Shown here: one piece after another, positions 1 through 64,000 of the stretch
How positions within the stretch are numbered: position 1 is the first letter of the stretch
Layout of the letters: each line of letters begins with the position of its first letter
DNA from: Leucoraja erinacea
Lineage: Eukaryota
Direction: 5' to 3'
Length of the DNA: 64,000 nucleotides
Assembly (NCBI RefSeq): GCF_028641065.1
Contig: NC_073411.1
Location: forward strand, 10,788,001 to 10,852,000
The notes under the pieces: model-generated
Databases searched by the model: none
What the model was told of the DNA's origin: nothing
Seen by the model: the letters and a program-made list of their open reading frames with translations, nothing else
Made by a program: the position numbers and the translations under genes

Positions 1-575
1 GAGACTCAAACGAAATGTTGTTTCCACAGCCATACAAACAAAGACACTGTCTTACAGACATACACATAATTAAATTCACACAAACATCCATCACAGTGAA
101 GCCACTGTGATGGAAGGCAAGTCTTTTCTCTCCCCTGTTCTCCGTGTCTCTCCCGATGTCCAAGCCCCAGGCGGGCGATGATGAGTCCCACGGCCATTTT
201 AGGCCGCGCGGGGCGATTTACGGCCCCGCTCCCGGTCTGAAAGTCCAAGGTTGGAACCCCCCACGGGCGATGGTGAGTTCCCAATGAAGCCGCGGCCGGC
301 GATGTTCTAATTTGTTCCCACCCCGCACACGTAGAAGTGGCGTTGCGGGATCGGGATCCGGAAAGCGGTCTCTCCTATCTCCTCCCAGACCCGCGAGCTC
401 CCGATGTCCAGTCCATCGACCTGCGGCTGCGTTGCTGGAGCCTCCACCAGGAGTCGAGTCGCAGCAGCGAGTCAAAAGTCCCCAACATGGTGAGTCCGCA
501 GATCCGCGCTGTTTCCCCGAGCCGGGGCCGCTCCACGTTTCGCTAAGCCCCCAGTCCCGAAAAAAGTCCCCGGAC
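1..575 (-). mobile_element. GC-rich interspersed repeat related to the 52-kb element
   Basis: Shares the CACAGTGA...CACTGTGATGGAAGGCAA motif; CpG-rich; no credible ORF. Confidence 0.45.
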
Positions 576-1409
576 CAAGTTGTTTTAAAGAATTCTTACC
601 CCCCCCCCCCCCGCCCGGGTTTAAAAATGCATTTAGCTCCGGGAAGCGGTCTTCTCTCTCTCCAGTCCTGAATTCTTCAAAAATGTGGCTGACATCAAGG
701 CTGTATGCCCGCTGCCACGGTGAGTCGCGCCAACTGACCCTGCGTCTCTTTGCTGATGCCTGCCCTCACTGAGTCCAGGTTGAGTCCGATTAGCAATAAA
801 CCTGATAAATACCGCCCGGCCCCACGTTGCTCCGAGTTGCTCATAGAATAAAGAGATCCGCATTCCGCATCCGGGCGTTCAGCTCCTCCACGGTGGATTC
901 AGAGGAATAACAAAGTGGTGCCGAGTATTACCCGACAGGTAAAAAAGTACAGGGAAGAGATTTAAAGTAGTTATCCTCCACCCCCCCCCCCCCCCCCCCC
1001 CTGACCCCCGCCGCCCCCTCCCACATATCCACATTTAGGTGAATACTATCAATTGAAAAACACCAAAACTACATTTAACTGTCTTCCTAAACAAAAAAAG
1101 ACTGACAGGCTGTAGGGGTGGCAAACGATTGTCGCGTCGCGCCCGCCAAAATTACTAGTTTCTTCCTTTCTTCTCGCCAAAGGATGGTTGGCAACTGAGC
1201 AAGAACACTTTAGGAACCAGCATGTTGTATAAGTTTCTACAGATTTGCATGCTATCCATTCAGCAGAAAGAAAATAGATTACAATCGAGCCATTTACAGA
1301 ACATGATAAAGGAATAACATTTGCGTTTAAGATCCTGGTTCATCAGTATTACCACCAGTAAAAAAAAGGCCAACGACAAAATGTCAAGTTGTTTTAGAAG
1401 AATTCTTAC

Positions 1410-1500
1410 CGGGTTATGAAGCACTAGCTCTTTCAGTGCCTGAACATCTTCATTAAATGTGGCTGACATCAAGAATGCCTGATAAATCTTTGGGAGATGT
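1410..1500 (-). CDS. DDX56: DDX56 coding exon 5 (91 bp)
   Basis: tgcAG|A CAT CTC...AAC CCG|GTaaga; encodes [30 protein letters not shown]. Confidence 0.92.
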
Positions 1501-4500
1501 CTGCAGTGGATTAGAATAAACCTGATAAGTACATATGTCATACTCTGCGACATTGCTCTCAGGGTGCAAATGTTAGATCTTCTGTGACAATAAAGAGTTA
1601 GTTGATACAAAGCAAATAAAAGATTCCGTATCCAGCATTCAGTTATCAGACCACAGTCCGAATTGTGATGCCAATGTAAACATGTAGAGAACGTTACAGA
1701 TTGTCTTGGGAAAATGACATCAGCATTCCTACACAGATCCTTAAGGTGGATGGTTGGCAAAAGCAAGAACACTTTCAGGAATGACCTTGTTGTATAATGT
1801 TTATTGGTGCTTGTAGACCATGTGAGAAAAAGCATATATTAACCGGGGCTCAACGGAGGATATTTTTGTCTCCTAATTAAAAGGTTGATAGTTCACACAC
1901 CAGAAAACTGAGCATAAAAATCTAATTTACACAGCGGGAGTGCAATACTATTGAAGCCTTGTTCAGTTAGCAAGATGGACATAAAGATTTCATGACAATT
2001 TTTAAGAATGCCAGTAGAGGGAACCTGGCGCCCAGGCAATCTTTTTTATTCTATACTCAACATTATTCCAATACAAATTATCTTGTCATGATCACTGCTG
2101 TTAATGAGTTTGTTGAGTGCAAACTCATCGCTATATTCCAAACAATTAATCACACAAAAAACTCAGCAGTTGTAAAATAATTAAAGGCCTTTTATATTAA
2201 TTTGTTAGATTTGTTTTGCTTATTATTTATTACCCATGTGTATTTACAGGTTTGTTATAGGTAAGAATTTAATTGTAGTTATTGGTACACATGACAATTA
2301 AACACTCCTGACTATATAAATACTTAGCAGGCATTTCTCCCCACTCAAAATTTACAATGTCATTTATTATTTCTTGGGAACTGCTCTTAAATTAGTACCT
2401 CTAATTGTTCCATCTGCATCAGACCTACAACTAGTTGTTGCGATATCTTATATAGTCTATTTATGGGACCAGTCATTCAGCAGATAAAGGCCTTTTGGCC
2501 GACAAGGTTCATGCTGAACATCAAACACCAATTTGAACAAAACTATAGGGGAGGCACAATGATGCAGTGGTAGAGTTGCTGCCTTACAGCACCAGGGACT
2601 CTGATTTAATCCCGACTACGAGTGCTGTTTGTATGCAGTTTGTACGTTCTCCCTGCGATCACCACATTCTAAAGGCGTATAGGTTTGTAGGTTGACACAA
2701 AACGCTAGAGTAACTCAGTGGGTGAGGCAGCATCTCTGGAGAGAAGGAATGGGAGATGTTACAGGTCGAGACCCTTGTTCAGACTGAAGAAGGGTCTCGA
2801 CCCGGAATGTCACCCGTTCTCTCCAGATGCTGCCTCACCCGCCGAGTTACTCCAGCATTTTGTGTCTGCCTTCGATTTAAACCAGCATCTGCAGTTCTTT
2901 CTTACATAGGTTTGTAAGTTAATTGGCTTCCGTAAATTGCCCCTGGTGTGTAGGATGTGAAACTGGCATAACATAGAACAGTGTACGAACGATTGTTGGT
3001 CGGCACAGATTCGGTGAACTGAGGGGCCCGTTTCCACGCTGTATCTCCAAACAAAACTAATCCAATTTCAATTAAATTGAATGTCATAATATTGATACTG
3101 AATAATCAATGGAAGAATCTCGTAAAGTAGTTCACACAATAGATGTGGCCAAACTGAAAGACAAAATACAGCAAGCAGATGGAAATTCAGTCAAACCAAA
3201 TCACAAATTTTGTTTTTTACCCCAAAAGGTTCTTCAAGTCATTTTCAAATCCAAATGAGAAGACCAGATCTGCCTCGTCAATCACAAGCATTTCCAGTGA
3301 TGTACAGAGACTCAGGGTATGTTGCTCCAAGTGCAGCAGAACGCGGGAGGGTGTGCCTATTACAATGTCGGGCTTCTCCATCAATATGGGCCTGAAGGAG
3401 AGAATCAGTACTGAGAAGGTCCGTGCCAACGGTACAAAAAGAGAAGTTTCACAGATAAACATTAGTTATTTTTCTACCTCTGTGCTGATATATCCGCCTG
3501 TCCCGAGATATCAGCAACTCGAACATCCCACGTACAGTAGGATGTGAGTTGTCGGATCATCTGCTGTACTTGCTGACCCAGCTCCTTTGTGGGAACCAAC
3601 ACAAGGGCTCGCACCGCCTGCTCACAGGTGGACTGAGGGGAGACACAGGGGTTATAGAAATTCCAGCTCCACTACAGGCATCTCTGACACTCTGCTCAAC
3701 TACAAACTTGGTTCCTGCACACACTTCACATTGAGTTACAAGTAGACTTCCTTGTGGCAGCAAATACATTAAGCATTGCTAAAATTGCATACTACTTAGA
3801 GAATTCATGCTGCATTTGTATTTAGGTGGCACAGTTGCTGCCTTACAGTGGCAGAGACCAGGGTTCGATGCTGACCACGTGTGCTGTCTGTACAGAGTTT
3901 GTACATTCTCCCCTGTGACCGTATGGGTTTTCCCTGGCGCTGCGGTTTCCTCCCACATTGCAAAGACGTACAGGTTTGTAGATTAATTGGATTTGATCAA
4001 AATCGTAAATTGTCCCTAGTGTGTAGGACAATGCTTGTGTACAGGTATCGCTGGTCAGAGTGAGTCTCAGTGAGGCAAAGGGCCTGTTTCTGTAGTTTAT
4101 CTCCAAACTCTAAACTCTGAGGTAGAGCAATCAAGTGTAAAGTCCAAGGTTGTAGTAGTATTCTGGTAAACAGCGCAACCGCTAAGGGGAGACACAGCAA
4201 CTGCTGGGATGGGAAAGTGCAATTCATAATAAAGTAACTTTGGGCAGCTACAATTTCCTTGTTTCCAAAATCCCACTCATTGCCCGTGTACATGTTTGGA
4301 ATTTAACCCTGTGCATTGAAGGACCAAGTGTAGGAAACACACATACAAGTCTGCATGAACTCTCAAAATCAGACCATGAAAACTTAAACGGATGGCGACG
4401 ACTTAATGAGCAAATAGGGCGGATGCAGGAGATTACCTTTTTTGTGTTGAGAAGATGCTCGATGATGGGAATGGCATACGCTGCAGTTTTCCCAGACCCA

Positions 4501-4598
4501 GTTCGTGCCCTGGCAAGAAGATCTTTTCCCTCCAATGCCAGAGGAATGGCTTTTTCCTGGATTAGAGTTGGCTGGGCCCAGTTCAGTTTAGAAATTGC
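1410..4598 (-). CDS. DDX56: DEAD-box RNA helicase DDX56 (partial: coding exons 2-5; exon 1 not found; 3' part lies beyond the window start)
   Basis: Exons 4598-4437, 3632-3478, 3391-3221 and 1500-1410 have GT-AG boundaries and compatible phases. They carry the Q motif ([10 protein letters not shown]), motif I (ARTGSGKT), Ia (LVPTKEL), Ib (GTPSR), II (VIDEADL) and III (LMSATF). [13 protein letters not shown] and LKELVLHNP are typical of DDX56/Dbp9. Confidence 0.93.
2548..3060 (+). mobile_element. tRNA-derived SINE (HE1/V-SINE type) interrupted by a palindromic Penelope-derived insert (~2694-2905)
   Basis: tRNA-like head with A/B boxes (GCAGTGGTAGAGTTGCTGCCTTACAGC...), V-domain-like TTTGTACGTTCTCCC, tail GGGCCCGTTTCCACGCTGTATCTC(TAAAC)n. 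Confidence 0.8.
3221..3391 (-). CDS. DDX56: DDX56 coding exon 4 (171 bp)
   Basis: ttcAG|G CCC ATA...TTG GG|GTaaaa; encodes [16 protein letters not shown]...[22 protein letters not shown]. Confidence 0.92.
3478..3632 (-). CDS. DDX56: DDX56 coding exon 3 (155 bp)
   Basis: ctcAG|TCC...CAG AG|GTagaa; encodes [52 protein letters not shown] (not in the ORF track). Confidence 0.9.
3826..4115 (+). mobile_element. HE1/V-SINE-type SINE
   Basis: Same head (GGGTTCGATGC B box), body and tail as the other copies. Confidence 0.8.
4437..4598 (-). CDS. DDX56: DDX56 coding exon 2 (162 bp)
   Basis: atcAG|GCA ATT...AAA AAG|GTaatc; encodes [54 protein letters not shown]. Confidence 0.92.
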
Positions 4599-5489
4599 CT
4601 GATTATTTGTATTTTAGTGGGTGGAGAAAACACACATGGTTACACAACATTTGGCCATACTGTTCTAAGTTTTCTACTTTTCATCTTAATGCAGCTCTAC
4701 ACATCTCTCCCTTCAGCATCTCCCTCGATCCTACTTCCCAACCCACCACCGGCATCCTATTACTCCTTTCCAACATCACTATCTCTGGGGAAACAGGCTC
4801 ATATCTTCCAACATTACTTCAACATCACCCTCACCCTTTTTAATTACCATCTTTCGGCACCACCCTCCTCTATTCAGCAAATGTCCACCACCTCTCCCCA
4901 TTTGTTTTCCATCTCCCAACCTTAATGCACTGTAATGAACTGCTCGCACTCTCTGCCTTTCTCCAAGTAGCCACACCTCCTTCCCGCTAGCCCTTCCCCA
5001 CAAACCTGACCTCAGATCTAACCCCCCCTCCCCCCTCCCTCGAGAAATGTTTATTTTCCCAGCACACACGTGACAGTGGCGACAAAGATCCTGTAGCTCG
5101 CTGGTGGCAAGAAACAACCCCCGGTCCTCCTCTACCACCCCCCCTCCCTCCATACCTTCCCTCCCTGAGTCCTATCTCACTCCAACCTTCACTACCCACC
5201 TCTCTATCTTCCCTCCCACAAGATCTCTATCACCCCTATCTCTTCTCCCCTTTTGGTTCCACCATCCTTCCGTTCCTTCCGTCATTCTACTCTCCCCGTC
5301 CCTACTCCCCTCCCCACTCCCCCCGCCCCGCGCACTCCTCACTTTCCGCATCCTCCCATCGTCCCCAACCTCCCTCCCTCCCACACGTCCTCTCCTCCCT
5401 ACCACACCCTGCTCCGTCCCTCCTTCCACCCTCCAACTTTCACGCCCACAGAGGCGGGGAGGTGGCCGGCAAATCACCGTGCACCATCA

Positions 5490-6570
5490 TGTCCTGAAGA
5501 GAACATGTAATGTCTGAAGGGAAAAGTATTTGTCTGAAGAGAAAATGTATTGTCTGAAGAGGAACATGTAATTGTCGAAGAGAACATGTAATTTGGCTGA
5601 AGGGACGGAACATGATTTGTCTGAGGAACATGTATTCTACTGAAGAGGGAACATGTATGTCTGAAGAGAACAGTGCCGTCTGAAGGGACGCTGTATTTGT
5701 CTGCCGAGAGTAAATGTATGTCTGAAGAGAACATGTATTGTTGAAGGCCCCACATGGCGGTTGTATGAGACTGGAAACAGCAGATTTGTGCTCCGAGAGA
5801 ATACAACCCAGATCTCTGTTGAAGAGGACAGTCGTAATTTACAGGAAGGGAAACCATGATTTGCTCATGAATGAGAACACTGTATTTGTCTGAAGAGAAC
5901 ATGTAAATTGTCGGAGGAGAAACCGGGTGGGGGAGTGTGAAGAGCAACATGTATTGTCTGAAGAGGAACATGTATTGGTGTATGAGAGAGAACATGGGTA
6001 TTGGTCGAAGAGGGGAGTCAAAAATTATGTGGTGTCTTGAGAGAAACGCTGTAATTTGGGGGTCGTGCACAGAAGTACCAGTATTGTTGGTCGTGCAACA
6101 CTCGAAGCAAAACGCGGGGGTGGGGGGGAGATAGTGTGTGTACTTGAAAGGTGGAAAAAAGCTGGCAGATTTGTCTTGGGAGGTGGAGGGCGCATGAATG
6201 GTGAATTTGCGGTATCTGAAGTGAGGACACGGAGGGGGGGGTGGAAATTTTGGATGCTGAAGAGAAACTTTTTTTGTCCTGAAGAGAACATAGGTATTGT
6301 GTCTACGAAGAGTGAACATGTATTGGTGTCTTAAGGGATAGCATGTATAATGTCAATGAAGAGAACATGTAAAAATAAAAGGTTCTGAAGGGAACATCGT
6401 CTTGGTGTCTGAAGTAAGTGAACATGGTATTATGTCTGTGAGGGGAGAAACAAACAGTATTGTCTATAAGTGACTACATGATGTTGTCTGGAGAGAACAA
6501 AATAGTATGGAAGTTGGGTGGGGGATCGGAAGAGGAGACATTGTATTGTCTGAAAGACACCTGTATTTGT
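5490..6570. repeat. Degenerate ~20-bp minisatellite (TCTGAAGAGAACATGTATTG)n
   Basis: Dozens of scrambled copies of CTGAAGAG(G)AACATGTA(T)TTG. Confidence 0.7.
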
Positions 6571-9500
6571 CGTAGTAAGAGGGCAACACGAAGAGAGACG
6601 GTAGGTACAAAAAGGCTGGCGACCTCAGCTGGTGCAGCCTGCATCCGAATTGGAGAAGCGAAGACACAGAATAATCAGTTGTGAAAAGCTGTGGGCTCTG
6701 GAGAGAGGTAGGAGAACTTCTTCATGTACATATTGCGTGAGATATCGGCAGTGGGAAAGATCGACAAACAGATGGGTTCAGAGGACTGCCAGTTGCGAGG
6801 AAAAATTTGAAGGCTCACACATAACAAAAAGTCGTGGAGAAACTCAGCGGGTGCGCCAATCTATGGAGCGAAGTGATGATAGCCAAAAAACGGGTTTTCG
6901 GGGGTGCAATAACGACCTTCTGACAGAGGACAGTTGTGTTTAAAGAGGAACTCAGATGATGGAAATTCGAAGGTAGACAAAAGTGCTGAGTAACTCAGCA
7001 AATGGTCAGCAATACTGGGAGCTGATCGGATAGGCAACCCTTCTTCAGACTCAAACAGGGTGGGGGGGTGTGGAAGAAAAGAAAACAGGCGGGGGGGGTC
7101 ACATATCAGAAACTATGCTGTGTCGCATAATTAGTTAGAAAAATCCGGGGACAAATAGACTATCCAAGTTGTGGGGGTGAAACACAACTTGAGAGTTGAC
7201 ATTGCTGTCTACCGATATCAGCCACGAATAAAAAAGACGCACAGACACACACAAATAGTCTTTTAACGGTAGACATCCCCGCCCAGCGGAACTCAAAGTT
7301 TCGCGCACGTGAGGGAAGTCACCTGCGTGGGTTTCCTGGTTCCTCCTCCTCTTATCTCCCGTGGTAAAAGTCGGGGTCTCCCAAACCCCTCGCTGATCCT
7401 GCCGTGCTACGATGGCCCGTGTTCAGGCCCGAAATCATCGGACAGGATGATCGTAACTCCACGACCGTCTGGAATAAGAAACATGTCTGGGAATCATACG
7501 TATTTTGAGAACATGGAGTCCATTTGGGCGCACTAGTTCTTCCGAGAAACGCCCGGCTCCCAAAAGTCCCCACAGGCCGAAGCCTGGTCGACGGAAGAGT
7601 CGCGGGCAGAAAGGGGGGTTACTGCCCCCCGCGCCCTGTCTAAAAAGATAAAGGATCCCAAGACATCGTGGTGCGATATTGATGTCACCAAGCGAACAAA
7701 AAAAAAGATGCTGCAAAAAGAACGGGGGAAAAAAAAAAAGAAGCGCAAACAAAAGAAAGGGGGGGGGGTAGGCTGGAAGCTCCCTGCGAGGGGGGGACCA
7801 CAGTGCGGGGGGTAACCCTCCGCGTGTTTGAAAGGGTGCAGCCAAGCCCAACACTTTCCGTAGCTTCACTGTCACGACACTCCAGGTAAGGGGACACTTA
7901 AAGCGCCGCTCCGCATAAGTAGAAAAAAAGAAAAAAAATTAGATCCAGTGCTGCAACCGCTGGCTAGAATCTTTGTCTGTCCCCGGCCTAAAGAGCGAAG
8001 CGCGCACCGGCAGATCTTCTCCACCGTCTGCAGAAGGAATAGACATGAAATGTGACCCATCCCTTCCATCCAGATTGCTGCCTGCCTGCTGAAGTTCACT
8101 CCATCAGTTTTGTGTCTCCCCTTCGATTAACACCATCTGCAGTTCCTTGGTCCTCACACTCATTGTTTAACCACCCATGGTCTGCTTATTTTCGCACAAC
8201 ATCCCGATATGTTAAACATTAAATTTTAAAATACATTCCTCAGACACCCTGCAAATAACATTAATTTCAGCTGATTTTTAGTAGGGTGAGAAACAAGAAC
8301 TGCCGGTGGGGTGTTGGATGAAAAAAGAGGAGGACCTGCAGATGCAGGTTTAACCACCAAAGATTGACACCAAAGGCTTGATGCTAAACAGGCACAAGTA
8401 AAAAATCTGGATTTACCAGCAGGTCAGGCAAGAGAATACTCATAAGACCAGAGAGGGTGGGGCTAAAGAGCGTGGGTGGAGGGCCTTCGGAGTTATTCCA
8501 GTACTTGTAGCTTGGTTAATTAGACCATGACATTCTATGCACCGATTTTGCCTTCTAATGCGCGAGAGCCGAACAAGTTATAAAAATTAGCGAGGAAGAG
8601 GGAAACTTAAGAGGTCAAGCCTACTTTAGTGTTGAGTTAGAATAAATCATAGCTTTATTGGTCAACGTGTGATCGGAGAGGTTCTCCAATGAAAGTGTCT
8701 TTTGTTTGTTGTGGGGCGTGTGACAGTTTCGGTTACTATCCTACTGAATATGGAAACTGGGGAGCAAAATCCGACACTACGATAGTAGTGGCTAGGAACA
8801 TGTAAGAAACCACAGTTACTACATTGGCGATGGCTGACCACAAACAGAACAAGTAGACAACCGAAGCAGTGAAAACACTCGCATGGAACAATAAGGACAA
8901 ACAGTCTAGTATGCGCAAAAATAAAAATGATTTGTTTTTAGTCTTGTGTTTTTTGGTTTTTGCTTTGCGAAGGAGCAAGAGTGCATGGTGACAGCATCCG
9001 TCGCCCTCGCACAGGAAAACGCAGTGGGTACTTGTTCCGCCAGATCACCGGGGATAGTTAACAGCAACCTCACCACAACTGAGCATGGTGCATACAACCG
9101 GTTGTAACGTTTTGGATCCTGCCAGTGTTGACTGCGAAAGGTTCATGGAAAGGGGGGGGGGGGGGACCCAAGCTCCATAATCTACTGCTTGCCCGGTTCT
9201 TACTTGGCAGCGCGTGTCCCGGGCCGGTTTGTGGTCTCGGGGGGCGGACTCCTTGCCCTCCACACAGCGATCCTTAAGTTCCCCGCATAATCTCCTTACG
9301 GGGGGGGGCGGGGGCCACTCTCGCTGCGTATTGCTTGAGGGTCCCTACACTCGTGTGCTCACATGTGTGCGGAGGTCCCAACCAACCGCTATGACAAACC
9401 TTAGTGGCAGTCAGCTGTACGACAGAAGTCTATATAGTTCCCGGGCAAACAGTCACTACTGTACTGCTATCATCATGTACGAGCAGCCAACTCCCCCCCG

Positions 9501-12500
9501 GTAATGGGCACGGCGCTAACTCTAGAAGTCTCGCACGTTCAATTTTCGATTACAGCCTCCTCCGAAGTCTTCCCTGGTCCACGACGCTCCTGCCTCAACT
9601 CTTCCCTCTCCTCTGACATTACCTTCTTGTTCTCTAATAAGCGAGTTCGGTATATGCATGAAGAAAAAGGCAAAGTATCCATGGGGATTGTCAAAGGTGG
9701 CATTCGTGATAAAAAAAGATGAAACACAGCTCCAGCTTAGCATTAAACTGGTGTATAAATGGGGTTAGAGTATGTCAGTACAATGATTAATCCAATCTAG
9801 TGATAGAGTACAAGGGGCCAGACTCAACAGGGACGCACGACAGGTGTCGTTTTGTTTTATGCACATTAATTACGGTGTCTTAAATATCTAGGGCGTGACC
9901 TTCATAACCCAAACACCTCTGGAAGTCTGCAGAAGCCGTCTCAATACGTGCGCATTGTAAGGACATGGTCTGGCATTTGCTCTCTAGGGGGTTATGTGAC
10001 GACAGCTTCTGCTCCAAGGCTGAGAGGTGCAGCAATGACGTTCGGCGCCCTGCCCCTCGTAGGAACAGGATTTCCTCTGATGTTGGAGCAGAGTTGAGCT
10101 GGAGTCACAATGGGGGGTGCTTCTCCCTGCAGGCTGCTGTGTAATCCTGGGCCAACCAGCCGTTCCGGCCATTGGCACACAGATCCCCTAGGTATCTACG
10201 GCCGAAACGCGTCCGACGGAGGGGGGGGTGGGTGGATGGGTGACACAGGGGATTGGTCGGCGTGGACATTGAGGAGGACAATCACTTTCTACAATTATAC
10301 TAAACTCCCAGTTACCATAAATACCAACAGTGTTATGCACTGGCATCGGTGCGAAGCGCTGAAATGGATTGAAATGCAAGTACTAGGTGTATCATACTGC
10401 AACAAACAAATCAAGCTGCCAAGAATGTTATCTCGCGTGACCTATGACCTGGGCATCGCGCAGGGAAGATTGAAATACCAACTATCGCCAGCCAGGAATA
10501 CATCAGACACCCACCTTGTAGCGTCCGATAATGGAGTTTCCCGAACTTCCTACTACTGCTTGCGTTCACGATGACAAGCAGGGAGACCACCACGACCATT
10601 CTATGGCGGCAATCCCGTGCTCCAAGAACTTTCCATCATTCTCCTAGCTGGTTTTCCGTCTCGTATCCCCTACGGAAGCCGTGGAGGTGCTCGCACATGC
10701 TCTGAGCGGTTTTCCCTCTGCTCTTCGACGGATCGCGCACACACATGCTGCTCACCTGCCTTCCTCTCCTCTCCGACTGTCCCCATCGCTCACTGATGGC
10801 CTTTAATTGTTGTCCGAACGGCCAGTGCCGCGCTCTCCCCCGGACGATGCTCGCAGGGGGGGTGGGCCCTTGCCTCGGCACGGGCTCTAAGTGCAAGCAC
10901 GTGGGGTAACCCAATCGCCAATCTTGAGTTGTTAACATGGCCAATTTTGGCGTCTGACAAATGGGGAGGGTGTTCGCGAGAAAGGAATCCAACTAATCTA
11001 CCAGCCTGTGCCGCGTACAACAGTGGTTGGCAAAGAAAAAAAAAAGTCGAGTCACACACACTAAAAAAATCACATAAAACTCAAAAGGCGCCGTCCACTC
11101 TCTCACCCTCAACGGCCCTCATACGCTCTCGGCAGGTAACTCATCCATACGGGGTGGGTTTGAATAACGTAAAATGATGGCGCCTATACATACCTCTAAA
11201 ATATAGTCCTATTCGGTACCTGCCTAAATGTTTCTTAAACGTCGCATTATACCTTTAGAGTGGAGATGAGGTGGAGTTTATTTAGCCAGAGTGAACCTGT
11301 GGAATTCATTTCGCGGCAGTGGAGACCAAGACATTAGGTATCTTTAAAGTTAGCAGAGATTGAGAGATTCTTGATTAGGAAAGGTTGCAAAGGTTAGGAT
11401 CACATTGAAGACAGCTCCCCATCTGCGTTTGGAGCTGTTCCGACCTGCTCCCTCTGGAAGGCGCTATAGGTGCATCAAATCCAGGACAGAAACAGAGACT
11501 CAGGAATAGTTGCTTTTGGGTGCCGAGAATATATCTACTATAAATTTCACATTCACAACATGCACTGACTACACCGCCCAACACGGAGTCCATCTGTATA
11601 TACTGTTATATAATAGAGTAGCGCCGCAGATTTGGTGCACCCTATTGCCCCCCCCGCCCCCTCCCAATACTCCCTTCGGTTTTTTTGTTTTTTTTCCTGT
11701 GTTTCTGTGATTTTTGTGCTAAAATTGTATGTATTCAACTGGAGTACGAGCAGCTTTCAGTTTCACTGTACATGTATTATTGACAAATAAATGTCATCAT
11801 ATCTTCATGGCGGTGCTTGGCTCGAGGGGCCGAATGGCCTACTCCTGCACCTATTGTCTATATGCCGTGGACTGAATACCCAAATCTCTGCCCTACGTTT
11901 TATTGTCGTGTATAGAGGACATGGAGACATACGACCAGTTGGGGGGTAGGAAGAAATCACACCAAACTGCTTGGGGGGGTGGTTGTGGCACTAAATATAG
12001 ACACAAATAAACTCGCTTAGATGTCCACACTCATGGGAGCAAAAGGAATAAGTCCAGGGTGGGAACCTTTTCATGTTGGATGCCGCATTACGTTAGCTGT
12101 AATCTACATGAGGCCGGCAATCCAAGACAACTTATCAATAAGATTACCTGTGTCCGGCTCGTGTTACATTATTTTGTGTGCAATAGCCCTCCATGACATA
12201 TACTAATATGGTTTAATGTCGTGCCAGTGGTCAGGTCGTGGTAGGATTTGATTGGTGGAAAGGAAAATCTCTCTTTTACTCTTTGGTATTTGTAAATAGG
12301 TTCATTTAAAAATTAAAAAAAAATAATAAGACTAACGAAAACATATTATAACTAAAATAAACGATTGTCTACAAAATTTGTGCTTCCTATCAAAGTGGCT
12401 GCACTTAATGGCCTGGAAGGCCGCAGGTTCCCCACCCCTGGAATAGGTGATGCTTCAGGTCGAGACCCTTTTCACCAGAAATGCTGCCTGAACCCTCTGG

Positions 12501-12899
12501 GGGGGAGTTTAGCGTTCCAGGCATTAGCCTTGGAGAAATTGTCCGGGGCTTACCGTGCGGAAGCTTGCCATTGGATGTCTTTGACTTTGCAGAGGAGTTC
12601 ACCAACCAAGAGAGCAGAGGCACAAAGTATGGTCTCTCTGTACTCTCTCTCTGTGGTAACTTGCCGTCTACTCGCATCTAGCACTCTCCCGCGATTCCCT
12701 CCGCTGTCTCGGAATAGTCTTCGACTGTCTCGTATCTCGCTCTCTTGTCTCCGTCTAACGCGCTCGCGGTCTCCGAACTAGTCTGGGACAGCACGCGGTC
12801 GCTCTCATCTATCTCTGCTCTGCTCGCGGTGCCTAAGACTCCGTTAAAGTACGCGCTCTCCAGGCCAAAGGCTCAAGAAGCGCTGTCTAGGCTAGAAGT

Positions 12900-14210
12900 A
12901 GCGCTACATCCCCCTCCGTCTCTCTCTTCTCTCTATCTCCCCTCTCAGCTCTCTCTGTCACTCTCTCATCACTCTCCTGATCTCCGACTCTCTCTCTCTC
13001 TTCCTCTCCTTCTCTCTCTGAACGGTCTCTCTCTCTCTTCTTCGGTTCCTTCCCCGTCGTTTCCCGTTTCTCTTGGATCCTCCGGCCGTGGTCTGCTTGG
13101 CTCGCCTGTCCGCGGCGCTGGCTCCCCGGGCCCTCACCGTTCTCCTCTCTTTCCCCAAGTCTCCCTCCTTCCCCTTTCGCCCCTCCGATTTCCCTTTTCC
13201 CCCTGATCCCTGGCTCCTCTCGGTCCCCGTGCCTGTAATCGCCCTTTTTCTTCTCCTTTACTCCCCAGATCTCACGGTCGTTCTCTTTCTCTGCAATCCA
13301 GTGCGCATTTCCCTGTCCCTCCCCTTCTCCCCCCTTCCTTTCTTATCTTCCTGTTTTTTGCCCTTGGCCCCTTCGCTTCGGTCTCCCCTCTCTTCCTTTC
13401 TTTCTCCCGTTTTTCCCTTTTTGTCGCTCTCTTCCTGTCTCCTCCTTCTTTTCTTTCTCCCCCTTCCCCCTTTCTCCTCCACCCCCTCTCCCCCACATTC
13501 CCCCCCTCTCTTCCCCCTTTTTCCCCTCTCGTCTCCCGTCCCGTTTATCTCCTTTTTTTCTCCCCCTCCTCCCTCTCCCTCTCCCATTCTCTCCTCTTTC
13601 CATTCCTTCCTCTCCCTCCCCCACCTTTTCCCCGTTCTGCTTTTCTTTCTCCCCTTTACTTTCTACCTCTTTTTCTTTCTCCTACTTTTTTCCCCTTCTC
13701 ACCTTCCCCTATTCCTTCTTCTTCCTTCTTTTTGTTCATCTTTGCCCCCTTCTTTTTCCCCTTTCCCTTTCTTGATGTTGCCTCTCCCTTCCTTTCCTTT
13801 CTTTTCCCTTTTCTTCTGTCCCCCTACTTTCCCCCTCCCCTCCTCTTTTTTCATCTTCCTTTCCCCCTCCGCCTTTTTCCCCCTTTTTTTCCTTCTGCTC
13901 TTCTTTTCTCCCTCCCTCCCCCCGTTCTTTCTTTTGACCTTCTTCTTTCTCTCCTTTTTTCTTCTCCCATTCCTTGTTCCCCTCTCTCCTTTTCCTTTTT
14001 TGTGTTCTCTTTCTCTCTTCCTTTTTTTCTCCCACTCTCCTTTCCCCCCCTTCCTGATTCCTCTGTCCTTCGCTCACACCCATCGTTTGTTGTCTTTTCC
14101 CCTTTTCTCTTCTTCTCCCCCTGTCTCCTTCTCTTTTCCCTCTCTTCTTTCCCCTCCTTTTTGTTTTTCTCTTCTTTTCTCCTCCTCTTTTCTTTACTAT
14201 CAGTTTTCAT
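12900..14210. repeat. CT-rich low-complexity tract
   Basis: Almost pure C/T; source of the spurious 383-aa and 202-aa ORFs. Confidence 0.85.
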
Positions 14211-15179
14211 TCATAAACACTTAAAAAGACACAAAAAAGCTGGAGAAACTCAGTGGGTGCAGCAGTATCTATGGAGCGAAAGAAAAAGGCAACGTTTCGG
14301 GTCGAAGCCCGAAACGTTGCCTTTTTCCTTCGCTCCATAGATGCTGCTGCACCTATATAACCATATAACAATTACAGCACGGAAACAGACCATCTCGGCC
14401 CTACAAGTCCATGCCGAACAAATTTTTTTCCCCTTAGTCCCACCTGCCTGCACTCGTACCATAACCCTCCATTCCCTTCTCATCCATATGCCTATCCAAT
14501 TGCTTTTTAAATGATACCAATGAACCTGCTTCCACCACTTCCACTGGGAGCTCATTCCACACCGCTACCACTCTCTGAGTAAAGAAGTTCCCCCTCATAT
14601 TACCCCTAAGTTCACCTGCTGAGTTTCTCCAGCTTTTTTTGTGTACCTTCGATTTTCCAGCATCTGCAGTTCCTTCTTAAACACTTAAAAATACACAATG
14701 TTTTTGTTTTCAAATACAGACTCACCAACAACCACTCTGAATAAAGCTACACACTCATTTCTCTAGAATGTTTCACTGCTTTAATGTATGAGAGGGCCAA
14801 TCTTCACAAATTCATGTTCAATGCTCAAACTGAAACAATGTTCATCAGTCGGCTTTTGGAAGTTGAAACATACAGAATTTTTTTTTCCAAATAAATCCTT
14901 TGAAAAAAGTTGCAATAAAAAAATAAATAAATAAAAATTAAAAAAAAGTTGCAATAATTTGACAAGACAGGAATTAGTGTGATTCAATAGTTTCAAAATC
15001 TTTGCTGATAATTTCCTGTCCTTTAATAATGCCAATAATTTGTGCTCACGTATTGCTCAAGCTACTGAATCCAACACAGACAGGAACAAGCAGATAGAAG
15101 GAACTGCGGGTGATGTTGCAACGAAAAGTCACTAAGTGCTGAAATGGACAAAACAATAATGTCCTAGTGTAGCGGCACC

Positions 15180-15900
15180 TAGTGGTTCGGCCACTCCTCC
15201 TATGCAAATCCTCGGCAATCCTGGGAAGGTATCACGAGATATATACTAGGGAACACCCCCAATACAAGTCCTGACCTTCCCTCTCTCGCTCTCTTGCTCT
15301 TCTGCTTCCTCTCACTTCATGAGTGTGTCCTGCCACCGCAGCAGGAGCACAACCGAGCCCACGAGGCAACAGCCTCTCAACAACTACGACTATTATGTTA
15401 AAGTGTTAAACGTCCATGTATTTGAAACCTACAATGCCCGAATAAAGAATCCATTTATTCACAACGTTTGCGCCTCTACACTAGCTTCTTTATAGGAATG
15501 CTACCCAGAAACATCAATAGACAATATACAATGTACCATATACAACACCAATAGACAATGCTGTCTTAGGGATTAATCAGTGTGTAGCCTTTGACAGGGT
15601 TATTACTACTCGAGTCTTCAAAGGCTTCACAACTCTTAACTGAGTGCAGTTGTTAAGAAAGTGGAATTGATGTGGTCATTCCATTCTGGATGAAAGAGTG
15701 GGAGCTGGGTAAGTGGCAGTTCAACTACAGAACAACACAGCAGTGGGATGGAGTCCATACCTTGTTGACAAGGTTTGTAAATACAGAGCTAATTATGTTC
15801 AGGTTACTATGAAGTTTGTTTGTCAGTGCTGTTTCTGAACCTGTCGGAGCTCTGTAATATCCTGCAGTGATCCCACAACACACTAGATCACTTAACCAAT
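15180..15900 (+). pseudogene. Putative highly decayed PIF/Harbinger (HARBI1-like) DDE transposase remnant
   Basis: Short collinear, frame-shifted motifs read by eye: VLGINQCVA (15563; cf. VLGAIDCTHV), KGFTTLN*VQ (15620; cf. KGFHSLNVQ), WDGVHTLLT (15744; cf. GDxGYxxxxxLLTP), LNLS-GAL*YP (15835; cf. CLDRSGGALQYSP). Confidence 0.45.
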
Positions 15901-17127
15901 AATTGCTTCCACCTTATGAGGATAACGTCACCCTCATTTTATGTATTGTCTAATCTTTCCTTCGCTCCGTAGATGCTGCCTCACCCGCTGAGTTTCTCCA
16001 GCTTTTTTGTCTACCTTCCATTTTCCCCAGATAGGGTGGTCTGAAACCACTGGCCACTCAGACATGGGGCAAGCTTTTTAGGACTGAAAACAGACACAAA
16101 ATGCTTGAGTAACTCAGCAGGAAAGGCAGCATCTCTGGAGAGAAGGAATGTGTGACATTTCTAGCTGAGACCATTCTTCAGACTGAGTCAGGGGAGAGAG
16201 AAACTAGAGATATGGAAGGTTAAGGTGTGAAATGACAAATCAAAGATGATAGTGATCAAGGAAATGTACAATGGTTCATTGTTGGCTGAGGAGAAGGTGA
16301 CAACGAGGCATACAAAGTAAAATTAATCAGGACAGCGAAAAAAGAGAGAGAGAGTGGGAGGGGAAGAGGGGAAGAGAGTGTTAGTTAAGGTTAGAGAAAT
16401 CTAGACTGAGAGACATCTGAACATTTGGACTGATATGAGGATGGATTTCTTGACAACAGGCTGAGTTGGATGATCAGCCATGATCATATTGAATGGCTGT
16501 GCAGGCTTGAAGGGCCGAATGGCCTACTCCTGCACCTATTTTCTATGTTTCACTAACACTGTAGACAATGGAAGCTAAGTCATTGAACATGTAAGGTGGT
16601 GATAAGCAGATATCTCGACACAAAGCACCACTAGGTTTGGGGCTATAACAAGAATATGGTAACGATCATGTTGAATGGTGGAATGGCTTCAAAGGGCAGA
16701 ATGGCCTTCTCCTATGTAACCACTGATAAAATAGTTGTCTGAATGTCAATCAGATTAGTAGACAACAAACTACTGTGTTATGTGCTTCCTGGCCTTTTAT
16801 ACCTGAATTATGGACTAGTAAACTCCTGCCCATTAATAGTCCTGAAAAACATGTTCAATGGTCATTCAACATTCCAATAATACTTCCATCCAATAATACT
16901 TTCATTCACTGATGTCCGATACTCAAGATTGTAGTACCATAGTTAAAAGCAGCCACCCAAAAACATTAGACTTGAAAACAATGTAATACTTTATTGCTTA
17001 TGCAACTATCAGTAGACCTACTAATTTTACCTTTATCAAGTCCTCTAGCTGTTCCAACACGAGACTCCCTTGTGGCTTTGCTCAAGAGCTGGCAGTTACT
17101 GTAGCTCGGTCATGGGGTGGAAAATGC

Positions 17128-17975
17128 TCAAGGGCGCCGGTCCCATTGAGCTCGAGGGGGTCTGATCGCCGACTGCAGATTCAATGGTGCTGCTGCAGGA
17201 GCAGCTGGGGCTGGAGGAGATGGCGGGTGAGCAGACGTGCTGTTATCCAGAGAGGGACCAGCAAGAGCCACTCCAGCTGGCTCACTCAGATGATGCCGCG
17301 ACTCATTGACCATGCTGCCATTGACCTGCGGCACAGCAGACTGGAGGAGGTCAGAGACGTTACTGAAGCCCCTATCAATGCGCCCACCCAGCCTTTCTAA
17401 ACTAGTGGATATGGTGCAAGCCAGGGCCTGAATAGCACCAGTTTGAGCCTCAATCAATGACGCCAGTGTGGGTGTCACAGGCTCCTGGACAGAGGGCTTC
17501 ATTGCTGCGTCCACAGAGTTGGCAACACGCTCCATGGTAGACTGGAGAGTAGTGATGCCCTGCGCCACAACTCCACAAAATATAGAAGCAGACTCTTCTA
17601 CACTCTCAGACAGGGTGAGACAACTCTTGGGTAGACTGTCCAAAGCTTTGAGCAACTGATGATGTTCATGGAAAAGCTTTCTTTTAAAGGCAGGGCCGGT
17701 TAAATCTGCATCTTCATCCTTTTCGACATAGCTGGGACCAGAGGTTGCCCTCGAGTCATCTGTCTCCTCTACAGTCCTTTCCTCTATAGCCAGCTCCTGT
17801 TCGTTACTGCCGAATAATTCATAGTGAGCCGATCCATTCAGCTGAGCATCCATGCTACCGGAGATGTTCATGTCAGTGGTGATGTACTGGAATGACGGGG
17901 CTGGCGACTGTGCATCTTCTGTAAAATGTCCCCCCTCCATCTCCTGCCTCATAAAGCCTAGGTAATGTGTCAGAT
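17128..17975 (-). CDS. Myb/SANT-like gene exon 3 (848 bp, includes stop)
   Basis: tttacAG|AT CTG ACA; phase 1 matches exon 2; long open frame with acidic, helical and Pro/Ala-rich segments. Confidence 0.8.
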
Positions 17976-20900
17976 CTGTAAAGAGGGAGAGGGACAAGAA
18001 TTAGCGAGCCTTGGGATGGTCAGGTAGTAACAGCACACGCACAGCTCAAGGATGATAATGCTGCCTGTGTGATGAGTTAAAACAGCAGATAAGAGAAATA
18101 GGAAGGTACCCTGTGGTACTTGGCCTCCAGCCTTGCCATTCTCGAGGTTTCTCCTGCTGTTTGGCCCAATGATGTCCAGGGCTTCCTGCTCCATCTGGGT
18201 GAGATTTAGAATGGAGGCTGGCCGTTCCTCGCAGCTGGTTCTTTTCCTTCTTTTGTGTGCCAACTTCTCCTGCAGAAATAGTGGGAGTGAGTTAGTGTTT
18301 CATTGTTGCAACACATTACCCAGATGAGCGAACCAGCTGCATGCAGAAGGAATGACGCCAGTTAACTGAGTATACACCAAAGATTATAGAGTGGAGATCC
18401 GCTCTATAATCTTTGGTGTACATTGCTGTATCATGTGCATGAAAAAAAAGCTTCCCTTTATTTACTATCGTTTGACTCATCTTTGCAGCTTAACAGTTTC
18501 TGTGATGCAAGAAGCAGATGTCCAATATGTGTGCAGCATACTCTATAATGACAATGCGATAGTGACTTGACACAAGGAACTGCAGATGCTGCTTTACAAA
18601 AAAGTAAAAAATTGTTGGAGTAATTCAGTAGATCAGACAGCATCTCTGGAGAACATGGATAGATGATGTTTCGGGTCAGACTCCTACTTAAGATAATTAC
18701 TAGATCGCTTTTCTTCAAAATGCTGTTAATCATAGCGGAAAAGGGAAAAGCTTCCAGTCATAACTCACATCGGTTCCAAAGCTTAGGTAGATGAAAATGC
18801 TGGAGAATCTCAGCGGGCGAGGCCGCTGAGTTTCTCCAGCATTTTAAATTACCTTCGATTTTTCCAGCATCTGTAGTTCCTTCTAAAACATTGTTTCCAA
18901 AGCTTTGTCATCTTTAAGCTTGACTATAGAAACAGATACCAGGCTGATTGCCCATTAAAAAAAAAACATTTAATGTATTTGAGGGGTGGAAGATTGCAAC
19001 CTTCAGGTGGTCCGCCCGGTTTCAACTAATGCAATCAACTCGACGTGCACAAATGGAAGATCAAATAGAACAAGTTGTCCAACAACTTTAGGCTGTGCAC
19101 ACCACACGAAAGAAGAAGAAGAATGTATTTGAAATCATCAAAACCTCTTTGTTTTGTCTCATTCCCAGTTCTGATGAAGGGTCTTTGTCCAGAATCATTA
19201 ACTGTTATTCATTCCACAGATGCTACCTGATTTGCTCCACCTTCCACCGCCCCCACTTTACCACCTTCATCGCTCCATCTGGCTTTACATTTCACTCCCC
19301 CTCTATTTATCTGACACCCTTTAGTTTCCTTTTGATCTCTCGCCTTTGTCCACCCATCTCTCATTTACCGGCTATAACTTGCCAATCTTTGTTCGCCCCC
19401 TCCTCTTTCCAGCTTTCTCCCCACTTCTTTCATCAGTCTGTAGAAAGGTTCATACCCAAAAGGTCATCTGTCCATTCCATCCACAGATGGTGTCTGACCC
19501 ATCAAGGTAGTCCTGCAATTTATATTTCAATCAAAATTGTTCCTTTTGCCATCTTAACTATCAACACTGAAATCATTTGTCTCAGACTTTCTTCTGGCTC
19601 TCAGTGCAATCCCATTCCCCCACATATTCTTGCAACCTTCCTCTCTCACATGGCCATCAACTCCACCTATTTCCTCTACCATCTCCCTACATTTGCGGAA
19701 ATTTAGTGACCAATATTGCTGCCAACTTTTGGAGATTGCGTGAAAACCAGATCACCCAAGAGAAACTGATCATAGGGAGAGCATGAATGTTCTTCACAAA
19801 TAGCACCAGAGATCGGGATTGAACCTGTTTTGTTGCAGATATCAGACAACGGCATTATCTGTATATTACTGTCGCTCCCTGCAGTCCTTATCCCACGATA
19901 CATCAAATCCAATTCACACATTGTGCTTGACAATTCAAATGAATGCTGGTTCAGTAAAATTTGACTTTAAAATTTCTCATCCTTATTTTCACACCCTTTA
20001 TTGGTGTTACTTCTTCACCTGTTCTACAACCGCTAAAATATCTAATCTACTATTCTTACACTCTTGTACTCGAGCATGATTGCACTTATGCATGTCTTTT
20101 TACATACAGTTCAGTAAAATAATTCTATGCACAAGTCAGTGGATATTTCTAAGGCAGAGATGGATAGATTTTTGATTAGTACAGATGTCAGAGGTTATGG
20201 GGGAAGGCAGAAGAACGAGGTTTGGAGGGAGAGATAGGCCATGATTGAATGGCAGAGTACACATGATGGGACGATTGGCCTAATTCTATTCCTATCACTT
20301 ATGACCTTATGACCTGAAGAAGGAATTAGATAAATATATGGTGAAGACAAATGTACAAGGCTACTGAGGAGATGGTGTAGGATAAGATGGCACTGTAATA
20401 ATATTGATTTTTTAAATGTTATCTTTGTGAATTCCATTTACAGGCCTATTATGCTGTAAGAATTTCATTATTCTGTTTTCAGAACATATGACAATTAAAA
20501 AGCTTTATTCTTGGTAGAAAACTAGTTCAGAAATTACCAGCTAGTTCATCTGCTGGGTTCCTGTAACTGTTCTACAATTATATAAAGGAAGGTTACTATA
20601 AGCATTTCAAAAGGCATTTAAGGTGAAGTTTCAAAATAAACTTATTAGGAAACTGGAGCCAACATGACAAAAACAGCGAAAGCAAGCAAAAGTGCTGATT
20701 AATGCGAACTGTTGCCTTTCAGAATGGAGTGGGAAGTGCATTTCCCTCCAGGGGGGAAACTGTAGTTAGAAATAGGTTTTGTCGGTTAAGAGCAGGCTGG
20801 AATAATGGGTCAGTTCAAACAGTTCTGTACGGCATGTGGACCCACGGAAATTGTATAATTTATTAGTTTGATTTATTATTGTCACCGATATATAGTGACA

Positions 20901-21969
20901 TTTTTTGTTTGCATACTATCCAGTCAAATCGTACTATACAGTTACATTCAAGCCATACACAAGTACAACAGGTAGTGCAAAGAGAAAAATACCAGAGTGC
21001 AGAATACATTGCTACAACATTATAGCTAAAACAAAAGTGTAGGTAGAAAAAGTGCAAAGGCCATAAGGGGGTAGGTTGGGAGATCAGGACTACATCCTTA
21101 GTTTATGAAAGGGCTGACAAAAATGCTGGAGAAAAGAAGGGCTTTTCAGTAGTCTGTCAACGGCAGAGAAGAAACTGTTCCCAAATCAGGTGGTAAATGC
21201 TTTCAAGATTTTGTATCTTCAACCCGACAGGCGAGTGGGAAAGAAAGGGTGACCAGGTGCAAATGATTGAGACAATGAACCATTGATGATGGTTTACAAA
21301 AATAGACATAACGTGCTGGAGTGACTCAGCAGGTCAGGCAGCGTATCTGGAGGCCATTGATAGGCGACGTTTCAGGTCGGGATAAATAGGCCTTGATTAT
21401 GTTGGCTGCTTTCCCAAGACATCGTGAAGTGTAGATGGAGTCAATGGGGGGTGGAGCTGGTTTATGTTATGGATATCATCCACAATCATGCAGGGCATGC
21501 ATCTCACACCCTTGGGATACAGGGGACAGTTCTGAAGAAGGATCTCGTCCTGAAACGTCACCCATTCCTTCTCTGCACATATGCTACCTGTCCCGCTGAG
21601 TGACACCAGCATTTTTGTGTCTATCTTCGGTGCAAACCTGCACCTGCAGTTCTGAAATCTGTCGACACCTAACAGGTTGCAAGTGTCAGACTGTGGTCCA
21701 GTGGGGCTGACCACCTGGCGTCAGTCACCCAGGCTTACCTTAGCAGTCCAGGTCAGGCCATTGAACTTCTTGCGGCATTGCAGCCAAGTCTTGGGCACCT
21801 CACTCTTGGCGTTGACGCTGTGTGCCACCTCGACCCAGGCCTGGTGCACCATCTCCCTGGGCACACTCCGGCCCTGGGAGGGGAAAAACACCTCCCTGCG
21901 AGCCCTCACCTGCTCCAGCAGAACCTGCACTGCTCTGTCACTGAAGCGCGGAGTCCGGGGCTCGGACAT
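17128..21969 (-). CDS. Myb/SANT-like DNA-binding domain protein (Myb_DNA-bind_5 type; Harbinger-derived, NAIF1/MSANTD/MYPOP-like), 3 exons, 412 aa
   Basis: Exons 21969-21739 (ATG in GCAGCCATG context), 18269-18110 and 17975-17128 total 1239 nt in frame. The N-terminus RTPRFSDRAVQVLLEQV...AWVEVAHSVNA...TWLQCRKKFNGL...KEKLAH...LTQMEQEALDIIG fits the trihelix Myb/SANT-like pattern. AATAAA lies at 16995-16990. Confidence 0.85.
18110..18269 (-). CDS. Myb/SANT-like gene exon 2 (160 bp)
   Basis: tgcAG|GAG AAG TTG GCA CAC...CCA CAG G|GTacct; includes the basic NLS-like stretch KRRKR. Confidence 0.8.
21529..21563 (+). ncRNA. Putative minimal hammerhead ribozyme (variant stem II)
   Basis: CTGAAGA-AGGAT(CTC)GTCCT-GAAACGTC-ACC. 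Confidence 0.45.
21739..21969 (-). CDS. Myb/SANT-like gene exon 1 (231 bp coding; DNA-binding domain)
   Basis: MSEPRTPRFSD...LTWTAK|GTaagc, phase 0. Confidence 0.85.
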
Positions 21970-22270
21970 GGCTGCGGCCGGCGAGGGGAGACAAGGCGGG
22001 AGGGAGGAGGGAGGGATGGACGACGGTTGGGGCCGATGGGCGGGGCCAACACCCATCGGAAGTCCCGCCCCCATCACGTGGTACACCGGCCAATAGCGGG
22101 CCCGCCCGCCCCGTCAGTCAGGGCAGCGGCGGCCAATGGGGCGCGCGGCGCCGATCCAGGCCCCGCCCACGCCGGCCCGATGTGCGCCCGCAGGAAAATT
22201 GGCTTCTCAAGATGGCGGCGGCCGGCCAGGCCTGGTCGCGGCCGCTAGACGTGGCCTGGACCCCCTCGTG
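21900..22270. promoter_or_regulatory. CpG-island promoter of the Myb/SANT-like gene
   Basis: CpG-dense; GC boxes (CCCGCCC), E-box CACGTG at ~22075, two CCAAT boxes (~22090, ~22133), YY1 consensus CAAGATGGCGGC at 22208-22219. Confidence 0.7.
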
Positions 22271-22389
22271 TGGACCCCACTGGGCTGGAGAGGGTGGTTA
22301 CAGCTTTTATTCTCAGGTTAGATGCCCGCAGGGGAGGGATAACCTGGGAAAATCTGCCTGGCCAGAGGCCGCCAATGAAGGAAATACAT

Positions 22390-22975
22390 AGAGAGGAGTG
22401 AGGGGGTGGAGATGGAGATAAGGCAGTGGTTGTGGTAGTGGAGAGAAAAGAAAGGGGAAGGAGGAGGGGAGGGAAATGGAAGGAGGAGGAGGAGGGGAGA
22501 GAAAAAGAAAGGGGGAGGGGGAGGGAATGGAAGGAAGAGGGGAGGGAATGGAAGGAGGAGGAGTGGGAAATGGAAGGAGGAGGGGAGGGAAAGGAGGAGG
22601 GGTGTGGGGGAATGGAAGGAGGAGGGGAGGGAAATGGAAGGAGGAGGGAGGGGAGGGAAAGAGGGGGGGGGGGGGGGGGGAATGGAAGGGGGAGGGAGGG
22701 AAATGGAAGGGGGAGGAGGAGGGGAGGGAAAGAGGGGGGGGTGGGGAGGGGAATGGGGAAGGGGAGGGAGGGAAATGGAAGGAGGAGGGGGGGGGGGGGT
22801 GGGGAAATGAAAGGGGGGAGAAGGGGAAGATAGGGAGCAGGGAAGATAAAGAGGGGAGGGAAATGAAAGGAGGAGGGGGAGGAGGAGATGGGGAAGGAGG
22901 GAAAGGGGGAGGGGAGAAGGGGAGGGGGGAGTGAGGAGGGGGATAGGAGGCGGGGTTGCAGGAGGAGGAGGGAGA
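22390..22975. repeat. GA-rich low-complexity tandem tract (GGGAAATGGAAGGAGGAGG units)
   Basis: Purine-only repeats with long G runs. Confidence 0.85.
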
Positions 22976-25900
22976 ATAATAATCTATAATAATCTTATTT
23001 ATATAGCACATTTTTAGTCAACTTGCATTGACCCCAAAGTGCTTCACATAATTACATTACATTTACACACAGGCAAAGGTGGGTGAAGTGTCTTGCCCCA
23101 AGGACACAATGACAGTATGCACTCCAAGCAGGATTCGAACCGGCTACCTTCCAGTCGCCAGCTGAACACTTAGCCCATTGTGCCATCTGTCATGGTGCCA
23201 TGGAGGGGATAGAAGAAGAGGGGAGGAGGAGGAATACAAAGGGGATGGAAGAATAGGAAGTGGGAAGGGGAATGGGTGGATGGAGGGGATAGGAGGGGGA
23301 ATAAGAGTGGAGGGGTTAGAAGAGAGGGAGGGGCATAGGAGGAGAGAGAGCAGAAGATAAGGTGGGAAGAATGCGATAATTAGGAGAGGAGAGTAAAGGA
23401 AAGGAGAATTGGGTAGAATAACCTGGTAAAGAAATGTCCAATCATACAAATTGCTGAATAAATATTGGAACATACAACAATAATTAACTATTTAAAACAA
23501 TTATCTGACCAGAAGAGGAATCATTCCGTGAAATCAGAAGTTATAGATTGGCCCTGGATTTAAAATTGCATCATGAAGAATACAACCTGAAAACACAAAG
23601 TGCTAGAGGAACTCAGTGGGTCAGGCGTCATCTGGGAAGGTAATGGACAGGCGATGTTTTGTATCAGGACCCTCTTCATACTTTCCTTCCACTGATGCTG
23701 CCTGACCCACTGAGTTTCTCCAGAACTTTGTGTTTTGCTCAAGATTCCATTATCTGTAGTTCCTTGTGTCTCCAACATAAAACACTTGCTCAGTGGCGTG
23801 TCAACTGATAAGTTTGTTTTCAGATTTCTAGAGTGGAATGTAACATCTCTGCCTTATGACTCAGTAGCAAGAGTGTTAGTTACTCAGCCAGCATTCACAT
23901 ACTGATCATCTGTGGCTGTCTCTGGTTCAATACATGGCCCACTCTCAGACTTTTTGTTGACCTGCTTTTCAGTTAAATGCACACTCGATTTCCTGTAAAT
24001 ATAAACAACTAGTTATCATTAGCTCTTCTAACACAGCATGGCTGTACTTGGAGTAAGTTGTGTTATTTTTGAAGTTGTACAAAGTGTTCCATTCTTGGAC
24101 ATTGATAGATGGTTTGGAGTGTAAAATTAGTTTCATTATACAATGCATAAATTCATACATTTTTCTGTTGAAAAAATATATTTTCCATCAATGAAAACTT
24201 ACAATCTTCCAATAGTGAATATTATTGGAATTTAGGCAATATATTTACGTTATGTCAAATGACATTTTTCAGCCCCAAATATTCTACTATGGAAATACTT
24301 GAGAGGTGACTGTGTGGAGGGTTGAGCACCTTAATAACCACAGCTGGAATAATCTTATACTGTGTCCTTTCCCCACAAAATATATGTGGCAGCTATAACT
24401 AAGTTCAGTGTGTCCCTCAACATATTTATTTAACAATCTAGGCCATTCCAGACATCGACTTTATACCAACTCACAAGGCAATCCAATTCCAGCACAATGA
24501 CTTTTGCCCTATGACCTATTCTCTCCACATTCCATTCAATTTCTCCCAGATTCTACCAATCGCCTACATACTAGAAGGAATTCACAGTGGCCAATTAACC
24601 TGTAGCATATAAATGAATACAGATGATTGAGTAAAATGCATCATGAGTTTTATTACATGGTGTGTAAATGAAGACAGATGTTCTGTGGGTGTTAAGTATG
24701 AATTCTTTGATTAAAATGTAAGTGCAGGCAGATGTTCTCTGGTTGTAAAGTCTGCATCGTTTAGCAGCAGTAACTGCAGTAGGATGTTTTGGCTTACAGT
24801 GAGTTCCTTCATGCAGTGCTTGAATGCAGACAGATGTTCTGGATTGTAAAGTGTAAGCTGTATTATGCAATATATAAGGGCATATGGAAATTATAGTGTG
24901 CGCACAGATCTGTTATACAGCAAAAGAAAACAAACTGATGGAGGAACTCAGTGGGTCAGGCAGCATCTGTGGGGGGGAAATCGACCAACGACATTTTGGG
25001 TTGAGACCCATCTTCAAGACTGCAGAAGAGAGATAGATGGTAAAAAGAGGTAATGAGATGGCCTGAGACAGCTGGCAAATGAGAGGTGGGGACACAAGAG
25101 ATGCAGATGCTGGAATATTGAGCAGAAGGGAACAAAATGCTGGAATAGCTCAGCTGGTAAGGCAGTTTTTGAGGGAAATGGGCAGCCAATGTATCTGATC
25201 AGGATCCTTCTTCAGGGTCTGCAGAAGGCACATGGTCCAAAATGTCGTCTCTCTATTCCATAGATGCTCAGTGACAAGCTGAGTTCTTGCAATACTTAGT
25301 CTCCCCCCCCCCACAACATCGGGAACATGTTCCCTGTAGCGTGTCCAAGCCCTTAAAAATCATATATGTTTCAATGAAATACCATCTCATCCTTCTAAAC
25401 TCCAGAGTGTACAAGCCCAGCTGCTCCATTCTCTCGGCATATGAGCATTTGCTCAGCATTTTCCAGCATCTGCAATCTCTTGTGTCTCTATTATGCAGCA
25501 TGCAGAGAGATGTTCTGGGCTGGTAAAATGTGAGTTCTATCAAGTAGTATCTAAGTACAGACAAGTGTTCTGGGTTCATAGCCAATGAGTACCATCAGGC
25601 CACAATGTTCTGGGGTCATAAACATCAGTTTTATTATATAGTGAGTAAGTGCAGGCGAATGTTCTAAGGTCATAATGTGAGTGTGTTAATAGACAGATTT
25701 TCCTGTCTTTCATGCAGTGCGCTCCAGATAACGATATTCATATGTTCTGGTCGGCTACGAGTGAGTTCAGTTATCAGTGTGTGAGTAACACCAATGTTCT
25801 TGGGTAATTATGTCTCACATGTGCATGCAAGTGTGCTGGGTCTTTACGACCCAGCAAATTCCATTACACCTTCTATAACTGAAGACAGGGCAGCTTTTGG

Positions 25901-26427
25901 TCCGTTTCCTCCCCGCTGACTCTGCAGCAGTTTGCGCAGAACATCGAACGATAACAGTGCAGGAACAAAGGTTTTGGAAAAATAGTTCGGCATTCCTTAA
26001 TTCTGAAATGATCAATAGCTTGCAATGTTAACTATTATGCTTGAAATATTTGCAATTATGCTTGTGATGTTTTATTTAATGCCCTCTCAAGTCTTTGTCT
26101 TGCCCATGTAAAGCAAATGCTAAAAATGTTTACAAATTTATTAAAGCAAATATTTTTATTTTATGCCCTCGTCTGTCTTTCCCATGTGTTGAAGCCAAAC
26201 TGCTAAAACAACTGCGAAAACAATTTGTTTTGCTTAATACTCTCAGATTGTGAAGAGGGAAGTAGTAGCTCAAGTAATTCAACCTCAACTGTCACCATTC
26301 TTTGCATTTCGATATACATATTGTGGTAAAAAATATCTTGATTATTTCAATGTCATGAGTTGGTTAGAAGTGCTTGTCAGAGAGTACCAAAAAAAACCAT
26401 CTTTTATTCCATCATTTCCCTGTCACT

Positions 26428-27029
26428 TTAATTCAAAAATGGCACAACAGAAGAAAATGACAACCTCTCTAACAACTGAATTTTTAAATCGTCATCATCC
26501 ACTTTATGCCAAGCATATTTCAGGTTGTTAACATCTGGAGGGAACTGGTTGTACACAGTTTCCATCTGGGCCACGGTGACTAGCACATTGAAACAAACAC
26601 CATCTGTCTTCCCAGGAATTTCACCGGTGTGCTGTAATCCCAAGATTCCATGAGTTTTCACCTTCACTTGCGAGTCCCTCAAGCATTCCTTGATCAGTCT
26701 GTGGATGGCCACTTCTACGCTGCAAGATAGATCAGCCGAGGATGTGCCACAAACCGTCACGGGGAAATGAGGATAGCCCTGATTGTTGGTTAACAGCCAT
26801 AGTTCGTTACTTTTGTTGAGAAAGGCAGATACCACCCGGTGACACACAACTGAGCATGGCAACTCAACAGGCATGGTCACTGGATGAGAAGCTCTCTCTT
26901 TATGTTTGACAGCAAATGAGATTAAGTTTAAGATGTCTCTGGCTCTCAGTGGAAGGGGCGACACTCTGTCCCACCATCTTGCCTGCAAGGATTCTGCATC
27001 GCTCTCTGATGTAGTTTTCATGTTCCCTC
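26428..27029 (-). CDS. NUDT18: NUDT18 last coding exon
   Basis: ttctAG|GA GGG AAC ATG AAA...VVPFLN stop. Confidence 0.9.
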
Positions 27030-29599
27030 CTAGAAATAAACAACACCACTTAATGTAAGCATTAGCCACATCAACTAATAACCGATCCTGACCCAATTTT
27101 TGTTGAGGTGACTAGAAGCGTATATTGGAAACGCATGATCAGTTGCCTATGAAAACTATATAAATAATAAAATTGAAGCCTAATGTTGATCCTTTTTTAG
27201 GTCCCTACATTGACTTACAAATATGGTGCAGAAATGATCATGGGCTATAGGTATCAATAACAAAAGTCGTTAACTCAATTAGTTATGTCATTGAACTAAC
27301 TTATGAAAATTCATAGATCAAAGATCATCAAGGCCAAATTCATAATTAGGAATAATCTGAGTGATAATTCAGTTTCCTATTCAGACAGCATCCTCCCATT
27401 GATACTAGGTAGGATGTAAAGAAACAAAATCAGTACAGGTGCCTTAAATGTAACTGGATACCAATCTCATTTCCCTAAAAAATATTGACAGCAAAACATC
27501 CTACTCAATGTATGCATTCCAAAACGAACAATTCATTACTGCAGTCATTATTTTGCAGTCATTGGCGCAGCAACCACTTTCATTACTGCCACTCCAATCT
27601 ACACCAAAAAGAACAAAACAAACCTGTGACTCTGGCCAGGAAAACAAAACGGATCCATCGTGGACCCCTTTCCTCCACGCTCAGAAGGGTATAGGGCTCG
27701 CACTCCAAACCGGTTTCCTCTTGAACTTCTCTCTTCACAGCCTCAACGATGGTTTCATTCTGTTCCATCCTCCCTGCTGGCAGGTACCACTTGCCGTAAC
27801 ATTCTTGTTTTGCCTCCTGCATCATCACCACTTCTTTCTGCATGTTTGAATAAAATAAAAATTGCAAGGATTGTAAATTTAGAAAAAGATGGTCCATGTA
27901 ATCTTTAATAACATTTACAACTCTACCATCATTAGCACACGGACAGACTTTATTCCTCAAAGCCAGTGGATATAGTATATCTGGACTTTCATAAACCCTT
28001 TGATAAGGTCCCACAAGAGATTTGTGGGCAAAATTAGAGCACATGGTATTGCGGGTAGGGTAATCTCTAGTTTCTAAAGCCAATATAGAACATGGCAGGG
28101 CTGAGGTGTCACTGGAATAACTACCAGGGAATCTGAAGAACTCGGCAAACTAATATACGCATGCACATGCATGACACCCACTCATAACAGCATTATTGAA
28201 AACCAGTTTATCAACCATATTAAGAAAAACAGATTTCCAAATTTATTGCAACTACAACCCAATTCAGGTTCAAAGAATTACTATCCAAGCTACATGCATG
28301 CCTATGTCAGTAGAGAAATAGCAGCATCCTTGCAGCTGTGTTATATCATCAACTAAGCATCCTGGTCACAATTTTAGAATTAAAAAATAAACTATACCAG
28401 CTCCTCATGCCCCTTAGATTCTCACTATTTTGGGATTGCCCCTTTGTCCAAGTGTAAGCTTCTCTTTTCTCAAACGAATGCTGCATAATTTGATGTAGAA
28501 TGTCTTTTTTGCCTTTATAATCATAATCATACTTTATTAGAAAAGCATGTTTTGCAACATATGAGGAATTTGACTTGCCATAGTCATACCAATAAAAAGC
28601 ACAAGACACACAAAATATATTTTAACATAAACATGAGAGACCCCTTCCACCCCTGCAAAGGACTGTTCCAGCTGCTACGGTCAGGCAAACGCCTCCGTTG
28701 CCATGCGGGGAGAACGGAGAGTTTGAGAAGGAGTTTCTTCCCAGAGGCAATTCGGACTGTAAACGCCTATCTCATCAGGGACTAACTCTACAGAACGTTT
28801 TTCCTTCCATTATTTTTCCTTCCATTATTTATTATGTAAAAGAATATGTGTGTTATGATTGTGTTTATAATTTGTTTGGTTGTTTTGTTGTTTGTCTTTT
28901 GCACAAAAGTCCGCGAGCATTGCCACTTTCATTTCACTGCACATCTCATATGTGTATGTGACAAATAAACTTGACTTGACTTGACTTGACATCCACCACA
29001 GTGACTCCTCCACATTCCTCACTGTGATGGAAGGCAATGGAAGTTCAAACTTCTTCCCTTCTTTGTCCTCCCGCGGTAATGTTGCAAAATCACTTTCAAT
29101 CACTTTCTTTCTTATTTATATTTTTAATCGGCTATGGAGAGAGAACAGCAAATCGGATATGGGGAGAGAACAGCAAACCTGTTTTTTAGGTTTTTTAAAA
29201 TATTTTAACTGCACAGCATCAGGGACAGTACATAGTTTCTCTAGCCAATTCTAACAAGCTTGGGGGTTTAAGAAGGAACTGTAGATGCTGGAAAATCGAA
29301 GGTACACAAAAATGCTGGAGAAACTCAGCGGGTGCATCAGCGTCTATGGAGCGAAGGAAGATGCTGCTGCATCCGCTGAGTTTCACCAGCATTTTTGTGT
29401 ACCTTCTAACAAGCTTGGGTCCAGGAGGAGGATAAGACAACTCCCTTACCTGCTCATTCAGTATTATCGCAGCAACGATGTAACAAACTGTTTTCCGCAC
29501 AATTACTGGCACTACTTCATCCAAGGGGGAGTCATAGTCCTTTACCTCAATGCCTTTCCCTTTCAACAGGAGCGCCAGTTGATTTTCAATCAAATCCAT
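26428..29599 (-). CDS. NUDT18: 8-oxo-dGDP phosphatase NUDT18 (MTH3), 3 coding exons, 321 aa
   Basis: Exons 29599-29450 (150 bp), 27837-27624 (214 bp) and 27029-26428 (602 bp) are in frame. Nudix box [22 protein letters not shown]; NUDT18-typical [35 protein letters not shown] and DGVCFNVLV. Confidence 0.93.
27624..27837 (-). CDS. NUDT18: NUDT18 second coding exon (Nudix box)
   Basis: tgcAG|AAA GAA GTG...GTC ACA G|GTttgt. Confidence 0.92.
28640..28990 (+). mobile_element. Rex1/Babar- or L2-like LINE 3' end
   Basis: [20 protein letters not shown]...[18 protein letters not shown], then AATAAA(CTTGA)n tail. Related minus-strand ends at ~30520-30880, 42180-42625 and 59725-60130. Confidence 0.7.
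29450..29599 (-). CDS. NUDT18: NUDT18 first coding exon
   Basis: MDLIENQL...AAIILNEQ|GTaagg; upstream acceptor catAG| just before 29619. Confidence 0.88.
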
Positions 29600-31004
29600 A
29601 TCTCTTAATCAAAAGTTACCTATGTCAGGGTAAAAGCACGAAATTTACTGAAACAAAAAGTACGTTGGTGTACAAATTAGCTGTATATATATAGAACATT
29701 GTAATAAGAAACAATGTTTGTTCTTCATTCTGTTTACTAACTGAAGGTACTTTCTTCCATGATATGAAATCCTCCACGTCAAAGTTAGATAACAGTTGTG
29801 AATTACCTGATCTCAGTTGGACATCTGTTTGGGATAATAAGAGAACGAATTCCGTTACTGCAGGGAGGGGAAATTTCCACAGGATTCCAGCTCCTGAGTA
29901 TCAACCAACGTGAATCAGCGCCTTTGGAAGAGAAGCGAACCAAATTAAAAAAAACAAAAGCAATCTCAGTAACAATATAAAGAGGCTCACGACAGCATTA
30001 ACTAAACCAGCTCTTAGAAGTGTTCAAGAAGGAACTGCAGATGCTGGAAAATCGAAGGTACACAAAAATGCTGGAGAAACTCAGCGGGTGCAGCAGCATC
30101 TATGGAGCGAAGGAAATAGGCTCCATAGATGCTGCTGCACCTGCTGAGTTTCTCCAGCATTTTTGTGTACCTTCAGCTCTTAGAAATGTTGTGATCCCAA
30201 ATGTAATGTATTGGCCCTATCAGAAATGGCTCACCTTCTGACTCTTCAAAACTCTCACTTACCTACCAAGACAGATATGCAATGGAAAAACATAACAATT
30301 AGTAAATTCAAAGCCATTCACTATTTGATTGCTGCTTCACTGTACCCAAATTTACACCTTTCAGCTCTGTGAGAATCACTACAAACTACCTTCAGCAGAT
30401 ACCTAAAAGTAATGGTGAAACACAAACAATGAAGTATTTGTAAAATTCACTCAAGGGTTAAGCAACCCCTCAGTGTCATCTCTCAGGTAACATCGGCACT
30501 CAAAAGAGGGCTAAGATTCAGATTCAGATTCAGATTCAATTTTAATTGTCATTGTCAGTGTACAGTACAGAGACAACGAAATGCATTTAGCATCTCCCTT
30601 GAAGAGCGACATAGCAAACGATTTGAATAAAAAATAATAAGTGTCGGGGGGGGTGGTGATTGGCAGTCACCGAGGTACGTTGTTGAGTAGAGTGACAGCC
30701 GCCGGAAAGAAGCTGTTCCTCGACCTGCTGGTTCGGCAACGGAGAGACCTGTAGCGCCTCCCGGATGGTAGGAGGGTAAACAGTCCATGGATGGGGTGAG
30801 AGCAGTCCTTGGCGATGCTGAGCTCCCTCCGCAGACAGCGCTTGCTTTGGACAGACTCAATGGAGGGGAGCGTGGAACCGGTCTAAGCTACACTTAGTCT
30901 GCTACTGTGGCCAGGCCAAATCATTGGCATGCCCCATATATGTGTGCCACTGCTACTATGGGCAGGCCAGATCATTGGCATGCCCCATATAGACTCTTGA
31001 AACA

Positions 31005-31525
31005 CCACCCTCAGCCACACCACCATCCCCTCCACTCTCACCCTCCATCATCACCATCCCCTCCACTCTCACCCTCCATCACCATCCCCTCCACTCTCAC
31101 CCTCCATCATCCCCTCCACCATCCCCTCCACTCTCAGCTCCTCCACCATCCCCTCCACTCTCACCCTCCATCATCCCCTCCACCATCCCCTCCACCCTCA
31201 GCCCCACCACCATCCCCTCCACTCTCACCCTCCACCACCATCCCCCTCCACTCTCACCCTCCACCCCCCCCCCCTCCACCATCCCCTCCACTCTCACCCC
31301 ACTCCACTCACCATCATCCCCTCCACTCTCACCCTCCATCATCACCCCCTCCACTCTCAGCTCCACCACCATCCCCTCCACTCTCACCTCCACCACCATC
31401 CCCTCCACTCTCACCCTCCACCACCATCCCCTCCACTCTCAGCTCCACCACCATCCCCTCCACTCTCAGCTCCACCACCATCCCCTCCACTCTCACCCTC
31501 CATCACCACCCCCTCCACTCTCCCT
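31005..31525. repeat. ~25-28-bp tandem repeat (CCACCATCCCCTCCACTCTCACCCT)n
   Basis: About 18 imperfect copies in NUDT18 intron 1. Confidence 0.85.
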
Positions 31526-31529
31526 GTCC

Positions 31530-31750
31530 CAGCCGCCAGCCCTCACCATTTCCTCGCTGGGCTCGGGGTTCGGGCTGCGGCGCCGCCCAGGCCCTGTTGT
31601 CAAGGGACACGGGGACAGGAAGCGCCGCCCCTCCGCTTCCCAGTGACGTCACCGCGCTTTCCGCGTCTGTGACCTCAGCCGGTGGACGTGTCAATCAAAC
31701 GCAGGTCACCGCCCCCACTTTAAACCAGATGATCGAGGGGCGTCTTTGGA
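31530..31750 (-). promoter_or_regulatory. NUDT18 promoter and non-coding first exon
   Basis: CpG-rich; palindromic CRE GTGACGTCAC at 31643-31652; ETS-like CTTCC sites; GC box; minus-strand donor ATG|GTGAGG at 31547/31546. Confidence 0.65.
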
Positions 31751-34700
31751 CCATCTCTGCACCTGTGCTGTCATAAATGATAGGAGCTGAATTAGGCCAT
31801 TCGGCCCATCAAGTCTACTCTACCATTCAATAATCATGGCTTTCCCTCTCAACCCTATTCAGCTGCCTTCTCCCCATAACCCCCGACACTCTAATTAATC
31901 AAGAATCTATCTATCTTGGTTTCTTGGTCCTCCAAAATATTCCAAATGGAATTTAAACTGGACGTGGTGAAGGGAGGGCTTAAGCCAGAAAGGGTTATTG
32001 GGAAGAAAGAACTATATCTGGTTTAAAAACTGAATTCATCTTGTGCAACTCCACTCCATCTCCCTATAGCCCTGTAAATATTTTATTTTCAAATACTTGG
32101 TCAATTCAAACCCTTACCACTCACTCACTTGCGTGTTTTTCCATTCGCCTTTCAGTTCTCAATTCTTCCATCGACACGGATACTGCTCCCCCACCCACTC
32201 TATGTATACTATTCCTGATTTTTAATATATCAATAAGATCTTCTCACAACCTCCTCTCTCCCCAACCTATCCACATAACCAAAGTCCTTGCTCTGAAATC
32301 ATTATAGCAAAAAAGTCTCAGTGCTGGAGTAACTCAATGGGTTAGGCAGCATCTCCAGTGAACATTGGATTTGGTGACCTTTGAGTCTGAAGAAATGTCC
32401 CAGCCCGAAATATCACCTATCCATGTTCTCATGGGATGCTGACTTACCCGCTGAGTTCCTCCAGCATTTTGAATCTTTATTTTGATAAACCAGCATCCAC
32501 AGTTTCTTGTGAGCATGTTTCTCTCTCTCTCTCTTTGTAATCATTCTAGTAAGTTTATTTGACTTTGGCTCCAAAGCCTTTCCATCTTTCTCAAAATGTG
32601 GTATCCAGAACTGCACACATTGTTTAGTTGTGACTAAACCATTGTATTACAAAAAGTTCCCCATGTCTTCGCTGCTCTCGCACTGTCTCCATTTACAAAG
32701 CACAGGCTTGAACTGTTTTTTTCAATTTGTCATGCAGCTTTCAATGCATTTGCATGCATATAATTCCACTGTTGTTCCACCCCCTCGTGGGTAGAATTGT
32801 GCCCCCATAGTTTATATTACAATCAGACACAAAATGCTGGAGTAACTCATCAGGACAGGCAGCATCTCTGGAGAGAAGGAATGGGTGACGTTTCCATTCC
32901 TTCTCCTTCTCTCCAGACATGCTGCCAGTCCCGCTGAGTTACCCCAGCAAGCTTGTATCTATGTTCAAGAAGGAACTGCAGATGCTGGAAAATCGAAGGT
33001 AGACAGAAGTGCTGGAGAAACTCAGCGGGTGAGGCAGCATCTATGGAACGTTTCGACCCAAACGTTGCCTATTTCCTTCGCTCCATAGATGCTGCCTCAC
33101 CCGCTGAGTTTCTCCATGCTTGTATCTATCTTCGATTTCAACCAGCATCTACAGTTCCTTCCCTCACATTAACGCCGTTGCTCTCTCTACATCAGCGTTG
33201 CCTGACCTACTGGGTATTTCCAGCATTTTCTGTTTTGAACTTCACAAACAGGACCCCATTTCCAGTCGTGCCCACAACGCAGCGAAACAGCGAGGGACGG
33301 ATTAGAAGCGACTTGTAGGAAGGAACTGCAGATGCTGGTTTACACCGAAGATAGACGCAAAAGGCTGGAGTAACTCGGCGGAAGTAACGAATCAGTCTGT
33401 AACGGACCCCGGCGTGATAAGGAACGTAACAATGGTGAAATGCTTTGGTGTCTAAAGGACACACGATTCTCTGCGACTACAATTTATTCCAATCAGAGTA
33501 TTTTCTGAAATCCTCATTCTGAAATGCAATTAGGTTTTTGCATTTTAGGCAATGCAGCATTCATTGTTGAATTACTCGCGTTACATCCTTGACTCCAACA
33601 TCAAACGCAATGGAAGTACATCGCTTTGAAACAAAACGTATGCCACTTTAAGAAGCCAGCACCTCCCGGGTATCTGACGCCATCAGACGACACAGCGCAC
33701 GTACAGCTCCTCTGAAATATCCCCATCTCCGGGACGCTATCTGACCATTCATTCGTTATTGCAATAGATATTTCTCAATGTAAGAGAAAAGGAGAAATAA
33801 CAGAAACTAAAGATCAAAGGCTCACTAATGTGGAGTCTCTTTGTTTTCGGGACAACCGACTCGTAAACATTGAGCATTGAAATCTCGGGTTAAATGTTGG
33901 GGATAATTCTCAATGGTGAAAGATCAGGAGCAATTCTTCATGAAGCATTAACAAACGGTGCGCACTATTTATTCTACGCGCTGCCCAGCCAACAGACGAA
34001 CCTTCCGGGCCCTCTGGTTTAACTGAGGCATGGACGTGTAGTGCCTATCTGTAAGTATACGCAGCTCTCTGCATTGATATTAATTCATAAGGACACAATT
34101 GCTGAACCAACGGGTCTGTTTTATCAGTGAAACGGCTTTCTATTTACCACCGTTGCAATATTGTGGCCCCAGCAGGGATTTCATCGTTAGTTCATTGTGA
34201 CAGGTTACTTAAGGTCTTATTTAAACGTTAATCCTCCGGCCCAGAACCTCTGTATCGCTGAAATAACCCTCATCCCTTGAATCACCAAGTCCATCTCCGT
34301 GCTCATCCTTCACAACACTGAGACCAACCATGTTATAGTCATAAGCTGCTGCATGAAAACATGGAATTCGGCCGATTGAGTCCACAACACAGTGACACCA
34401 ATCCTACACTAATGCCATGTTATTTTCTCTACATTTCCATCAACTCCGCCCCGACCGAGATTAAACCACCCACTACACTTGGGACAATCTACAATATCTG
34501 CTACAAATCTGCTTGTATTTGGGATGTGGGAGGAAATGGGAACAGATGGGATCCCACATAATCACAGGATTACGTGCAAACTCCACATAGACATCCGGAT
34601 TGAACCTGGGGCTATCAGCGAACCTCTTTGCCTGAGGTCACCCCAGATTTGGTTTTGTCTTCTCTTCCAGTTTTACCCCACTCTCCCAACCACAATAAGT

Positions 34701-34893
34701 CTGAAGAAGAGTCCCGACCCGAAACTTCACCTATCCTTTTCCTCCAGAGATGCTGCCTGGCCTGCTGAGTTACTCCATCATTTTATGTCTGTCTTTAAAA
34801 TGTGATCCTTGCCTTTTAGAGATCCTATGAGCAGGAAGCAAAGACTGCCCTGGGAGAATGTTGGAGACCATCACTCGGGCTCCGTAAACCTAA

Positions 34894-35083
34894 ATGTACC
34901 AGGAGATTGACGTTGCCACAGATCGATTAAAGCATCAGATGGATGGTGTGGAGGTTCATCCCAGTCAGCTGTATTCATCAATGCCATATTATCAACAATA
35001 TGGTAGGAATGCTTCCTTTCTCAGCAACACTGGCTCAGAACTTGCAGAATTGTCAAAACACCTCACAGCATTGTGCAAGGAAG
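34894..35083 (+). CDS. SEC24-like putative coding exon 1
   Basis: MYQEIDVAT...LCKE G|GTcctg; weak donor, but phase 1 matches the next exon; no recognisable homology. Confidence 0.5.
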
Positions 35084-38000
35084 GTCCTGTTCAAACATTG
35101 CCTTAATCTCAGGAATTTATCATTTTGATGCTCATAAAAGTTATTTTGTGTCATTTTTAAAAAGAAAAGATGAGGAATGTTCTTGAGATGAGATGATTGG
35201 CAAATCTCCAATACATATATTGTAAAAAAAAAGCAAGATGCTGGAGCACCTCGGCATGTCAGACAGCATTTGAGTTTAGTTTATTGTCGGGTACAGTGAA
35301 AAGCTTTTGTTGTGTGCTAACCAGTCTGCCCAAAGAGAATAATGATTCTGAGCATCTGTGGATCCACAGGGAGATCGTCCTACCACAACCAGAGAGCAGT
35401 GCTGAACTACTATCTACCTGTTTGGTGACCCAGAGACTATCCTTGATTGGACTTTGCTGGCTTTACCTTACACTAAACGCTATTCCTGTAAATGGCTCGG
35501 TTGTAATCATGTATTTTCTTTTGGCTGTGGATAACATGCAACAAAAGCTTTTCACTGTACCTTGACAATAAACTCAACTCAACTAAACTGAACTGAACAG
35601 GGTGAACCAGGAGCTGACAAGTGATAGGTGGATACAGGAGAGGAGAAAATGAAGAACATGGCACTTAGCGAGGGAGGGACACATATCTTAAATACTTCAA
35701 GATAAAATGGTGCTGGTACACATATCATTCCTTGCCATTGGTGTATATTGCAGATCATTGTCCTATATGCTAGTCAAGGGCCGATGCTGAATATAGTCGA
35801 TAATTCTTATTTTTTAATGTTCAGTAATCATTTTGGAACATTAACCATTTTACAGATTTTAAAATGTTGTTTTTAACTTTTTAGGGTTGCCAGAACACCA
35901 CCAGCAGGAACTGTCACATGAACATTCATACAATGCTTTCTTAATGTATAAGAAAGCATTCTACATATGTGTCCCTCCCTTGCTCTATTTATATTCCACT
36001 CTCCACCAATTCCAATATTGGTTGCCAATGGTGGGGGGGAGGGTTCAGAAGCGTTAGTATGGGTGTTGTGTGTCGAAGGGACTGGTTTCCAGAGGGCTAG
36101 TATGGACATTGTCAGTCACTCAGCCCTGGTGGGCTAGCAGCTCAGTCACTTAGGCCTGGTGGGCTGGCAGCTCAGTCACTCAGGGCTGGTGGGCTGACAG
36201 CTCAGTCACTCAGGGCTGGTGGGCTGGCATTTCACTCATGGCTATTCCTTGAAATTCCATTTGAAGCAGAGTGCAGGCCACCACATTCAATTTCATAGCA
36301 TTTCAAGCAGAGTGCAGGCCACCACATTCAATTTCATAGTATTTCAAGCAGAGTTCAGGCCACCGCATTCAATTTCATAGCATCTCAAGCAGAGTGCAGG
36401 CCACTGCATTAAATGTCATAGCATTTCAAGCAGAGTGCAGGCCACCACATTCAATTTCATAGCATTTCAAGCAGAGTGCAGGCCACCAAATTGCCAAACA
36501 ATTAATTGCATTGTCATTAAGGGCTAACAAATCATTTATTGCAAGTACATTGCATACTCACAGTTCAGTTGATTCACAGCTTAGTTGTGTACTCTCCCTT
36601 GCGATCTTCCAGAGTGACTGACTCACATCCAGGCATCTGGGGTTTTATAGTCCGTTTTAGAGACTGTTACGGTTTGCTCCCACATCCCAATGATATGTGG
36701 TTTGTTAGGTTAACTGGCCACTGTAAATGTCACCGAGTGTGCAGGTGAGTGGTGGAATCTTGGGGGAGTGGATGCAAATATGTGGAGAATAAAATAGGAT
36801 TACTGTAAAATTAATGTCAGCGGGCTCTTAAAGTTGGCACTGATTTGGTGGGCCAAAATATATAATTTATTGTTCCTATGCTGCATAACTGAGTGATCTG
36901 TGTAACTTCAACTCGAAAAGAAAATTCATGACGTAATTAAGACAAATAATAAAATCCACAGCGTTTACTGTAGATGAACATATTTAGAACATGCATTATC
37001 ATTGGAAAGATGGTGAGATGTAACACTGATCATCTGGATGAGAGGAGCCCTCATGTTTGTTATGCTTGGAAGTCCAGTTGCTGGTTTGCTTAGTATTCTA
37101 TCACTGCAGACGCAAACCCCATTTTGGAGACTGGTAGTCTTGCAAAGTTATACCATAATAAAATTAACTTGGTTTCAATTTTACAGTAGGTGTGGGGGCG
37201 CTCCATGCAATCTTTGAAACTATTTTTGTTTTTCTTTTGCAGAGAATAATCCACCAACTTTTCCAAACAAATGCAACGGGTCAATTCACACAACTTCAAA
37301 ATGTGATGTCAATTCTAATTGCCTAGATTACGATGGTGCCTCTACTGCCCCTTACTCTTCCAGTGGTCTACCAAATCCTGTCCACGTATTGAACAGCACC
37401 ATGCCCACTTCGTATTCCAGACCACCTACATTCCCCAGTCAAGGGCAGCATCTGAACTCTGGTTTTCAGCCAATACTCCAGAGCTACCACCTACCACAGC
37501 CAGACAGTAAGTGTTTGATCATCTTAAATTCAGGGTGATGTTTATTCAAAAGTTCCGTCTTTGTGGAGCTCACAGAACAAGATCAAAAGTTGGAGGCCAC
37601 CTTAAATTAGATCATTAGTTTGTGTGTTTATGAACTTAGGGGCAAGGTAGGGGCGGCACGGTGGCGCAGCGGTAGAGTTCTTGGCTTACAGCGCTTGCAG
37701 CGCAGAAGACCCGCGTTCACTGCCAACTGTGGGTGCTGTCTGTACGGAGTTTGCATGTTCTCCCCGTGACCCTGTGGGTTTTCTCCAAGATCTTCAGTTT
37801 AAATGGAATTCATTTTGAACAGCTTCCTGATTTGAGCAGTGTTTTCTTTTGAGACGTTTGAGTGGTTCTAAATGCTTCCTGGTTTTATTCCCTGGTACAT
37901 TGTGGGGCATATGGTAATTACTTTATACAGTTTATTGACCTGCCGTAAGCATGTTTATATCCAGGGCGATGTGCTCTTACGTTGAGTTTGGGTCCTTGGT

Positions 38001-41000
38001 TATTGTGATGTTTTATGGAATGTTACAAATCTAAAATGATGAATTACTTTAAGGCATTTCATCTCAATGAGGTTCATTGAGAAACTATGAATGTCAAATG
38101 CATTGGTTTATTGGGGCAGCACAACTAGCAAAGCTGCCTCTTCGTGCCTCCAGAGACCTGGGTTTGATGCTGACCTCGGATGCTATCTGTGTGGAGTTCA
38201 CATCTTGTGCCTCTGACCGCATGGGCTTCATTCAGTTGCTTTGGTTTCCTCCCACAATCCAAAGATGTGTGGGTCGGTAGACTTATTGGCCACTATAATT
38301 GCCCTCTAATTTGTAGGTGAGTTATGGCGTTGGGGCCAGTTAATTAAATTTAATCAGGAGTGGATACTTGGAATGAAAAGTGAAATCTCTACCGAAATGG
38401 AAATAATCTCAGCGTTTCTGCTTCTGGTGTTGGCGTAGCAACAAATCAAAGGCTNNNNNNNNNNNNNNNNNNNNNNNNNNNNNNNNNNNNNNNNNNNNNN
38501 NNNNNNNNNNNNNNNNNNNNNNNNNNNNNNNNNNNNNNNNNNNNNNNNNNNNNNNNNNNNNNNNNNNNNNNNNNNNNNNNNNNNNNNNNNNNNNNNNNNN
38601 NNNNNNNNNNNNNNNNNNNNNNNNNNNNNNNCAGATTCTGTTTCCATGCAGCATTGCATCATTAACGCAGACATCTGGTCAGACATCCAATTGGACATTC
38701 TGAATCTAAATAATTATTTTCTCAGGATGGAAATATCAAATATCAGAGGGCGTAGTTTTAAGGCGAGAGGAGCAAATTTTGAAGGAGATGTGTGGGGCAA
38801 GTTTTTTTTACACAGATTGAGTGAGCTGCCATGGATGGTGGTGGAGGCAGATATGATTATCACATTGAAGAGACCATTGGATGGGTACATGGGGGAATGG
38901 AGAGATATGGATTATGTGGCAGGCAGATAAGAGTTGATCTTGACATCATGTTCAGCATTGACGGGTCGATGGGCCTGTTCCTGTGCATTCTGTTCTGTTC
39001 TATGTTCTAAAGTGGAAATTTTCAACCACCATGTGAGATAAAGCAGTTTGTACATTCAAATGTACTGTTTTCTTTTTCAACAACTTCCCTTCCTCAGGTT
39101 CTCAAACACCAAGTCACAAACTATACGGTCCTTTCATCACTGGAGCAGGAGAGGGTACTGTTCATTCAGACCCTGCAACTGCAGCTGAACCTGTAAGTAG
39201 ATCTAATGTGAACCTGTGGACTTGGACCATTGGGTCTCCTCAACATTGCAGCTCACCCTAACCACACGACTCTGATGTTAGCAGTTACATTAAGAGTAAC
39301 TCTATAAAGCCGGTTGGGGTGAGGATGAAATAGGTGGGAGGCCTTGATGAGAAAATGCACCAAATAGCAACTAAGAATGTGTAGGAGGGAACTGCAGATG
39401 CTGGTTTACACTGAGGATGGACACAAAATGCTGACGTAACTCAGTGGGACAAGCAGCATCTATGGGTAGAAGGAGGAATGGGTGACATTTCAGGTTGAGA
39501 TCCTTCTTCAGACTGAGTCAGGGGAGAGGGAGACACAGAGATATGGAAGGGTAAGGAGTGAAGATGAGGACAAAGCTCCAGGAAAAAGTAGACTAGATCA
39601 TTGGTCGATAGGGGAAGGTGACAATGGAGTAAGATTATTGGCCAAGTATTCACATACAAGGAATTTGTCTTGATGCTCCGCCCACAAGTAACAACATGAC
39701 ATACAGTGACAGTTACGAATGACTCAGAAAACACTAAACATTATTAATAATAAAACATTAATGGGAATTAAGATGCAAGGCACTGAAGATCTCATTGAAT
39801 GGCAGAGCACCCTCAAATGCAGGAACAATCTTACATTTCAATGTTCCTATAATCTGAAAAAATTGTATTCCTCATGCAAGATAAGTTGTATCATAGGGGT
39901 TGAATAATAAAATCGATCATATCATGACTATTTTCAGAAATAGATAGATAGATAGCCTTTTATTGTCATTCAGACTTAGTCTGAACGAAATTGCAGCAGT
40001 CATACATATAATACAATACAATAAAACAACAATAAACACACATTAACATCCACCACAGTGAGTCCACCCAGCATCTCCTCACTGTGATGGAGGCAAAAGT
40101 CTTAGGTCGCAGTCTCTTCCCTCCCCTTCTCCCTCTGCGCTGGGGCGATATTTGTGGCAGAATTGTGGCAGAAGTTCAAAAAGTGTGATGTTTGAATTTG
40201 CCTTAGCTCTCTCACCATAAAGTCACGGAGGCATTCTGCTCGTTGATTATAATCGGATGTTGTGTCCTTGGTTTCAAAGAGCCGTCAATCGGGATCACTC
40301 GAGGAATCAGGAAATGGGATGAATCTGGATCTAATTCCCAATCCGGCAAGTAGTTCTTCTTCAGTTAGTAGAATGCAAATATTGTTGCTGTTACAAACAC
40401 CTCTATGTCAAAAGTATGCAGAGCCATTTCTACCTTCAACAGTTCTTCTTTTTGCAGCCTCGGGTAGAAGTGTTTTGGAAATTATCTTTGAGAGCTCATT
40501 TTATACCTTACTAGACCAACTCCCCCAATGGTGTGATCCCCCAACCCAATATTCCACTATGCACCCGTCTCCTCCAATGGAACTGAAGCCGTTCTCAAAA
40601 GTAAGATTCCAGCACTGCCCTGCCTCTTGAAAAAAAAATCCATTGACACCTCCCCTGCCTGCTGCAGCAGTGAAAAGTTCAGTGTTCCTGTCTTGCAACA
40701 TTGTTTTGAAGTGTGCTGGAAGCTGATAGGAAGAAGCAGCCGTCAACGAATCAAAAGGCAGGAAGGGATCCGTACTGCAGGCGGACGGATTTGAGTTTTA
40801 TATATATACCTTATGAGGGGGGGTTGGGTTGGGGGTGGGGCGGGGTGGGGGGGGGGGGGGGGGGGGGGTGTGCTGGTGAGCATTGGATAAAGATAAAGGT
40901 GCAGCCTGTAGATTCTGTGACCTCACTCACCTGAACATCCGTGAGATACTTTAAACTGCTTCCATAACATTAGTGTTACAGGAAATAATATTCATGGAAC

Positions 41001-44000
41001 TGACATACACCACTACCTCCAAAGCATTTAGAATAAAGGGGAGGCCATTTAGGACTGAGGTGAGAAAAAACTTTTTCACCCAGAGAGTTGTGAATTTGTG
41101 GAATTCCCTGCCACAGAGGACAGTGGGGGTCAAATCACTGGATGGATTTAAGAGAGAGTTGGATAGGGGCTGGTGAAATCAAGGGGTATGGAGAGAAGGC
41201 AGGCACGGGTTATTGATTGGGGACGATCAGCCATGATCACAGTGAATAGTGCTGCTAGCTCGAAGGGCCGAATGGCCTCCTCCTGCACCTATTTTCTATG
41301 TTTCTATGTATCTGTAAGACTTCCTCTCCCATTATAAAGTCAGGACAACTTTCCTCTTCCCTCCATAGATGCTACCCGACCAGCTGAGTTCCTCCAGCAC
41401 TTTGGGTCTTGTTTTGCTCAAGATTCCAGCATTTGCAGTTTCCCTTATCACGATTTCCCTATCATTTTCCATAGGGCAAATTAATGTTTATTTTCCCTAT
41501 AGGGGAAAAGATAGAATTCTTGAAGGCAAAGGATTAATCTGGTACACTTAGAATCCAACCACTGGAAAGATTCAACTTGATGGGCTTGTCCATTTCATCT
41601 TGTGTTTCCTGTATATAATGTATCATCTTACCAAATAGATGGGAGGCCTGGTTCTATTGCACAAGAATATAATGGAGCAGCACCTCATATTTCACTTGGG
41701 TAGCTTACACCCCAGCGGTATGAACATTGACTTATCCAACTTCTTTCCATCCTTGCTTTCCCTCTCCATCCCCTCCCCCTTCCCAGTTCTCCCACCAGTC
41801 TTCCTGTCTCCGACTACATTTTATCTTTGTCTGGCCCACTCCCCTGACATCGGTCTGAAGAAGGGTCTCGACCCGAAACGTCACCCATTCCTTCTCTCCA
41901 GAGATGCTGCCTGTCCCGCTGAGTTCCTCCAGCATTTTGTGTCTACCTTTCGATTTAAACCAGCATCTGCAGTTCTTTCCTACACAATGTAATGTCCTTG
42001 TTGCTTTATAGGTTCAGGTGGCAGAGAATGATAAGGAGTTGTGGGAGTCCCAGGTATTCTGTACTAACACAAGAGGACAATTACCTCCATTGAGCACAAC
42101 AAACTTCAGAGTGGAAGACCAAGGTAAATAGTACACCAACTCGTTGACCTCCACTGAAGAATGTTCAGTGACGACTAAGATTGAACGAATAAGTTTATTG
42201 GCCAAGTATTCACATACAAGGAATTTGCCTTGGTGCTCCACCCGCAAGTGACAACATGACATACAGTGACAGTTAAGAATGACACATAAAACATTAAACA
42301 GTAATAATAAATCGATTAAACATGTGAATTAAATAAAATACCAGAGCAAAAGGAGGCCACAGATTTTTGGTTATTGCGTAGAGCTACTACTCGTGGAAAA
42401 AAGCTGTGTTTATGTCTGGCTGTGGCAGCTTTGACAGTCCGGAGTCGCCTTCCAGAGGGAAGTGATTCAAAGAGTTTGTGGCCGGGGTGAGAGAGGTCAG
42501 AGATGATCTTACCCGCTCACTTCCTGGCCCTTGCAGTGTACAGTTCGTCAGTGGAGGGAAGGTTGCAGCCAATAACCTTCTCAGCTGATCGGACGATTCG
42601 CTGCAGCCTCCGGATGTCGTGCTTGGTCACGTAACCAAGTAAATGAAAGGAAAGCCACCAATATTTTAAAGGGAGTGCAAGAAAGGCCGACATAAATCTG
42701 TGAAGTGGGAAGAACAGCTAAACAAAGCAATTAATAAAGTAAATAAGATGCTAGATATCATAAATATTCTGTAGAATTATGGTGATCCAATATAGAAATG
42801 TAATGTAGTTTCAATTCAAGTATTAGAAACAAAGTGCTGGAGCAACTCAGAATGTCAGGCAGCATCTCTGGAGAACATGGATAGGTGACATTTTGAGTCG
42901 CGACCTTCTTCAGTCTAAACCCGAAATGTCACCTATCCATTTTCTCCAGCGATGCTGCCTGACCTACTGTGCCACTACAGCACTTTGTGTGTTCTGTTGT
43001 AAATCAGCATCTTCAGGGCCTGTTTCCGCACTGTATCTCTAAAATAAACTAAACTAAACTAAACATGACACCCAAGCTGCATTGTACTATGCAGTAACAT
43101 TCCAGTCTCCCTGGGGCTAAGGTACCACTGAACCTCTATACCCATATGCTGTGGAGGTTATAGTTTTGTAAACTGTGTTTTCTCCATTTTCTAGGTTTTG
43201 CCAGCCCCAGGTTTATCCGCTGTACGACATACACTTTCCCCTGCAGTCCAGAGATGGCCAAACTCTCCAATCTTCCTCTTGCTGCTGTAGTCAAACCTCT
43301 CGCTACTCTACCAGAAGGAGAGGTGAGGACTCTTGTCTTCCCACATCCTGGAACAGGCTCGCGATATCAATTCTCATGGCCTTCAGCATCACCATTGGCA
43401 ATTCAAGAATTCTCCCGTTTCCCCCTGATTCGAACTCGGAGATTTACGGTAATGGCCGCTCGTAGGTACTCAGGGCTCTCGTGGACATTTTTCGACATGT
43501 TGAAAAATCTTCACGAGCTTACCGTGTTTCCCGAGCACCTGCCGTTAGCGTTACGAGACGTCCCGAGCTCCGACATACGCGCAAAGTACATTCTACGTGC
43601 TTACTATGAGTTAGATTTTTTTTTAAACTCGGGAGAGCTCTTGAATTACCTCGTACAGTGGGACGGGCCCTTTGGTGTTGAAGGGTGGACAGGTTATCTG
43701 ACTGGTTTGTCGGATGTGTTTTTGGGAGGAGCTATGGTTTGGTCACTGAGCAATCTGCGCAAGCAGTCTCAAGGAAGGTTCTGAAGAAAGTTGATTTGGG
43801 GATGTGGCTAATTCTGGAGCCTCTGAAACTCAGTGGAACTAAGTTACACTAACTTAAGCAAAGGCTAGAAAATAAAACACTACAGCACATGAACAGGCCT
43901 TTCAGCTGACAATGTCTGTGCCGAACATGATGCCAAGATCAACTTTTATCTGCCCATGCATAATCTATATCCCTCATTTCCCAACATATCCATGTGCCCA

Positions 44001-47000
44001 TCCAAAAGTCCCAAATGCCTCTATCCTATGCCTCGAGCCTCCACCACCACCCGTGGCTGTATGTAAAGAAAACTTTTCCTTTAAACTTTGAGCAGTGGCG
44101 GACTGGGTCTAAAAATATTGGTTGCCAGGAGACAAAGGGGGCCCACTTCATCAAGGGCCCACTTGCCATCGGGCAAGCTGACACCCTGGCCAGTCCTCCA
44201 CTGACTCTGGGCCTCTCACAAAGCTATACCCTTTAGTATTTGATATTTCCATCCTGAGAAAAAAAATCTTTCTATCTGTGCCTCTCATAATTTTCAATAC
44301 TTATATCTTTTCTCCTCTCAACCTGTAGTATTCCAGAGAAAGAAAATCCAAGTTTGTCCAACCTCTCCTTACATAGAAACATAGAAAATAGGTGCAGGAA
44401 TAGGCCATTCGGCCCTTCAAGCCAGCACCGCCATTCAATATGATCATGGCTGATCATCCAAAATCAGTATCCCGTTCCGGCTCTCTCCCCATATCCATTG
44501 ATTCCCTTAGCCCTAAGAGGTAAATCTCTCTCTTAAAACATCCAGTGAATTGGCCTCCACTGCCTTCTGTGGCAGAGTATTCCACAGATTCACAACTCTC
44601 TGGGTGAAGACATTTTTCCTCGTCTCAGCCGACCTCTTATTCTTAAACTGTTCTGGTTCTGGACTCCCCCAACATGGGGAACATTTTTCCTGCATCTACC
44701 CTGTCCAATCTTCTAAGAATTTTATATGCTTCTATAAGATCCCTTTCCAAATTCCAGCGAATACAAACCCAGTGGACCCGTTCTCTCATCATATGTCAGT
44801 GCAGCCATCTCGGGAATTAACTTGGTGAACCTACGCTGCATTTCCCCAATAACAAAAATGTCCTTCCTCAAATTAGGAGACCAAAATTGCAAACATCACT
44901 CCAGGTGTAGTCTCACCAGGGCCCAGTACAACTGCAGTAGGACCTCCTTGCTCCTAAACTCAAATCCTCTGGCAATGAAGGCCAACATGCCATTAACTTT
45001 CTTCTCTGCCTGTTGTACCTGCATGCTCTCGAATCTATGCAGCATTCAAGTGAATACACTGTGGATGGCTTGGTTGTAATCATGCATTGTTTTTCCGCTG
45101 ACTGGATAGCACGCAACAAAAGAGCTTTTCATTGTACTTCAGTACATAGGAAAATACACACAACTATATTCCAATCATGTGGAGTAGAGAGGTCAGGTTG
45201 GTTATTGTGGACCGAGCGGAGGTGTTCGGCGAAACGATCGCCCAGCCTACGCTTGGTCTCACCGATATAGATCTGCTGACATCTAGAGCAGCGGATGCAA
45301 TAGATGAGGTTGGAGGAGGTGCAGGTAAACCTCTGTCGCACCTGGAACGACTGCTTGGGTCCTTGAACGGAGTCGAGGGGGGAGGTAAAGGGACAAGTGT
45401 TGCATCTCTTGCGGTTGCAAGGGAAAGTGCCCGGGGAGGGGGTGGTACGGGAGGGAAGGGAGGAATTGACAAGGGAGTTACGGAGGGAGCGGTCTTTGTG
45501 GAAGGCAGACATGGGGGGAGATGGGAAGATATGGCGAGTGGTGGGGCCATGTTGGAGGTGGCGAAACTGATGAAGGATTACTTGTTGTATGTGACGGCTG
45601 GTGGGGTGAAAGGTGAGGACTAGGGGGACATCATATTGATGTGGGATATGCAAGCTATGTGTGACTGTTGAAGAGATGTATTTTTTCTGTACTGATCGGA
45701 TGGTTGCACTTTGACTGATATTGTGTTTTGACTAAAATATAATCTCGGCAGAAATATACTAAATAGGCATGGTGAAATTTGCAAACCTGCCCACTGAGAA
45801 AATGTGTACCCGGTTTGCAAACATTTAAAAATAAAGAGTTTATTGTTTATTTTAGGCTCCTGTGCATTTGGTGGACTGTGGTGAAAGTGACCCCATACAG
45901 TGTGAGAAATGTGCAGCCTATATGTGCTCCATGATGCAGTTTCTGGACAATGGGCACACGTTTCAGTGTCCATTCTGTGATCGTATCTCACCAGGTAAGT
46001 GAGTACAGACACTATACGTCTTCATTAAAATCTGGACGATATTATTGAGTTAATATTTCTCTAGGAATTGTGAATTAGCAACTGTAGCTGACTTTTGAGA
46101 TAAATTACAAAATGTCTTTTAAGCTCCATTAAATACCACTGTTAAGGGGCTGTCCCACTTGGGCGACCTAATTGGCAAGTTTAGAAGAGTTAAAAAAAAT
46201 GGCGTATTGAAGACCTCCTTCGACTATGTTGAAGACCAGCTTCGACTATGTTGAAGACCAGCTTCGACTATGTTGAAGACCAGCTTCGACTAGCTACGAC
46301 TATCTATGACTAACTTCGGGAAAATTGGACACCAAATCGTGGAGACCTCCTTTGATCTCCTTCGACCTCCCTTCGACTATGATGAAGACTATCTACGACT
46401 TAGACTACCTTCGACTACCCTCATTTACCTACGACTAACATGCCGACCTACTACGACCTAATACGACTAAACCTACGAGTAAATAAAGTATCGATTTTTT
46501 TCCATGGCGACCTTTTTTTACTCGCGGGCATTTTTTTAACATATTGAAGAAAACACCGCGACCTAGCTGAGGCCTCGAGTACGTGGAGACCACTCTCGAG
46601 CATGAAGGAGAGTTACGAAGACCTCCTACGACCTCGTGTCGACCATGCTGCGAGTATGAGTCGAGGGCAAACTCGCCAGACCTCGCGGATTAGGTCGCCC
46701 AAGTGGGACAGGCCCTTTACCATGCAAATTCATGTCAATGCCAAATTGATGCTCCGTTGAAAAGATGTTTTTGCCCCTTTTAAAACTGACATCAAAAGGA
46801 AAAAAAGGTGTCTTGGATTGTATTCTGGTGCCTTGGAATGTAAATAGCTGTTTCATGTTGCTGTCTGTGTTTCCTTAACCAGTGCCGGATAACTACTTTC
46901 ACCCCATTGACTACACTGGGAAACGGGCCGATCGTCTTCATAGGCCAGAGCTGTCCCTGGGCTCCTACGAGTTTGTGCTACCAGAACAGCAAAGCAAGGT

Positions 47001-50000
47001 AAGCCACGGCTGAGGACAGCAGAAGGGTAGGGTCCATGGCGATCCATTCCATTCCTGCTCAGTTCACGGGGCTGCTGCAATGGCCAGACCTGAATGAATG
47101 AATGAATGAATAAGTTTATTGGCCAAGTATTCACATACAAGGAATTTGCCTTGGTGCTCCGCCCTGCAAGTGGCAACATGACATACAGTGATAGTTAGGA
47201 ATTGTAGATTGCTTATTGCATGTGAACCAATCACAGTAGAAATATCATCACTAACCCCAGCTTACTGTATGCTTTATATTAACACCCACTTCCTACACTA
47301 GGTAGTCTTGGAAGCGGTGATGATGAACTAGCAACTAACAACCTGCTGTACCGTTGTATTATGTGTATTAACTCCAGACTGTATAATATGCTTATTTACA
47401 GGAATGACACATAAAACATTAAACATTAATAATAAAATGTTTCATACTAATAAATGCCTCGCCCATTTGCTCACTGCAAGCTTTCCCATCTAAAACAAGA
47501 CGGAGTAGGTTTAGGATGAAGGGTTGGAGGTTTAGACAGGATCTGAGGAAGAACCTTTGCACCCTGAGGGTGATTGTAGTCTTTAGCGCACTGCCTGGGG
47601 GAGTGGTGGAGGTAGAGACTCTCACAAGATTTACAAAGTATGAAGAAAGGCATTTGAATTACCAAGGCTTATCAGACTATGGACGTAGTGTTGGTAAATC
47701 AGATTAGAATAGGCCAGTGTGGATGTGATCTAACAGCATGATAGGACCCGTTTCTGTGCTCTACAACTCAATAACAAATATTTCAGCATCTGCAAAGCTT
47801 TGCCCTTTAGATTAATGAAGCCATATCACGTACAGGAAAGTTCCAAAAAAATAAATGTCATCAAATAACAGTCAGAAGGAATAACTCGGCAACAAATTAA
47901 TACTTGCGACTGTAATGCATTTCGTTGTCTCTGTACTGTACACTGACAATGACAATTAAAATTGAATCTGAATCTGAATCTAATGGGGGCAACTAACTAG
48001 TTGAGTATATCTGGTTATGTTTGACTGGGAATCATGGTGAATAAAGTATTGGTTTCTCTTCTTTGCTCTTCCCACCCAGAGTGGCCGAGTTCCAGGTTCC
48101 GTGGGATTCATTTTCATGATTGATGTATCGTACAATGCGGTGAGGAGTGGCCTGCTTCACTTAGTCTGTGGCCAGTTGAAGAAAGTGGTCCATAATCTAC
48201 CAAGGTAAGGAGATGTCAGTACTGAAACTTGTCCTCGTGTGGTGATTCAACACAGCCCGTTGTAAGTACCGAAAGGTCTTTCTGATAAATGTGCTGAACT
48301 CAACACAAAGAATGTGTCTGAAGAAGGGTCTCGACCCGAAACGTCACCTATTCCTTTTCTCCAGAGATGCTGTCTGACCCGCTGAGTTGCTCCAGCTTTT
48401 TGTGTCAATCTTTGGTTTAAACCAGATTCTGCAGTTCCTTCCCACATCAGTAGCTCATCATCAGTGGCATGGTGGCACAGTGGTAGAGTTGCTGCCTTAT
48501 ACCCCCAGAGACCCGGATTCAAAATTCACTGCAGATGCTGTCTTTACGGAGTTTGTACGTTCTTCCTGTGACCTGTATGGGTTTTCTCCAGGACTCTGGT
48601 TTCCTCCCACACTCCCATGCTGTCCTTCAATTGAATTGAATCTGTACAGGCCAGTTTCCAAACCTGGTTGTTCCTCTATGAGTTCCCTGTCTCGGCTAAG
48701 TTATGGCAAACTGCCCCTCAGTGAGGGGTGTATCAGCCTTTGTTGAGCAGAGTGGCATGGTGAGTTCCTTTCACCATGCCATTATTCAACTTGAGAACCA
48801 CAGGTAGCAAACTGACTTGGCCTGGGCCACTGGAGATTGGAAACTGTTGTCAGACTCTCATTATAGAGGTGGAACATTGACAAGTGGGGTCTAAACATGT
48901 GTTCCAGATGTGTTATGTTTAAGAGCTTATTAGGATGAGCTTTTGGGTATTTAATGTGGATGTCTTCAGGTTTGGCACAAGCTGTCCCTGCTGTACTTTT
49001 TGTCTAGACAACAGGACTTCCTCTGGGGCATAATCAGATGGGAGTAAAAAAGTGCTGGTGGAACTCAACGGGTCAGGCAGCGTCTCGTTTAGTTTAGAGA
49101 TATAGCGTGGAAACAGGTCAGTCGACCCACCAAGTCCACGCTAACCAACAATCACCCGTACACTAGTTCTATCCCACACAAGGGACAATTTACAGAAGCC
49201 AATTAACCTACAAACCTGCACGTCTTTGGATTATGGATGGAAACCGGAGCACTGGGAGAAACCTACACGGACACGGGGAGAACATACAGGGAGCACCCGT
49301 GGTCAGGATCGAACTAGGGTCTCTGGCGCTGTGAGGCAGCAACTCTACCGCTGCGCTTGCATGCTGACCTCATGTTGGAACCAGAAACTTTACCTGTCCA
49401 TTCTTTCAACAGATGCAACCAGATCTGGTGAATTCCTGCAGCATTTTGTTTGTTGCCCAAGGTTGCAGCATCTGCAGTCTCGTGTGTCACTATGTAACTA
49501 GTTGCGTGTTTAATTGTTCTACAGGGAGCCCGGGGTTGAGGAGTCGGCTGTGAGAGTGGGATTCCTAACGTACAACAATGTTCTACATTTCTACAACGTG
49601 AAAAGCTCTCTGGTTCAGCCACAGATGATAGTGATGACTGACTTCTCCGATATGACAACACCGATGTTTGATGGATTCCTGGTCAACGTGAAGGATTCTG
49701 CTGCTCTTATCAACAAGTAAGAGCAAGGGCCTGGGAACCGGCACAAAGACATGGGAACTGGCACACTGCAGCTAAGAAATAACTGAGCATAGCAAAAGAA
49801 CTGAGCGACACAGTGGCGCAGCAGTAGAGTTGCTGCCTTACAGCGCCAGAGACCCGGGTTCGATCCTGGCCACGGGTTCTGTCTGTATGGAGTCTGTACG
49901 TTCTCCCCGTGACCTGTGTGGGTTTTCTCCAGGATCTCCGGTTTCCTCCCACACTCCAAAGACGTACAGGTTTGTCGGTAAATTGGCTTGGTATAATTTT

Positions 50001-53000
50001 AAATTATCCCTAGTGCGTGTAGCGTAGCATCGAAACATAGAAAATAGGTGCAGGAGTAGGCCATTCGGCCCTTCGAGCCTGCACCGCCATTCAATATAAT
50101 CATGGCTGATCATCCAACTCGGTATCCCATCCCTCCCTGCCTTCTCTCCATACCCCCTGATCCCTTTTTCCACAAGGGCCACATCTAACTCCCTCTTAAA
50201 TATAGCCAATGAACTGTGGCCTCAACTGCCTTCTGTGGCAGAGTATTCCACAGATTCACCACTCTCTGTGTGAAAAATGAGTGGTGAATCTGTGGAATTC
50301 TCTGCCACAGAAGGTTAGTGTGTGGGGATCGCTGGTCGGCGTGGACTCGGTGGGCCGAAGGGCCTGTTTCCGCGCTGTATCTCTAAACTAAAGATTGCCA
50401 AAACAGTGGTGCACCACCAATTCCTTGGTCTCCCTGTAAAGATAAAGGATCTTCTTCACCTTTAAACTGATGGTTGCACTGAATGGAAGGGGTTTGACCT
50501 TCCGTGTGTTCAACAGTGTTCTCTCTACCCTTCTGTTCCAGTTTGCTGGATAGGATCCCATTGCTGTTTGCAGACACTCCTGAAGCGGATGTTCTGTTTG
50601 GCCCTGCAATCCAGGCTGGGCTGGAAGCTCTGAAGGTAACAAGATGGCAGCTTTGAATTTGAACTTTGAACTTTAGGCAAGTCAGCATGGCAGTACGGTG
50701 GCACAGCGGTAGAGTTGCTGCTTTACAATCCCAGAGGCCTGGGTTCGATCCTGACCATAGGTGCTGTCTGTACAGAGATTGTATTTTCTCCCCTGCGCGG
50801 TTTCCTCCCACACTCCAAAGACATACAGGTTTGTAGGTTAATTGGCTTGGTATCATTGTAAATTGTTCTCAGTGCGTGTAGAGGGATATCCTGGTTGGCA
50901 CTGACATGGTGGGTCGAAGGGCCTGTTTCCGCGCTGTATCTCGAAACTAAACTAAGTAGGTTTCGCCCAATTAGTTCATGATAGCCCCAACATTGCACAA
51001 AGCAGTTTGCAGTACAATCAGATATTGCATGAGAGTCATTGATGCATTAATTGATAGTTGAGGTCTCCCAATGTCCTGGCCGACTCACCTTGGGTTTCCA
51101 CACTTCTCCACCCACCGCAACCAATATTTCTTGTATTGGATCCTGTACTGGGAACTGACCCATGAGCAGTTCAACGTGAGTCTATGTGTGGCCATTACTT
51201 GAGACTTGACAGTTTGACGAGCTTGTGATAAAAGTCTAAAGTAATGGTCTAACGGGGCAGTTCCTTGCACACCAGCATCACAAACAGTGGATTAATTAGC
51301 TCTCCATGGGAATCACAGTATGAAAATTATCTCCCTGTAAATTGTAATGGTTTTCTTCAGAGGGACAATAGCCCCACTTTGACCCCTCGTGAGTTGGCCT
51401 TAGTCTGCCCGAGACAAAGAGCAGAGATGAAAAACCACTCAGTCCGAGACAAAAGAATTGAAGAGTTCCAAATTGTGAAGCTGGAGGAAGGAATGTAAGT
51501 GGAAGCGGAGGGGAGAAATTGGTGTGAGTCCAGGTGGGGTACAGGGAGAGGGGGTATGTAATACGGGGGGAGGGAGAGGGGAAAGGTTATGTAGTTACCA
51601 ACAATTGGAGAATTCAATGTTCACACCGTTAGGTTGTAAGTTAGCCAAGTTAGACTGTGAGGGAGATCAGATGGTTGATAACTAAGGGGGGGATAAGTTG
51701 AGACGGGGCAATATAAGCTGCAAATCAGAGGGTGAAAACTTTTTTCAGTCACATTTGCAGTGGGAGGAGGCATTAAGAAGAACAAAAGCCTGTGGGGAGT
51801 TTGTGGGAAGCATGGAGTTAAATGCAATGAATTACACAGTGAGTGCCAAGATGATGTGCCGTTGTGTATGGCTGCTCCGCCTGCAGTCCGTCCTTTCACC
51901 CTCTTTTATTTTTATTTTTAATCCTGTCATCCATTTTAAGATAAAAAGCAAAGCCTTTTTTGGAGATTAAGAGAAAGGGAGTTATATAACAGTTTTTTCA
52001 TTAAAAAAAAATCTTACCAGCATAAAACTCTGTAAAAATATTGGTGCATCCTGTCACTACAAAATGTTTGTTGGAGGTCTTCTTTTATGTGGTGGGTGGG
52101 GGGGAGGGGGGGGGGGAAGGGGGAAACTATTTTAACACCAGTCCTACCTGGTCGGAGATGCGGTTTTCCTCCGAACCGCATCTTCGTCCTCTCTGTGCGG
52201 CCTACCATCGAGCTGGAGCAGCGCTGGAGCGGCGTTTCCTGCCGGGACTACAGCTTCGCCGGCGGTGTAGATGCTGGGACACCAACATGGAGCGGGCGAT
52301 GCCTTACCGGGTCGCCTTGCGGTAAGCTCCGGGGCACTGTGACCGCCGACTGCGACATCGTTGAGCTGCGGCTGCAGAGCGTCCAGCCGCGGGCGGGCGG
52401 CACTGGATTTACAACACCGCGGGGCCTGGGATCCGAGATCGCCAGGGTCGGAGGTCCGGCCAGCGCGGCCTGAGAACTTTGGACATTGCAGTCTTCGGGG
52501 AGGAAGCGGCCGCTTCAGTCCAGGCCGCTGAAGAATGTTCACCCGACGCCGATGATCCAGCTTCGCGGCAGAGGGCCTGAAAACACCGGGTTGGCTGAGG
52601 AGGCCACATATAGACCCCGACCTCGGGTGGACTATGAGGAGGAGAACTGGATATTTTTAGTGCCTTCCCTCACAGTGAATTCTGCTGTGGGGGGGGACGT
52701 TTCTTGTTGATTTCTATAGTGTACTGTTCTGTGTCTTTTTTCTTTTTCCTATTTTATTTTATATGGATTTATTGACATTTAATCTATTCAATTAGTTTAA
52801 TCAATCTCTGTAAAGCACTTTGGTTCAAAGTGATTTTGTTTGAAAGTGCTATATAAATAAATAGTACTTACTTCTAAACCCTGGCACCATTTGTTTTTGG
52901 AAGAACGCAATGATCATTGTTCTCACCTTTCTTTTCAACTCCATCAGGCTGCTGAATGCTTTGGCAAACTCTTCATATTCCACAGCTCCCTGCCCACCGT

Positions 53001-56000
53001 GGCTGTACAGGGAACCCTGAGGAATCGCATCACTGGCAAGGAGCAGGTATGGAATGGGAAATGGCGCTGAAACATGGTGCCGCCCGCATATGTTAATGTG
53101 CAAAAAGAATTTTACTTTGCAGTTTAATATTCCGTTTTATTTTAGAGAAACTGTGTGGAGACTGGCCCTTCGGCCCCACCGAGTCCGTGCTGGCCAGCAG
53201 ATCGCACGGTAACACTATCCTGCACGCTAGTGACAATTTACAATTTTACCAAAACCAAATGTCTTTGGAGTGTGGGAGGAAACTGGAGATCCACAGAAAC
53301 TGGCTCCGCAGCCCAATTTGCCCCATCTATGCGAGTAGCACATGCCTGCATTTGGCCCATTTCTCTCTAAACGTTCTCTATCCACCAACCTGGAAAAATC
53401 TATTAAACGTTGTTACTGGACCTGCCTCGGCTACGACATTTGGCGGATCGTTCCATATCCGCACCACCCTCTGTGTGTGTCATTCGCGTCCCTATTAAAT
53501 CTTTCCCCACCCTCTGGTTCTTGATTCCCCCTGCTCTGGGTGAAATATTCTGTACATTCATCCCATCTATTCCCCTCGTGATTTAAAACGCTCCCCTCAC
53601 GATTTGATACAACTTATTTTAGTTTGAAATTATTTCATGCATTTCTGTACTTTGCAAAGTAAAACATTGGGTAACAAGAAAACTGTTGAATATTAACATT
53701 CCATTAGCAATTTCTAAACCATACACAGCAAACGGTGTGTTTTTAATTTATTTCCCAGCATGTCCTTCATCCTCTTGACCTACAAACAAGCCATGTTACT
53801 TTGTTACAGGAGGCCAGAGGCTGCACTAAAGTAATGAGGGGTCATGTGGGCGGCACAGTGGCGCAGGGGTAGAGTTGCTGCCCTACAGCGCCAGAGACCC
53901 GGGTTCGTTCCTGACCACGGGTGCTGCCTGTACGGAGTTTGCACGTTCTCCCCCTGACATACATGAGTTTTCTCCGGGTGCTCCAGTTTCCTCCCACACT
54001 CCAAAGACGTACAGGTTTGTAGGCTAGTTGGCATGGTATCAATGTAAAATTGTCCTTGGTGTGTATAGGATACTGTTAGTGTGCGGGGATCACTGGTCAG
54101 CACGGGCTAGGATAGTCGAAGGGCCCATTGCCATGCTGTGTCTCTAAACTAATTCGCACTGCAGTTTCCTCTAGCTGGCTTGGCTGAGACAGGGGCTTGG
54201 GAGTGTGTTGTTGCCTGCATGAAGTGTTTGAAAGAATCAGAGCAGAGATTGAGCCTGCCTGCCGTGTCAGTCCTTGTTCCAGCCTCAGAGCAACTACTAT
54301 CAGATACTGGCCAAGCAGTGCGTGCAGCAAGGCTGCTGTGTGGACCTCTTCCTCTTCTCCGACCAGCACGTGGACATGTCCTCCCTGCTTCTGGTGACCT
54401 TCAAGACCGGAGGAAACCTCTACAACTACAGCAACTTCAAGGTTACACCTTTCTTAATCAGACAGCTTCTTCCACTCGATCTAAGTCTATTCTGGGTCTG
54501 TAGCTAGAACTCGTTTGATGTGCTTGGCAGGCTCAGGAAGATGCGGAGAAGTTCCAGGGAGACATCCAGAGGAACGTGGAGAAGGTGCTGGGGTTCAAGG
54601 CTGCCATGAACGTTCACACAAGGAAAGGTACCTTTCTTGGTCTTCTGAATATTTGTTGTGTCGATGTAACGCTTTCCAGGTGAACTTCCACAATATCTTC
54701 TCTGATTCCTTGCATAAAACCCAAAGCTATAGAACCCATTTTCTTCTTTGCTTTTCCTTCTTTGACCAGTTATCAGACACATCCAGGAACTACCATAACT
54801 CGACTCACTCGGTACTTGTTAACACATGACCCGGCAGTAGAGTTGTTGCCTCACAGCGCCAGAGACCCGGGTTTGATCCCGACTACGGGCGCTGTCTGTA
54901 CGGAGTTTGTACGTTCTCCCTGTGACCACGTTGGTTTTCTCCGAGATCTTCGGTTTCCCCGCACACTCCAAAGACGTACAGGTTGGTCGGTAAATTGGCT
55001 TGGTAAATGTAAAAATTGTCCCTAGTGGGCGTAGGATAGTGTTAATGTGTGGGGATCGCTGGTCGGCACGGACCCGGTGGGCCGAAGGGCCTGTTTCCCT
55101 GCTGTATCTCTAAACTAAACAAGAGACAGAGGTGATTTGAATCTTGACACATAGGACTGCAGATGCGGAGTTATAAAAAATGATACAATATAAAGATACA
55201 ACCTGACCTGCTGAGTTCCTCCAGCACCTTGTACACTGATTTGAATGTTGTTTTGTTCTGGGACCAGGTATCAGAGCGACCAAGTATTATGGCTCATTTC
55301 ACATGAACTCGAGTGAGATGGAACTGGCTGCTATTGACAGCGACAAGACTCTTGTGGTGGAGTTCAAACATTATGGGAGACTGCAGGAGGAGGATGGTGT
55401 GCCTATACAGGTAAATCCTCTCAACATGGACACAAAATGCTGGAGTCACTCAGTGGGACATAGAAACATAGGTAGGCCATACGGCCCTTCGAGCCAGCAC
55501 CGCCTTTCAATATGATCATGGCTGATCATCTAAAATCAGTACCCCGTTCCTGCTTTTTCCCCCCCATATTCCTTTGATTCCTTTAGCCCTAAGAACTAAA
55601 TCTAACTCTCTCTTGAAAACATCCAGTGAATTGGCCTCCACTGCCTTCTGTGGCAGAGAATTCCACAGATTCACAACTCTGTGGGTGGAAAAGTGTTTCC
55701 TCATCTCAGTCCTAAATGATCCACCACTTATTTTTAAACTGTGACCCCTGACTCTGGACTCCCCCATCATTGGGAACATTTTTCCTGCATCTAGCCTGTC
55801 CAATCCTTTAAGAATTTTATATATTTCTATAAGATATCCTCTCATCCTTCTAAATTCCAGAGAATACAAGCCCAGACGACCTATTCTTTCATCATATGTC
55901 AGTCCCACCCTCATGGGAATTAACCTGGTGAACCTACGCTGTACTCCCTCAATAGCAATAATGTCCTTCCTCAAATTTGGAGACCAAAATTGGACAGGTG

Positions 56001-59000
56001 CGGTCTCACCTGGGCCCTGTACAACAAAACCTGGGTGTACTTGCTCCTAAACTCAAATCCTCTTGTAATAAAGGCAAACATGCCACTAGCTTTCTTCACT
56101 GCCTGGTTTACCTGCATGGTTACTTTCAGTGACTGATGTACAAGCACACCCAGGTCTCATTACACCTCCCCTTTTCCTTATCTGACACCATTCAGATAAT
56201 AATCTGCCTTCCTGTTCTTGCCACCAAAGTGGATAACCTCACATTTATCCACATTATACTGCATCTGCCATGCATCTGCCCACTCACCCAACCTACCCAA
56301 GTCACCCTGCAGCCTCATAGAATCCTCATCGCACCTCACACTGCCACCCAGTTTTGTGTTATCTGCAAACTTGGAGATCTTACATTTAATACCCTCGTCT
56401 AAATCGTCAATAGGCAGGCAGCATCTCTGGATAGAAGGAATGGGTGACGTTTCGGGTCGAGACCCTTCTCAGCCTGAAGAAACGTCACCCATTCCTTCTC
56501 TCCAGAGATGCTGCCTATACTGCAGAGTTACTCCAGCTTTTTGAGCCTATCTTTGGTTGAAACCAGCATGTGCAGTTCCTTCCTACACTGTGCTGTTCTA
56601 TGTTGGGTTCTATGTTCACACCCAGAGCTGACTATCCTTGTCGCTTGCTCCTAGTTTGTGCTCCTGTACACAACAGTCCATGGTCAACGCAGGCTCAGGA
56701 TCCACAACGTTGCTCTCAACTGCTCCAACCAGCTGACTGACACCTTCAGGACATCACAGGCTGAAACCCTGTTGAACTACTTTGCCAAGTCAGGTGAGTA
56801 TATCAGCAGATTGGTCACACACAGCAGCGGACCAAGCTAGTTCCATATCCAGGATGTGATCACTCTGCAGAGGGTTAACATATGATGGGTGTTAGATGGC
56901 ACTGGGCCTGCACTCGCTGGAGTTTGGAAGGATGAGGGGGGACCCCTTGGCGCATGTGACAATAACCTGAACAAACCTGAGGGCAACTGAAGGATCCATC
57001 TCTCGAGCTTGCTACCATTCAATAAAATCAGGGCTGATGCCATGGTCTCCATGCTCCTGAATAGACCCACCAGCTTTCCAACCTCCTCTGTCCAACGCCC
57101 AAATATCTATCCATCTCGGCAATGGATATCTACAATAGACACTAGACAATAGGTGCAGGAGTAGGCCATTCAGCCCTCCGACCAAGCACCACCATTCACT
57201 GTGATCATGGCTGATCATCCACAATCAGTACCCCGTTCCTGCCTTTTCCCCATATCCCCTGACTCTGCTATTTTTAAGAGCCCTATCTAACTCTCTCTTG
57301 AAAGCATCCAGAGAATTGGCCTCCACTACCTTACGAGGCAAAGAATTCCACAAACTTTCTTTGGGTGAAAAAGTTTTTCGTCACCTCCGTTCTAACTGGC
57401 CTACCCCTTATTCTTAAAGTGTGGTCCCCTGGTTCTGGGCTTCCGCAACAATGGGAACATGTTTCCTGCCTCTAGCGTGTCCAATCCCTTAATAATCTTA
57501 TATGCTTCAATAAGATATCCTCTCATCCTTCTAAATTCCAGAGTGTACAAGCCCAGTTGCTCCATTCTATCAACATATGACAGTCCCGCCATCCTGGGAA
57601 TTAACCTGGTGAACCTACGCTGCACTCCCTCAATAGCAGGAATGTCCTTATTCCTCAATTACTTTACAATGATGTCGTTGAAGGAGTGCTTGATTGTACA
57701 AGGCCAGAGGGAATACTTCTCCACGGGGCTGGCAATTTTCCCAGTGACTGTGATACTGACTCAGTGTGTGTCTCTGTCTTGTCCAGCTTACCACAGGGTG
57801 CTTAGTCATTCCAGCAAGACAGTGCGGGACGAACTGGTGAACCAGGTGACCCGGATGTTGGCCCCTGCTACCGAAAGCACTGTGCCCAAGCTTCAGCCCA
57901 CGGAGGCCAGGTGAGACCAGGGTGGACAAGAGGTAGTGCGGGATCAACTGGGTTTCTCTCCACTGCCACGGATGGTGATGGATGGACCAGTGTTTGGGAT
58001 CCAAGAACATTGCAGTTGAAGTAATTGGTTCATCACATAGAAACATAGAAAATAGGTGCAGGAGGAGGCCATTCGGCCCTTCGAGCCAGCACCGCCATTC
58101 ATTGTGATCATGGCTGATCGTCCCCTATCGATAACCCGTGCCTGCCTTCTCCCCATATCCCTTGACTCCATTAGCCCCTAGAGCCCTATCTAACTCTCTC
58201 TTAAATCCATCCAGTGACTTGGCCTCCACTGCCCTCTGTGGCAGGGAATTCCATAAATTCACAACTCTCTGGGGCCAAGTTTTTCTCACCTCAGTCTTAA
58301 ATGACCCCCCCTTTATTCTAAGACTGTGTGGCCCCTGGTTCTGGACTCGCTCAACATTTGGGAACATTTTTCCTGCATCCAGCTTGTCCAGTCCTTTTAT
58401 AATTTTATATATTTCTATAAGATTCCCCCTCATCCTTCTAAACTCCAGTGAATACAAGCCTAGTCTTTTCAATCTTTCCTCATATGACAGTCCCGCCTGC
58501 CATATTACATCACAGGTCATTAATCACAAGGTTGTAAATTATAGGAGAAGAATTAGGCCATTCGACCCATCAAGTCTACTGCCCCATTCAATCATGGCTG
58601 ATCTATCTCTCCCTCCTAACCCCATTCGCCTTCTCCCCATTACCCCCGATTCACGTACTAATCAAGAATCTATCTATCTCTGCCTGAAAAATATCCATTG
58701 ACTTGGCCTCCACAGCCATCTACGGCACAGAATTCCACTGATTCACCACCACCATCACTACAGAATCCACTGTCTGCATTGTGTGCAGCTAATAGGGCAG
58801 CTGCCAGATAACTCCAACATCGCAGGTTCAATCCTGACCACCAGTGCTGTCTGTGTGGAGTTTATTTTAGTTTAGAGATACAGTGCGGAAACAGGCCCTT
58901 CGTTCCACTGACCAACGATCCCTGCACATTAACACTACCCTACACACACACACACAAGGGCCATTTACATTTTTTACCTAACCAATTAACCTACAACCCT

Positions 59001-61695
59001 GTACGTCTTTGGAGTGTGGGAGGAAACCGAAGATCTCGGAGAAAAGCCGCGCAGGTCACGGGTAGAATGTACAAACTCCGCCCGTGGTCAGGATCGAACC
59101 AGGAACTCGGGGGCTATAAGGCAGCAACCGTGCCATCGAAGTCATTGGCTCTTCACACCACAGGTCATTAATCCTCTGTCTGCAATGTGTGCAGATAATG
59201 GAGGGGCTACCACACAGCTCCAAGATCGCAGGTTCAATCCTGACCACTGGTGCTATCTATGTGGAGTTGGAAAGTCCAGTCAGGGTAATTGGCGCCACCT
59301 TGTGTTGGGACTAATTCTAACGCTCTGCTCCCCAACAGATGGTGATGCCCCAGTTTCTTAAAGTCATGCCCCTGTACGTGAATTGCCTGCGGAAGAGTAA
59401 AGTGCTGCTTGAAGGGGCAGATGCACCCATTGATGAGAGAGCATACCTCAGGCATGTGGTCATGTCCATGGATATTGCAGAGACCAATGCCTTCTTCTAC
59501 CCTTGCCTCTTGCCAATAGTAAGTATCGCCACACACCTTGCCTGCTTTGAACACAGAGGCTGAAGATCGACACCACATGCAGGAGTAACTCAGCAGGTCA
59601 GCCAGCATCTGCGGAGAAAAAGGATGGATGGGGGATGTTTCGAGTCGGGACCATTCTCCAGACCCGAAACGTCACCCATCCTTTTTGCCCAGATTTGCTG
59701 CTGACTTACTCCTGTACGTTGTGTTAAGTTCAAGTTCAAGTGAGTTTATTGTCATGTGTCCCTGATAGGAGAATGAAATTCCTGCTTTGCTTCAGCACAC
59801 AGAACATAGTAGGCATTTACTACAAAACAGATCAGTGTGTCCATATACCATAATATAAATATATACACACATGAATAAATGAACCGATAAAGTGCAAATA
59901 ACAGATAATGGGTTATTAATAATCAGAGTTTTGTCCAAGCCAGGTTTAATAGCCTGATGGCTGTGGGGAAGTAGCTATTCCTGAACCTGGTTGTTGCAGT
60001 TTTCAGGCTCCTGTACCTTCTACCTGAAGGTAGCAGGGAGATGAATGTGTGGCCAGGATGGTGTGGGTCTTTGATGATGCTGCCAGCCTTTTTGAAGCAG
60101 TGACTGCGATAGATCCCCTCGATGGAAGGAAGGTCTTTGTGTCTATCTTTGGTATAAACCAGTTTGTTGTTTCTCCATCTTGTACGGAGGCTGGCAGTGT
60201 CACTTGGTCATTTCACAGTGAATGCACCTATTTTCTATGTGTCTATGTTTCTCTCTCTCTGTACACCTGGACTGTAGCACGATCTGAATGGGAGCCAGGT
60301 GTCGCTGCCTCGAGCTGTGCGATGTTCACGCAGGTGGCTGTCGGCCAGGGGCGTCTACCTGCTGGAGGATGGTCTCCGCTTGCTGCTGTGGATTGGGATG
60401 GACACCCCCACTGAGTGGATCCAGGATGTATTTGGCGTGCCCTCCTTCAGCGAGGTCAACTGCGGAGTGGTCAGTACCATCTCTTTAGACTTTAGACACA
60501 CAGCGCGGAAACAGGCCCTTCGGCCCATACCAACCAGCGATCCCCGCACACTAACACTATCCTACACACCAAGGACAATTTACAATTTTACCAAAGCCAA
60601 TTAAACTACAAACCTGTACGTCTTCAGTGTGTGTGAGGAAAAAGCCCCATGCAGGTCACGGGTAGAACGTGCAAACTCCGTACAGACATCAGCAGTAGTC
60701 CTAATAGACGGCGTATCTCTGACGCTGTAAGGCAGCAACTCTACCGCTGCACCACCTGTTCACAAGAGGCTCAACGGACAGGACCTTCCCCTGGGAGTGG
60801 AAGTTATCAGACCATTCTTCACACTCCAACCACGTACAGGTCCGTAGGCTAATTGTCTTGGTAAAAGTGTAACTTGTCCCTAGTGTGTGGGGTAGTGTTA
60901 ATGTGTGGGGATCGCTGGTCGGCAGGCAATTAAAAACTAAAACTGAATGTGTTGGTGCAGTCAATGGCCTTTTGGGGTGGCGGCAGGGTTGGTTGGGGGG
61001 AGGGAAGGCAGCGCATCTTCAAGGAAATGTTGGCCTCAGCTGTGCCCCATCGCTGTGTTTCAGGGTTCTCTCCCAGTGCTGGCCAACGCACTCTCCCGGC
61101 AAATCCGAAACGTCATGGCCAGGGTGCGTAAGGAGAGGCCGAGATTCCTCAAGGCAAGTTTATCGTCAGTCTGACCCGACCCTCAACGTCACCTATCCTC
61201 TGCATCCTCCATAGATGCTGCCTGACCCACTGAGTTACTCCAGCACTTTGTGCCTAACTTTATTACCTGCTCTTGGATAGTACACCATGAGATGTTTAAG
61301 AAGGAACTAAAGACGCTGGAAAAATCGGTAGACAAAAATGCTGGAGAAACTCAGCGGGTGAGGCAGCATCTATGGAGCGAAGGAATATTGATACACTGGA
61401 GATGTGGGGGTTTTGGTGGGAATAGGAGATGTGTTTGGGGGGGGAGGGACAGGTCAGAGGAGAGAAGAACGGGCACCTTGAAACCTTGCTCCTTTAGACA
61501 TTATAGAGAAGCAGAATCGCCCGGACTAACACACACTCTCGCTTGCCCTTCCAGTTGCTCATCGTGAAACAGACGGATGATGCAGAGAGACAGTTCCTGC
61601 AGTATCTGGTCGAAGACAAGAATCCCAGTGGGGGAGCATCATATGCAGACTTCCTCTCTCATATCCACGTCTCCATCCAACGATCTCTCCAATAG
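34894..61695 (+). CDS. COPII coat subunit SEC24C/D-like (divergent), 20 coding exons, about 914 aa after correcting one frameshift
   Basis: Twenty exons with splice consensus and matching phases, except for one frameshift in exon 16. Motifs: [26 protein letters not shown], zinc finger CxxC...CPFC, HRPELSLGSYEF, FMIDVSYN, RVGFLTY, GQRRLRIHN, gelsolin-like segment, LVEDK...SYADFL. Domain order matches the SEC24C/D subfamily. Confidence 0.9.
36110..36490. repeat. Two adjacent tandem arrays: ~30 bp x4 and 41 bp x5.5
   Basis: CAGTCACTCAGGGCTGGTGGGCTGGCAGCT, then CATTTCAAGCAGAGTGCAGGCCACCACATTCAATTTCATAG. Confidence 0.85.
37327..37506 (+). CDS. SEC24-like exon 2 (Pro/Ser/Gln-rich N-terminus)
   Basis: cctAG|AT TAC...GAC A|GTaagt; open frame DYDGASTAPYSSSGLP...QPD. 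Confidence 0.65.
38455..38631. other. Assembly gap (177 N)
   Basis: Run of n in SEC24-like intron 2; could hide an exon. Confidence 0.99.
39098..39192 (+). CDS. SEC24-like exon 3
   Basis: ctcAG|GT TCT...GAA CCT|GTaagt; ends HSDPATAAEP, the position of LDPDxIPSP in SEC24C/D. Confidence 0.7.
41670..41985 (+). mobile_element. Penelope-like element 3' end (ORF C-terminus plus terminal repeat with hammerhead motif)
   Basis: EQHLIFHLGSLHPSGMNID (PLE C-terminal signature), followed by the terminal repeat that recurs throughout the window. Confidence 0.8.
41852..41885 (+). ncRNA. Putative minimal type I hammerhead ribozyme
   Basis: GGT-CTGAAGA-A-GGGTC(TC)GACCC-GAA-ACGT-C-ACC: CUGANGA core, stem II, GAAA, palindromic ACGU helix III, GUC cleavage triplet, stem I GGU/ACC. 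Confidence 0.65.
42012..42123 (+). CDS. SEC24-like exon 4
   Basis: [39 protein letters not shown]/GT. Confidence 0.9.
43195..43322 (+). CDS. SEC24-like exon 5
   Basis: [45 protein letters not shown]/GT. Confidence 0.9.
43390..43671. mobile_element. Truncated related Harbinger-type MITE
   Basis: Right end GTACAGTGGGACGGGCCCT resembles the 46.7-kb TIR; CpG-rich interior; left TIR not found. Confidence 0.55.
44370..45030 (-). mobile_element. CR1-clade LINE 3' fragment
   Basis: Degenerate RT C-terminus (FTQRVVNLWNTLPQKAVEA) and the same 3' tail. Other fragments at ~38700-39010 (+), 41027-41310 (+), 25310-25445 (-) and 63380-63625 (-). Confidence 0.8.
45185..45630 (-). mobile_element. Penelope-like retroelement fragment (GIY-YIG endonuclease region)
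   Basis: ORF VPLVLTFHP...PGTFPCNRKRCNTC...FTCTSSNLIYCIRCSRCQQIYIGETKRRLGDRFAEHLRSV has the CxxxxC..C linker plus GIY-YIG typical of PLEs. Confidence 0.9.
45856..45994 (+). CDS. SEC24-like exon 6 (zinc finger)
   Basis: APVHLVDCGESDPIQCEKCAAYMCSMMQFLDNGHTFQCPFCDRISP; AG/GT. Confidence 0.9.
46145..46716. mobile_element. PIF/Harbinger-type MITE
   Basis: 28-bp TIRs AGGGGCTGTCCCACTTGGGCGACCTAAT / ATTAGGTCGCCCAAGTGGGACAGGCCCT (1 mismatch) flanked by a TTA/TTA target-site duplication; no ORF. Confidence 0.85.
46883..46998 (+). CDS. SEC24-like exon 7
   Basis: VPDNYFHPIDYTGKRADRLHRPELSLGSYEFVLPEQQSK; AG/GT. Confidence 0.9.
48080..48204 (+). CDS. SEC24-like exon 8 (start of trunk domain)
   Basis: SGRVPGSVGFIFMIDVSYNAVRSGLLHLVCGQLKKVVHNLP; AG/GT. 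Confidence 0.9.
48315..48348 (+). ncRNA. Putative minimal hammerhead ribozyme (second intact-core copy)
   Basis: GT-CTGAAGAAGGGTCTCGACCCGAAACGTC-AC. Confidence 0.55.
49525..49716 (+). CDS. SEC24-like exon 9
   Basis: [34 protein letters not shown]...DGFLVNVKDSAALIN; AG/GT. Confidence 0.9.
49805..50390 (+). mobile_element. HE1-type SINE with a nested CR1 LINE 3' fragment (~50031-50312)
   Basis: SINE head at 49805; body interrupted by an inverted CR1 tail; SINE tail resumes at ~50315. Confidence 0.75.
50542..50635 (+). CDS. SEC24-like exon 10
   Basis: LLDRIPLLFADTPEADVLFGPAIQAGLEALK; AG/GT. Confidence 0.9.
52060..52860 (+). mobile_element. GC/CpG-rich non-coding interspersed repeat (unclassified non-autonomous retroelement)
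   Basis: LINE-like 3' tail GTAAAGCACTTTG...AAGTGCTATATAAATAAA. The internal motif GTGCCTTCCCTCACAGTGA is related to the reverse complement of CACTGTGATGGAAGGCA at ~103, ~29020 and ~40080. Confidence 0.5.
52948..53046 (+). CDS. SEC24-like exon 11
   Basis: AAECFGKLFIFHSSLPTVAVQGTLRNRITGKEQ; AG/GT. Confidence 0.88.
53846..54150 (+). mobile_element. HE1-type SINE (near full length)
   Basis: GGGCGGCACAGTGGCGCAGGGGTAGAGTTGCTGCC...GGGTTCG...TCTCTAAAC. Further copies at ~37651, 38113, 48466, 50688 and 54830 (+) and ~49090, 58866 and 60485 (-). Confidence 0.8.
54271..54441 (+). CDS. SEC24-like exon 12
   Basis: [39 protein letters not shown]...TGGNLYNYSNFK; AG/GT. Confidence 0.9.
54531..54627 (+). 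CDS. SEC24-like exon 13
   Basis: AQEDAEKFQGDIQRNVEKVLGFKAAMNVHTRK; follows an 89-bp intron. Confidence 0.88.
55268..55410 (+). CDS. SEC24-like exon 14 (beta-sandwich)
   Basis: GIRATKYYGSFHMNSSEMELAAIDSDKTLVVEFKHYGRLQEEDGVPIQ; AG/GT. Confidence 0.9.
55460..56405 (-). mobile_element. CR1-clade LINE 3' fragment (RT C-terminus plus 3' UTR)
   Basis: ORF KDIIAIEGVQRRFTRLIP...LGLYSLEFRRMRGYLIEIYKILKGLD...FSTHRVVNLWNSLP, with (TTTCTATG)n tail. Confidence 0.88.
56655..56793 (+). CDS. SEC24-like exon 15
   Basis: FVLLYTTVHGQRRLRIHNVALNCSNQLTDTFRTSQAETLLNYFAKS; AG/GT. Confidence 0.9.
57130..57657 (-). mobile_element. CR1-clade LINE 3' fragment
   Basis: AIEGVQRRFTRLIPRMAGLSY...LEFRRMRG. Confidence 0.85.
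57787..57910 (+). CDS. SEC24-like exon 16 (apparent frameshift in a C-run)
   Basis: AYHRVLSHSSKTVRDELVNQVTRMLA, then a shift at GCCCCTGC (57861-57868) into CYRKHCAQASAHGGQ|GTgaga. Confidence 0.8.
58036..58497 (-). mobile_element. CR1-clade LINE 3' fragment
   Basis: AGLSYEERLKRLGLYSLEFRRMRG...RVVNLWNSLPQRAVEA. Confidence 0.85.
59339..59518 (+). CDS. SEC24-like exon 17 (helical domain)
   Basis: MVMPQFLKVMPLYVNCLRKS...DERAYLRH...FFYPCLLPI; AG/GT. Confidence 0.9.
60278..60469 (+). CDS. SEC24-like exon 18 (gelsolin-like repeat)
   Basis: HDLNGSQVSLPRAVRCSRRWLSARGVYLLEDGLRLLLWIG...WIQDVFGVPSFSEVNCGV; AG/GT. Confidence 0.88.
61064..61153 (+). CDS. SEC24-like exon 19
   Basis: GSLPVLANALSRQIRNVMARVRKERPRFLK; donor AAG|GCAAGT (GC-AG intron). 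Confidence 0.85.
61555..61695 (+). CDS. SEC24-like last exon with stop codon
   Basis: LLIVKQTDDAERQFLQYLVEDKNPSGGASYADFLSHIHVSIQRSLQ*; branch-point-like GACTAAC upstream. Confidence 0.9.
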   Translation: MLIVKQTDDAERQFLQYLVEDKNPSGGASYADFLSHIHVSIQRSLQ

Positions 61696-61782
61696 CCCCC
61701 ACCCACCCAACCTCAACCCTGTGTCCTCTCTTGCCTCCTTTTTAAAAAAAAATCTAAAATAATTTATTCAATTGTTATAAAA

Positions 61783-61788
61783 AATAAA
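61783..61788 (+). terminator. Polyadenylation signal of the SEC24-like gene
   Basis: AATAAA about 90 nt after the stop, followed by GT-rich sequence. Confidence 0.55.
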
Positions 61789-62020
61789 CAGTGTATGTAC
61801 GTGACTGTACATGGTGTGTACATGTATGTGTGCAAGCATATAAATGCCAGCACCTTCACGTGTGTATGTACTGCGTGTATGTTTACATGGCTTTACATTC
61901 ATGTATGCACATACGTGTGTTCACATGCGTGTATATTTGTTCACGTATGTGCGAGTATCTTTACATGTGCACAGGAGAGCACCAGTAATTAGGGAATTAG
62001 GCCTCTGGGCAATTAGGGTA

Positions 62021-62343
62021 GGGCACTAGTAAATGGGCATTTAGAGTAGGGCACCAGTAAATGGGCATTTAGAGTAGGGCACTAGTAAATGGGCATTTAG
62101 AGTAGGGCACTAGTAAATGGGCATTTAGAGGAGGGCACCAGTAAATGGGCATTTAGAGGAGGGCACTAGTAAATAGGCATTTAGTGTAGGGCACTAGTAA
62201 ATGGGCATTTAGAGGAGGGCACTAGTAAATAGGCATTTAGTGTAGGGCACTAGTAAATGGGCATTTAGAGTAGGGCACTAGTAAATAGGCATTTAGAGTA
62301 GGGCACCAGTAAATGGGCATTTAGAGTAGGGCACTAGTAAATG
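62021..62343. repeat. 28-bp tandem repeat, ~11.5 copies
   Basis: (GGGCACTAGTAAATGGGCATTTAGAGTA)n, built from two related 14-mers. Confidence 0.9.
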
Positions 62344-64000
62344 AGCAATAAGTGGAGGGCTGGGAGAAAGGGAGAGTGTGGGTTTTCTCCGGGTGCTCCG
62401 GTTTCCACACAACAGTGGTTTTATTGTCAAATGTGCAAAATGAAAATGTGTGAAAAGACGTGAGGGTTTGTAGTATAATTGGCCTCTATAAAATGCCCCT
62501 AATGTGTGGGGAGTGGATGAGAAAGTGGACTAACATGGAACTAGTGTGAGCTGGGTGATGGATGGATGGCCGGCGTGGACACCGTCCTGCTTCCATGCTG
62601 TGTCTCTAAACTCTAAGAATGCAGATCTAGGCCGTCTGAAGTTCCATAAGTTGGGAGTAGAATTAGGCCATTCGGCCCATCAAGTCCACTCCACAGTTCA
62701 ATCATGACTGCTCCATCTTCCCCTCTCTCAACCCCATTCTCTTGCCTTCTCCCCGTAACCCCTGACACCCGTACTAATCAAAAATCAATCAATCTCTGCC
62801 TTGAATCTATCAATCTCTTGGCCTCCACAGCCGTCAGTGGCAATGAATTCCACAGATTCACCACCCTCTGACATCCGATGTACCTTTACTTCCTGTTTTC
62901 CCGTTACTTCCAGCGTTCTTCGCTTTAATTCTGCGTCCGCGTTGTTTCCTCGCCGGCTAAATCCATCAGGTCCAAGGATGGGCGTTGCTGCCGACTGTTA
63001 TCCTGGGCTCTCCCTCCCTCTCTGGAGCAGAAGGCTTGCGGGCTGACTCTGGCCTGGGTCTTGTCACCGCTTTTGTGGAGAGTGCGGTGGATAATATTCA
63101 TTCTATTAAAAGACAGGAAGCTTTGACCGCACCCCTTCAATAAAAGTATAATGTATAGAGTCATACAGCATGGAAATAGGCCATTCGGCCCAACTTGCAC
63201 AGACCTACAAAATAATGGGTGAAATACTAACTTTGAATCTGAGAATCAAACTTTGATAAATTGCTGTTCAGGAATCCTGATGGTTTGTCATTTGGCTCAA
63301 ATTGGCTCAACAGACCATTCGGCCCAACTGCTCCATGCTGACCAGGGGCCCGCATTTGGCCAACAATCTCACTAAACATATAGAAACATAGAAAATTAGG
63401 TGCAGGAGTAGGCCATTCGGCCCTTCGAGCCTGCACCGCCATTCAATATGATCATGGCTGATCATCCAACTCAGTATCCCGTACCTGCCTTCTCTCCATA
63501 CCCCCTGATCCCCTTAGCCACAAGGGCCCACATCTAACTCCCTCTTAAATATAGCCAATGAACTGGCCTCAACTACCCTCTGTGGCAGAGAGTTCCAGAG
63601 ATTCACCACTCTCTGTGTGAAAAAAACTTTTTTATCCATGTACCTGTCCAAATGTCTTTCAAAATGGCGTTTTAGTTCCTGCCTCAACTACCTCCTCTGG
63701 CACCTCATTCCACACACCCACCACTCTCTGATGCCCATCAGGCATTAAATCTTTCTCCTGCCACCTTAAATCTGTCCTCTGGGTTAAAGACTCAAATCAC
63801 CAATTTGTGGTCGACACTCCCACCCAATGGCGAACTGCTGTAATTGCAGGCGGTCCCAGTTTGCCACTCAATCCAATTCCCTGCATCCCACATCTTCGAG
63901 TCTCCATTCATCTTCATTCCCCCCTGAAAACAACATCTTTCAGTCTTTCGTGCAACAGAAAAAAACAATTTACTTCTCCAGCAACCCGGGCAGAAGCTGT

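What the first reader, a model, noticed from the sequence alone, without database searches (positions are those of the whole stretch)
15180..22270. Possible domestication of a two-gene Harbinger transposon: intact Myb/SANT gene facing a decayed transposase
Seen: an intact, spliced 412-aa Myb/SANT-like gene (minus strand) with a 3.5-kb repeat-filled intron, a CpG-rich promoter and a polyA signal. About 1.2 kb past its stop, on the opposite strand, are four collinear but broken motifs resembling a HARBI1-type transposase (VLGINQCVA, KGFTTLN*VQ, WDGVHTLLT, LNLS-GAL*YP). Established: autonomous PIF/Harbinger elements encode a DDE transposase plus a Myb/SANT-like partner, often convergently, and vertebrate NAIF1, the MSANTD genes and HARBI1 derive from them. 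Inference: this is an immobilised element whose DNA-binding gene was kept as a host gene while the transposase decayed in place. I found no TIRs around the pair. It may be a chondrichthyan-specific domesticated gene. The transposase match was read by eye and is short.
Basis: partly seen in the sequence, partly recalled or inferred. Interest (0 to 1): 0.75.

Follow-up and report, generated by a model that had tools for sequence, protein, structure and literature searches.

The report
Transposon-born shark-and-ray DNA-binding gene trio
This is a real, spliced skate gene, one of three related copies found in sharks and rays, that likely descends from the DNA-binding helper gene of a Harbinger transposon and likely acts as a gene regulator; the "decayed transposase" next to it scores no better than chance and likely lies in the gene's own long 3' tail.

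Summary
The Myb/SANT gene is confirmed: three exons, 412 aa, PF13873, both introns spliced in a transcript contig of a related species, single-copy depth, pN/pS about 0.2, and 403 of 412 aa identical to an Amblyraja radiata protein. It is paralog A of an A/B/C trio found only in sharks and rays in these searches. Its domain profile finds Myb genes beside real Harbinger transposases, so domestication before the shark-ray split is likely.

The transposase remnant is not supported. Pfam, tblastn, HMM and frameshift-aware alignment with 150 real HARBI1-type transposases score 15.1-16.0 kb at background. Simulations show 98-99% power at 0.3 substitutions per site, so only a much older remnant stays possible. 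RNA places the stretch in a long 3' UTR ending near 15,426.

Two further features emerged. In sharks, A and B are nearly identical within each species over aa 131-205 and 271-412, yet stay paralog-specific in the Myb domain and aa 206-270. This points to segmental gene conversion, which is not seen in rays or skates. All 9 A proteins checked also replace two nearly invariant helix-3 residues (D71G, R74W), suggesting altered DNA recognition. Verdict: new member of a known kind.

The parts
21739..21969 (-). Coding exon 1 (aa 1-77): Myb/SANT-like trihelix domain; carries the paralog-A residues G71 and W74 in helix 3
   Evidence: PF13873 E 3.8e-12; pLDDT 87.5; Zeste, GT-1 among best fold matches
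18270..21738 (-). Intron 1, 3469 nt, GT-AG, phase 0, rich in high-copy repeats; no Pfam transposase hit
18110..18269 (-). Coding exon 2 (aa 78-131): end of helix 3, basic stretch (possible nuclear localisation signal, by eye), short helices
   Evidence: (X1 record 6)
17976..18109 (-). Intron 2, 134 nt, GT-AG
17128..17975 (-). Coding exon 3 (aa 131-412 and stop): disordered acidic linker, predicted long helices 225-289 and 298-344, Pro/Ala-rich tail; holds the segments homogenised between A and B in sharks
16990..16995 (-).
15426..17127 (-). Likely long 3' UTR of the Myb gene, with high-copy repeat insertions at about 15956-16550
   Evidence: X1 contigs at exon-like depth (4.6-5.6); stranded run X23 shows the same orientation as the exons
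15454..15459 (-). Distal AATAAA, 28 nt before the end of an X1 contig at 15426; likely polyA site of the long isoform
15563..15865 (+).
21800..22300 (.). CpG-island promoter region; CCAAT, GC-box and YY1-like motifs seen by eye (labels recalled)

Best explanation
The window holds an intact, spliced, single-copy skate gene (paralog A of a shark-and-ray trio) that likely arose by domestication of a Harbinger transposon's Myb-like gene before sharks and rays split, and likely works as a nuclear DNA-binding regulator; the stretch behind it is likely its long 3' UTR, not a recognisable transposase. Shown: gene structure, splicing in a related species, excess of synonymous change, orthologs in 10 named elasmobranch species, and profile similarity to Myb ORFs beside Harbinger transposases. 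Predicted: a Zeste/GT-1-like trihelix domain, a disordered acidic linker and a long C-terminal helical region, likely a partner-binding module (untested). Inferred history: one domestication, then duplication into A, B and C/D. A changed its putative recognition helix (D71G, R74W), likely altering its DNA target. In sharks, linked A and B are repeatedly homogenised by gene conversion over most of exon 3, while selection likely keeps the Myb domain and aa 206-270 distinct. In rays and skates the conversion stopped early.
For: Gene: (X1 record 6 joins 21888-21738, 18268-18110 and 17975-17753 with 1 mismatch; zero RNA depth in two unique intron bins in X19, X23 and X1; DNA run X15 depth 41-52 over the unique exon bins, same as single-copy flanks). 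Selection: 10 synonymous and 7 non-synonymous among 17 listed coding differences, pN/pS 0.21, binomial p 0.002 (the list was truncated, 27 of 49 differences of the long contig shown). Range: all 31 hits and 43 of 44 hits carry shark or ray names (1 unnamed). A+B+C/D form one clade, SH-aLRT 99. Harbinger link: the family's Myb profile hits ORFs beside DDE_Tnp_4 transposases in 9 of 83 loci at E below 1e-5, best 1e-13; blastp of P0001 gives 24% over 148 aa, E 3e-5. Fold: Zeste TMq 0.74 and Z 8.5, GT-1 Z 8.1. No transposase. Conversion. Helix-3 change: G and W in 9 of 9 A proteins; D in 58 of 58 and R in 56 of 58 other matches.
Against: The Harbinger link rests on distant, mostly invertebrate-like elements at about 24-29% identity; no shark or ray element with both genes could be fetched. 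PF13873 also holds old host genes such as Zeste. Synteny could not be checked (no genome held). Fold matches have no Foldseek E below 0.001, and the top VIA hit is the EP400 SANT domain in TIP60 (Z 8.8), a protein-binding use of the fold. DNA binding and regulatory role are untested. Expression evidence comes from a related species at low depth, and the tool only guesses that X1 is RNA. Conversion segments were chosen after seeing the data and rest on predicted proteins, not DNA.
Confidence: 0.72

Rival explanations
1. One reading: this is the original insertion site, and a very old transposase remnant lies antisense in the 3' UTR, decayed beyond detection.
For: Geometry fits: convergent layout in 7 of 9 Harbinger loci, and the DDE core would sit about the right distance from the Myb stop. 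Motifs 1 and 2 each score about 8 bits, 19 codons apart against 25 expected. The chain ranks in the top 7-16% of controls. With repeats cut out, one of two parameter sets put the region at the 5% tail. Power falls to 72-75% at 0.4 and 22-47% at 0.5 substitutions per site. No elasmobranch transposase was among the 150 queries.
Against: Profile alignment 16-19 bits against control means 15-18 and maxima 20-31. Mean z 0.00 over 150 single queries, 3 above the maximum of 40 controls (about 4 expected). Shark rates give about 0.17-0.32 substitutions per site over 286 My (my arithmetic from PMC13100897 and the skate genome preprint), where power was 98-100%. With three paralogs, at most one locus is the original site unless the flank was co-duplicated.
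Confidence: 0.1
2. The gene is not transposon-derived at this depth but is a diverged duplicate of an older host Myb/SANT gene (NAIF1, MYPOP, MSANTD4 or similar), lost or unrecognisable in bony vertebrates.
For: Same Pfam family. The ESM Atlas lists a NAIF1 cluster at rank 5, score 0.89, a lead only. NCBI names some paralogs 'MYPOP-like'. No NAIF1, MYPOP or MSANTD sequence was available to place in the tree.
Against: The exhaustive search with exon 1 gave 38 hits. Of the 30 of 36 new ones I read, none looked like NAIF1 or MYPOP (judged from recall). The nearest relatives are diverse, full-length-similar proteins, shark-named where named, several seen in one species only, as expected of transposon ORFs; the C-terminal profile hits P0042 at E 4.5e-48. 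PMC9392472 reports MSANTD1, 2, 4 and NAIF1 as present in cartilaginous fishes in their own right.
Confidence: 0.12
3. The within-species identity of A and B in sharks is an artefact of gene prediction or of collapsed or mis-polished assemblies, not gene conversion.
For: Only predicted proteins were seen; several models are truncated or mis-spliced (P0009, P0014, P0016, P0025, P0026).
Against: The same-different-same pattern lies inside what is one exon in the window's gene, with seven fixed A/B differences in aa 206-270. It recurs in six same-species pairs from separate assemblies, with graded identity (71-100%). It is absent in the stingray pair (59%, 70%, 31%).
Confidence: 0.1
4. An ordinary, recently active Harbinger copy.
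For: Myb-like ORF of a family related to Harbinger ORF2.
Against: Single-copy depth, no TIRs, no transposase anywhere in the 64 kb, orthologs at 66-84% across sharks and rays where the model is full-length, pN/pS 0.21.
Confidence: 0.02

Closest known systems
NAIF1 and MSANTD1-4 (vertebrate genes domesticated from Harbinger Myb-like ORFs; PMC9392472)
   Same: Multi-exon host gene with one N-terminal Myb-like trihelix domain, purifying selection, expression, no TIRs; similarity to Harbinger ORF2 confined to about 100-150 aa.
   Different: Found only in sharks and rays here. It expanded into a paralog trio, whereas that paper found no sign of segmental duplication for the MSANTD genes. A and B show segmental concerted evolution. 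A has non-canonical helix-3 residues.
Autonomous PIF/Harbinger elements (DDE_Tnp_4 transposase plus Myb-like ORF)
   Same: Myb domain family; convergent layout seen in 7 of 9 fetched loci.
   Different: No transposase, TIRs or multi-copy state at this locus.
Insect co-domestications DPLG7/DPM7, APLG/APM, LPLG2/LPM2 (PMC9710019)
   Same: A Myb/MADF partner gene kept as a host gene.
   Different: There the transposase gene is kept too; here none is detectable.
Drosophila Zeste and plant GT-1 trihelix factors (structures 5cqq, 2jmw)
   Same: Best DNA-binding fold matches for aa 5-77; trihelix domain plus a distal long helix resembles their layout (layout recalled).
   Different: 15-19% identity; a functional analogy only, not orthology.

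Membership tests
Autonomous PIF/Harbinger transposon (or in-place remnant) | DDE_Tnp_4 transposase ORF or significant remnant next to the Myb ORF | tested here: not met
   power 98-99% at 0.3 and 72-75% at 0.4 substitutions per site
Autonomous PIF/Harbinger transposon (or in-place remnant) | Myb/SANT-like second ORF | tested here: met
Autonomous PIF/Harbinger transposon (or in-place remnant) | Terminal inverted repeats with 3-bp target duplication | tested here: not met
   only interspersed-repeat, low-complexity or 12-nt-or-shorter matches
Autonomous PIF/Harbinger transposon (or in-place remnant) | Multiple similar genomic copies | tested here: not met
   DNA run X15 (a related organism) at single-copy depth over unique exon bins; own genome not held
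Domesticated Harbinger Myb-like genes (NAIF1/MSANTD class) | Trihelix Myb-like domain with conserved aromatic residues | tested here: met
   (F9, W45 invariant)
Domesticated Harbinger Myb-like genes (NAIF1/MSANTD class) | Similarity to Myb ORFs of real Harbinger elements (E below 1e-5 in PMC9392472) | tested here: met
   profile E down to 1e-13; single-sequence E 3e-5 for paralog A and 1e-7 for paralog B, small database
Domesticated Harbinger Myb-like genes (NAIF1/MSANTD class) | Purifying selection and intact ORF over long times | tested here: met
   (pN/pS 0.21 on a truncated list of 17 differences)
Domesticated Harbinger Myb-like genes (NAIF1/MSANTD class) | Expression | tested here: met
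   in a related organism, low depth
Domesticated Harbinger Myb-like genes (NAIF1/MSANTD class) | Conserved synteny across species | not testable with these tools
   no eukaryotic genomes served; only matching contig lengths for A/B pairs
Ortholog of NAIF1, MYPOP or MSANTD1-4 | Clusters with, and is syntenic to, a named bony-vertebrate gene | tested here: inconclusive
   no bony-vertebrate name among the hits; reference sequences not available for a tree; Atlas lead 0.89
Co-domesticated PIF gene pair (DPLG7/DPM7 type) | Intact domesticated transposase gene beside the Myb/MADF gene | tested here: not met
   (whole 64 kb, both strands)

The most novel reading that the evidence does not exclude
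Sharks and rays built their own transcription-factor family from repeated Harbinger Myb domestications: the A/B/C trio plus at least four other multi-species groups. Within it, A and B work as a partner pair. Gene conversion keeps a shared C-terminal helical interface matched in sharks, while A's rewired recognition helix (G71/W74) retargets or damps B. The release from conversion in the ray/skate stem let the two diverge as the batoid body plan arose.
Probability: 0.15. Interest if true: 0.75.

Novelty: new member of a known kind. Interest (0 to 1): 0.47.

Why it matters
It adds a shark-and-ray branch to the Harbinger-derived genes, which PMC9392472 found by starting from human proteins and so could not see. 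It shows that such a gene can duplicate and diversify like an ordinary transcription-factor family. The A/B pair is a clean natural test of selection against gene conversion: conversion maps which residues must differ (the Myb domain, exon 2 and seven sites in aa 206-270), and it stops in rays and skates. The headline claim of a transposase fossil beside the gene does not hold, which lowers the surprise.

Tried and rejected
Transposase at 14.9-17.0 kb. Pfam on 12 read-through frames gave no DDE family, only one unrelated hit at E 0.19. tblastn with the motif-bearing ORFs from the fetched loci gave best E 1.1 in the region; with 150 distinct transposases, best E 0.72. HMM domain scores were at most 1.5 bits. 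Frameshift-aware alignment was at background under three parameter sets, with a held-out profile, with repeats removed and per query. No transposase family in intron 1 or upstream, and nothing above background in the whole window.

A second paralog in the window: none by tblastn or frameshift-aware profile. About 5-14 kb looks error-rich by eye, which limits this test there.

Viral contigs: no Harbinger motif or Myb relative; the 2 loci were not transposases. Homodimer prediction for aa 218-350: no verdict, score 0.12; not used as evidence. Whole-protein fold search: no E below 0.001. PDB sequence search with the Myb profile: best E 0.11. Run search: no RNA holder on record; the raw-read joint table was crowded by repeats and did not list the exon junctions. 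Cluster-member look-up could not be made, so cluster membership and accession details are open. Earlier-findings look-ups by place and by sequence were empty.

Literature: searches listed no paper on this gene or trio; the library lacks most subscription papers. Searches were on Zeste structure and shark rates. The supplements of PMC9179366 (fish Harbinger protein sets) and PMC9392472 were not opened and could bear on the nearest element.
Full report
1. The gene. The minus strand holds an intact 412-aa ORF in three exons (21969-21739, 18269-18110, 17975-17128) with GT-AG introns of 3469 and 134 nt. Exon 1 matches PF13873 Myb_DNA-bind_5 at E 3.8e-12. The product differs at 9 of 412 positions from Amblyraja radiata LOC116967519, so the window is from a skate. 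No genome is held.

2. Expression and copy number (four runs from related organisms laid on 14700-22300). One X1 contig joins all three exons across both predicted introns with one mismatch. X1, X19 and X23 have zero depth in two unique intron bins, so this is spliced RNA although the tool only guesses X1's kind. DNA run X15 covers the unique exon bins at depth 41-52, like single-copy flanks. Of 17 listed coding differences in X15, 10 are synonymous and 7 not: pN/pS 0.21, p 0.002. The list was truncated: 27 of that contig's 49 differences were shown.

3. The alleged transposase. I fetched real queries: 81 metagenome loci by motif scan (4 of 4 tested are PF13359) and 120 HARBI1-type proteins including fish and amphibian ones, 150 distinct sequences in all. 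None is from a shark or ray. Pfam read-through, tblastn and HMM searches found nothing at 15-16 kb. A frameshift- and stop-tolerant profile alignment scored 16.7 and 16.0 bits, reached by 60% and 34% of 274 control windows; under lax penalties 18%. With a held-out profile, simulated remnants were found above the control maximum in 100% of cases at 0.2, 98-99% at 0.3, 72-75% at 0.4 and 22-47% at 0.5 substitutions per site. Whale-zebra shark dS is 0.061-0.111 over about 50 My (PMC13100897, passages), and sharks and skates split about 286-300 My ago (10.1101/2022.03.21.485123, passages). That gives roughly 0.17-0.32 per lineage by my arithmetic; skates may be faster and the domestication is older than the split. 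The best chain is matched by 7-16% of controls. Across 150 single queries the mean z is 0.00; one repeat-free test reached the 5% tail. The remnant is therefore unsupported, though a very old one cannot be excluded. No TIRs were found.

4. What the stretch is instead. In stranded run X23, reads over 15208-15715 and 16732-16985 have the same orientation as the exons (5.6 against 1.3, 2.0 against 0.3, 4.1 against 0.1). The first two bins include some repeat signal. X1 contigs cover 15426-15912, 16127-16490 and 16774-17086 at exon-like depth. The first ends 28 nt after a minus-strand AATAAA at 15459-15454, where the DNA contig runs on. A long 3' UTR is the likely reading; a further X1 contig at 14720-14880 hints at a still longer end. 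The stretch differs from X15 at 11 of 620 letters, like intron pieces (1.6-3.6%).

5. Family and origin. All 31 hits to exon 3 and 43 of 44 hits to the Myb profile (one unnamed) are from sharks and rays; one search scored only 8000 candidates. They sort into paralogs A (this gene, 10 species), B and C/D, which form one clade (SH-aLRT 99, quick tree). Other multi-species groups (E to H) and single-species relatives surround them. The family's Myb profile finds ORFs beside Harbinger transposases in 9 of 83 fetched loci at E below 1e-5, convergent in 7 of 9 (5 of 7 distinct elements). Orthology to NAIF1, MYPOP or an MSANTD gene could not be tested directly; an Atlas NAIF1 cluster at 0.89 is a lead only. 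PMC9179366 (passages) did not detect Harbinger elements in elephant shark, which fits the absence of chimaera hits but does not prove it.

6. Structure and likely action. AlphaFold2 gives a confident trihelix domain (pLDDT 87.5). Its best fold matches are EP400 SANT (Z 8.8), Zeste (Z 8.5, TMq 0.74) and GT-1 (Z 8.1), none with Foldseek E below 0.001. The full model adds a disordered acidic linker and long helices 225-289 and 298-344 at moderate confidence. A sequence-specific nuclear regulator is the likely function, by analogy with Harbinger Myb proteins that bind TIRs (PMC9392472) and with Zeste; this is untested. All 9 A proteins matched carry G71 and W74 in helix 3, where other family matches have D (58 of 58) and R (56 of 58). 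That helix 3 reads the DNA is established knowledge for Myb-type domains (recalled). A likely has a changed target or reduced binding.

7. Concerted evolution of A and B. A and B share the listed contig length in 6 of 6 species where both have one, and have consecutive gene ids in Mustelus, so they are likely linked. Within-species A-B identity over aa 1-77 / 78-130 / 131-205 / 206-270 / 271-347 / 348-412 is: Heterodontus 62/66/99/83/100/95, Pristiophorus 62/59/96/85/96/95, Heptranchias 68/66/89/80/99/97, Rhincodon 61/64/85/74/92/71, Mustelus -/82/95/86/99/94, Cetorhinus -/64/87/77/100/85. The stingray Hemitrygon gives -/68/59/71/70/31. Trees group rows by paralog for exons 1-2 and aa 206-270, but by species or lineage for the rest in sharks. 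Batoid A and B separate, yet cluster together (93/95). AU tests reject one A clade in the converted part and reject same-species pairs in the retained part, 3 of 3 tested (segments chosen post hoc, quick trees, 22 rows with S. canicula P0026, truncated or near-duplicate B rows and two C rows left out). The S. canicula model has an A-type exon 2 but B-type residues at six of the seven diagnostic sites in aa 206-270. Segmental gene conversion in sharks, ending early in batoids, is the likely cause; a prediction or assembly artefact is less likely but needs DNA.

8. Verdict. This is a new member of a known kind, with two unusual features worth follow-up. Searches listed no description of this gene. 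Also seen as passages only: PMC9710019, PMC10027918, PMC8455134. An earlier AI note on another genome (e1-7851713) reached a similar general reading; it is not independent evidence, and I could not tell whether it concerns the same gene.

Noticed in passing
window 43203-43373 (+): Exon of a SEC24C/D-type gene, matching human SEC24D (E 1e-13) and SEC24C (E 2e-12) about equally. Next to NUDT18 it may be a third SEC24C/D ohnolog kept in cartilaginous fishes (paralogon idea recalled, untested).
   Followed up: partly
window about 4900-14200: Sequence looks error-rich, as if from an unpolished long read. It has broken ORF-like pieces on the minus strand at 9.5-13.0 kb that resemble an L1-type LINE by eye; Pfam found nothing. 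The first exon of the helicase gene was not found.
   Followed up: partly
window 22200-22320 (+): YY1-like motif, ATG and a possible splice donor on the + strand just upstream of the Myb gene, with weak opposite-strand RNA in X23 (depth 0.36): possibly a bidirectional promoter with a non-coding divergent transcript.
   Followed up: partly
P0056, P0075-P0081, P0083, P0087 (group E); P0050/P0071/P0072; P0062/P0069/P0070/P0084; P0067/P0088: Further multi-species groups of elasmobranch Myb/SANT proteins. Group E spans sharks, rays and skates with very short branches and shares the C-terminal helical region with A/B/C (E about 1e-12 to 1e-15): likely more domesticated genes.
   Followed up: partly
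P0026 (Scyliorhinus canicula): A-type exon 2 but B-type residues through most of aa 206-270: conversion may have overrun the retained island in catsharks.
   Followed up: partly
P0086 and P0084 (Scyliorhinus torazame): Two proteins with different Myb domains but almost the same C-terminal two-thirds; domain swap or prediction artefact.
   Followed up: no
window 14256-14353: Near-perfect 46-nt inverted repeat made of head-to-head copies of a common interspersed repeat.
   Followed up: no
window 38455-38631: Assembly gap (run of N).
   Followed up: no

Follow-up and report, generated by a model that had tools for sequence, protein, structure and literature searches.

Gene content of the locus

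The window analysed here, a stretch of 64,000 nucleotides from the little skate Leucoraja erinacea (assembly GCF_028641065.1, contig NC_073411.1, positions 10,788,001 to 10,852,000, forward strand), contains a SEC24 gene of 21 coding exons on the plus strand next to several genes on the minus strand (Table 1). With exon borders set by script, the gene runs from the ATG at 34894 to the TAG at 61695 and comprises 2816 coding bases. Its splice sites are canonical (18 GT-AG and two GC-AG introns), the GC donors being situated at positions 40345 and 61153 (2 of 20 introns). Once two bases in exon 17 are skipped, the product is 937 residues long and identical to an NCBI record (P0001) entitled 'LOW QUALITY PROTEIN: protein transport protein Sec24C-like [Leucoraja erinacea]'. 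An initial annotation of this DNA had described complete SEC24C/D-type domains and exon structure, which is borne out by the 21 exons and five Sec23/24 Pfam domains, and the motifs it had pointed to, NGHTFQCPFC in exon 7 and RNRITGKEQ in exon 12, are both found in the sequence. Ahead of the start codon, the sequence has an AG acceptor as well as a short ATG frame; the GC profile did not place the first exon of the gene.

Among solved structures, human NUDT18 comes closest to the NUDIX exon of the head-to-head neighbour (E 2.8e-20). The 5' end of this gene (31500-31750) is GC-rich (66%) and could be a promoter shared with the SEC24 gene. A search with the helicase exons matched bacterial DEAD-box proteins alone; DDX56 is a presumptive name for them. 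The proposed NUDT18-DDX56 neighbourhood is confirmed with respect to NUDT18 and a DEAD-box helicase, and a Myb/SANT-domain gene absent from the initial annotation intervenes. The DEAD-box gene's initial exon or exons did not turn up at about 5400-14200, a region that reads like error-rich, unpolished sequence.

Table 1. Features of the 64,000-nucleotide window (positions are those of the window).
Feature	Position	Strand	Basis
DEAD-box helicase, three exons	3226..4613	-	Pfam
Myb/SANT-domain gene, at least three exons, between NUDT18 and DEAD-box exons	17100..21969 (3' end approximate)	-	PF13873, E 3.8e-12
NUDT18, head to head with SEC24 gene	26440..31549 (5' end approximate)	-	NUDIX exon
Third SEC24C/D paralog, 21 exons, 937 aa	34894..61695	+	model identical to P0001, splice sites
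Exons 1-7	34894-35002, 37243-37506, 39098-39192, 40280-40345, 42012-42123, 43195-43322, 45856-45994	+	
Exons 8-14	46883-46998, 48080-48204, 49525-49716, 50542-50635, 52948-53046, 54271-54441, 54531-54627	+	
Exons 15-21	55268-55410, 56655-56793, 57787-57910, 59339-59518, 60278-60469, 61064-61153, 61555-61695	+	
N-terminal disordered region, exons 1-4, 171 aa, 11% Pro, no PPP	34894..40324	+	pLDDT <50 over residues 1-166
177-N gap, intron 2; apparently no coding exon missing	38455..38631		
Zinc finger C274, C277, C296, C299 (exon 7), kept	45901..45978	+	PF04810
Q341, place of B-site Tyr496 (human SEC24A)	46990..46992	+	alignment
T429, place of trunk-strand Phe retained in other SEC24s	49655..49657	+	alignment
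Exon 12, ends in loop six residues shorter in batoid rows	52948..53046	+	alignment
N597-V-H599, place of B-site Arg750-x-Arg752 (human SEC24A; PMC5464768)	54609..54617	+	alignment
C run with two extra bases, exon 17 frameshift, likely assembly error	57862..57865	+	gapped spliced contigs
M738-V-M740, place of IxM-site L895-I-L897 (human SEC24C); one-residue insertion in preceding loop	59339..59347	+	
AATAAA, candidate polyadenylation signal	61783..61788	+	sequence

The frameshift in exon 17

The 2816 coding bases exceed a multiple of three by two; the surplus lies in the C run of exon 17, and the literal reading stops at codon 740, which the initial annotation does not mention. The ortholog record from the thorny skate is 937 residues long, differs at 32 positions and carries no quality flag. 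Four of 24 listed sequencing runs were aligned to 54200-61750, and two of them, X3 and X1, yielded spliced contigs falling within exons 13-21; these two are presumed to be RNA and may stem from other skate species. One X3 contig represents exons 13 and 15-19 as a single spliced piece with 16 differences in 949 letters, and the 97 letters between exons 13 and 15 correspond to the length of exon 14. Across exon 17 this contig has 122 letters and two gaps, and its frame is therefore open; three spliced contigs from X1 likewise show two gaps over exon 17. Because the extra bases are absent from the spliced contigs, the frameshift is likely an assembly error. In X24, the one run recorded as polyA, of which about 6% was read, depth is about 1 or less per strand in exon-only bins and first mates are mostly on the minus strand; the run depth tables are dominated by intronic repeats. 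Among 17 listed differences in exons 17-20, 11 are silent when scored one by one, the differences being few and pre-selected. At positions 59443, 60377 and 61117 all four aligned runs have the same alternative letter, which may point to private alleles or erroneous bases in the window.

Domain architecture and predicted fold

The protein belongs to the Sec23/Sec24 family, with zinc finger, trunk, beta-sandwich, helical and gelsolin domains in this order and all above the Pfam cut-off. The four zinc-ligand cysteines are present in 20 of 21 aligned sequences of the paralog clade introduced below. Within the family it falls into Sec24II (SEC24C/D), being closer to C/D than to A/B and placed inside the vertebrate C/D radiation; phmmer returned E values of 6.5e-277 and 2.9e-267 for SEC24C and SEC24D compared with 1e-97 for SEC24A/B. 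Two ESM Atlas searches gave matches limited to general Sec24 clusters.

An AlphaFold2 model computed from a 72-row alignment reached a pLDDT of 82.5 and a pTM of 0.82 (pLDDT 30.6 with 11 close rows only). It superimposes on SEC24D with 1.3 A and a TM score of 0.98 by target, and on SEC24A/B with TM scores of 0.87-0.88. A SEC24 fold is therefore plausible as a prediction, a match that was to be expected as the alignment included SEC24C/D relatives. Human SEC24C (PDB 3EH2), SEC24D (PDB 3EFO, 5KYW) and the Sec24II proteins of Schlacht and Dacks (PMC4419792, in the part drawn on here) share with the skate protein the same five domains, the zinc finger, the predicted fold and a disordered N-terminus. 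In contrast to SEC24C/D, the paralog has an N-terminal region of about half the length with half the proline (323-378 residues and 20-22% Pro in four SEC24C records), evolves several times faster and forms a separate clade. The initial estimate of about 155 residues for this region holds if counting starts at the second Met, where some orthologs begin (about 156 residues), but not from the first Met (171 residues).

Sequence divergence

Over 774 core columns, the paralog is 54.8% identical to skate SEC24C and 51.9% to echidna SEC24D, whereas the latter two share 67.8%, such that the gene is indeed more diverged than SEC24C and SEC24D are from each other, as had been supposed. Between skate and white shark, identity is 70.3% for the paralog versus 94.3% for SEC24C, and between skate and coelacanth 55.2% versus 85.4%. 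Of 176 positions conserved in 70% of the other rows, 117 are shared by 80% or more of the clade rows and 15 by 10% or fewer; B-site and IxM residues and a trunk-strand Phe are among these 15. Clade-wide marks are an insertion ahead of the GQ motif and FR-x-SQAE in place of YRNCETD. The short RNRITGKEQ loop, initially listed among the signs of a divergent gene, had to be abandoned as a hallmark of the paralog since it is confined to batoid rows and shark rows are full-length.

Phylogeny

Trees were calculated with LG+G4 (26 rows) and LG+C20 PMSF (21 rows). Sea cucumber and arthropods served as the only outgroups and SEC24D was represented by three rows, two of them partial; lamprey, hagfish, amphioxus and chondrichthyan SEC24D rows were not included. 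Support amounts to 100/100 for the paralog clade, 97/96 for SEC24C, 100/99 for SEC24D and 100/100 for the vertebrate node. The paralog clade splits into an elasmobranch and a bony-fish half, and the duplication is therefore older than the split between sharks and bony fish; it is younger than the split from invertebrates, as a copy from the second round of vertebrate genome duplication (2R) should be.

AU tests were run on 18 of the 26 rows, omitting Gouania, P0189, cod, catshark, sawfish, aphid and two SEC24C rows. They reject nesting of the clade in SEC24C (p 0.001-0.006, its two trees collapsing to one polytomy), nesting in SEC24D (p <0.0001) and duplications that arose independently (p at most 0.0003). 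As to how the three groups branch, SEC24D is the partner of the clade in the best tree (88/90) and also in a FastTree calculation with 80 rows, which we treat as prone to long-branch attraction. The gap in log-likelihood to the pairing with SEC24C is about 2-7 units, and none of the three orders is rejected, also when slow rows alone are used (AU 0.115-0.35 for clade plus SEC24C, 0.10-0.125 for SEC24C plus SEC24D). Diagnostic columns for ordering SEC24C, SEC24D and the clade number 0, 1 and 1 and do not favour one order.

These results uphold the view of a third SEC24C/D paralog, as opposed to a relocated ortholog or a duplicate of recent date. Orthology to SEC24C is contradicted by the separate SEC24C record of the skate and AU p values of 0.006 or less, and orthology to SEC24D by AU p values of <0.0001 and by Polypterus, which carries both genes on different contigs. 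That the gene is nevertheless a moved SEC24C or SEC24D ortholog or a recent lineage-specific duplicate, as the name 'Sec24C' of several members in databases might suggest, can practically be dismissed: these placements are rejected by AU and, for SEC24C, the idea is refuted by the canonical gene in the skate, coexistence with SEC24D resting on Polypterus.

Distribution of the paralog

In three protein searches, a profile search run on 50% representatives and three look-ups of clusters, orthologs were recovered from seven batoids, seven sharks, the coelacanth, two bichirs and three teleosts (Gouania, Osmerus and Danionella) plus one further record (P0189). Among all proteins compared, the ratio of the clade-profile score to the C/D-profile score is at least 1.23 for 40 clade records, seven clade members having themselves been part of the clade profile, and the next record has 1.04. 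P0189 is found in the bony-fish half on a long branch outside the bichirs and teleosts; were it from a lungfish or an amphibian, the date of loss would shift. Four records from coelacanth, Gouania, Osmerus and Polypterus (P0054, P0191, P0233 and P0382) are filed as SEC24C in UniRef/NCBI and fall into the new clade. A zebrafish gene with a clone-type name is presumably also Sec24C-like; no paper carrying that name was found.

The coelacanth, bichir and teleost orthologs rule out a restriction to cartilaginous fish, and the initial description of a gene retained in that group proved too narrow. No member from tetrapods, holocephalans, orectolobiforms, gar, sturgeon or lungfish was present among the matches listed (best 120 or 150 per search). 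As fast-evolving clade members score low in searches, such lists are no test of absence. The proposed loss in mammals agrees with the lists to this extent. Carpet sharks and the elephant shark (P0384-P0393, P0045-P0052) have SEC24C only among the matches listed, which may reflect further losses or gaps in the lists.

In 12 species including the little skate, the paralog and SEC24C records reside on contigs of different length. The little skate possesses a separate canonical SEC24C on another chromosome, the paralog contig comprising 15,576,883 and the SEC24C contig 19,860,700 bases.

Chromosomal location and origin

The initial argument for a 2R origin was based on human loci, which we take to be 10q22 for SEC24C, 4q26 for SEC24D, 8p21 for NUDT18 and 7p13 for DDX56; the latter two presumably represent the sister 8p/7p/2p segment of the 4/5/8/10 paralogon. 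In the sections of PMC10115646 drawn on here (preprint 10.1101/2022.03.21.485123), the supplement lets Leri_35C end at 15,576,883 and Leri_34C at 19,860,700, exactly the lengths of the P0001 contig and of the skate SEC24C contig, respectively. For linkage group I/Q, Table 3 of the same paper assigns LER15 and LER34 to 1-alpha, LER35 (chicken 22) to 1-beta, LER1 and perhaps LER3 to 2-alpha and LER11 to 2-beta. The paralog on Leri_35C (1-beta) and SEC24C on Leri_34C (1-alpha) are therefore located as expected for 2R ohnologs. Beta segments have experienced more gene loss and faster evolution (PMC10115646), and from this trend and the 1-beta location a fast and often lost sister of SEC24C is predicted. 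Rate and patchy retention of the paralog fit this prediction; the best tree, without significance, pairs the clade with SEC24D instead.

From the identity of the chromosome and the pre-gnathostome date, established without lamprey, hagfish and amphioxus, we consider a 2R origin of the paralog highly probable. The earlier proposal of such an origin thus gains the chromosome expected for a 2R copy and is weakened by a best tree that joins the clade to SEC24D rather than to the SEC24C predicted from the chromosome, though not significantly. Differential retention of 2R ohnologs has been described in 68 cases, among them wnt6b and cspg5 (PMC10115646), and the paralog likewise lies on a beta segment, evolves fast and is patchily retained. 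It differs from these ohnologs in being kept jointly in chondrichthyans, coelacanth and ray-finned fish, which places it outside the three classes counted there. The name 'sec24c' is absent from the searched part of the supplementary text of PMC10115646; the list of 68 could include the gene.

It is unlikely that the gene is an old paralog of another kind, that is, a moved 2R sister of SEC24D or a single-gene duplicate arisen before the split of sharks and bony fish. The best trees do group the clade with SEC24D, but the small gap in log-likelihood leaves clade plus SEC24C unrejected, the clade and SEC24D both evolve faster than SEC24C, and the gene sits on what PMC10115646 lists as the beta counterpart of the SEC24C chromosome.

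Cargo-binding sites

SEC24 is the protein by which cargo is selected for ER export. Residues of the B site were mapped through an alignment with SEC24A and an offset of 342, for which a SEC24A length of 1093 is assumed. All four residues then land where PMC5464768 (in the part used here) puts them: Arg750, Arg752 and Tyr496, which contact C-terminal hydrophobic signals, and Leu773, which is Asp in SEC24C/D. The B site has been called universally conserved, and SEC24C binds SURF4 through it (PMC11557686). In the skate paralog the corresponding residues are N597, H599, Q341 and E619, and the standard combination of Arg750, Arg752 and Tyr496 is thus lacking. All 114 non-clade rows in an alignment spanning eukaryotes and all 221 SEC24C-like records, many of them isoforms or close kin, have Arg at the place of Arg752, but none of the 20 or 21 clade rows does, His, Phe, Tyr or Leu being found there; this change had gone unnoticed in the initial annotation. 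At the place of Arg750, the 21 clade rows feature Lys (12), Asn (7), Arg (1) and Thr (1), and Tyr496 has no Tyr counterpart in any of the 17 clade rows with a residue there. The same pocket is altered in the engineered SEC24D-L750W mutant, which packs p24 at 20-25% relative to wild type (PMC5464768). In the paralog, it is the arginines and the tyrosine that have been replaced, and naturally so, whereas the Leu mutated in SEC24D is retained in 12 of 20 rows.

The IxM site, defined by the LIL895AAA mutant (PMC5007090), reads LIL in 219 of 221 SEC24C-like records (two gaps) and in invertebrate rows but in none of 20 clade rows. There, the pattern is (M/L)-V-(M/I/L), MVM in the skate, and the exchanges are conservative; the place of I896 is taken by Val in 20 of 20 rows and the one-residue insertion is common to the clade. 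Replacement of the B-site Arg-x-Arg and Tyr, the changed LIL with its insertion and absence from the tetrapod matches all set the paralog apart from SEC24C/D. Furthermore, the clade shows erosion of basic residues at its zinc finger, and another residue stands in for the trunk-strand Phe in 20 of 20 clade rows, the adjacent Pro being kept in all 20 rows with a residue. This Phe is presumably part of the Sec23 contact; a literature search found no paper confirming this role.

Possible function and alternative explanations

On balance, we favour the interpretation that the little skate locus harbors a third SEC24C/D gene, likely the beta 2R sister of SEC24C, which probably encodes a COPII adaptor with altered cargo choice. 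By analogy with other members of the family, the protein would pair with Sec23 and be recruited by Sar1-GTP. Gone from its B site are the arginine pair and the tyrosine, which grip the terminal carboxylate in tails of p24, ERGIC-53 and SURF4, and poor capture of these tails is predicted; for p24, the expectation derives from the B-site mutant in which packaging is cut to 20-25% (PMC5464768). The IxM groove would be reshaped by hydrophobic swaps and the one-residue insertion and is thus predicted to recognise another set of signals. Carriers made with the paralog may then be poorer in p24 proteins and contain a narrower, probably tissue-restricted cargo set, and the gene would likely have been lost en route to tetrapods or within them. 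Several observations speak against this interpretation: replacement of the trunk-strand Phe in all 20 rows may weaken pairing with Sec23, both cargo sites may still bind given the conservative exchanges at the IxM site and the Lys that 12 of 21 rows have for Arg750, and in the best tree the clade pairs with SEC24D (88/90), not SEC24C. A bolder version, according to which a fifth SEC24 of jawed fish, a 2R ohnolog lost in tetrapods and lacking the 'universal' B site, builds distinct p24-poor COPII carriers, is put forward tentatively, and our judgement leans slightly against it.

The same origin could also have given rise to a redundant adaptor under relaxed selection, with cargo much like that of SEC24C/D and changes due to drift. 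Long and uneven branches, longest in teleosts, several lineages without a record among the matches listed and the conservative nature of the IxM exchanges would agree with such drift. We nevertheless consider it improbable because the open frame has been kept across sharks, coelacanth and ray-finned fish, the exchange of I896 for Val in all 20 rows and the shared insertion look fixed, and 117 of 176 conserved positions are retained, the 15 lost ones including B-site and IxM residues. Slightly less probable still is a departure from the COPII coat, with a protein that has given up pairing with Sec23 and acts as a scaffold or decoy. A precedent exists in a Sec24-fold protein that builds the pre-conoid ring of Toxoplasma (PDB 9ya0), and the replaced trunk-strand Phe (20 of 20), the eroded basic residues at the zinc finger and the short N-terminal region without PPP point in the same direction, but all five domains, the adjacent Pro and the zinc ligands are kept and the Sec23 role of the Phe is presumptive, no confirming paper having been found. 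Finally, the gene could be a pseudogene in the little skate if the exon 17 frameshift were real and the C-terminal 200 residues were gone. The literal stop at codon 740, the LOW QUALITY flag at NCBI and the origin of the runs, possibly from other skate species, would be in line with this; it is very improbable in view of the position of the extra bases in a C run, their absence from the X3 contig (16 differences in 949 letters) and the X1 contigs, and the unflagged thorny-skate ortholog with 937 residues and 32 differences.

Implications

The sequence of the gene has already been annotated as 'Sec24C-like' or 'Sec24C'; its standing as a clade of jawed fishes whose cargo sites have changed appears to be undescribed. 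A literature search, in which some queries were swamped by unrelated matches, found no paper on a third vertebrate SEC24C/D paralog. The sources drawn on here count four SEC24 paralogs in mammals and regard the B site as universally conserved (PMC9797344, PMC11557686). Database names mask the clade, several members being filed as SEC24C. Fish models of COPII disease weigh only sec24c and sec24d, and they would be affected if zebrafish has the gene, as its relative Danionella does. If our interpretation is true, a fifth paralog with a rebuilt pocket would constitute a natural experiment on the gain of COPII cargo after genome duplication.
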